This document shows positions 1 to 64,000 of a DNA stretch of 64,000 nucleotides, piece after piece (position 1 is the first letter of the stretch; every line of letters starts with the position of its first letter). A model generated the notes under the pieces. It was not told the DNA's origin, made no database searches, and saw only the letters and a program-made list of their open reading frames with translations. A program made the translations under genes and the position numbers. This stretch comes from Squalus acanthias. Its lineage: Eukaryota. The DNA lies in assembly GCA_030390025.1 (NCBI GenBank), contig CM059431.1, positions 139,626,001 to 139,690,000 of the forward strand, read 5' to 3'.

Positions 1-11500: not shown

Positions 11501-13291
11501 AGAATGTCATTATATTATGATCGCTCCTTCCCAAGGGGCCTCGCACAAAAAGATTGCTAATTAATCCTTTCTCATTACATAATACCCAGTCTGAGATGGC
11601 CTGATCTCGAGTTGGTTCCTCAATATATTGGTCCAGGAAACCATCCCGTATCCACTCTAGGAATTCCTCCTCCACAGAATTGTTACTACTTTGATTAGCC
11701 CAATCTACATGCAGATTAAAGTCACCCATAATAACAGCCGTGCCCTTATTGCACGCATCTCTAATTTCCCGTTTAATGCCTTCCCCAAACTCAGCATTAG
11801 TGTTTGGGGGTCTGTATACAACTCCCACTAACGTTTTCTGCACCTTGGTATTTCTCAGCTCTACCCATACAGATTCCACATCATCAGAGCTAATATCCTT
11901 ACTTACTATTGTAGAAATATACTCTGTCATCTGTCATTGGGACAATGCTGGAATGCATTATTAAGGAAGTAATAGCAGGGCATTTGGAAAATAATAAGAC
12001 AATCAAGCAGAGTCAACATGGTTTTATGAAAGGAAATCGTGTTTGACAAATTTGCTAGAGATCTTTGAGGATGTAACTGACCGGGTGGATACAGGGGAAC
12101 CCGTAAATGTAGTGTATTTGGATTTTCAGAAGGCATTCAATAAGGTGCCACGTAAGATGTTACTGCACAAGATAAGAGCGCACGGGGTTGCGGGTAATAT
12201 ATTGGCATCGATAGGGGATTGGCTAACTAACAGATAACAGAGAGTCAGGATAAATGGGTCATCTTCGGGTTAGCAATCAGTAACTATTAGGGTGCCACAG
12301 GGATCAGTGCTGGGGCCTCAACTATTTACAATCTATATTAATGACTTGGATGAAGGGTCCGAGTGTACTTTAGACAATTTTGCTGACGTTACAAAGGTAG
12401 GTGGGTTAGCAAGTTTTGAGGAGGACACGAAGAAACTGCAAAGGGATATAGACAGGCTAAGTGAGGGGGTGAAATTGGCAGATTGAGTATAATGTGGGGA
12501 AATGTGAGGTTATCCACTTTGGAAGGAAGAATGAAAAAGCAAATAATTATTTAAATGGAGTGAGACTACAAAATGCTGCGGTACAACGGGATCTTGGGGT
12601 CCTAGTACATGAAAAACAAAAAGTTCTCATGCAGGTACAGCAATTCATTTGGAAGGCTAATGGAATGTTGGCCTTTATTGGAAAGGGAATGGAGTATAAA
12701 AATAGGGAAGTTTTGATGCAACTTTACAGGGCGCTTGTGAGACCGCACCTGGAGTACTGCATACAATTTTGGTCTCCATATTTAAGGAAGGATATACTTG
12801 CATTGGAGGCAGTGCAGAGAAGGTTCACTATGTTGATTCCTGGGAATAAGAGGTTGACGTATGATGAAAAGTTGAGTGGTTGGGCCTATACTCATTGGAG
12901 GTTAAATGAATGAGACATATACGATTCTGAGGGGGATTTACAGGGTGGATGATGAGATGATATTTACCCTAGTGGGGGTATCTAGAAATAGGGGACATAG
13001 TTTCAGAATAAGGATTCGCCCATTTAAGACGGAGATGAGGAGGAATTTCTTCTCTCAGAGGGTTGTGAGTCTTTGGAGCTCTCTACCCCAGAGAGCTGTG
13101 GAGGCTTGGTCTTTGAATATATTCAAGGCGGAGATTGACAGACATTTGAACTACAAGGGAGTAAAGGGGTATGTGGAGATAGCGGGAAGGTGGTGTTGAG
13201 TCCAAGATTGCATCAGCCATGATCTTATTGAATGGCTCAAGGGGCCGATTGGCCTATGCCTGCTCTTCTTTCTAATGTTCTTATGTTCTTA
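8545..13291 (+). mobile_element. CR1 LINE (5'-truncated, decayed), interrupted at 9241-11926 by another CR1
   Basis: ORFs 8550-9245 (PWLTKEVK..KSPGPDGLHPRVL..GNYRP.SLT) resume at 11927 ([36 protein letters not shown]). Tail (atgttctt)n ends about 13291. Confidence 0.93.
9241..11910 (-). mobile_element. CR1 LINE, endonuclease (partial) plus RT, nested in an older CR1
   Basis: ORFs 11358-11930 (ESVWVEL..GVVYRPP..IMGDFN..SDHN), 10205-11080, 9785-10183 (FADDTKL) and 9344-9754. Tail (catagaag)n at 9241-9263. Confidence 0.95.
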
Positions 13292-13359
13292 TTTACTATC
13301 TCCTTTCCATAATATGAAAATCAGAGCCTTTGAGCAACAATGTAAGTGTCGTGGTACAA

Positions 13360-13720
13360 CTATTACCGGAGGAGGAAGGTTAAGTTTAGTGTATGTTTAG
13401 GGTACCACTAAATATCGGAGTGGCACGGTCAGTTCTACTGTAAGCATAGGATATCAATACTACCAGAGTAGCACGTTCACCTCTAATGTACGTGTAGGGT
13501 ACCATCAGTACCAGTTAAGCATTGGCACCACTTGTGTAAGTGTTGAGGTACCACTAGTAGTGAGGGTGCATGTTTCACTCTTTTGTATGTTTAGCCAACC
13601 TCGAGCTCCACAGGAGCGCGCTCATCTCTCGTGTAATGCAGTCTATCACCAACACCAGAGGAGCACGGTCATCTCTACTGTAGGAGTAGGTTATAAATAG
13701 TACTGCAGGAGCAAGGTGAC
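13360..13720 (+). repeat. Decayed 49-bp minisatellite family, distal part of the array upstream of GPCR copy 1
   Basis: Recurring gtaccactagt..aggagcacggtca..tcta.tgtaag. Reverse complement of the array at 30480-31880. Confidence 0.75.
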
Positions 13721-13724
13721 CAGT

Positions 13725-16461
13725 GCGGGGAACTGAATATTCCAGGGTATTTGACAATTCGGAAGGATAGACAGAAAGGAAAGGGAGGTGGGGTGGCTTT
13801 GTTGGTGAAGGATGGGATCAGTACAGTGGTGAGAAGTGATATTGGCTCAGAACATCAAGATGTAGAATCGGTTTGGGTGGAGATAAAAATAATATGGGGA
13901 GAAAGTCTCTGGTGGGCGTAGTCTACAGGATCACGATCAGTAGCCATGCTGTTGGACAGAGTGTAAATTAGCAAATAATGGATGCCTGTTAAAAAGGTAC
14001 GGTAATAATAATGGGTGATTTCAATCTCCATATTGATTGGACAAATCAAAATGGCCATGGTAGCCTGGAGGAGGAGTTCATAGAGAGCATCCGGGATGGT
14101 TTCCTACAACAATATGTAATGGAATCAACCAGGGAGCAGGCTATCTTGGATCTGGTACTGTTTAAAGAGACATAATTAATAAATGACCTCATAGTAAAGG
14201 ATCCTCTAGGAAAGAGTGATCATAGCATGTTTGAATTTCAAATTCAGTTGGAGGGTGAGAAAGATGTATCTCAAACGAGTGTCCTGATCTTAAACAAAGG
14301 CAATTACAATGGCATGACGGCAGAACTGGCTAAAATTGACTTGAAAAAATAAATTAAATGGTAAGACAGTTCAAATGCAGTGTCGTATATTTAAGGATAT
14401 ATTTCATAACTCTCAACAAAAATAAATTCCAGTGAGAAAGAAAGATGTTAAGAGAAGGGAGCATCAGCCGTGGCTAACTAAGGAAGTAAAGGATGGTATC
14501 AAATTGCAAACTAAGGCATACAATGTTGCCAAGATTGGTGGGAGACCAGCGGATTGGGACATTTTTAAAACACAGCAAAGGATGACTAAAAAAAATAAAG
14601 AGAGAGAAGATGAATTATGAGAGTAAACTGGCAAGAAATATTAAAACAGATAGTAAGAGTTTCTACATGTATATAAAAAGGAAGAACGAGCTAAAGTAAA
14701 CGTTGGTCCCTTAGAGGATGAGGTTGGGGAATTAATAATGGGGAATGGGGAAATGGCAGAGACTCTGAACCAATATTTTGTATCTGTCTTCACGGTAGAG
14801 GATACTAACAACATCCCAATAATGGATAATCAAGGGTCGACAGATACGGGGTAACTAAAGACACTCACTCTCATTAAGGAAATAGTACTTGTTAAAGTAA
14901 TGCGACTAAAAGACGTTAAGTCCCCTGTAACAGATGGCCTGCACCCCAGGGTCTTAAAATAAGTGGCTGCAGAGATAGTGGATGCATTGTCTGCAATATA
15001 TCAAAATTCCCTGGACTCTGGAGAGGTCCCAGCGGATTGGAAAACCTCAAATGTAACACCCCTATTTAAGAAAGGAGGGAGACAGAAAGCAGGAAACAAT
15101 AGATAAGTTAGCCTATCATCTGTCGATGGGAAAATGCTGGAGTCATTCATTAAGGAAGCACGAGCAGGGCATTTGGAAAATCATAATGCAGTCAAGCAGA
15201 GTCAGCATGGTTTTATGAGAGGGAAATCAAGTTTAACAAATTTGCTGGATTTCTTTGAGGTTGTAATGAGCAGGGTGGACAAAGGTGAGCCAGTGGATGT
15301 GGTGTATTTGGATTTCCAGAAGGCATTCGAGAAGGTGCCATATAAAAGGTTACTGCATCAGATAAGAGCTCACGGAATTGGGGGTAATATTTTGGCATAG
15401 ATAGAGAATTCGCTAACTAACAGAAACCAGAGATTCGGTATAAATGGGTCATTTTCCGGTTGGCAAACTGTAACTACTGGAGCGCCACAGTGATCGGTGA
15501 TTTGGCATCAACTATTTACAATCTACATTAATGACTTGGATGAAGGGACTGGGTGTAATGTAGCCAAGTTGGCGGATGATACAAAGATGGGTGGCAAAAC
15601 AAGTTGTGAGGAGGGCTCAAAGAATCTGCAATGGGATATAGATAGGCTAAGTAAGTGGGCAAACATTTTGCAGATGGAGTATAATGTGGGAACGTGCGAG
15701 TTTATCCACTTTGGTAGGAAAAATTAAAAAGCAAACTATTATTTAAATGGAGAGAGATTACAAAATAGTACAGTTCAGAGGGACGACAAGTAATCAAAAA
15801 GAAAAATGGAATGTTGGCCTTTATTTCAAGGGGGTTGGAGTATAAAAGCAGGGCAGTCCTGCTATCGCTGTACAGGGTATTGGTGAGACCACACCTTGAG
15901 TACTGCGTACAGTTTTGGTCTCCTTATTTAAGGAAGGATATATTTGCATTGGAGGCAGTTGAGAGACGATTCACACGTTTGATTCCTCAGATGAGGGGGT
16001 TGACTTAAGTAGAAGGTTGAGCAGGTTGGGCCTATAATCATTGGAATTAAGAAGAATGAGAGGTGATCTTATTAAAATATATAAGATATTGAGGGGGCTC
16101 GACAAGGTAGATGCAGAGAGGATGTTTCCCCTCGTGGGGAATTCTAAAACTCGGGGGCAAAGTTTCAGAATAAAGGGTCGCCCTTTTAAAACTGAGATGA
16201 GAAGGAATTTCTTCTCTCAGAATTATTAACGCAGATTGTGGAATTCTCTGCCCCAGAGAGCCGTGGAGGCTGGGTCATTAAATACATTTAAGGTGGAGAT
16301 AGACAGATTTGTACAAATACGGGAGTGAATGGTTATGGGGAGCGGGCAGGGAAGTGGCTTTGAGCCCAGGATCAGCCATGATCTTATTGAATGGCGGAAA
16401 AGGCTTGAGGGGCCAAGTGGCCTATTCCTGCTATTATTTCTTATGTTCTTATGTTCTTATG
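13725..16461 (+). mobile_element. CR1 LINE (EN plus RT, decayed) inserted into the 49-bp array
   Basis: gatagacagaaaggaaagggaggtggggtggc (DR..GGGVA), ORFs 14432-16229 with RT motifs, tail (ttcttatg)n to 16461. Confidence 0.93.
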
Positions 16462-16800
16462 TAACACTAGTGTTAGTGTAGGGAACACCGAGTACTGGAG
16501 GAGCACGGTCACCACTAGTTTAGTGTAGAGTACCCTGAGTACTGGAGGAGCACGGTCACCACTAGTGTCAGTGTAGGCTACCACAAGTACTGGAGGAGCA
16601 TGATCATCTCAAACGTAAGTGTTAGGTATCACCAGTACTGTAGGAGTGTGGTCAACTCTAGTGTAAATGTGCAGGTAACACTAGTACCAGAGGAGCACGA
16701 TCACCTCTAGTGTAAGTGTAGCTGATCACTAACAGTGGAGGAGCACGGTCACCTCTAACGCTGCAGGACGGGTGTCATCACCAATATTGCAGGATTTATT
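16462..16800 (+). repeat. 49-bp minisatellite, proximal part upstream of GPCR copy 1
   Basis: Units like gagtactggaggagcacggtcaccactagtgtcagtgtagg. Confidence 0.85.
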
Positions 16801-17118
16801 TCAGCTCCGGTTCTGGAGGGGATGGAGAGCTATGAGTCAGTGAAGGGCAGGGTTCTAGCGATTGCTGCCAGTGTAGCTGCTTCCACCAGTCCTGCTGGAA
16901 TAGGGTCAGCACCAGTATTGGGTGATTCCAGTTTCCATTCGTAAAGAATGATTGAATTGTGTGTTTTTTTGAAACTGTCCAATAACAATTTCTCTTATTT
17001 CTCTTAATCTGACATATCAGACAAGAGAAACAACTTACCTCACGTTATTTGTTAAATGACTGTATCTAATGCTAATTATGAGTTAACATGATTGACTCCC
17101 TGGCGGATTGATGTGTGG

Positions 17119-17127
17119 ATAAATATA
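17119..17127 (+). promoter_or_regulatory. Putative TATA box of GPCR copy 1
   Basis: ataaatata about 80 bp upstream of the ATG. The paralog has tataaata at the equivalent position (30128-30135, minus). Confidence 0.45.
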
Positions 17128-17204
17128 GGTTCCCTTCCATTGCCTCAGCCATGCGTCAGTCAGATTCCCTCAGCTGCTGCAGAATTCATTTATTCTCACA
17201 GAAA

Positions 17205-18613
17205 ATGGGGCGACCAGCTATACTGCTAGTCAAAGAGATTTACTATCCGATTCTCGCAGCTGTCGGTGTCCCCGGTAAGTCATTGTAACCTGTTTGTTGT
17301 TAATCTGTGTTAACTGTTTCTGTGTTCTTGCAGCCTGTTGCATAAGGTAACTGTTTTACGGAAGTCAGCATTGCACAATGAACCGCGTTTCACACTCCGC
17401 GCTTTTCCTTTAATCTGATAACCTTACTGAAGTTCAATGCCCTTTGAAGCTCCGACACAAGGAATTTATGGATTTACGGACAGTCTTGTCAACACGTGCA
17501 GAGTGAGCGTTGCAGCAGCTCATTAAAATGTGTGGGTGGGTTTCCCAGGTAATGGCTCCAATATTAATCATTTTCTTACACTGCCTCCTGTTGATAATTA
17601 CACTGAATGGAGTAAAATGCCCTCAACAGGTATCTACATATGTATTTCTATCAGACACTGGAACATTATTTCTCTCCTCTCTCTTTCTTACAGCGAACTT
17701 GGTGACAATCGTGATTCTCTGCCGAGGAAACTGCGGCGTTTCCAAGTGTATCTCTATCTATACGGTGGCCATGGCAACAGCAGATCTACTGGTCATGATC
17801 ATTAATGTAATGGCGTATTATATTTTAAATTATCACTTTCCACTTTCCTTCATGTCCCAGACTCCCGTGTGTAAGTTAAATCTATACATGAATGCTGTCA
17901 CCTTCGATTTGTCTGTATGGTTCACCGTCTCCTTCACATTTGACCGATGTGTAGTTATCTGCTGCCAGAAGTTTAAAGTAAAGTATTGCACCGAGAGAAC
18001 TGCGGCCGCGGTTATAACATCGTTCTCTGTTTTGAGTTTTTTAAAGGGCATTGTCGTTTTTTTTGCATATGAATTTGAGCAAATAATTAACAAGGTGCAG
18101 TGGGGCTGTCGGTCAAGTGTAGCATTTTTTTCCGCACCTCCAGGTGAAGCGTATCTCTGGTTTCACATCATATGGCTCGTTTGGCTTCCCTTTACCTTAA
18201 TGGCTTTGTTTAATTATTTGACCGTCAGACGTATTTTAATGGCTATCAGAACCCGCAGGGGACTCCGGGGTCACACGAGTGAGAATCAGAGCGATCCAGA
18301 GATGGAGAACCGAAGGAAATCCATCATTTTGCTCTTCGCTATATCGGGCAGTTTTATATTGCTTTGGCTGACAACTGCCGTGAATTTGTTAATTACCAGA
18401 ATGACAAACATCAATTATTACCGAGGCGACCGCACAAACCCAGCTTATATCGCCACTGAAACCGGAGCCATGCTAAAGCTTTTGAGTTCCTGTATAAACC
18501 CGTGTATTTATGCAGCGACCCAAAGGAAGTTCAGAGAAGAGCTGAAGAAGGTGCTGAAATCTCCCTGGACACTGATTCTAAGACTGGTTAAACATGAAAG
18601 AAAGCCGAACTAG
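17205..18613 (+). CDS. GPR139/GPR142-like class A GPCR, copy 1; exons 17205-17274 and 17694-18613, 329 aa
   Basis: Exon 1 MGRPAILLVKEIYYPILAAVGVP ends G|gtaagt. Acceptor ctttcttacag|CG restores GVPAN (TM1). Motifs AMATADLL, FTFDRC, ECL2 Cys (WGC), NPCIY. No stops or frameshifts. Confidence 0.92.
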
Positions 18614-20084
18614 AGCTTTGGTTGGGACATTAGAATTCCGTTCTAGCTCGTGTTCCAGCTTAGACTGGGGTTCTCTCTGCTAACCGCTACATAAGGATTG
18701 TTCTTGTAAAACCTCACAGGTACACAAGTATATTTGAATTATATTTGGGCCCCTTTGTAGAATTTACGCCAACATGGACTGTGGGTTTCCGCAGTTCTTT
18801 GACCGAGTGCTTCCTCCCAAACAAGGTCATTCCCCCTTAAGTATGAAAAATGTCAGTGATGAAGTGAACTTCAATAGTGTGATACAATAGTTTACCAATT
18901 GGTTAAATATCTGATTCTGCGAGAAGTGTAATCCATTCTACCATATATTGAACGGATAATTCACCAATTTTAGGGAAAGATTTTGCCGTTTACAACTCCC
19001 GCTTCCCTTACTATTTCTAGCAGGTTTGGTGAAAATGTTGCTTGGACTGATTGCAGCTGCAAGGGCCGCTTCACCCCTTCTCCAGGGAATAAGGAGCGGT
19101 GCCGCTGTCCCCTTCACAGCGTTGGGATGTTTTACCACTTTTTGAATGTTTACTGGAGTTACCTCGCTTTAGCTGTTTTTTCTGATGACTCTATTAATGA
19201 GAAATAGCTGAAGGCTGCCCAGCAACAAATAAAGTTGTTACTTGCTGTTACTAAATGTATGATGGTGAATCTGACTGCTATAAATGTGAATCAGCGACCC
19301 TGTAACCTGGAAGCACAGAGTAAGAAATACAAATTCCTAATCGGGGCATTTCAGGCATGGATCAGTAACCAGGACTCACATATATTAATATGAAATAACC
19401 TGCTCTGTGTGTTGGTGCACAGAGAGTGCCGCTTAATACCCAGACCGTTTTACCAACTGATGTTGACCAGGTATCCCCAGTGCAAGGCGGTGTATTCGGA
19501 GCTCTGTCCGCCACCACTGGGGACCTAGGTTTGAGAGCAATGCTCGAGGCAAAGGCTTCAGTGGAAGATTTGAACGAATTAAATCGATTTTTATCCACCC
19601 GATAATATCTGAGCCTCGGTAGAAGCTGTATACCAATTTATTCTGCAGTATATTGATTGGAGATTGGAAGATGATGTGGAGAAGCTGTTCCTCGAACTGG
19701 GTAAATCCACTGTTCACACTGCAGGATGTGTAAGAAAGTCAGAGGACTGTCTCTGACTGCTTCCGCTGTTCTATTCAGTTTACCGGCTTGCACATATAAA
19801 CAGAGAACACTGTTATATTAATTGCTCTGTTGGTTTAAACTGATTGGCTTGCATGCGTTTTATTTTCGACAGCTGGGTTGTATTTTTTCGCGGTGCCTTC
19901 CATCTACTGCATGCCTGTAGTTTTCCTGATGATGTCGTTTTCCGCCCAGTGCCGGAATCACCCGCCCACAATAAAAGGGGACGGTGGGGGAAGGAGCGAG
20001 GTTGATTACTGTTACAGCTCTTCCATTGCCTGTCTATCATGGGTTAGCGTTCAAGTGAAAAACAGTAACATCTCATTTAAACGT

Positions 20085-20465
20085 ATACAATTCTGACAGG
20101 GCTAGATAGACTTACTGCAGGGAGGATGTTTCCGCTGTCTGGGAAGTCTAGAACGAAGCGTGACAGTCTCAGGATACGGGGTAGGACATATAGGACTGAG
20201 ATGAAGAGAAATTTATTCACTCAGAGGATGGTGAACATCTGGAATTCTCTACCAGAGAAGGCTGTGGCGGCCAAGTCAATTAATATATTTAAGAAGGAGA
20301 TAGACCGATTTTTAGACGCAAAAGACATCAAGGGCCATGGGAGGAGAGCGGGAATAAGGTATTGAGATAGAGGATCTGCCAGGATCATATTGAATGATGG
20401 AGCAGGCTCGAAGGGCTGAATGGCCTACTCCTGCTCCTATCTTTCCATGTTTCTATTTCTATCTA
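20085..20465 (+). mobile_element. CR1 3' fragment
   Basis: ORF 20126-20365 (MFPL.G.SRT..SLRIRG..RN.FTQR), 3' UTR and tail tttctat repeats. Confidence 0.9.
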
Positions 20466-20609
20466 ACCGAGATTGGAGTTCGGTAAAGAATTCCGCACAG
20501 TTACAGGATTAGGCCTTGGTTGGTATCTCTGAACTTCCGGTGTCCTGGTCAGTATTTATCACTCAACGAGCAGAAATACAAGCAGATTGAGAGTTTACAA
20601 CAGATTTTT

Positions 20610-20793
20610 GGGGTGAAATTCGACTTGGGCGGTAATGCAAAATTAACGGAATCCCATTTACCGACCGCCATACCACATGCCCGATATTCAATTGTATTGA
20701 ATTCATTGGAATTCAATATCGGGTGAAGCGTGTAACAGGTGAGCGATGCGATACCGCCAATTTTGCGACACCCGCCCATGCCCAATTTCACTC
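20610..20793. mobile_element. Palindromic MITE-like non-autonomous DNA element
   Basis: ggggtgaaatt..tgggcgg..gcaaaatt pairs with aattttgc..ccgccca..aatttcactc. Centre cccgatattcaatt / aattcaatatcggg. Confidence 0.7.
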
Positions 20794-20799
20794 TATCTG

Positions 20800-20920
20800 G
20801 TCATTTAACTGATTGCTGTGTGTGGGACCTCGCTGTGTTCAATTTGATTTTGCATTTCCTGTCTTTACAACATTGACTATAAGTCAAAATTATTGTTTGA
20901 AAGGTGCTATATAAATGCAA
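20800..20920 (+). mobile_element. SINE 3' fragment (Deu-type)
   Basis: attgctgtgtgtgggacctcgctgtg...tttcctg..ttacaaca..gactat...aggtgctatataaatgcaag, the reverse complement of the SINE tail at 7043. Confidence 0.6.
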
Positions 20921-22992
20921 GGGGCTGGAGGCTCGTCTTGTGCAGTAGCGGAAAATCATATCACCGCCTGTTATAGGACCCGGCCAATATTGCGGTGAAG
21001 ATCCGGCGGAGGATGTAATAGGTGACCCGCCCGTGGCCAAGTTAACCCAAGTTCATTATTTCCAGCCAAATCTCCGGAATTGGTTAGAAGGAGTAATTCA
21101 GTGTCCCCAATATTATCTGTTTTTAGCACAAGTTGAAAAGTCCATTTAGGCTTAGTAGAATCTGAATATTATGAATGACGAACATTTTCAATTTCGGCCT
21201 GGTCGGAAATGTGACTGAAGCGGACTGTCCGCCAGTCATACACTGCGCCCGAATTTTCCTTTTCACTGACTATAATGAAAAGTCATTTGTGTTGGTGTAA
21301 AATCCATTGCTGCCAATCGGCAGATTTCACTAAAGCGGAGGAAAGTTCAGTTAAATAACAGAATTATTGAATTGTTTCCTATTTTCGGAATACTAATTGA
21401 TAAAATACCGACACTGTTGAAGCAGCCAGCTATTGTTTAAAGACTCTTTACAATCAAAATCAGTTGTGCAGTGGCAGCATTTGGATTGTGGATCAACTTT
21501 TGCTTCTTTTAGATGCAACCTAGTCTCTCATAAATTCTTAGAGGCAGTAACAGATTTAAATGTTTGCTATAATTCTATTGCATAATGAAGTAGAAAGAAC
21601 GACTTGATTATTTCGCGTGTAAATCGCGTGAAGTTCTCAATCGTATATCTACAAGTCGGAAGACGATGATCGCGTTGGATGTGTTTGTATAACAGTGCAG
21701 AGAGTTCTGTAGTTGTAGACTGTTACTGGAGGATTACACGGCTCCGTCCTGAGTCTGACGGCGGCACTTATCATTGGAATCTGCAACTTATTCCACTCAA
21801 TGGTAGAAGAATCTAAAGGGAGCATTAGCTCAGCCGGAATTAATTACATATTGCGTTATATTAAAGGAAAGAAATTAAATGCCCAGCGCTATTGCCCACA
21901 AGGTTAATCATCGCGCAAAAACAGTAAACATAAATATTAACGATTTATTTGTTATCCTTGAACTACAAAAGTAAAAGAAAACAGCTGAACAAACAAACTG
22001 CAGGGAGTGAAAGATGCAGGAGCTCCTGAATAGAATTGGTGACACGTCACAGAATCGGCTGAGCGTTGCACCCATTGGCTGTTAGTGTCCGAAGTGTGAC
22101 GAATCAGATTTAATTTTTAAACACCTCGCCTATGTCAGCAGGGAACCGGTACTCCAGAATTTGGCGTTCTTCAGTATGCCCGCAGGAAATGAGGTCACAG
22201 TCGGATGGTCTAAGAAAAGGAAATGTGTCGTTGGTCAGTGTATGTGTCAGAATGCTTCGGCTTTCTCAGTGACCAGATGTCATTTTCCCCAGTCCCGGAA
22301 ATCCAACGGACCACCAAATTAGGGGAGTAAAACCCAACATCAAGTCCGTCAGCCCCGGGATATCAGTTCACTCTACAACTTTTCCAGCAAAGAAAATCAA
22401 ATAATCGGAACACAAGTCAGTGCAAGTTGGAAATTGAGTCTGTTCCGACCAACGTCCATGCGCAGTAATGCCTAAAAAGCCATATATCACGACAGATTCT
22501 ATTTTATTTTATTGTATTTCATTTTATTTTAACTTACTCTATCTTCAACTTGACTTTAAGCTGCCATCGTGATTTTGACTCTGTTTAATTTAGATGTAAC
22601 AATTTACATTGATAACCACAATGTCATTGTTCGTAGTGAGTTGCAGGGCTGTGTGTAAATTTAGCAAATGTGGTACTAAGGACGGGGAGAGACTGACAGT
22701 GGGAAGCGGATCTGGGATCTTGACGTAACTTTGGGAGATGTGGGCTCACAGTGAAGAGCTCAGACTGCAAAGAACGACATAAAGTGACGAGAGCCTTCTG
22801 CAAGGCCTTTTCCCGCAATAACCACTAACAGTTAAGTAAGTAGTAAATAGTTTCCATTCCATATAAGAGAAAGTTTAGTGAATCGGAAACGCATAACAGT
22901 GTTTTTATTTAAGGTTAGTGGATCAAATGAAGCGCATCAATATCTATAAACAATCATCACAGTCCATTACTAAATATAATAAACGACATTGT

Positions 22993-25900
22993 TGGTAAAG
23001 ACGAGGTCCTCCAAGCTCTGCATGCACTTATTCACACGTGGTATAGAGCTATTAATTAAACTGCCTATCGAAAGTGGTTAATTTACCAGCAGTCTAAGCA
23101 ATTACACTTAAACCAGTCTCAACAACTTAGAACCTCAGACTATTGTCCCTTTTGTAATTAATGCTCAGTATCCTTTGGTGCTGATTTACAGCGAAATACA
23201 GAATTGCCTGTACAACTTTTGCTGCTTAATCTTGTTAAGAGACTCCCCCATTAATGATATCCCACTCAATGAATGAATAACTGCGCTTACATGTCTTCCC
23301 GCGTATTAAGCGCCCGTGTGCACAACTTTAACTTTAGGCTGTTTTTGTTTACCGTGAAACGGCGTTTAGTACAAGGCGTGTGGTCTGGCGTCTGCCTTGA
23401 CGGTTTTGCAGCTTGAGGAATTCCTAATCGAGTGTTAGTAAATTAAATTAACTTTGATCATAACTGGGTTAAATGTAAGAGAGTTCGGGACCCGAACATC
23501 ATTTATTCCTAGACCTACACTGGGTGGAAACAACCCAGACAATTCCTTAGGAAAGAGATAAAGGACGGAAAAAGGAGTCGTCTGATTCCTCAGCATATCT
23601 CTGTCAAATACAAAAACTCAGCTTTCCAACAAGGGGATCTCCAGGACTTGGGAAAATACCTGGATTCACAGCACGGGAGATTCCGTGCGTTTGATGCTGT
23701 GTCTGGGCCCTTGAACACTACACAGGGAGAATACTTTGGTTGTTCTTTAATAGAACGCATATAACTGGATCGCCAGCTTCTGATTTGCGACAAAGGCTTT
23801 CCACTTAAAAACTGCCAGGATAAATATGGAACTGAACCAAATAATGTTAAACAATAGAGTTCTCATTCATGCCTGCTAAACTGCAGTATATGTAGTGAGA
23901 GGATTACTCCTTTTAAAAGTGTGTTTTTGATGCTCATCGCTACTTTCAAGAAAATTTGCTTGCTTTCTTCTTTATAAATCTTGATTGTCAAACTCCCAAC
24001 ATCGAACTTCCTCAGTTTAAATCCATGTTGGTCTTTGCTACGCAGCACCTGGAGATTGCAGTTTGTTTACAGCAGGGTAGGTTTCAAACGGCAATGTTTT
24101 TTCTGTGACCAACTTTCGATAATATAATTTTCAACTTCACCGGAAGGTAAGTAGGTTTGCTCTGAACGAACCTCCTGGTAATTCAATAAAAAACATACAG
24201 AATACAGTTACCCAATGAGCTGAAATGATCCGCCCGCCATCCCTCCTAACTCCTAATTTAACATTTTGAACTTGAAGATATTTATGATTGAACTCCTTGA
24301 CACGATGAATAATTTGAGCAAAGAAATTCGTATATTCTCCACATAAGCTTTAACAGGACATTGGATGGCTTGTAGGTATTCTCCTTGCTGGTCGTAGGAA
24401 GCACGATTTCATACAATTTCTTCAAAACAGGATTTGTGAATTCCTGTCATCTCTGTTGCTGAGCTGTGTGACCTATAATGTGCGGAAATATCATTTCCAT
24501 GATTTGGTTCCCAGAAGTGAACACACAGTCGAAGCGGGGTGAGAACAATACTTCCTGTAACAACAATAATACATTTGATTTGAACTCTATACCTCTGATA
24601 TTCCAGGAGCCATTCTCGAGCAAAGCGGAGATCTGGAACTGGCAGAGTGCGGGAAGTTGTGGTAATGGGATCTGGCAGAGTGTGAGATTCGATAGAAAGA
24701 AAAGAAACCAGGGGAGCGGGGGCAATGATGGGAAGGAGAGCGGGAAGATTAGAAAAAATCAATAGACGGAGACAGCTTCACTTTGAATTCATAAAATATC
24801 AATTGTATTAGTTTTCAGCTTTTAAATACAGATCGGCGAAACAATATTACCCATTCGATAAAATCGTTAAAGGAAGAGATTGGATCCATTTCAAAGCTGA
24901 ATAACATACCTAAAAAGTGTTTTGCTTAATATTGAACTGTTGATTATACATAAAAATTAAAGAATGAACTTATAAACTGAACATGAAATTGATCAAGTTC
25001 AAACTGAAGTTTCCCGTGTGAGGTCTTGGGCGGAGCCTCGACCACAGCGGGTGAATGACCTGAAAATTGCGACATGGCCAGAAGCTGGGAGAGTTCTCCA
25101 TAGAGCAGAGAAGGTTAAGGGGAGATTTACTGGAGGTGTTCAAAGTTATGACTGGTTTGAGTATATGAGGAAACATTGCTTCCACTGGCAGTAGGGTCGG
25201 TAAACAGAGGATATAGAATTAAGGTAATCGGCAGAAGAATCGTGCGGAAATTAGGAGTCTTTTTAACGCTGTGATTTGTTATGATGTGGAATGGACTGCC
25301 TAAAAGTTTGATGGAAACAGATTCAATAAAAAAGAAAGACATTCGTTTCTATAGCGCCTTTCACTACCTCAGGCCGCCCTAATTCGCATTACAGCCAATG
25401 AGGTACATTTGAAGTGGAGTCACTTTTGTAATGTTGGAAAGGCGGCAGTCAATTTGTGCACAGCAGGTCCCTCAAACACCCATGTGATGAGGATCAGATT
25501 ATCGGCCTTAGTGATGTTTGTTGAGGGATAAATATTGTCCAGGACACTGTGGAGAATTCCCCTGCTTCGAAATAATGCCACAGCATCTTTTACCTACACC
25601 AGCGAGGACAGAAGTGGCATCGGTCACGTCTCACACAAAAGCCGACACCTCCGACAGTGCAACACAACCTCAGTACTGCGCTGACGTGTCAGCATAGATT
25701 TTGGGTTCAAGTTTCTGGAGCGGGACTTTAACCACGCCCCACCCGCCCCGATCATTTGACTCAGAGAAAGTGCGACCACTGAGCCACTGCTGACACCTTT
25801 ATAAAATAGTAACTTTCAAAAGCGAATAGGATTCATACTTGAAAAACCAAAAGTTTGTTCAGCCATGACCTCATTGAATAGCAGAACAGGCTCGAGGGGG

Positions 25901-26673
25901 TAAAGGGCCTCCTCCCGATCCTATGTACCTATGTTTGATGGTCGATGGGGGAAGAGTAGGGGAGTTGGACTAATTGACTGCCTATTTCAAAGAGCCGGCA
26001 GACGCACAACAGGCCGAATGGCTTCTGTCTCTGCTCTATGATTCTACACATCTTGCATTGCGCGCGATCTTCCGTCCATTAATATCAAAGGAATGAAAGT
26101 TGAGGAAGCGCATCCGCAACTTGCTATAAACCACCTTTGTGCGTGTGGGACTCCGGCACTGGAGTGTGGAATTAAAATGTATTTATCCATTTTAAAAAGA
26201 ATGAAAGGTACCACAGGTCCAATAATTATATAGGGGTAATATTATGGATAAAGGCAAAGATATTTCAGAATATAAAGCATTAAGCAGGTAGACTATTATG
26301 TTTAAATAAGACCGTTTAATTAGTGTCCCGAGTAGAGCACAAGTGAATCATCGAAGGAGTGATTGTTGGAACGGCAGCGATGAGGCGAATTTCAAATGGA
26401 AAATGTGAATCTGGAATCCAGGGACCCAGACACGTCGAAATAAAGGAATGGCGACTGACAGGAGTGACGGTTTACTGACACTGCTGCAAGTTTCCTCAAT
26501 TAGAGAAGATTCCTGAGGATCCGATAGTGGCTGAAATAATTCCAATGTTTACAATAAGGCCAGGAGAGATCCAGTGCGTGAGCACCTGGGAGAGGAGCAA
26601 TGTAAAAGGGAATTGTATTTGTTTGATGGACCATGAGTCATCTTTAACTGACCTGTTGGAGCTTCTGAAACAC
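22993..26673 (+). repeat. Segmental duplication, copy B (paralog at 2231-8275)
   Basis: Collinear with copy A but lacks the 5S/Penelope insert and the roughly 1.1-kb block that contains the 40-bp array. Confidence 0.9.
25329..25800 (-). mobile_element. tRNA-derived Deu-type SINE (duplicated copy of 7043-7500)
   Basis: Same sequence and same flanks as the SINE in copy A. Confidence 0.7.
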
Positions 26674-27059
26674 ATCACTGGCCTGTAGGGCAGGGGAAAT
26701 GCAGTTGGAATGATCCAGTCTGATTTTTGCGAAGCAGCAGACAAGGTTCCACATCTACAAACGGTGGGGAATTATGGGATGGGAGGTAGAACTGGCACTG
26801 CACAGACAGTTCATTACAAAATGATACTAGATTATCGACAAATGGGAACCTGTAAGGGACGGGTGACTATTGAACCTCTGGGATCTTCCTTGGTACCAGT
26901 TTATTTTTAATGTTTTCTATCTTAGAATCTCAACGGCGATGAGGGTAATTTAGAAACAAAAACAATTAAAATGAAACGAAAGTAAGTAACACTGCAAACC
27001 ATAAAAATTTACTTGGTGGGAGTAGGTTATGTGACCAATTCTATCTCTACTGAGTTCTT

Positions 27060-27560
27060 TGATACAGCAATCGAAAACTATCCACATTGTCCTCCTCTCT
27101 CCACGACTATTTATTTTCCTCTGTTTCAAACACTTTTCCAATTTCCATTAACTATTCTCTGAAGCAAAACGTTCCAGCTCCAGCAACCCTTTGCATAAAT
27201 AACTTTCTGCTAAACTCTGCTGATTCCCTTTGTGACCATTTAAAATCGATCACCCTTTATCGTTCGCTCTCCAACTAGATGGAATGATCTCTCCCTCTTC
27301 ACTCTATCGAAACTGTTGATAATTTATAAATCCTCTATTAAATCACCTCTTAGCTTTCCCTGCACCAGTGGTAATAGTCCCAATATCTTGCCCCTCATAA
27401 CCAGTATAGTTCTGATCCATGGCACCATCCTGGTGTATCAACACTGCCCGCTCTCATTGGATTTAATGGCCTTTCCAAAATGTAGGGGCGAAGCTGTACT
27501 GGTGTTCTAACGGTGGCCTCACTAGTATTGTGTAAAGATTCGTCATCACTTGTTTATTCT
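27060..27560 (-). mobile_element. Decayed CR1 3' region
   Basis: aaatcctctattaaatcacctcttagc, ggcaccatcctggt and gtggcctcactagtattgtgtaaag match reverse-strand CR1 RT C-terminal sequence seen elsewhere in the window. Confidence 0.6.
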
Positions 27561-28685
27561 TGTGATTAATGTCCCTGTGTATAAAACAGTAATTTCTGTT
27601 GGTTTGCTTATGAACTTTCTAGGAATTGAATATTTTGATCCCAATCGCTTGCTGTCCATCCATACCCTTCAGCTCCTTCCCATTGTTAGCCTGCTCCCAT
27701 TTCTTTTCGTTTCTCGCACAATCGGGCGATTTACCGATGAACAAATTGTAACGGATTCAAAGTTGCTGTGATTTTTCAATTATTATTTGAACAATGTGTA
27801 ACCGCAGAATAAAGCGGTAATTACAAAAGGTTTTTTCTGACCGTCTGCAAATGTTCATCCAAACACAGAAGACTTAATATTAGTTGTATTTTATCTGAAT
27901 TTCTGGCAGTGTTTTTAACAGATCACTTGCAACAATTGTAATAATTAATTACTTTATGAAAAGTCATTCATTTTACATTCCTTTACACCTTTGTTTGAGA
28001 GACTGATTGAGACAGAATATCAATAATTTTATCGATTGCACACAACAAGCGCAGACTCCATCTTTGTGCTGAGCGAGAGACACCAGTCAGTGAACAATCG
28101 AGATTTTAAGTCAGTATCTGGGACAAAAGAGGTGAAAGGTCACATCGATGAGCCGAGTTCCGCCTGTTTCCTTCATTCGAACACTGATCACGTGACAAGA
28201 GCCCGCTCTACTTGTCAATGAGGAACGGAGTCCGATAGAGTGACCCGCGCCTGCAATATTCACACCAAACATCCAGGAAAGTTACCAATATCGGCGATCG
28301 CAATACCTTTAATTGTTTCGGCTCCGAATGAAATGTTGTTGATGATTTTAAAGGGGCGCGCCCGATCCCAGTATCTGCAGTGTAAGGTGGATTCATCTGT
28401 TGCTCACATGTCCGACTCCACTGCTGAATCTCATCATTGATATCTTTGATCCCTGAAGTTGAAATGTGCTTAATTTGCAGGAATAGGATATGTTTACTCA
28501 ACGAAAGAAGCATGAAAAATTAAGCATTGCAGACATCAAACACATGCTGCAAAATGGAAGAAATGTTTACACAAGTTCTCTCCCATTTTCACATTACCGG
28601 AAAGAAGGACGTTCTATTGTGAAAAAGGAGTTGAAATGGGGATTTAGTTATGAGGAAGCCTTCGTTTGATTGATTAATTTTATGC

Positions 28686-30048
28686 TCATTTTCTAACTAA
28701 TTTCAGAATGAGTGCCCAGGTGGATTTTGCCACCTTCTTCAGCTCTTCTCTGAATTTGCTCTGGGTCGCTACATAAATACACGGGTTTTGAAAGCAACTC
28801 AAAAACTTCAACATTGTTCCGGTTTTAGTGGCGATATATCCAGGGTCTGTGCGGTCACCTCGATAATAGATGGTGTTTGCCAGACTGGTAGTTATAAAAC
28901 TCACGGCAGTTGTCAGCCACAGCAATATAAAACTGCCGGATATAGTAAAAAGTAAAATGATGGATTTCCTTCGGTTCTCTGTCTCTGGATCGCTCTGATT
29001 TTCACTCCTGTGACCCCGGAGTCCTCTGCGGGCTCTGCTGGCCACTAAAATACGTCTGACTGTCAAATAATTTAACAAGGCAATTAAAGTGAAAGGAAGC
29101 CAAACGCCCCAGGCGCTGTGAAACCAGATGTAGGCAACACCTGGAGGTGAGGAAACAAAAGTCACACTGTTCCGGCAGCCCCACTGCACCTTGTTAATTA
29201 TTTGCTGTGGTTCAAATGCAAACAAAATGGGGATGTCCCTTAAAAGGATTAGGACCGTGAACGCTGTGATAACCGCGGCCGCAGTACTCTCGGTGCAATA
29301 CTTTGCTTTAAACTTCTGGCAGCAGATAACTACAAATCGATCAAATGTGAAGGACACGGTGAACCAAACAGACAAATCGAGGGTGACAGCAGTCATGTAT
29401 AGAATGAACTTACACACGGGAGTGTGGGACAGGAATGAAAGTGGAAAGCGATAATTGAAAATATGACACTCTATTACATTGACTATCATGACCAGTAGAT
29501 CTGCTGTTGCCATGGCCACCATGTAGACAGAGATACACTTGGAATGGCCGCAGTTTCCTCGGGAGAGAATCACAATTGTCACCAAGTTCGCTGTAAGAAA
29601 GAGAGAGGAGAGACATAATGTCCCAGTGTCTGATCGAAATATATATGGAGATCCCTGTGGAGAGCATTTTAATCCATTCAGTGTAATTATCAATAGGCAG
29701 CAGTGTGAGAACAGGATTAGCTTTGGAACCATTGCGTGAGAAAACGACCCACACATTTTAATGAGCTGCTGCAGCGCTCACTCTGCACGGGGGAACAAGA
29801 CGCTCCGGAATTCCGCTGAAATCCTTGTGTTGGAGCGTCAAAGAACATTGTAACATCAGTAAAGTTATCGAATTTGTATACTGCTGAAATCTGGAAAACT
29901 CGTTACCTTATCAAACAGGCTGCATGTACATGAATACAATTAACACCGATTAACAAAAAACAGGCTACAATGGCTCACCGGGGACACCGACGGCCGCGAG
30001 AATCGGGTAGTAAATCTCTGTGATCAGTCGGATAGTTGTTCGCCCCAT
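28686..30048 (-). CDS. GPR139/GPR142-like class A GPCR, copy 2; exons 30048-29979 and 29590-28686, 324 aa
   Basis: Exon 1 MGRTTIRLITEIYYPILAAVGVP ends G|gtgagc. Acceptor ctttcttacag|CG. Motifs AMATADLL, FTFDRF, WGC, NPCIY. Intact. Confidence 0.92.
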
Positions 30049-30479
30049 TTTCTGTGAGAATGGATGAATTCTGTAGGAGCTGAAAGACTCTGACTGGCGC
30101 ACGGCTGGGGCAATTGAAGGGAACCTATATTTATACACACATCAATCCTCCAGCGAGTCAATCAGGTTAAATCATAATTAGCTTTAGTTACAGTCATTTA
30201 ACAAATTGACTCAGGTAAGTTGTTTTTTTATCTGACACGTCAGTTTAAGAGAAATATGTGAAATTGTTGTTGGACAATTACAAAAAAAATGCAGATTTAA
30301 AACATTGTCTACGTGTATGAAGTGCATTCTCCAAGGACTATTTCTGACCCTATTCCTACAGGCCTGTTAAAGGCAGCTTCCCACGCAATAATTGTCATAA
30401 CCCTGCCCTTGATTCATTCCAAGTGCACCAACTCCTACAGAATCACATCGTGCGATATTGGTGATGAACCCAGTCCGGC

Positions 30480-31880
30480 AGCATTCGAGGTGACAGTTCT
30501 CCTCCTGGGCTACTGGCACTGTACACTTACGCTAGATGTGTCCGTACTCATCAGGTACTAGTACCATGCCGACACTGGAGTTGAACGTGCTGCTATGGTA
30601 ATAGTGGTAGCACTACACTCACACTACTATTGACAGAGCTCCTCCGGTACTAGTGGAAACCCCCCTCATACACTATATGAGCATGTGCTCCTCCTGTCCC
30701 AGTGTTATCCCTACACTGACACTAGATGTGACCGTGTCCCTCCTGTCCCAGTGTTACCCCTACACTGACACTAGATGTGTCCGTGCCCCTTGTGTCCCAG
30801 TGTTACCCCTACACTTACACTAGATGTGACCCTGCCCCTCATGTCCCAGTGTTACCGCTACACTTACACTAGATGTGACCCTGCCCCTCATGTCCCAGTG
30901 TTACCGCTACACTTACACTAGATGTGATCGTGTCCCTCCTATCCCAGTGTTACCCCTACACTTACACTAGATGTGACCCTGTCCCTCCTATCCCAGTGCT
31001 ACCCCTACACTGAGACTAGATGTGACCGTGCCCCTCCTGTGCCAGTGTTAATCCTACACTGACACTAGATGTGACCGTGCCCCTCCTGTCCCGGTGCTAC
31101 CCCTACACTTACACTAGATGTGACCGTGCCCCTCCTGTCCCAGTGCTACCCCTACACTTACACTGGATTTGTGCAAGCTCCTCTGGTAATAGTGGTATCA
31201 GTAAAATTACACCAGTGGTGAAAATTGTCCTCCACTACCAGTGTTAACCCTACACTTACACTAGATGTGACTGTGCTCCTCCGGTACTAGTGGTATCCCT
31301 ATATTTACATTAAGTTTGACTGTGCTCCTTCGGTACTTGTGGTACCCCTACACTAAGACCAGATTTAACCGTGCTCCTCCCGTACTTGTGGTCCCCGACA
31401 CGTACACGTGCTGCTCAAAAAGCTGTGCTGGCACTTTATGTGACCTTGCTCCTCTGGTACTTGTTGTACATACACTTATACTACAGAGGAGCATTCACTA
31501 GTGGCATGCCTACACTTACACTTACAGTCACCGTCCTCCTCAGGTGCTCGTGGAATCAGTACACTAACATTAGTGTTGACCGTGTTCTACCTACACTAGT
31601 GGTAACTTACACTTACACTAATGTAAACCGTGCTCCTCCTAAACTGGTGGTAACCTACACTAACACTCGTGTTGACCATGCTCATTCTACACTAGTGCTA
31701 ACCTACACTAACACTAGCGGTGACCGTGCTCCTCCGGTACAAGTAGTACCGCTACACTTAAACTAGGTGTGACCATGATGCTCTTGTATTAGTGGTACCC
31801 CTATAATTACACTGGAAATAACAGTGCTCCTCCGATACTAGTGATACTCCTACATTTACACTAGTAGTGACCGTGCTCCT
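30480..31880 (-). repeat. 49-bp minisatellite upstream of GPCR copy 2 (homogeneous core about 30685-31165)
   Basis: Unit cccctacacttacactagatgtgaccgtgcccctcctgtcccagtgcta. Period 49 (31081 to 31130). Confidence 0.93.
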
Positions 31881-33597
31881 TCAAAGCGCTGGCCATCAAG
31901 CCCATTTTTCAGCACTTGGTCCGTAGCCTTGTATGCTGTGGCGTTTCAAGTGCTCATCTAAATACTTCTTGAATGTTGTGAGGTTTCCTGCCTCTACCAC
32001 CCTTTCAGGCAATGAGTTCCAGATTCCAACCACCCTCTGGGTGAAAAGCTTTTTCCTCAAATCCCCTATAAACCTCCTGCTCCTTATCTTTAAACTATGC
32101 CCCCTGTTTATTGACCGCTCTACTAAGGGGACAAGTTCCTTTCTATCTACCCTATCTATGCCCCTCATAATTTTGTACACCTCAATCAGGTACCCCCTCA
32201 GCCCTCTCTGCTCTAAGGAAAACAACCACAGCCTGTCCAGTCTCTCTTCATAGCTGAAGCGCTTCAGCCCAGGTAACATCCTTGTGAAACTCCTCTGCAC
32301 CCTCTCCAATGCAATCACATCCGTCATATTGTGTGGTGAACAGAACTGCACACAGTATTCCAGCCGTGACCTAACTAGCGTTTTGTACAGCTCCATCATA
32401 ACCTCCCTGCTCTTATATTTTATGCCTCGGCTAATGAAGGCAAGTATCCCATATGCCTTTTTAACCACCTTGTCGACCTGTCCTGCAGCCTTCAGGGATC
32501 TATATACATGCACACCAAGGTCCCACTGATCCTCTGTACTTCCTAGGATCCTACCAATCATTGTGTATTCCCTTGCCTTGTTTGTACTCCAAAAATGCAT
32601 CACCTTTCACTTTTCAGGGTTAAATTCCAATTGCAACTGTTCTGCCCATCTAACCATACCGTCTATATCGTCCTGTTGCCTGAGGCTTCCCTCCTCGCTA
32701 TTTACCACTCCACCAATTTTTGTGACATCTGCGAACTTACTGATCATACCTCCTACATCCATATCTAAATCATTAATGTACACTACAAACAGCAATGTAC
32801 CCAGCGCCGATCCCTGCGGTACACCACTGGACACAGGCTTCCAGTCACAAAAATAACCTTCGATCATCACCCTCAGCCTCCTGCCAGTAAGTCAATTGTG
32901 GAACCAACATGCCAAATTGCCCTGAATCCCATGGACTCTTACCTTCTTGACCAGTCTGCCATGTGGGACTTTGTTAAATGCCTTACTGAATTCAATGTAG
33001 ACTATATCAACTGCACTACCCTAATCCACACACCTAGTCACCGACTCGAAAAATCCAATCAAATTGATCAGACATGATCTCCCCCTGGCAAAGCCATGCT
33101 GACTATCGCTGATTAATCCCTACCTCTCCAAGTGGAGACTTATTCTGTCCCTCAGAATTGCTTCCAATGATTTCCCTACCACTGATGTTAGGGTCACTGA
33201 CTAGTCATTCACTGGTTTATCCCTGCTACCCTTCTTGAACAATTGTACGACGTTAGCTGTTCACCAGTCCTCTGGCACCTCCCCTGTGGCGAGAGAGTTT
33301 CTGAAAATCTGTGTCAGAGCCCCTGCAATCTCCTCCCTTGCCTCATAAATAAGCCTGGGATACATCCCGTCAGGGCCTGGGGATTTATCCACTTTTAAGT
33401 CCGCTAATACCGCTAGTACCTCCTCCCTCTCAATACTAATTTGTTCAAGTATATCACAATCCCCCTGCCTGATTTCTATGCCTACATCGTCCTTCTCCAT
33501 AGTGAACACAGATGCAAAATATTCATTTAAAACCTCACCTACATCTTCCGGCTCTACACACACATTGCCACTTTGGTCCCTAATGGGCCCTACTCTT

Positions 33598-33933
33598 TAC
33601 GATAGCAAAATACTGCAGATGCTGGAAATCCGAAATAACAACAGAAAACGCTGGAAAAACTCAGCAGGCCAGGCAGCATCCGTGGAGAGAGAAAGAGAGT
33701 TGACGTTTCAGGTCGATGACCTTTCATCAGAACTGGGAAGAGCTGGAAATCAAATAGATTTAAGGCCAGGGTAAAGCTGGGAAAAGGGGGAGGGGATAAA
33801 GGAACAAAGGAGGAGATGAAGAGACATTAAGAGACATTAAGAGATATGCAAGGCTAGAGGTGGTGTTAATGTGACAGATTAAGGCTGAATGAAGTGTGAA
33901 ATCTACTGGCAGAATGAAGGACAGCTGCCAGCT
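33598..33933 (-). mobile_element. Penelope pLTR/3' end fragment, same family as 2477-2810
   Basis: Near-identical to 2477-2812 with the same terminus tacgatagcaaaata. Flanked by ctcttt at 33593-33598 and 33932-33937. Confidence 0.9.
33698..33734 (-). ncRNA. Minimal hammerhead ribozyme with canonical CUGAUGA core and GUC cleavage triplet
   Basis: Reverse complement is AGUU CUGAUGA A AGGUC AUC GACCU GAAA C GUC AACU. Confidence 0.8.
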
Positions 33934-33970
33934 CTTTCCCTGGTTATCCTCTTGCTCTTAATATACTTAT

Positions 33971-34179
33971 TGATGGAAGAAAACTACTAGGCACTTGGTC
34001 TAAGTGTTAAACAAAGCTTTAATCAACTGGTTTTCAACATGGAGATCTAGTTGTGTCCTTTTCTAGTTCCAGTTGAGGCATGCCCTAAGCAAGTTGGGCT
34101 CATGCACTAGTATTTATACTCTCCCTGGACAGCGCCACCAGCAGGCCACCCAGTATTACTTCATACAAGATTCATGTCA
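33971..34179 (-). repeat. 3' LTR of the Gypsy element (about 209 bp)
   Basis: On the minus strand it begins TGACATG right after the purine tract aggcgggaagaa (34180-34191), ends TTCCATCA, and contains TATAAATA and ATTAAA. Confidence 0.7.
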
Positions 34180-36317
34180 TTCTTCCCGCCTGAAAGATTG
34201 GAAGTCCAGCGGCTTCCTTCTACCGAATTAGCTGGACTAAGATTAGACGCAGTCGTTTGGATTTCCGTTGGAGGCCGGAAGGCACATCTCCTTGGACTGT
34301 GTTTCGGTCGCTGGGGCACTTGGTTCATACCGGCGGGCTGGCAGAGTCTGTGACGCCTTGATCGACCTGAGGGGGACTGGGGAGACCTTGGCTCCGGGTG
34401 CGGGTCCCCACCGGTGCAGAGCTGGCTTCATCCTGCTCAGTAGCCGGTGATTGACCGTCGTCCTGGCTTCGGGTGGCCATCCGCGGGGAGCGCTCTGTTC
34501 CCCGGGTTGATCCAGCAAAGTAGCTGGTAGATCCCTTGATGTCCCGGGTAGGGCGTCATCCTCGGAGGAACGCGGAGTATCGGCGTCGGTAATACAGATC
34601 TCTCTATCGATTGGGTCCGTGGGACCGGTTGGGCAGGGAGCCAGATCCCGAAGTGAAACTGTGGACTCCCAGCCATCAGGGTACCGTACGTACGTGTATG
34701 TAGGATTGACATCCGTTAGTTCCACATGGTCGACGAGGGGATCACTCTTGGAGGATCGGACGAATCTTCAGAGCAGCACGGAGCCAGGAGCTGCCAACCA
34801 TGATGGTAGGGACGTCCCATGAGTGGAGCGACGCTGGAACCCGAAGAATCGTTCGTGAGGAGTAACATTGGTGGATGGAGAAAGAGGCCACCTGATGGAA
34901 TGCAACGCGTCAGGGAGCATAGTTTCTCACTGCTGGTCTGGTAGATTGGGTGATCTGAGTGCAAGACGAACAGTGTTCCAAATGATCGCATTGTATCTCT
35001 CAACCTGTCCGTTTGCAATAGGATGATACGGTGTCCATTTACTTGTGGTGATTTCCCGTTGGGAAAGATAACTTTTGAGTTCACTTGACATGAAGGAGGG
35101 ACCCCGATCAGAGTGGATGAAATTGGCCATACCGCAAAGGGAAAAGGCCTGATCGAGGCATTTCATCACTGTGGAAGTAATCATATTGGGACAGGGGAAA
35201 GCAAAGGGAAAGCGTGAATATTCATCCACCATAGTAAGCAAGTAGGTGTTTCACGTTGAGGAAGGCAATGGCCCTTTAAAGTCAATGCAGGGTCGCTGCA
35301 TAGGCTGTGTAGCGTGTATGAGTGAGCCATCTGACGGACGGAAGAATTGCGGTTTTAATTACGATCAAATTCTACAAGTGCAGCATGTTCTTTTCATGTC
35401 CTCCGTAGAAAATGTGAGATTTTTAGATCGCACAAAGTGCAACATACGGGTAACGCCAGGATGGCATAAGGCAGTATGAGGATCCGCAAGAGTCGAAGTT
35501 GATATGGAAGAGCAGAATGCAAGCATGAGGGTATCCGGGGCCATATTCTCCTTGCCGGGTCGATATTGTATGGTGTAGTCAAAAGCGGCCAATTACATCC
35601 TCCAGAGCTGTATTTTGTTATTCTTGATTTTAGTGCATTTCCGGTTATCCAGCATAAAGGCCACCGAGCGCTGATCGGTTATGAGCGTGAAATGGCGACG
35701 GGCAAGAAAATGACTCCATTTTCATTGTGCTTCAATGATAGCCATAGCTTCCTTCTCGACAGGAGGGTAATGCAGGTCGCTACCTTGCAAAGTTCTAGAC
35801 AGAAAGGCAACGGGTCGACCGCCTTGATTCAAGGTAGCCGAGATCGCCACCTCCGATCCATTGCACTCGACCACAAAAGGGAAATTTTCATCGATGGAAT
35901 GAAGAGCGGCTTTTTCCAGTTGTTGCTTGAGGAGGTTGAAAGCTAAACTAGCCCTCGCCTCCAACGGAAATGACTTTGCATGAAGCAGGGGCTGGATGTT
36001 GTCAGCAAAGTGAGGTATCCACTTCGCATAATAGGCGAACATGTCGAGGGCCCGACGAAGAGAGCTGAGATTCGTAGGAGGAGGGAGCTCCTGAAGCGGA
36101 CGAAGTCACTCCGGATCCGGTTTGATGACACCATTGCCCACCCAGTAGCCAAGGATGTTGACTGATGGTACTGATTTCACAGATTTGAACTCATTTAAGG
36201 TTAAGGTGCGACGACGGAGAACGTCAAGAAATTTCTGGAGTTTGGCATCATGCTCCTTCTGATCATGAGCAGCAATGGTGATATTACCAAGATATGGAAA
36301 AGTGTCTGTTAAGTTCT

Positions 36318-38246
36318 CATAAGAACATAAGAACATAAGAAATAGGAGCAGGAGTAGGCCAATCGGCCCCTCGAGCCTGCTCCGCCATTCAATAAGATCA
36401 TGGCTGATCTGATCCTAACCGCCAATCTACTATCTATCACAGAACCATCTCCTGCATCTAACAGAATTGCACACACGAAATAGGAGCAGAATCAGGCTAC
36501 ACAGTCCCTGGGCCCGCTCCACTACCCACAGGGCCATGACCGATCCGAACCTAGACTCATGTCCAAATTCCTGCCCGCTCCCCGTAACCCTTAATGCCCT
36601 TTACTTCTAGGAAACTGTCTATTTCTGTTTTAAATTTAATTAATGTTGTAGCTTCTACAGCTTTTTGTGGCAGCATATTCCATGGACCTACCACCCTCTG
36701 AGTGAAGTAGTTCCTCCTCATCTCAGTTTTGAAAGAGCAGCCCCTTATTCTAAGACTATGTCCCCTAGTTCTCGTCTCACCCGTCATCGGGAACATCCTC
36801 CCCGCATCCACCCGATCCAACCCCTTCACAATCTTATATGTTTCAATAAGATCGCCTCTCATTCTTCTGAACTCCAATGAGTAGAGTCCCAATCTACCCA
36901 ACCTCTCCTCATATGACCACCCCCTCATCCCCGGGATTAACCGAGTGAACCTTTTTTTGCACTGCCTCGAGAGCAAGGATGTCTTTCCTTAAGTAAGGAC
37001 ACCAAAACTGTATGCAGTATTCCAGGTGCGGTCTCACCAATACCTTGTACAACTGAAGCAATACCTCCCTATTTTTATATTCTATCCCCCTAGCAATGAA
37101 AGCCAACATTCCATTTGCCTTCTTAATCACTTGCTGCACCTGCATACTAACCTTTTGAGTTTCGTGCACCAGGACTCCCAGATCCCTTTGCACTTCAGTA
37201 CTCTCCAGTTTCTTGCCATTAAGATAATAAATTGCTCTAGGATTTTTCCTGCCAAAGTGCATCACCTCACACTTTCCAGTGTTGTATTCCATCTGCCAAA
37301 TCTCTGCCCACTTACTTAGCCTGTCTATGTCCCCTTGCAGGTTTTTTATGTCCTCCTCACTCACTACTTTCCCTCCCATCTTTGTATCATCTGCAAATTT
37401 TGATATGTTACACTTGGTCCCTTCCTCCAAATCGTTAATATAGATTGTGAAGAGTTGGGGACCCAGCACTGACCCCTGTGGAACACCACTAGTTACTGAT
37501 TGCCAGTCTGAGAATGAACCATTTATCCCAACTCTTTGCTTTCTGTTAGATAGCCAATCCTCTATCCATGCCAGAATATTACCCCCAATTCCGTGATTTT
37601 TTACCTTAAGCAATAATCTTTTGTGTGGCACCTTGTCAAATGCCTTTTGGAAGTCTAAATACACTACGTCCACTGGTTCCCCTTTATCCACTCTATATGT
37701 TACTTCCTCAAAGAACTCCAGCAAATTTGTCAAACATGACTTCCCCTTCGTAAAACCATGCTGACTTTGTCCTATTAAATTATGATTATCCAAATGTCCT
37801 GTTACTGTTTCCTTAATAATGGACTCCAAAATTTTACCTACCACAGATGTTAGGCTAACCGGTCTATAGTTACCAGCCTTCTGTCTACTGCCCTTTTTAA
37901 ATAAGGGTGTTACATTAGCAGTTTTCCAGTCTGCCGGGACCTTAGCGGAATCCAGGGAGTTTTGAAAAATTATTACCAATGCATCTACAATCCCTACCGC
38001 CACTTCCTTCAAGACTCTAGGATGTAAGCCATCAGGTCCAGGTGATTTATCCACCTTGAGTCCCATTATTTTACCGAGTACCACTTCCTTAGTGATTTTG
38101 ATCGTGTTTAGCTCCTCTCCCCCTATAGCCCCCTGTTTGTCCAGTGTTGGGATATTCTTAGTGTCCTCTACTGTAAAGACTGATACAAAATATTCATTCA
38201 GTGTTTTTGCCATCTCCATATTTCCCACCATTAATTTCCCGGTCTC
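36318..38246 (-). mobile_element. Young CR1 LINE, RT-only portion, one frameshift
   Basis: ORFs 36909-38288 and 36557-36976 cover the whole RT to the C-terminus. Tail (cataagaa)n at 36318-36341. Confidence 0.95.
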
Positions 38247-38576
38247 CTGTTTGACTAGGCTATCCATTGCCCGTTGAAAGACGGCCACCCCATTGGTGAC
38301 CCCGAATGGAAGGCGACGAAACTGGTAAAGCAGACCATTGGCCTCAAAAGCCGTATACCTTTCATCAGAGTCCTTTAACGGTACTTGATGGTATGCGCTC
38401 TTTAAGTCAAAAGTTGAAAATACCTAGTAGTTAGCAAGGTTATTGACCATGTCATCGATTCGTGGTAGTGGGTAGGCGTCCAGGTCGGTATACTGCTTAA
38501 TAGTTTGCGAGTAGTCGATGCAAAGACGTTTCTTGTGTTGCTTCAGAGAATTTTTAACAACGACGACTTGAGCCCT

Positions 38577-38918
38577 TAGAAACATACAAACATAGAAGAT
38601 AGGAGCAGAAGTAGGCCTTTCGGCCCCTCGAGCCTGCTCCGCCAGTCAATGAGATCATGGCTGATCATCCAAATTCAGTACCCTGTCCCTGCCTTTTCCC
38701 CATATCCCTTGATCCCTTTAGTCATAAGAAATATATTTAACTCCTTCTTGAATATATTTAATGAATTGGCCTCCACTGCCTTATGTGGTAGAGAATTCCA
38801 CAGGTTCACCACTCTCTGGGTGAAGAAATTCCTCCTCATCTCAGTCCTAAATGGCTTACCCCTTATCCTTAGACTTTGACCCCTGGTTCTGGACTCCCCG
38901 GCCATCGGGAACATCCTT
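38577..38918 (-). mobile_element. CR1 3' fragment (same subfamily as 9241-11910)
   Basis: ORF 38675-38914. 3' UTR near-identical to 9265-9585. Tail agaaacat. Confidence 0.92.
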
Positions 38919-38919
38919 C

Positions 38920-41760
38920 ATTAACTCTATTCATTTTAGAGTGCGATCACCAGCAGTAACGTTAGAGTACAGTATTCATCAGTAACGTCAGAGTATGGAT
39001 ACCACATGTAAATTTAGAGCAGATGCTCCACCAATAATATTGGAGTAAGGACAACCCACTAATGTTAGATTCGGGTCACCATAAGTCTTAGAGTAGAATA
39101 AACAGAAGTAATATTACAGTAGGGTTGCCGCCATTAACGTTTTAGCAGTGGCAGCAGCAGTAAAATTAGAGTTGTTTCACCATCACTAATATTAGTGCGG
39201 GGTCACGACTATTGATGTTAAATTAACATGAACACCAGTAATGTTAGAGTCGGGTCGGCAAAAGTAATGTTAAATTGGGTCACCGCCATTAATGATAGAG
39301 AACGGTCACCACCAGTAACGATAGAGTAGGCTCACCACCAGTAATGATAGAGTAGGGTCATCACTAGTACTGTGAGAGTAGGGTCAACACCAGTAATGAT
39401 AGTGTAGGGTCACCACCAGTAATGATAGAGTAGGGTCATCACAGGTTATATTCGAGCAGGGTCATCTACAGTAAAGATAGAGTAGGGTCATCACAGGTTA
39501 TATTCGAGTAGGGTCATCAGCAGTAATGTTAGAGTCGGGTCATCACCAGTAATATTAGAGTAGGGTCAAAACCAGTAATGTTAGAGTCGGGTCCTCACCA
39601 GTAAATTTAGAGTAGGGTCACCACCAGAAATGTTAGCGTAGGGTCACCACCAGTAATGATAAAGTAGGGTCATCAGCAGTAATGTTATTGTAGGATCACC
39701 ACCAGTAATGTTAGAGTAGGGTCACCACCAGTAATGATAAAGTAGGGTCACCACCAGTAATGATAGAGTAGGGTCATTACCAGTAATATTAGAATATAAT
39801 CACTGCCAATAATTTTAGAGTAGAGACACCACCAGTAATGATAGAGTCGGGTCATCAGTAGTAATGTAAGCGTAGGGTCACCGACAGTAATGTTACAGTA
39901 GGGTCACCACCAGTAATGATAGTGTGGGTTCACAACCAGTAATGAAAGAGTAGGGTCACCACCAGTAAGGTTAGTGTAGGGTCACCACTAGTAATGTTAG
40001 AGTAGGGTGACCACCATTAATGTTAGAGTAGGGTCACCAAAAGTAATGATAGCGTAGGTTCGCCAGCAGTAATGTTAGAGTCGGATGACCACCAGTAATG
40101 ATATAGTAGAGTCATCACCAGAAATGTTACTGTAGGGTTACCAATTCTAATGTTAGTCTAGGGTCACCAGCTGCAATTTTAGTGTAGGGTCAACACACTA
40201 ATGTTAGTGCAGGGACACTACCGGTAATGTTGAAGTAGGGTCACCACCAGTAATGTTAGTGTAGGGTCACCACCAGTAATGTTAGGGTAGGGTCACCACC
40301 AGTAATGTTAGAGTAGGGACACCAACAGTAGTGTTAGAGTAGGGTCACCACCAGTAATGTTAGAGTAGGGTCATCACCAGAAAGTTAGGATCGACTCACC
40401 ACCAGTAATGATACAGTAGGGCCACCATCAATAACGTTAGAGTCAGGTCATCACCATTAATGTTAGAGTATGGTCACCACCAGTAATCAAAGAATAGGAT
40501 CACCGCCATTAATATTAGTGTACTATGCCCACCTTAATGTTAGTGTAGGGTCAACACCAATAATATTTGAATAGGATTACCGCCAGTAATGATAGGATAG
40601 GGCTAACACCATTAATGTTAGCGTATAGTTACCATCAGTAAAGTTAGAGTGGGTCGCCGCCAAATTGTTAGATTATTATCACCACCATGTTAGAATAGGA
40701 TTAACACTATTAATTTTACAGTGCGATGACCAGCAGTAATGTTAGAGTACAGTACTCATCATTAACGTCAGAATATGGAGACCACATGCAATGTTAGATT
40801 AGATGCACCACCAATATAATTGGAGTAATGTCACCACCACTAATGTCAGATTCGGGTCACCATCAGTCTTAGAGTAGAATAAACACAAGTAATATTACAG
40901 TACGATTGCTGCCATTAACGTTTTAGTAGTGTCAACATCAGTAAAATTAGAATAGATTCACCATCACTAATGTTAGTGCGGGTCACGACTATTGATGTTA
41001 AATTAACATCAACACCAGAAATGTTAGAATAGAATCATCGCCAGTAATGTTAAAGTAGATTCACCACAGTAATGTTAGAGTAGGGTCTACACCAGAAATG
41101 TTACAGCAGGGTCACCCCCAGTTATGATAGTGTAAGTTCACCACCAGTAATGATAGAGTAGAGTCACCACCAGTAATGTTAGAGCTGGGTCTTCACCAGT
41201 AATATTAGAGTAGGTTCACCCACCTGTAATGATAGAGTAGGGTCATCCACCTGTAATATTTGACTAGGGTTACCACCAGTAATGTTAGAGTAGAATCACC
41301 ACCAGTAAGGATACAGTAGGGCCACCATCATTAATGATAGAGTAAGGTCATCAGCATTAATGTTAGAGTAGTGTCACCACCAGTAATGTTTGAATAGGAT
41401 CACCGCCAGTAAATTCAGAGTAGTATCACCACCAGTTATGTTAGTGTAGGGTCATCACCAAAAATATTTGAATAGGATTACTGCCAGTAATGTTACGATA
41501 GGGCCAACACAATTAAAGTTAGTCTATAGCTACCATCAGTAACGTTAAAGTGGGATGACCTTCAGTAATGTTAGTGTAGGGCATCACCAGTAATGTTCGA
41601 GTGTGGTCAGAATTTGTAATGCTAGATTAATGTCACCACCGGTAATGTTAGAGTAGCGTCCCCACCATGAATGTTAGAATATGGTCATTATTGTTCGTGT
41701 TAAAGTAGGATCATCACCAGCCATGTTCGAGCTGAGTCACCACTAGTAATCATTACAGTA
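38920..41760 (+). repeat. 26-bp minisatellite (about 100 copies) upstream of GPCR copy 3
   Basis: Unit gtagggtcaccaccagtaatgttaga. Period 26 (40261 to 40287). Confidence 0.95.
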
Positions 41761-42156
41761 CATAACAAATTTAATTTATGCAAAGGATGACTGATGTTTT
41801 CAGAGAATTAAAATGTGGTCACAAGAACTAACGCGGTGTCCAGGAGGGGTGTTCCCTTCAGCGTTCAGGGGGCATGCACAGAAAACATTCCCTCTGGGAT
41901 TACTTTCCGCTCAATAATTTTAATGGAATTAGTTTCATGGACTGAGCTTTACAATTTCCCCAGTGGTGGCCCGGGCGCACTGAAGTGGAAAATCGCTCCT
42001 TGTTTGTTAAGTGACTGTAACTAACGCCACTTATTGTGTCACCTGATTTTCTCACCGGGGCAACGATTTTTGTATAAATTGGGAGCATTTACGGATCTCA
42101 GATAAACTCCAGTCGGAACCGTAAAGCGGGACAGAATTCACACATTCTTCAAAAAA

Positions 42157-43863
42157 ATGATACGGCCAACAATTCTACAGATAAGGGACATTTACTACCA
42201 TATGCTCGCAGCCTTCGGTGTTCCCGGTAAGTCAATGTATCCTGTTGTCGAATAGTTGTTGACTATCTCAGTGTTAATGTAACAGATTCCGAGAATGTCC
42301 TCATTGCAGAATCATTGATCCACCGGGATCAGTCGGTGAATATCAGCGGGAATTCCGGCACTCCGCGCGGCCGCTGAGGCGCTGTTCTGGTCGCAAGATC
42401 GTGGGCACCGGGCGCTCAACTGTCATCCCTATACGGAGGGAGGGCGAGGCGGATTCCCCGGCCCCTCCTACAGTACATAGATCACTCAGACGGTGTTGCT
42501 CATTGTCCATAGTAATCATCTGATTCGTACCTTTGTCTCTGTCTATTTTAAGTTGATAATTCCTGGCACTTCAGCCACCTCCACCCAACACTGGACTTTG
42601 GAAGGTAATTTGAGAAATGATTGTTGCTCGGGGAGCTGCTCCCCTCCTCTCGGCAGCGTTTCGAATTAAATTGAACTGTTTTCTCTCAGCTGAATGTTTT
42701 ATTTGAAATATATCTTTCCATGAAATGCCGTGAAATTATATTTAGTATTTGACTGAAGTTTGCTGGAAGGACGGCGGATTTTCAGTCCCTCGATATTGAA
42801 TTCTCAATGATTTCATTTCTTTAAATAAAGTGTCTTTACCCTCGCTTATATTAATGATAAAAGATCCGTGAGCATAACGCTGAATAAGGACAGATCCGCA
42901 CATTTCCCCACAATACGCTGTGAGATTTATCCGAGTGTCCCCGTTACTGATCTCTTCCACCTCTTTCTCACAGCGAACCTACTGACAATCCTGATTCTCT
43001 CCAGAGGAAACTGCGGCCTTTCCAAATGTATCTCTGTCTGCATGGTGGCCATGGCAACCGCAGATCTACTGGTAATGATCATCAATATATCAGTGAACCG
43101 CATTTTCAGTCATCACTTTCCACATTCCTTCCTGTCCTACACTGCCGTCTGTAAGATCATTATGTACATGCAATGTGTTACACTCTATGTGTCGGTGTGG
43201 TTTACAGTCTCGTTCACATTTGACCGATGTGTAGCTATATGTTGTGAGAAGTTTAAAACAAAGTATTGCACAGTGAGAACTGCGGCCGCGGTTATAACAA
43301 CGGTCTCTCTCCTGATCTGTTTACAGAGCCTCCCTTTTTGGTTTGCATATGAACCTGAGAGAATAATTAACAATGTTCACTGGGGTTGCCGCGCCAGAGT
43401 GGAGTTTTTTTCATCGCCTGCAGGTGCAGCATACTCCTGGTTGGAAAGTATTTTCATTGCTTGGCTTGCTTTTGCTTTGATATTACTATTTAATTGTTTG
43501 ACAGTCAGACGCATTTTAGTGGCCAGTAGAGCCCGCAGGGGACTCCGGGGTCACAGCAGTGAGAATCAGAGCGACCCAGAGATGGAAAACCGGAGGAAAT
43601 CCATTATTTTACTGTTCAGTGTATCGGGCAGTTTTATATTGTTGTGGCTAACAGCTATCGTTAGTTTTTTAACTACCAGACTGACAAACACCACGCAGTA
43701 TCGAGGTGATTATGCAGCTCCTGCCTATATTGCCACTGAAACCGGATATATGCTCATGTATTTGAGTTCCTGTACAAACACATGTATTTATGCAGCTACC
43801 CAAAGTAAATTCAGGGAAGAGCTGAAGAATGTGGTGAAATGGCCTTGCACATTTTTTGGTTAA
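42157..43863 (+). CDS. GPR139/GPR142-like class A GPCR, copy 3; exons 42157-42226 and 42974-43863, 319 aa
   Basis: Exon 1 MIRPTILQIRDIYYHMLAAFGVP ends G|gtaagt. Acceptor ctttctcacag|CG. Motifs AMATADLL, FTFDRC, WGC, NTCIY. Intact. Confidence 0.92.
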
Positions 43864-46800
43864 AAAATAAAAAAGTTATCTAAAGCATCCTGTCCTAACT
43901 AGAGTTAAATTACAGCAGGTGTTCCATTTTAGAATAGCCGTCTGTCCTTTAAGAAGGAAATGGGTTGTTGTTGTTAAAATAAACAGGTATCAGAGAACAT
44001 TTCTTCCACTTTGTGCCGTGTGTTTGATGTCTATCGCTTTCCCCGAGTGAACAGAATCGATTCAGCTAAAACAGCGCGCTTCCCGCTCAAGATCCAAAGA
44101 GAACAGTCATGACTGAGCTTTAGCAGTGGAGTGGAACATGTGGGCGTCAGCGATAACTACCTCACACCGCAGGTACTGCAATGAGACGCTCCAGTTTAAT
44201 AAATATATACAGTTTCCGTTAATGTGTTACAATGGTGGTTATTTGTAATTGTATAATCTCGGTGTGAAAGTTGCAGCCGCTGGTCTCCCCATCAGACTCC
44301 GCCCCCCATTGTCTCCTGGACCAATAGAACGGGGCCTGTCTCCTGATCAGTGTCGAATGATGGAGACAGTAGGAACTTGACTCGTCAATGTGACAATAGA
44401 CATCTTTGTTCACAGATATTTACTTAAAATTTCAACGGGTCATCAACATGTTGGAATGCTACGACAGGGGAGCAGGCTGCTCGATCCAACCAGTCCTAGC
44501 CGGCGATTACCCTCCACCGTAACAATTACTTCCAATCACTTTACCCGCTCTTTCTCAACATCCCTTCAATATTTTTGTATTCATCCTTCTGTACAATTGA
44601 ATATTGATATAATTTCTGCCTCCGTTAAAACCACAGTCTCTCAACTTTCCATGTAAAGAGGTGTCACCTACCCTCAGTTCTAAATTTCTTACGGTTATTA
44701 TTTAATCAATGGCCATTTTTTACAGATCCCTCAATTAATGGAAGCAGTCTGATACTATCTATCAGTACCCGTCCCTGTTTTACTTAAATCACCTGAGTAA
44801 CCTGATAATAATAGACAATATAGTAAAAGTCAGGAAAGTGTAGTTACAATGGCCAATTGATAGCGTTCTGAGGGAAATTGTTGTGTCCTTGTTTGTACTG
44901 AACAATGAGGAGAATGTATTGGTCAGCTTTTCACTATCTGTAACATCGGGACATGCAGGGAGAGATTCTAATGAAACACCGATCCATTGATAGATTTCCG
45001 GAAAGGGCAGGAGTGTCTTGTAGCGGATATCTTGTGCTGGGTGATCTTGGGATATCGCTGTGTGAGCAGAAATGTTGTGCGGCCCGTGAAGCAACCAGCA
45101 TGCGGAACATTTGATGAAGATGCACAAAAGAACGGGTCATAACATGGTTAGTCACGCTGATAACACCACTGTGTAAAATGGGTAATTCGTCTCTAGAGAA
45201 TGAAAACACGTGTAAAACCAATTGGTAGAGATCTGCGCAAATGAGTCGCTCGAGATACATGTTTGGTGCTTATGAGATATTGTTTAGTGATGGCTTTAAA
45301 TACTCTAACACCAACAGAGGGGAAACTATGAGCATAGGGTTTATCAGACTGTCCTGAACTCTGTTAATGTTATACTGTATTGGGTTCACTTTATATTGCA
45401 TTAATTTCAATCTTCCAGCCCTTGCTTGTTAACTAGGGAAGTAGAAGTCAGTCTAAATATGATTACGCTGGCTGATGGGCCAGGGCTGACCCTGCAGCAA
45501 TGGTCAATTTCAGGATGATGTAATCAGATGTGTAATTACAGACATGCCATCCCAAAGTGATTCATAATGTTTTAGAGAACTTTAATCATTTGATAACGTG
45601 TGAGAAAGTGTTACTTCTGCAAAGGAATTCGTCTGGACATACATCGTCATTTTTAATTGACATCAGTGACACAGAAACAATGCAAGACCTATCATTCAAT
45701 ATTGTAATTATACGGATCAAGAGTGAAACTATCGATTATATAAAGAACTAAGGTGAAAATAATTATAAGCCCAATGGAGAAACACAGCTTGTTTAGTAAG
45801 CAAAGCTATCGTGATTGATTAATATATGTAAATTAATTCACCGTATATATTGAGTTGAATTTTAACTATTATATATTTATGTAATACAGAATTGTGTGTA
45901 TTTCGAAGTAGAGGGAGTGAGAGAAATATATAAAAATGCGCTGTTGTAATGAGCATTTGAAACGCTTTTGAATTCCCAAACAACCATCATCAGATGCGTC
46001 TTTATTTTGTGCATTTTAAGTGTGTGTTTAATATTATTGCATGTACTGCATGCTCAATAAACCGATGACACCTCACTACAATGTTCAAGAATCTTATTGA
46101 AAACCCTTAATCTAACAATAGCCTCAGTTCTTTAAATGTGAATGGGCTTTTTTATTAATTCTGATTAAGCGCCCCCTTTAGCCGTCTGTTTTTAACGTCT
46201 CGCGTCATCCTGAGGTTCAAAAAGCCAAACGCCACCTGGTTTCATTTCCCGTGGATCCCAGGCTCTTCCAATTCTGCTGACATCCAGCTTTTTTGGGAAG
46301 TGGTGGCGAATTGCAGGCAGTTTTTTTTGTAATCGGCACATTCTCATTTAACTGGATTCAGCTTAGTGACTGTTCTCAACTAATGGGCCCTCAACTGCTC
46401 CCTACAGACTTCACCATGTCAGGCCGGACTCAATCTGCCCCGTTTGGATGATGGAAAATATTGGCTCCGAAAGGGTTTGCTGCAATGGTAAAACGAAAGG
46501 GAGGAATGTGACGCCTCACTTTAATATCCCACTGTCCAGATAATCTACTAGTTGAGGGAGAATAAACCCGGGATTGATCAACGGAGCAACGATATCCCTG
46601 ACCATAAACGGGAGCGTGATGGGAAGGATCCAGATGTGGAGAACACTCCACCCTTTGGATGAGGCCAGCTCCAGCTTGCGGTGTTATGTTGAATATCCGA
46701 CTGTTCTGCATGAAAAGCGCACGCGCTTTCCTTGCCAGAGGGAAAAAATGAGTTTACACTAAAACCCCGCCTGGTGGGTAGAAAACCGAGAGCCCCCGTT

Positions 46801-47689
46801 TATTGGTCAATCACATGTAGTTATGAAACGGGCCCAATTCAGTCACGAGAACCCAGAGCACTGACACTGGATCCATAACACTCAGAGCAAAGAACCCTGA
46901 GTTCTCCGGCAATCCAAACAATAACATTAAATGGGCATTGAGTGGGTGGCGTCGGGCTGGGAGGTTGTGGTGAGTGGACTAAGGAAAGGCTCTCAACTAC
47001 CAATCTTACAATCCAATGGCAACTGAAAGGCAGGCGATGATCAGTGACCTCCCCGGAGCAGCCAGGGTAACATGAGTGAGTGCCCCATGTAACAGTGCCC
47101 TATAATAACCATGTTCACCTTTGCCAACCCCCGCGCTTCATTTCATTGATCACCAGATAACTGGATAGCAAAGTGCAAGAGGTTCCTCAATACCCTTCAG
47201 CCCACCCCATTCTCTCCCGACAGGATTTCCTTCAATAAGACCGACATGTCAGAAATCAGTGGAAGAGTCACATGACGCTTATTGTTTGCTTTCTGCCCCT
47301 GTTATCACCCACATTAAGGACCGCTTTCTGGCCCCTGGGTTACATTACAGATAAAGACAAACGGAGCGGCATCAATCTCTGCAGTTTCTTCTGAAAGGGG
47401 AAACAACCCAACACCAAATATAAGGAAGTGCCGCCTCAGTCTACAAGAAACGTGCTGGCCAGCATCAGTCAATCAGCTCACAACCGCCTATTGGAAAAGG
47501 CCCACTGAGGAGAGGGGAGAGTCTGGGATGAAAGGGACTATAATTGTAGGAATCGGCAGGGGCACCGGGGGTTATCAAAATAGGAAAGCACACAGAATGG
47601 TTTCCTTTCATTGTTAGCACTATTTGGATAAGGGGAAATAATTTGGGCAATGTGGAGTGTCCCGGTGAGATAGATGTATTACTAAAAGA

Positions 47690-47970
47690 ATAGGGAGTCA
47701 CTGGAGAAGTTTCAACAAATATTTACAATGTTTATACCAGAACTGAGAGATTATAACGATCCCGAAAATTTGAACAGGCTGGGCTTTTTTCTCAAGTAAA
47801 GAGAAGGCTGATGGGTGACCTGATAGAGGTCTTTAAACTTATGAAGGGCTTTGATAGGGGAGATGTAGAGAAGATATTTCCACTTGCTGGAGTATCCGAA
47901 ACATTGGATATTCTCTAATAAATCCAGCAGGGAATTCAGGAGAAACTTCTTTAGTCAGATAGTTGTGAGC
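47690..47970 (+). mobile_element. Decayed CR1 3' fragment
   Basis: gagaaggctgatgggtgacctgatagaggtctttaaacttatgaagggctttgataggg and aggagaaacttcttt. Confidence 0.75.
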
Positions 47971-47999
47971 ATGTTTCTTCCTGAACCGAATTTTACAGG

Positions 48000-48365
48000 A
48001 GCCAGCGCGTCATCCGGGGACAGGGAGCAGCACCGAGCATGCGCACTGCGGTCACAGAGCGCGCAAGCGCAACAAATTAATGTCGATCACTGAGTCCGTC
48101 TCTTCTGTTGGCTGCGACTCGCAGATTGACAGCTGCGCTCACCAATCCCAGCCCGAAACGTCGCAGGGCAACGCCCACTCCGTTGCAGAGCGCTGGCGGC
48201 TCGGGATCACGTGGATCCTGATATGACCCCGCACGGTCGTTAAACCGCCACAACGCGAGCCCGGCAGCGCGCGGATGACGTTGAGGCCCCGCCCACAGCG
48301 GCTGCCGTTCCTGAGGAGCGTGGCCCCTCCTATTCCGCCTGCGCCGGAGGCACCGCTTAAGTAAC
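48000..48365. promoter_or_regulatory. CpG-rich promoter-like island
   Basis: Dense CpG with NRF1-like gcatgcgca, ccaat, E-box cacgtg, tgacg and GC box ccccgccc. Confidence 0.55.
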
Positions 48366-48891
48366 TCCACTCTGTCAGTGCTGGTACTGGACCCACTCCT
48401 GCAGAATTAACAGTGAGTCTTATCTCACAGCACTGTTGAATACCTCACTCTGTCAGTGCTGGTACTGGTCCCACTCCTGCAGTATTAACAGTGAGACTTA
48501 TCTCACAGCACTGGTGAATCCCTCACTCTGTCAGTGCTGGTACTGGTCCCACTCCTGCAGTATTAACAGTGAGACTTATCTCACAGCACTGGTGAATCCC
48601 TCACTCTGTCAGTGCTGGTACTGGTCCCACTCCTGCAATATTAACAGTGAGACTTATCTCACAGCACTGGTGAATCCCTCACTCTGTCAGGGTTGGTACA
48701 GGTCCCACTCCTGCAGTATTAACAGTGAGTCTTATCTCACAGCACTAGTGAATCCCTCACTCTGTCAGTGCTGGTACTGGTCTCACTCCTGCAGTATTAA
48801 CAGTGAGTCTTATCTCACAGCACTGGTGAATCCCTCACTCTGTCAGTGCTGGTACTGGTCCCACTCCTGCAGTAGTAACAGAGAGACTTAT

Positions 48892-50762
48892 CATAAGAAC
48901 ATAAGAAATAGGAGCAGGAGTAGACCAATCGGCCCCTCGAGCCTGCTCCGCCATTCAATGAGATCATGGCTGATCTGATCCAACCTCAACTCTAAAGAAC
49001 ACAAGTAGGAGCAGGACCCGGCCACTCGGCCCCTGGGCCCGCTACCCCAGCCACAGGGCCTTGACCGATCCGAACTCAAACTCATGTCCAATTTCCAGCC
49101 CGCTCCCCGTAACCCCGATTCCCTTTACTTCTAGGAAACGGTCTATTTCTGTTTTAAATTTATTTAATGAAGTAGCTTCCACAGCTTCCTGGGTAGCAAA
49201 TTCCACAGACCCACTACCCTCTGAGTGCAAAAGTTTCTCCTCATCTCAGTTTTGAAAGAGCAGCCCATTATTCTAAGATTATGTCCCCTAGTTCTAGTTT
49301 CACCCATCATTGGGAACATCCTCACCGCGTCCACCCGATCAAGCCCCTTCACAATCTTATATGTTTCAATAAGATCGCCTCTGATTCTTCTGAACTCCAA
49401 TGAGTAGAGTCCCAATCTACTCAACCTCTCCTCGTATGTCCACCCCCTCATCCCCGGAATTAACCGAGTGAACCTTCTTTGTACTGCCTCGAGAGCAAGT
49501 ATGTCTTTTCTTAAGTATGGACACCAAAACTGTATGCAGTACTCCAGGTGCGGTCTCACCAATACCCTATACAACTGCAGCAATACCTCCCTGTTTTTAT
49601 ATTCTATCCCCCAAGCAATAAAAGCCAACATTCCATTTGATTTCTTGATCACCTGCTGCACCTGCATACTAACTTTTTGATTTTCTTGCACCAAGACCCC
49701 CAGATCCCTTTGTACTGCAGTACTTTCCAGTTTCTCGCCATTAAGATAATAACTTGCTCTCTGACTTTTCCTGCCAAAGTGCATAACCTCACATTTTCCA
49801 ATATTGTATTGCATCTGCCAAATCTCTCCCCACTCACCCAGCCTGTCTATATCCCCTTGTAGGTTTTTTATGTCCTCCTCACTCTCTACTTCCCCTCCCA
49901 TCTTTGTATCATCTGCAAACTTTGATATGTTGCACTCGGTCCCCTCCTCCAAATCGTTAATATAGATTGTAAAGAGTTGGGGACCCAGCACCGACCCCTG
50001 CGGAACACCACTGGCTACTGGTTGCCAGTCTGAGAATGAACCATTTATCCCAACTCTCTGCTTCCTGTTAGATAACCAATCCTCCACCCATGCCAGAATA
50101 TTACCCCCAATCCACTGATTTTTTATCTTGAGTAATAATCTTTTATGTGGCACCTTGTCGAATGCCTTCTGGAAGTCTAAATACACTACATCCACTGGTT
50201 CCCCTTTATCCACCCTGTACGTTATGTCCTCAAAGAACTCGAGCAAATTTGTCAGACATGACTTCCCCTTCATAAAGCCATGCTGACTTTGTCCTATTAA
50301 ATTATGTTTATCTAAATGTTCCGTTACTGTCTCCTTAATAATAGACTCCAAAATTTTACCCACCACAGATGTTAGGCTAACTGGGCTATAATTTCCAGCC
50401 TTCTGCCTACAACCCTTTTTAAATAAGGGTGTTACATTAGCAGTTTTCCAATCTGCCGGGACCTTTGCTGAGTTCAGGGAGTTTTGGAAAATTATTACCA
50501 AAGCATCCACAATTCCTACTGCCACTTCCCTCAAGACCCTAGGATGTAAGCCATCAGGTCCAGGGGATTTATCCGCCTTGAGTCCTATTATTTTACTGAG
50601 TACCAATTCCTTAGTGATTTTAATCGTATTCAGCTCCTCCCCCACGAGAGCCCCCTGTTTGTCCAGTGTTGGGATATTCTTATTGTCCTCTACCGTAAAG
50701 ACTGAAACAAAATAATTGTTCAGCATTTTTGCCATCTCCATGTTTCCCACCATTAATTTCCC
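48892..50762 (-). mobile_element. Young CR1 LINE, RT-only portion with a 529-aa open frame
   Basis: ORF 49164-50753 has all RT motifs ([27 protein letters not shown]). Frameshift only near the C-terminus. Tail cataagaa. Confidence 0.95.
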
Positions 50763-51395
50763 AGCACTGGTGAATCCCTCACTCTGTCAGTGTTGGTGCT
50801 GGTCCCACTCCTGCAGTACTAATAGTGAGCCTTATCTCACAGCACTGTTGAATCCCTCACTCTGTCAGGGTTGGTACTGGTCCCACTCCTGCAGTATTAA
50901 CAGTGAGTCTTATCTCACAGCACTGGTGAATCCCTCACTCTGTCAGTGCTGGTACTGGTCTCACTCCAAGCAGCATTAACAGTGAGCCTTATCTCACCGC
51001 ACTGGTGAATCCCTCACTCTGTCAGTGATGGTACTGGTCCCACTCCTGCAGTATTAACAGTGAGTCTTATCACACAGCACTGGTGAATCCCTCACTCTGT
51101 CAGTGCTCGTACTGGTCCCACTCCTGCAGTATTAACAGTGAGCCTTATCACACACCACTGGATAATCCTTCACTCTGTCAGTGCTGGTACTGGACCCACT
51201 CCTGCAGTATTAACAGTGAGTCTTATCTCACAGCACTGGTGAATCCCTCACTCTGTCAGTGCTGGTACTGGACCCACTCCTGCAGTATTAACAGTGAGCC
51301 TTATCTCACAGCACTGGTGAATCCCTCACTCTGTCACTGCCGGTACTGGTCCCTCTCCTGCAGTATTAACAGTGAGACATATCTCACAGCAATGG

Positions 51396-52660
51396 TCCTG
51401 TTTGACAAACCTATTGGATTTCTTTGAGGATGTAATTAGTGGAGTAGACAAAGGGAACAGTAGTGTGGTGTATTTGGATTTTCAGAAGGCCTTCGATAAG
51501 GTCCCACACAAGAGGTTGGTGAACAAAATTAGGGCACATGGAATTGGGGGTAATATACTAGCATGGATTGAGAATTGGTTAACAGACAGGAAACAAAGAG
51601 TAGGGAAAATGGGTCTTTTTCAGGATGTCAGGCTGTGACTAGTGGGGTACCGCAAGGAACGATGCTTGGGCCCCAGCTATTAACATTCTATATCAATGAT
51701 TTGGATGAGGGGAATAAATGTAACATTTCCAAATTTGCTGATGACACAAAGCTAGGTGGCAGTGTCAGTTGCGAAGAGGATGTGAAGAGTCTTCAAGGGG
51801 ATCTTGACAGGCTCAGTGAGTGGGCGAGAACATGACAAATGTATTATAATGTGGATAAATGTTAAGTTATCCACTTAGGTAAAAAAAAGACATGCAGAGT
51901 ATTTCCTAAATGGTGAAAGATTGGGGAATGCAGATGCTCATATGGTCCTGGGTGTCCTTGTACATGAGTCACTGAAAGTGAATGTGCAGGTGCAGCAAGC
52001 CATTAGGAAGGCAAATGGTATGCTGGTTTTCATTACAAGAGGATTTGAGTACAGGAGTAAATAAGTCTTACTTCAATTATATAGGATCTTGGTGAGACCA
52101 CACCTGGAGTACTGTGTACAAGTTTGGTCACCTTACCTAAGGAAGGATATACTTGCCATAGAGGAATTGCAACAAAGGTTCACGAGATTGATTCCTGGGA
52201 TGGTTGGACTGTCGTATGAGAAGAGATTGAGTAAACTAGGACTGTATTCTCTTGAATTCAGAAGAATGAGTGGGGATCTCATTGAAGCATACAAAATTAT
52301 TACAGGGCTTGATAGGATGGATGCTGGGAGAATGTTTCCCTTGGCTGGGGAGTCTAGAACCAGGGACCACAGCCTCAGGATAAAGGGTAGGCCATTCAGG
52401 ACTGAGATGAGAAGAAATATCTTCACACAGAGGATGGTGAATCTTTGGAATTCTCTACCCCAGAGGGCTGTGAAGGCTCAGTCATTGGGTATATTCAAAA
52501 CAGAAGTCGATAGATTTCTGACTAGAAAGGGCATCAAGGGATATGGCGATAGGGCCGGTGAATGGAGTTGAGGCAGAAGATCAGCCATGATCTCATTGAA
52601 TGGCGGAGCAGGCTCGAAGGCCGAATGGCCTACTCCTGCTCCTATTTCTTATGTTCTTAT
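51396..52660 (+). mobile_element. CR1 LINE 3' part
   Basis: ORFs 51372-51638, 51575-51835 and 52089-52571. Tail ttcttatgttcttat. Confidence 0.93.
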
Positions 52661-52844
52661 CTAATGGTGATTCCCTCACTCTGTCAGTGCTGGTACTGGA
52701 CCCACTTCTGCAGTATTAACAGTGAGCCTTATCTCACAGCAGTGTTGAATCCCTCACTCTGTCAGTGCTGGTACTGGTCCCACTCCTGCAGTATTAACAG
52801 TGAGACTTACCTCACCGCACTGGTGAATCCCTCATTCTGTCAGA

Positions 52845-53668
52845 CTATACCCCCCACCCCTCTCTCAGACTGAACTGACCCTTCTCTCTGAATAAACCGC
52901 CCCCTCTCTCAGACTGAACTGTCCCTCCCTCAGTCTGAACCCCCCCTCTCTCAGACTGAACCGCCCCCTCCCTCAGACTGAACTGCCCACTCTCTCAGAC
53001 TGAAACCCCCTCTCGCAAACTGAACCCCGTCTCAGACTGAACCCCCCTCTCAGACAGAACCGCCCCCTCTCTCAGACTGAACCCCACCTCTCTCAGACTG
53101 AACCGCCCCCTCTCAGACTGAACCGCCCCCTTTCTCAGACTGAACCGCCCCCTCTCAGACTGAACCGCCCCCTCTCAGACTGAACCGCCCCCTCTCTCAG
53201 ACTCAACCGTCCCCACTCCCAGACTCAACCGTCCCCACTCTCAGACTCAACCGTCCCCACTCTCAGACTCAACCGTCCCCACACTTAGACTCAACCGAAC
53301 CCTCTCTCAGAATGAACCGCCCTCTCTCAGACTGAACCCCTCCTCTCTCAGACAGAACCCCCCCTCTCTCAGACTGAACCCCCCCTCTCTCAGACTCAAC
53401 CGTCCCCACTCTCAGACTCAACCAACTCCTCTCTCAGACTGAACCGCCTGCTCTCAGACTGAACCCCTCCTCTCTCAGACTGGACCGTCCCCTCTCTCAG
53501 ACTGAACCGCCCCTCTCTCAGACTGACCCCCCCCCCTCTCTCAGACTGAACCGTCCCCTCTCTCAGACTGAACCGTCCCCTCTCTCAGACTGAACCCCCC
53601 CCTCTCTCAGACTGAACCCCCCCCTCTCTCAGACTGAACCATCCCCTCTCTCAGACTGATCCGCCCCC
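52845..53668. repeat. About 20-24-bp C-rich minisatellite
   Basis: Unit ctctcagactgaaccgcccc with variable C and CT runs. Confidence 0.95.
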
Positions 53669-53669
53669 A

Positions 53670-53885
53670 TGAGAGCTGAAGGCCAATGGAGGGATGAAGG
53701 AAATCGGGAATGTACAAGAGGCCAGAATTGGAGGAGCGCAGAGATCTCGGAGGGTTGTAGGGCTGGAGGAGGTTACCAAGATAGGGAGGAGGGAGGCCAT
53801 GGATGAGAACTTTAAAATCGAGGTGTTGCTGGACCGGGAGTCAATGTAGGTCAGTGAGCACAGGGGTGATGGGTGAACAGGGAGC
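53670..53885 (-). mobile_element. L2-type LINE 3' fragment
   Basis: gagatctcggagggttgtagggctggaggaggttacc..atagggagg..gccatgg..tttaaaatcgaggtgttgc, homologous to 58140-58370. Confidence 0.7.
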
Positions 53886-54513
53886 GGCACTGAATACCAT
53901 TCGGTCACATGAGAGAAGTGACCATGGAGACATCATTTCCTCCCCATTCAAGGACACCTTCATTCAGCAGTTAAATGGTTAATGTGTTGGGCCTTCGAGG
54001 CGGCTCGCCCTCCCCGCACTGAAACACCAGATACTGGCCCTGAGGTGTTGGTCTGAAAGATCAAACATCAGGGAATCCGTGGAACGGTTCATAAAGTCCC
54101 AGATAGAGGCGTTACAAATCATTCCCAGAGATGGGTTTTCTAACTAACTTTGTTCAAATATGTTTTATTCAAATGCAATAATACCTGTACAACTCATCAA
54201 TGACATAGTAAATCCATTACATTCATCCATCACAGTAAAAAATAAAGCCTTAAAAAACAGCCTTACAGTTAATATAAATGCAATGATTAATTTTACAAAT
54301 AATCAATAATGTTTACAGTACAAATATCCTTAAGCAATTCCACACAACTTTTTAGATTTAAAATAATAAATCTCAAAGTTAACTCCACATAAAACAAACC
54401 ATTTCAACACCAGTGTACAAACACATAGCATCATCATAATTCAATTAAATGCTACAGATAACATGTATTCCAATAAACCAAGAAAACCTGTTTTACGCCA
54501 GTCCTACTGGCAT

Positions 54514-54870
54514 TGTTCGTTCGATCATTCGATCATTCATTCAATGGTTCATTCATTCATTCAAGCGTTCGTTCGTTCGTTTGATCGAGTGTAAGTTCCA
54601 ATATGTATGTCTGAATGCGTGTGTGCGTATCATTTGTCTAAGTGCGTGCCTGCGTGCGTTCGCTCGAAGCGTTCGTTCTATCACTACACAAGTGATCATT
54701 CATTCGATCGAGTGTAAGTTCCAATGTGCATGCCTGCATTCGCTCGAATCGTTCGTTCGACCACTACCCCATGAGGTCGTTCGTTCGATCGAGTGTAAGT
54801 TCCAATATGCATGAATGCGTTCGTTCAAATCGTTCGGCCGTTCGTTCACTCGAGCGTCCGTTCGTTCAAT
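54514..54870. repeat. Compound decayed microsatellite (ttcg/ttca/tgcg) with three copies of gatcgagtgtaagttccaat
   Basis: Direct inspection. Copies near 54583, 54706 and 54787. Confidence 0.8.
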
Positions 54871-56207
54871 AAATTACCAATGTTAATTTACTTTATCATT
54901 TCAAACACACCAACACTAGACAATAACCTCAAAGTAAATTCTTACATAACCACCAATACATCACCATGTGCAAATTTCCACAGTCCTTATCAGAAAATCA
55001 ATTAAGCTTCAAGTAAACTGCTTTCAAACAGAAAACCTGAAACCTTCCCAACAAAACAATTAAATACCAGTTCTACGCCAGTCCTATTGGCAATCCATTA
55101 ACGAATATCATTTGATGTTGTCGAACCATGTAAAGTCATAGTCCTTGTCCACAGTCTTCAGCCCTTCCACGGAAAAAGAAGCCATCCACTTCCTGAAATC
55201 CAGTAAAAAAAAGACCGAACACTCAAATCTTCTTCTGCATGCTGTTATCACTCACAGGACCCAACCATCAAAGAATACTCATCATTCCTTACTGATATTA
55301 CTTTGCTCTGTCTTTTAATTTCCTTTTATTTTCCGTCTTTTAACCATTCACATTTTCCATCTTGTAACCGCTCACGCGCTCCATTACAGATGGAAACAAT
55401 TTGTCTTTCCTTCACCAATATGGTGACGCATAAACCGGTCCCATGACCAAGAAAAAGCCTCACAGGTGCCGCCAGGCAGAGCAGATGCTGGGCCGCTGGA
55501 ACTCAATCAGGCCCGAAACCATTCTGCAACTTTCAGAACCAGTGCAGCAATGCTCACCAACCGCATCTCCCGACTCAACCTCTGCCGACCAGGCGGCCCA
55601 CCCTGGGCCCCCCGCCTGGGGTTCTCCGTGCTGGGCCTCCCGCCCAGGCCACTCTCCTCCGGGTCTTCCACCTTGGGCCTTCCGCACCGGCATTCCCCGC
55701 AAGCAGCCGGGATCTGGAGCAGCCCGTTCACACAGCACCGAGTGAAGCCGAGTTGAAAATCTCACAGCCTTTCCTCCCCGGGCCTTCTGCACTGGGCCCT
55801 CCACACTAGCATTCCCCACGAGCAGCCGGGGTGTGGAGCTCACCCGTTCACACAGCACCAAACTCAGCTGAGAATCTTGCAGCCTGGGCTTGGATTTTGT
55901 CCTTGGGGCGGGCTGGGGTTGTGTCAGCCACCGTGAGGCGGTTTAACGGCCGCCCTAACTTTGTTCATAATTAAACGTGTTGTCTAACCGGTTCGATTAG
56001 TATTTTGAAACAGCAGCTTTCAGTCAGAGGGCGGAGATTGGATCAAATCTCAAATAACAAGGATCAGCTCCAATTACCAAACTGTGATTGGCAGGAAGAA
56101 AACCAGGAGCAGCCTCCTGATTGGTGGCAATGAGTTTACAAAGACAGAACTGGCAGGCTGCACACGGAAAGGGCGAATCTGCGGATCCAGGTAAGGTTCA
56201 TGTAGTT

Positions 56208-56785
56208 TGCAGCCTGTGTCCAGGGTCTAACTTTAATCTCCCTGTTTGAAGCCGGTGTCTCCCGGTGCAGCCTGTGTCCAGGGTCTAACTTTAATCTCCC
56301 TATTTAAAGCCGGTGTATCCCATGCAGCCTGTGTCCAGTGTCTAACTATAATCTCCCTGTTTAAAGCCGGTGTCTCCCGGTGCAGCCTGTGTCCAGTGTC
56401 TAACTTTAATCTCCCTGTTTAAAGCCGGTGTCTCCCGGTGCAGCCTGTGTCCAGGGTCTAACTTTAATCTCCCTGTTTAAAGCCGCTGTCTCCCGGTGCA
56501 GGCTGTGTCCAGGGTCTAACTTTAATCTCCCTGTTTAAAGCCGCTGTCTCCCGGTGCAAGCTGTGTCCTGTGTCTAACTTCAATCTCCTGTTTAAAGCCG
56601 GTGTCTCCCGGTGCAGCCTGTGTCCAGGGTCTAACTTTAATCTCCCTGTTTAAAGCCGCTGTCTCCCCGTGCAGCCTGTGTCCAGGGTCTAACTTTAGTC
56701 TCCCTGTTTAAAGCCGGTGTCTCCCGGTGCAGCCTGTGTCCAGGGTCTAACTTTATCTCCCTGTTTAAAGCCGCTGTCTCCCGGG
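56208..56785. repeat. 58-bp minisatellite, about 10 copies
   Basis: Unit gcagcctgtgtccagggtctaactttaatctccctgtttaaagccggtgtctcccggt. Period 58 (56209 to 56267). Confidence 0.96.
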
Positions 56786-57327
56786 GAGATGATGTTCCAC
56801 GGGCCCTCTCCCCCGCGGCTCTAGTCATTCTCTCAGTGAGCGCTCGGACAGTGACCCAGGGCAGAGGCTCTGTTTAACAGCGAGGGTCCCGAGGACCAGC
56901 CCGCTCCTGTTCTGCACCGCCCTTCTCAATCTTCAGAGTGATGGAGTGAGATGATTCAGAGTGTTAACCCATCCTCGGCAGCTGAGCCTGCGGTGGGCCC
57001 TGGACCCCTCTTCCTCTCTGACGATCTTCACCACACACACTGTGTTCACACACTGCGTCTTTTGGGGACGCTCTCAGTTTTGAAGTTGAAGCGGACCAGG
57101 TTGAGGAACTCTGGCGCTCGCTACCCACACAGTGTAGCCGCGCCCATCCCCTCACTCGGTTCTCAGCACCGCCGCTCATGAAAGCGCTCTCCGGTGTTTG
57201 GCTCAATCTCCAAACATCAGGCGATCGATGGGACTTTCCACAATGTCCCAGATGGAAATGGGACAATTGGTATCTAACGCTGGGTCTGTTTTGCTGCACT
57301 GACTGAACAGGAAGTGATAAAGAAATG

Positions 57328-57398
57328 TTTAACTCTTTCTCTCTCCACGGATGTTGTCTGGCCCGCTGAGTTTTTCCAGCGTATTCTGTTGTTATTTC
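57328..57398 (+). mobile_element. Short Penelope pLTR fragment
   Basis: ttaactctttctctctccacggatgttgtctggcccgctgagtttttccagcgtattctgttgttatttc matches 3353-3424. Confidence 0.8.
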
Positions 57399-57918
57399 GA
57401 AGAAATGTTTCTAACTCACTTTATCCACAGTTGAACGGGGCGAGGACTTTTCAAACCGGCTCGATTGGTTTTTACCAGAAACTCCGCTCCTCTTTCTAAA
57501 AATAGAAATTCTTCAGATGCAAAACAATCTCCGAGCAGAAACCAGCTTTTCACCAGAGGGTGAAACTCGGGCCCAAATCTCAACAACAAGGATCAGCTCA
57601 AATGATCAAACTGTGAGTCGCTCCGTGAAAACCAGCCATTGGCTGCAGTGAATCTCCACAGACGGAGCTTGCAGAGAGACGGAGAATCCCGGGGACCAAG
57701 GTAATGTGAATGGAGCTCTGAACCTGTATTCTGTCTCACTCTGCATTGATTCTTTACCGCCCGTTTAAAGCCGGGTTCTCCCGGGGACATTCTGTTCCAC
57801 GGGCCGCTGTGGCCAATCCATTCCCGGGCGGCTATCACCATTCTCTGTCCGCTCGGACAGTGACCGAGGACAGTCTGTCCAACACTGGGGCCCTCGGCTC
57901 AACCTGCTCCCGTTCCCC

Positions 57919-58415
57919 ACAACAACAACTTGTATTTATATAGCACCACTAACATAGTAAAGCGTCCCAAGGCGCTTCACAGGAGTGTTATAAGACAAAC
58001 AATTTGACAGCGAGACACATAATGAGAAATTGGGGCAGGTGACCAAAAGCTTGGTCAAAGAGGTAGGTTTTAAGGAGAGAGTCTTGAAGGAGGAAAGAGA
58101 AGCGGAGAGGGTTAGGTATGGAGTTCCGGAGCTTAGGGCCGAGGCAGCTGAAGGCACTGTCACCGATGGTTGAGCGATTATAATCAGGGATACTCAAAGG
58201 GGCAGAATTTGAAGAGTCCATATATGTGTGTGTGGGGGTGGGGACTGAAGGAGATTACAGAGATAGGGAGGGACGAGGCCATAGAGGCGAATTTTGAAAT
58301 CCAAGCCTTTGCTTAACGGGAGCCAATGTAGATCAGCGAGCCCAGAGGTGATGGCTGAATGGGACTTGGTGCGAGTTAGGACATGGGCAGCCGAGTTTTG
58401 GATGACCTCAAATTT
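57919..58415 (-). mobile_element. L2-type LINE 3' end
   Basis: (aac)n tail followed by ttgtatttatatagcacc. ORF 57988-58221 has STIGDSAFSCLGPKL.NS.P..LR...LLKTYLF, the L2 ORF2 C-terminus. Confidence 0.85.
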
Positions 58416-59134
58416 ACTCCACCATCCCTCTCATTGTTAAGCGGGGTCGAGCGACTGGAACCTGGAACAGGGACTCCAGTGTCCGCCAATCCTAGGCTGG
58501 TCAGGTAGACAGTGGTGGGATTGTGGAAGTAGTTTAATGTAACACAATGTGGGACAATACACTCTGGATTGAAGGGTTACAGACTGGAATACAGCGTGAA
58601 TAGGGAATGACTGGGAGAGGGTCACACGGAGTTCACTCTAGATACAGAAATCACTAAACCTTGGATTCCAGCTCTAAACAACACTCGAGGTCACTGCAAT
58701 TGTTCAGTGAGCTGGAACTCGGTGTGTTGAGCTTGGGACGCCTGTCCCAGGAAGGACAGATTGTCTCTGGAGGGAGTCCGGCTGGAATTGTTCAGGGTGA
58801 GAGCTGAGATGAAGGGACTGAGCTATGATGAGAGACTAGGTTAACTTTAGTTATATTTCCAGGGATAAGTCGGTGGTCTAATTTAATATTCACCCCCTTG
58901 TTCTGATTTACCCAGAGTGACAATTCGTCCTCTGTAATATCCTGTCAATTCCCTTCATTGTGATTCTCGAGGGCTGGTACAGAATCTTCACTCTGTTCGG
59001 GCAAACCAGAAAAAGGGGGTGGAATATTAAAATGGTAACAAACCCGGTTAAAAGCCGATGAAAAAACGGTGTTCCTGTTATTAAGGATTGTGGGACTACA
59101 GGCCGCCCGGTGATACATGGCGGATTAATTGTCA

Positions 59135-59722
59135 GTCGTAGATTTATACAGCACAGAAAGAGGTCCTTCGTCCCATCGTGTCCGCGCCGGTCATCAAGTC
59201 CTATCTATTCTAATCCCATTTTCCAGCACTTGGTCCGTAGCCTTGTATTATATGGCGTTTCAAGTGCTCATCTAAATGCTTCTTGAATGTTGTGAGGGTT
59301 CCTGCCTCTGCCACCCTTTCAGGCAGTGACTTCCAGATTCCAACCACGCTCTGGGTGAAAAAGTTTTCCCCTCAAATCCCCTCTAAACCTCCTGCCCCTT
59401 ACCTTGAAACTATGACCCCTGGTTATTGACCCCTCTACTAAGGGGAAAAGTTTCTTTCTATCTCCCCTATCTATGCCCCTCATAATTTTGTACACCTCAA
59501 TCAGGTCCCCCCTCAGCCTTCTCTGCTCTGAGGAAAAAAAACCCAGCCTGTCCAGTCTCTCTTCATAGCTGAAGCGCTCCAGCCCAGGTAACATCCTGGT
59601 GAATCGCCTCTGCACCCTCTCCAATGCAATCACATCCTTCCTATAGTGTGGCGACCAGAACTGCACACAGTATTCCAGCTGTGGCCTAACTCGCGTTTTG
59701 TACAGGTCCATCATAACCCCCC
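59135..59722 (-). mobile_element. CR1 3' fragment
   Basis: ORF 59319-59714 (RPQLEYCVQFWSPHYRKDV..). Confidence 0.92.
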
Positions 59723-59728
59723 CTCCTT

Positions 59729-60240
59729 GGATGGGCCCAAAGAGATCGGACAGTATGTAACCCGGGGAGGATGGGCCCAGTGAGATCAGACAGTGTGTAA
59801 CCCGGGGAGGATGGGCCCAGTGAGATCAGACTGTGTGTAAGCCGGGGAGGATGGGCCCAGTGAGATCAGACAGTGTGTAACCCGGGGAGGATGGGCCCAG
59901 TGAGATCAGACAGTGTGTAACCCGGGGAGGATGGGCCCAGTGAGATCAGACTGTGTGTAACCCGGGGAGGATGGGCCCAGTGAGATCAGACAGTGTGTAA
60001 CCCGGGGAGGATGGGCCCAGTGAGATCAGACAGTGTGTAACCCGGGGAGGATGGACCCAGTGAGATCAGACAGTGTGTAACCCGGGGAGGATGGGCCCAG
60101 TGAGATCAGACTTTGTGTAACCCGGGGAGGATGGGCCCAGTGAGATCAGACAGTGTGTAGCCCGGGGAGGTTGGGCCCAGTGAGATCAGACTGTGTGTAA
60201 CCCGGGGAGGATGGGCACAGTGAGATCAGACAGTGTGTAA
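59729..60240. repeat. 40-bp minisatellite, about 12.8 copies
   Basis: Unit cccggggaggatgggcccagtgagatcagacagtgtgtaa. Confidence 0.97.
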
Positions 60241-60720
60241 ACTGAAGCGCTCCAGCCCAGGTAACATCCTGGTGAATCTCCTCTGCACCCTCTCCCATGC
60301 AATCACATCCTTCCTATAGTGTGGCGACCAGGACTGCACACAGTATTCCAGCTGTGGCCTAACTAGCATTTTGTTCAGCTCCATCATAACCTCCCTGCTC
60401 TTGCCTTCTTTAGCCGAGGCATAGAATCTAAATATCCCATATGCCTTTTTAACCACCTTATCTACCTGTCCTGCTGCCTTCAGTGATCTATCTACATGCA
60501 CACCAAAGTCCCTCTGATCCTCTGTCCTTCCTAGGGTCCTACCATTCATTGTGTATTCCCTTGCCTTGTTAGTCCTCCCAAAATGCATCACCTCACAATT
60601 TTCAGGGTTAAATTCCATTTGTCACTGTTCTGCCCATCTGACCAACCCGTCTATATCGTCCCTCCTCGCTATTTACCACTCCACCAATTTTCGTTTCATC
60701 TGCCAACTTACTGATCATAT
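60241..60720 (-). mobile_element. CR1 RT fragment
   Basis: ORF 60226-60618 (MEFNPENCEVMHFGR..RPQLEYCVQ). Confidence 0.9.
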
Positions 60721-60956
60721 CTAATTGTGCTGTTACAAAGCGGGAGTTGTTGGTCAAGGAGTACAAGCGGAGGGAGAGAACAGTTCAGCAAAGACCATTG
60801 TAACTTTTAATGGAAATTGGATAAACATTTGAAGATACGGATCGATGGGACAGCGTGTGACGGTGAGATTAGTTTAGCTTTGTTCTGGTAAAGAGCCGGT
60901 GCAGACATAGTGGCCTGATGCTTGCATTCTGTGCAGTAAACATCCATGTCAGTAAA

Positions 60957-61138
60957 GGGGGAATTGATATCTCGGGCGCTGCAGGAATGGGCTGCCAACA
61001 GCAGGGGCGCTATTGCCCACTGGCAGCCTGTGATTTTCCTCACAGTGAAATGAGTGAAGGGACAATCGCGGGCTGAGGGCGCAGTTCCCGACAGGTGATC
61101 CCGGCCGGCGTCAGGGGCGCTGAAGTGGAAAAATCTCA
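60957..61138. mobile_element. Decayed palindromic MITE-like element
   Basis: cagcctgtgattttcctcac pairs with gtgaagggacaatcgcgggctg. The end ctgaagtggaaaa is shared with about 41980. Confidence 0.4.
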
Positions 61139-61584
61139 AGCAAAAGGTTAAAGTGCTGTCCTGGGTAATAAAATGCCAGAACAGGCTGTGTGGGATAAAT
61201 CACTCCGGTCTGTTCCTGTATTCCAGTGACCGCTTCTTGTTATCAAAATCAGTTCAAATCCAGATGGTCCTGTTCAGGAGATTGAAACTGTGATGGAGTG
61301 AAGCAGCCCCCAATGGTATAACAGAAATCTCCCCTGTCTCCAGGCTGGTAGGTTCCTATCCTAAAATTCGGTGCAGCGTTCTCAGCCGAGTTCTCAGAGC
61401 AACTTGGACAGAATTTCCAGCGAGGTGCCCGAACTCCCTCCATAACTTTGGCGGGAGATCAGGGGAATCTTTCATTTCTGAAGGTAGAGGGGACCAGGTT
61501 CAGGAACAACATCAACTGTTTGTGAAACTAAGAGTAGCCGTGCAATAGGAGGAGCCAGCTCAAGGATCCTAGATTGAGTTATTA

Positions 61585-62410
61585 TTGTGGATGATCATCG
61601 CCATTATGGCCTTGACGGAGGCCTGGCTGAGGGGTGATGACACCTTTCCCCTCAATGAAGCTTCCCCACCTGGCAATACCTTCCACCATTCGCCCCGCTC
61701 AATCCACTGCAGTGGTGGTGTAGCTCGTATCTCTAAATCACACCTTGGGCTGGCTCTCTTCTCCTCTGGTAACTTCTCCTTTGAGCATCTGGCCCTGTTT
61801 CACCCCTCTTGCCTCTCATTCCCGCCCCGCACCGTTACCCCTGGAATCGCCAAGGATCTATCCTGGGCTCCCTCCTATTTCTCAGCTGCATGCTATAATA
61901 CGTCAGTTTCCACATGTACACTGACGACATCCAGCTCTACCTAACCACGACCCCTCCCTCGACCCAGTGCTTTCCGTGATATCAGACTGCTTGTCGAACA
62001 AATAATCCTGGATGAGACACAATTTCCTCCAATTAAACATTGGAAAACCGAAACATTGTCTTCACCCCGCTCCCCACACGCCACGAACTCCACACCCTCA
62101 TCATGGATTCCAGCCCCTCCCTGGACTCTGTCTCGGGCTGAACCAGACTGATCGCATCCTCGGCTTCCTACTTGACTGAGCTGAGCTTTCCACCCCACAT
62201 CCTCTCCATCACCAAGATAGCCTAGTTCCACCTCCGTAATATCGACCGTCTCCTCTTCTACCTCTGCTATTCTGCTGCTGAAACCGTCACCTGACTTTTG
62301 TTTTCTCCGGTCCCGACGGTTCCAATATTCTCCTGGCCGGCCTCCCATCTTCCACTTTCCATAAACAGAAGCTCATCCAAACCTCTGCCGGCTGTATCAT
62401 AACCGGCACC
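61585..62410 (+). mobile_element. Internally deleted L2-type LINE (endonuclease start joined to RT end)
   Basis: IMALTEAWLRGDD..PPG.TFHH.PR...GGVA, then ggatctatcctggg, ctgacgacatccagctctac (DD.QLY) and ggaaaaccgaa. Confidence 0.75.
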
Positions 62411-62459
62411 AAGAGACGGTCCACCTGCCCCACTGAGATAAACACTCCATTAGATTTTT

Positions 62460-62830
62460 AAATTGTTTTTTGTACCTGTGTATTGGCGTTTAATCATTTG
62501 TGCACTTGGACTCTCAAATCTCTGCTCCTTCGACAGTTCCTACTTTCTCACCATTTAGAAAATACTCCGATTTATCTTTCCTGGGTCCAAAGTGGGTGAC
62601 CTGAGACGTGCCCACATTTAACTTCATTTGCCGCAGTGTTTCCACTCAATTACTCTCTCAATGTCCCTTTACAGCTGTGTGCTCCGGTCCCCACTACTTA
62701 CTGTCCCCTGAACGGAGGGTCATCCGTGAGTTTGGATATAAAACTCCCTATTCCTTCATCCCAGACATTAATAAATATAGTGAAAATTTGAGTCCCCAGA
62801 ACTGAGCCCTGGGGAACATGACTTGTCACT
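62460..62830 (-). mobile_element. Decayed CR1 RT fragment
   Basis: ORF 62698-62904: [25 protein letters not shown]...ISKL.DD. Confidence 0.75.
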
Positions 62831-63019
62831 TCAATGGTATTAAACATTGGGAGTGATGTAAAACGGGCTGCCGACTCACCGTCACCCGTTTTACACAATC
62901 GCATGAAGTCAAGATCTACCCCCTTGTTAAATAATAGTAAATGAGAAGCAAAAACATCGCCCGGGGTGTAAAATCGATGCCAATTGGTTACCTCCTGTTT
63001 TTCAACAGGTGACTAAAGT

Positions 63020-63131
63020 TTTCCTACATTCCAACAGTGACTACACTTCAAAAGTACTTCATTGGCTGTAAAGCGTTTTGGAACGCCCTGCGGTCCTGAG
63101 AGGCGCTATAGAAATGCAATTCTTTCTTTCT
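63020..63131 (+). mobile_element. SINE 3' fragment (Deu-type)
   Basis: ttcctacatt..cagtgactacacttcaaaagtacttcattggctgtaaagcg..aggcgctatagaaatgcaa plus a (tttc)n tail. Confidence 0.75.
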
Positions 63132-63322
63132 AAAATTACCGCCATGTCTAACATTGATTAAAAAACCCACTGAGGACATTAACAATGTTTCACGTTTCAC
63201 CAACACCATGTTCTGACTGTACTGAGTCTATTTTTGCTGTAACCTCTCATCAAAATCAGTGACCCTTCAGTTTCAATTCCTGAAGTGAACCGTCCACGAC
63301 TATTTACAACTTCTATTCACAG

Positions 63323-63488
63323 CTCCAAATGCCACAATCATTGAGATGCTCCGAACGTGGGGTGCTGACCAGCTGTACAAACTGGTGAAATTCTCCCGGG
63401 ACAGACTGGAGCAGGCGATGAAGAAGGGCTGGACGGTGTCATGGTGGGGTTAATCTAAGAGGAATAACTCAGTGGATTACAACATCGG
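63323..63488 (+). pseudogene. Disabled exon resembling the N-terminal (CARD/death-fold-like) domain of chondrichthyan NLR (NACHT-LRR) proteins
   Basis: ttctattcacag|...|gtaagt. Translates PNATIIEMLRTWGADQLYKLVKFSRDRLEQAMKKG, then after a 1-nt shift DGVMVGLI*EE*LSGLQHR. Resembles, from memory, the motif QLFQLTKFYRDRLEQAIEEGV.GV of shark NLRP3/NLRC3-like proteins. Confidence 0.65.
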
Positions 63489-63791
63489 GTAAGTGGCAGA
63501 AACACAGACTGAGATTGGTTGGTTTCAGTATCTCACAAGCAGCAGGAAGCTGCAGCCCAGAAATTGCTGATAATGATGTTGTTGGATAAACACATCACAC
63601 TTTACTGTGAGATCCCTCTCGGTGCTATTTTAGCTCAAGGTTTATCCCCTTCAAATAAGAAAATTCCAGAGCAAGGTGATCTGAATGTGTGAAATGCTCA
63701 AATCCGCTAATATCGCCAATGGTAATTGCTGCCTCGTGGTTTTACCCACCACCTGCCCTGAAATCGTTTAACTCTGATCTACTAATAAACA

Positions 63792-64000
63792 CACAGAATC
63801 ACAGAATCCCCACAGTGCAGATAGAGGCCATTTCGACCCATCGAGCCTGCACCGACACATATCCCACCCTATCCCCGTAACCCCACATATTTAATCCCCC
63901 TAACACTAAGGGTCAATTTATCATAGCCAAATCAACCTAACCCGCACATCTTTGGACTGTGGGAGGAAACCGGAGCACCCGGAGGAAACCCACGCAGACA
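63792..64000 (-). mobile_element. HE1-like V-SINE (runs off the window end)
   Basis: aacctaacccgcacatctttggactgtgggaggaaaccggagcacccggaggaaacccacgcagaca (V-domain core, reversed) with a CR1-like tail. Confidence 0.85.

Follow-up and report, generated by a model that had tools for sequence, protein, structure and literature searches.

The three receptor genes in the 64-kb stretch of Squalus acanthias DNA analysed here (the window) are members of a family with at least 2,372 copies genome-wide, counted as exact matches to a TM3 pattern (control matches, 0). The first-pass annotation had proposed a lineage-expanded birth-and-death family and had left its size to a genome-wide paralog count; the paralogs are not few, and the family, in which intact and broken copies are mixed, is far larger than was guessed. 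Sixty-two distinct matches were sampled, and 61 were clear family loci and one a degraded piece. Exon 2 was open in 29/62 sampled loci, and 33/62 sampled copies were broken. Exon 1 was intact in 22 of the 26 loci with an open exon 2, a hand tally that covers only loci in which exon 1 was found and leaves out many with long introns. Taken together, these two fractions indicate that about 900 family genes (roughly 700–1,200) are probably intact. Clusters are spread over many large contigs, many further copies lie on unplaced contigs, and one subfamily alone has at least 311 copies. Relatives, automatically labelled ‘probable GPR139’, are present in sharks, rays and a chimaera, and a sawfish protein groups with g1/g2 in the tree, indicating subfamilies common to sharks and rays. 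Sharks are described as GPCR-poor in one survey (PMC8455134). More than 2,300 copies under this label change the shark GPCR count, whatever their function. The expansion has likely been overlooked; no description of it was found in a literature search whose reach excluded most subscription papers.

Gene models built from the sequence gave g1, g2 and g3 as intact two-exon class A GPCR genes in +/-/+ order (Table 1). GT-AG introns and open frames without internal stops bear out the original description of three intact paralogs. In each gene the phase-1 intron reported at first cuts the Ala codon of GVP/AN (slash, intron), and its position in g1 is that of GPR139 and of GPR210-type genes. The first coding exons, said earlier to be exactly the same, are equal in length (70 nt) but differ in sequence, with 48–59 of 70 nt identical pairwise. 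The decayed surroundings were also seen again: outside g1–g3 the window consists of satellites and broken retroelements of LINE and LTR type, and no fourth family fragment was found in its 64 kb. Tandem arrays were present upstream of 19/34 family genes versus 18/60 intron control windows, the copies being related and not independent. A satellite ahead of every family gene was rejected on these counts, and the arrays were treated as minor.

Table 1. Genes, promoter modules and tandem arrays in the window (positions counted from its first nucleotide).
Feature	Position	Strand	Description
Tandem array, 48-nt unit	16467..16757	.	Upstream edge of g1/g2 duplication unit
g1 proximal promoter module	17046..17130	+	Forkhead-like box, TGTAAnTAA-like/homeodomain-type stretch, O/E-like box, TATA-like box
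g1 exon 1	17205..17274	+	Coding, 70 nt; short N-terminus and first half of TM1
g1 intron	17275..17693	+	419 nt, GT-AG, phase 1
g1 exon 2	17694..18613	+	Coding; remaining 7TM part; g1 total 329 aa
g2 exon 2	28686..29590	-	Coding; g2 total 324 aa
g2 intron	29591..29978	-	388 nt, GT-AG, phase 1
g2 exon 1	29979..30048	-	Coding, 70 nt
g2 proximal promoter module	30123..30207	-	Aligns with g1 and g3 promoters; one change in forkhead-like box
Tandem arrays, 49-nt unit	30685..31880	.	Upstream of g2; related to array upstream of g1
Tandem array, 26-nt unit, 109 copies	38936..41750	.	Ends ~400 nt upstream of g3
g3 proximal promoter module	42001..42085	+	Aligns with g1 and g2, ~67–69% identity
g3 exon 1	42157..42226	+	Coding, 70 nt
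g3 intron	42227..42973	+	747 nt, GT-AG, phase 1
g3 exon 2	42974..43863	+	Coding; g3 total 319 aa

Identity among the three proteins is unevenly distributed. Three-way identity is 192/315 overall and 32/37 in the ICL3/TM6 stretch, with 4/12 in outer TM2, 7/15 in outer TM3 and 5/14 in outer TM5; all nine variable TM2, TM3 and TM5 peptides quoted at first are present (9/9). Pairwise dN/dS among g1, g2 and g3 is 0.16–0.29 in the inner half and 0.43–0.62 in the outer half. The near-invariance claimed for ICL3/TM6 is real as a count, but part of it may be due to gene conversion because synonymous rates are also lower there. The uneven substitution that had been anticipated was recovered across three data sets, with omega at 0.26–0.35 in the inner half, which indicates purifying selection, and 0.53–0.96 in the outer helices and loops. 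Mean omega exceeded 1 in no region of any of the three sets. Model M2a was preferred over M1a in all three (2dlnL 10.6, 129.6 and 145.7), and the sites it flagged were outer in 18/18 and 25/26 cases. This signal is inflated, since the outer side also has the higher synonymous rates. When the synonymous rate was left free to vary, sites were still in excess on the outer side: 11/134 vs 3/152 (p 0.025), 5/132 vs 1/152 (p 0.10) and 8/132 vs 0/153. Site-level diversifying selection at the pocket rim and outer loops is likely under a model that leaves out gene conversion. In the subfamily of at least 311 copies, the deep pocket has an omega of 0.34 and the exposed loops change 2.7 times faster than average. 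The contrast drawn earlier between a conserved coupling side and a variable pocket holds as a general pattern, but this large subfamily keeps its deep pocket and varies its extracellular loops.

Because the outward-facing parts vary and the signalling side is conserved, a large set of chemical sensors is likely. We give an even chance to the family being a sensor repertoire for external chemicals, probably peptides or other water-borne molecules. All members would signal via the same G protein through the conserved ICL3/TM6 face, and ligand differences between members would be set by the pocket rim and extracellular loops. Through the shared promoter the genes would be activated in a single cell type, with chemosensory cells in nose, mouth or skin as the likeliest candidates. 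A more specific version, which we put forward tentatively, is an as yet unrecognised chemoreceptor family of the cartilaginous fishes’ own, derived from a GPR210-type orphan, with about 900 intact genes, one or a few of them expressed per sensory cell, and a forkhead-driven promoter. If true, this repertoire would be as large as that of mammalian odorant receptors and would overturn the view of shark smell as resting on a few dozen receptors. A chemosensory role would also make the family a new vertebrate chemoreceptor class and bear on how sharks tell odours apart.

The family resembles the OR, TAAR, V1R/ORA, V2R/OlfC and rodent FPR families in its clusters, pseudogenes, shared short promoter, conserved cytoplasmic face and variable ligand side. 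However, it does not belong to them by sequence, and its coding region has an intron. In Pfam, 7tm_1 was above cut-off in g1, g2 and g3, and the three genes and three homologs matched only this model, with no OR, TAAR, V1R, V2R or T2R membership. Shark olfactory repertoires comprise ~10–50 genes despite large organs, according to a catshark study (PMC10116579), and the family’s copy number is one to two orders of magnitude larger. The same study describes all catshark olfactory neurons as microvillous cells of the Go/TRPC2 type and finds wide expression of a probable V2R co-receptor (PMC10116579); this arrangement may leave little space for another family. In a second report, no GPCR is among the top 50 specific genes of a catshark brain-plus-olfactory library (PMC11979771).

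The proximal promoter module keeps its order and spacing across subfamilies. Upstream of g3, it is the only non-coding stretch that aligns with g1 and g2. We take the boxes to be putative forkhead, homeodomain and O/E sites. The strongest motif is forkhead-like, found in 12/13 subfamily representatives and 6/9 held-out promoters (background windows, 6/89 and 3/83), and TAATT[AG] occurs in 8/13 and 5/9 promoters vs 10/89 and 11/83 background windows. The strict O/E consensus, YCCCNNGGGR (PMC8213819), was present in 0/13 representatives and 0/9 held-out promoters. With one mismatch allowed it was found in 7/13 representatives, but the excess was not repeated in the held-out set (2/9 vs 7/83 background), and an olfactory O/E reading of the promoter stays tentative.

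The main rival to sensing of outside chemicals is immune or somatosensory surveillance. By analogy with MRGPR or formyl-peptide receptors, the family might let leukocytes, mast-like cells or sensory neurons of the skin detect microbial, parasite or damage peptides. We regard this as somewhat unlikely. A strongest promoter motif that is forkhead-like, and not olfactory O/E, is consistent with it, as are the short N-terminus and the loss of P6.50. The conserved deep pocket and fast exposed loops of the large subfamily described above would suit large ligands or a surface arms race. In the survey cited above, MAS1-related receptors are reported absent from cartilaginous fish (PMC8455134). However, the sequence pattern does not distinguish it from the chemosensory reading. 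An immune or somatosensory role would mean that the oldest lineage to possess adaptive immunity has an unusually large receptor repertoire.

Transcription is indicated by a single sign, one contig of a paralog joined exactly across the intron. The contigs searched came from three unlabelled sets, all from a single study and none registered as RNA. That the spliced contig stems from a retrocopy is made less probable by the 0 matches in the assembly to an intronless copy with the exon junction pattern. For a member of the subfamily of at least 311 copies, contigs covered not only the exons but also the promoter, intron and repeats, and no exon 1–exon 2 joint was among the 15 of 50 joints listed. 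Because promoter and intron DNA was covered, depth was not used as a measure of expression, which leaves the one spliced contig as the evidence of mRNA.

The copy number could also have arisen incidentally, as segmental duplication and gene conversion acted on repeat-rich DNA, with a few members modestly used and the number of copies set by drift. This would agree with the broken state of about half of the sampled copies, the 12 pairs at ≥99.5% identity among 170 family loci, the many copies on unplaced contigs, the upstream tandem arrays and a region-level omega that is never above 1. It is nevertheless quite improbable in view of the strong purifying selection on the inner half in three data sets, the subfamilies common to sharks and rays, and the promoter module, which is kept across subfamilies with ~45–55% protein identity and introns that fail to align.

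Seven transmembrane helices are supported for the family by the Pfam match and by the structure model of a 77%-identical homolog (pLDDT 80). N1.50, D2.50, R3.50, C3.25-C45.50, P5.50, W6.48, N7.49 and Y7.53 are each present in 42–47 of 47 family rows; g3 deviates at 5.50, where it has Ala. P6.50 (CWxP) is found in 0/47 family rows and P7.50 (NPxxY) in 9/47. P6.50 is kept by a basal catshark member and by a salamander gene.

By sequence comparison the family is not GPR139 or GPR142 and is probably a sister lineage of both; the GPR139/GPR142-like paralogy of the first-pass annotation is strictly incorrect, as tree and profile scores place the family, tentatively, with a GPR210-type clade. The family and the salamander gene group with support of 100/99, and these with two GPR210-type orphans at 98/96, on long branches. 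These two fish/amphibian orphans match the published GPR210A/B. The outgroups were invertebrate; partial galanin-receptor sequences, used first, did not resolve the base of the tree. A topology joining the family with GPR139 and GPR142 was rejected (AU p 0.005), and one joining family and salamander gene to GPR139/142 was not (AU p 0.089, long branches). The family profile scored 86–123 bits against A-type GPR210 genes, 57–72 against GPR139 and 45–56 against GPR142. GPR210A and GPR210B were named by Rinne et al. 2019 from coelacanth, gar and teleost genes; their paper mentions cartilaginous fish 0 times and reports no function (PMC6504862). We infer from accession spacing (1393 = 1393) that two coelacanth proteins correspond to the Ensembl ids in that paper.

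GPR210A/B and the family share the phase-1 intron, the short N-terminus YYP-x-L-x-x-x-G-x-P/AN and the TM3-ECL2 cysteines. They differ in that the A type keeps P6.50 and R6.51, whereas the family has lost P6.50 and gained a long DPEM-x-x-RR ICL3/TM6 motif, which the salamander gene also has. GPR210A- and B-type genes are apparently single-copy, also in Squalus acanthias (C9 and C17), whereas the shark family numbers thousands. A single GPR210-type ancestor probably gave rise to the family by repeated duplication. Relatives in salamanders and zebrafish-type fish, apparently single-copy, offer a way to approach the ligand and cell type of the ancestral receptor in the laboratory.

The single true GPR139 of the genome is a separate gene (C18) with its intron acceptor in the same codon as in the family, before the TM1 Ala-Asn. 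GPR139 is the source of the family’s database label. GPR139/GPR142 and the family are alike in intron position, N5.58, W6.48 and the DR motif, but the C3.25-ECL2 disulfide kept by the family is absent from GPR139/142, and the family does not conserve the amino-acid pocket of GPR139/142. Activation of GPR139 by Trp/Phe needs four residues (PMC5430874). At the aromatic site (F3x33, H5x43, W6x48, N7x38), g1 and g2 retain 2/4 and g3 1/4; N7.39 is present in 4/47 family rows, and residues vary in the F3.33 column. Since the binding residues are mostly lost, the aromatic amino-acid sensing by the GPR139 mechanism suggested at first is not supported. GPR139 (PDB 7VUG) was the top Foldseek match (E 1.5e-9, 20% identity), by a thin margin over the next matches (3e-9). 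That the family senses internal metabolites or hormones (aromatic amino acids, neuropeptides) in brain, gut or endocrine cells, as GPR139/GPR142-like receptors, would fit this fold match, the intron position, the retained W6.48 and the often retained TM5 His, but is very improbable given the residue losses and the true GPR139 already in the genome, and it leaves hundreds of diverging receptors without a reason.

The nearest non-shark look-alikes by Atlas features are FMRFamide-receptor/Srw-like clusters. Shark members fall below the Srw Pfam model, and the invertebrate FMRFamide-receptor-like expansions are independent and in other phyla. As described in PMC11589774, tested snail FMRFamide-like receptors have broadly ectodermal and reproductive expression, with no sensory role shown. 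The lineage takes in nematode srw chemoreceptor genes (PMC3963977) and ~450 tandem snail genes (PMC11589774). By Atlas features and outgroup placement, the nematode srw and gastropod FMRFamide receptor-like arrays belong to the same deep lineage as the shark family, one marked by repeated tandem expansion.

Each of the three receptor genes in the window (g1, g2 and g3) is intact, with two exons, the first of 70 nt, as the first-pass annotation had read them in +/-/+ orientation. In each, the intron is of GT-AG type and interrupts the Ala codon of GVP|AN, and all match Pfam 7tm_1. A structure model, made for a homolog of 77% identity, shows seven helices from residue 5 on (pLDDT 80). The exon 2 proteins are 76% (g1-g2), 68% (g1-g3) and 70% (g2-g3) identical. 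The proposed near-constancy of the ICL3/TM6 stretch was also confirmed: 32 of 37 positions are identical across the three genes, as compared to 4/12 in TM2, 7/15 in TM3 and 5/14 in TM5 for the variable outer (ligand-facing) segments.

Coordinates of the receptor genes, their apparently single-copy relatives and the repeats of the window
Feature	Coordinates	Strand	Remarks
g1	exon 1 17205-17274, exon 2 17694-18613	+	329 aa
g2	exon 1 30048-29979, exon 2 29590-28686	-	324 aa
g3	exon 1 42157-42226, exon 2 42974-43863	+	319 aa
C9 gene (L155; also L198)	C9:120524810-120528499		GPR210A-type; conserved also in sharks; mislabelled GPR139
C17 gene (L208)	C17:37412263-37416243		GPR210B-type
Tandem array	16467-16757
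Tandem array	30685-31880
Tandem array	38936-41750
LTR-type element fragment	34246-38423	-	RT and RNase H domains
78-nt tandem array	48368-52843		in three pieces
LINE insertion in 78-nt array	48975-50786
LINE insertion in 78-nt array	about 52065-52660

The genome-wide paralog count suggested earlier came out high. A TM3-motif pattern gave 2,372 matches vs none in the control, and the exact codon pattern of the TM6 motif gave 398 vs 1. Protein searches scored 129 of 4,687 candidates with g1, every one at 73% identity or more, and 133 of 6,494 with g3. Among 62 distinct TM3-pattern loci that were fetched (the first matches listed, a non-random sample), 61 clearly belonged to the family and one was a degraded piece. 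The pattern misses family copies, since it was carried by 59/60, 16/20 and 21/29 of the loci chosen by other routes. Exon 2 was open for at least 285 codons in 29 of the 62 sampled loci, and among the 26 open-exon-2 loci whose exon 1 was located, 22 had it intact (hand tally). From these proportions, the S. acanthias genome is estimated to hold about 900 intact family genes (roughly 700-1,200). In three loci with an open exon 2 (L191, L194 and L197), unrelated sequence has replaced the 5' portion of exon 1 and an in-frame ATG is lacking; the number of intact genes is therefore overstated when exon 2 alone is counted. Some copies may be uncollapsed alleles, as 12 pairs among 170 family loci are at least 99.5% identical. 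The family is clustered on contigs C1, C3, C6, C7, C12, C18, C21, C26, C29 and C30 and on many unplaced contigs, with 26 TM3-pattern matches in 3.3 Mb around the window. Five broken copies on two large contigs (L179-L183; C26 42.0-44.0 Mb, C27 23.5 Mb) are 98-99.9% alike, the result either of a pseudogene recently copied by segmental duplication or of an artefact of assembly.

Three unlabelled contig sets were aligned at 80% likeness to look at transcription. One paralog contig (171 nt, depth 3.4, with 16 differences in its 100-nt upstream piece) was joined exactly across the g1 intron position and reads G-V-A-A-N; a pattern search of the assembly turned up no intronless copy joined in this way. 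Other contigs cover the intron and promoter; part of the material must then be DNA or unspliced RNA, and depth is uninformative. The spliced contig speaks weakly for transcription of one or more family members, with splicing as modelled.

The earlier reading of a lineage-expanded receptor family with turnover stands, whereas its assignment to the GPR139/GPR142 group does not, the family probably being GPR210-type by tree. A GPR139-specific pattern had a single match in the genome, on C18, and this separate gene is the true GPR139 ortholog (96% identical to ray GPR139, 88% to human); its intron acceptor lies at the same codon as in the family. A group of the family, GPR139 and GPR142 was rejected (AU p 0.005, 27 rows); a grouping that also included a salamander gene was not (AU p 0.089, 27 rows). 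The ancestry tree (50 rows, invertebrate outgroups) placed (GPR139, GPR142) against (C9 type, (C17 type, (salamander gene, shark family))), with support of 98/96 for the latter clade and 100/99 for salamander plus family. The salamander gene (P0448, P0509 and P0512; newts, axolotl) is thus the closest non-shark relative, shares the motif DPEM-x-x-RR-x-SI-x-LL with the shark family and is open to study in axolotl. Searched against the shark genome, it gave 119 scored matches, all at 30-37% identity and none standing out.

The C9 and C17 genes are apparently single-copy. The former has the same intron as the family and orthologs in chimaera, rays, coelacanth, lungfish, sturgeon, gar and teleosts. 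The latter has the same intron acceptor and is 62% identical to a coelacanth protein, which groups with a teleost protein. Single-copy relatives were found here in fish and amphibians only. GPR210A and GPR210B are names for two orphans adjoining GPR139/142 from a survey that, in the portions available, also lists a third, unnamed subtype and takes in no cartilaginous fish (Rinne et al., PMC6504862). With the letter O skipped, the two coelacanth UniProt accessions lie 1393 apart, the same distance as the paper's two Ensembl ids, which makes it very probable that the C9 and C17 types are these two receptors. GPR210-type expansion is the most fitting name for the family. Against the Srw Pfam model, the best scores came from three last exons (L152, L153 and L154; C24, C27 and C18), two of which served as partial outgroups; from their sequence, we take all three to be galanin-receptor-like.

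Residue columns were compared in 47 family rows, with generic numbers assigned by us from motifs. N1.50, D2.50, R3.50, N5.58, F6.44, N7.49 and Y7.53 are near-invariant. The family retains the TM3-ECL2 cysteines, which GPR139/142 lack, and has lost R6.51 of GPR139/142/GPR210A; the C9 gene retains both P6.50 and R6.51. P6.50 occurs in 0/47 family rows and P7.50 in 9/47. Activation of GPR139 by Trp/Phe is described as requiring four residues (PMC5430874, in part), of which W6.48 is kept in 42/47 rows and the TM5 His in 24/47, the other two columns being variable. The family has accordingly remodelled its pocket as well as its TM6 hinge.

Codon models were fitted with our own code, whose M0 likelihood agreed with IQ-TREE, to 30 copies near g1-g3 (set 1), 34 diverse copies (set 2) and 17 members of a subfamily with 311 copies or more (set 3). 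As the suggested dN/dS site models bore out, change is uneven. Omega was 0.33 and 0.26 in the inner (cytoplasmic) helices of sets 1 and 2 and 0.35 in the inner half of set 3, as compared to 0.94, 0.65 and 0.34 at pocket positions and 0.59, 0.71 and 0.96 in extracellular loops. M2a was favored over M1a (2dlnL 10.6, 129.6 and 145.7), flagging one ECL2 site in set 1, 18 sites in set 2, all outer (posterior >0.8), and 26 in set 3, 25 of them outer (posterior >0.9). However, the outer side also has the higher synonymous rates, which weighs against the M2a signal: a free synonymous rate per site flagged 11/134 outer vs 3/152 inner sites in set 1 (p 0.025), 5/132 vs 1/152 in set 2 (p 0.10) and 8/132 vs 0/153 in set 3. 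The inner half may be homogenised by gene conversion. The safe reading is strong constraint inside and relaxed to diversifying change outside, with the hot zone of the large subfamily in the loops and not the deep pocket.

Most subfamilies share a promoter module about 130-180 nt upstream of the ATG. Its elements come in a fixed order: a T[AG]TTTG[CT]T box first, then a stretch resembling TGTAAnTAA, a box resembling TC(C/A)nTGGAG and finally a TATA-like box. The first box, which we take to resemble forkhead sites, was present in 12/13 subfamily representatives (background 6/89) and 6/9 held-out promoters (background 3/83); it was absent from the 200 nt scanned upstream of the C9 gene. TAATT[AG] sites occurred in 8/13 (background 10/89) and 5/9 (background 11/83), respectively. 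The olfactory O/E consensus, YCCCNNGGGR (PMC8213819, in part), had no exact match in these 22 promoters, and one-mismatch sites were found in 7/13 representatives and only 2/9 held-out promoters. The module shows that regulation is shared and under selection, without naming a cell type, its copies being non-independent observations because all descend from one ancestor. In one subfamily (L070, L094 and L112), the module itself forms a tandem repeat of 48-nt period about 100-240 nt before the ATG, so that two or three forkhead-like boxes are present. Tandem arrays that differ by subfamily (26, 27, 30, 35, 48-49, 53-54, 61 and 90 nt) end about 330-900 nt upstream of the ATG and were seen in 19/34 upstream vs 18/60 intron windows.

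A database search returned 2,033 proteins; all of the 120 listed are shark or sawfish proteins, and almost every one carries the name 'probable G-protein coupled receptor 139'; family genes are present in RefSeq under that machine name. A profile search of 50%-identity representatives, with name look-ups of 30 proteins, extended relatives to skates, stingray, electric ray, manta and the chimaera Callorhinchus. The g1/g2 and g3 subfamilies are old, since a sawfish protein groups with the former and a white-shark protein with the latter.

The family is huge and old, lies in clusters and turns over; its cytoplasmic face is constant, its outer face variable and its promoter shared. Its members would couple to a common G protein, their ligands would differ from member to member, and one cell type would express them. 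The most likely use, to which we give an even chance, is as a repertoire of sensors for chemicals from the surroundings. A role in immunity or somatosensation, by analogy with MRGPRs, is possible but rather doubtful; the loop-centred variation fits it, as does a report that MAS1-related receptors are missing from cartilaginous fish (PMC8455134, in part). Drift fits less well than either and is improbable, and metabolite sensing as in GPR139, which likewise fits less well, is more improbable still.

Earlier large tandem expansions in the same lineage are described for nematode srw (PMC3963977, in part) and about 450 snail genes (PMC11589774, in part), and the nearest non-shark look-alikes in Atlas are such srw/FMRFamide-type tandem clusters. 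No description of the shark expansion was found in the literature searched, chiefly non-subscription papers. In the portions available, GPR139 is unmentioned in a catshark sensory paper (PMC11979771) and a whale-shark paper (PMC8455134), and sharks are unmentioned in a GPR139 review (PMC12208981). Cartilaginous fish are reported to have about 10-50 olfactory receptor genes in a study covering, in its accessible part, only OR, TAAR, V1R and V2R (Syed et al., PMC10116579). New in this analysis are the link to GPR210 and the testing of held-out promoters. The finding is large and real: an independently evolved receptor repertoire of putative function.

The remaining window DNA is shark-type and rich in broken LINE elements and satellites, plus one LTR-type fragment. 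A LINE RT fragment interrupts the latter, its frame continuing into the LTR-type RT frame, and LINE insertions cut the 78-nt tandem array into its pieces.
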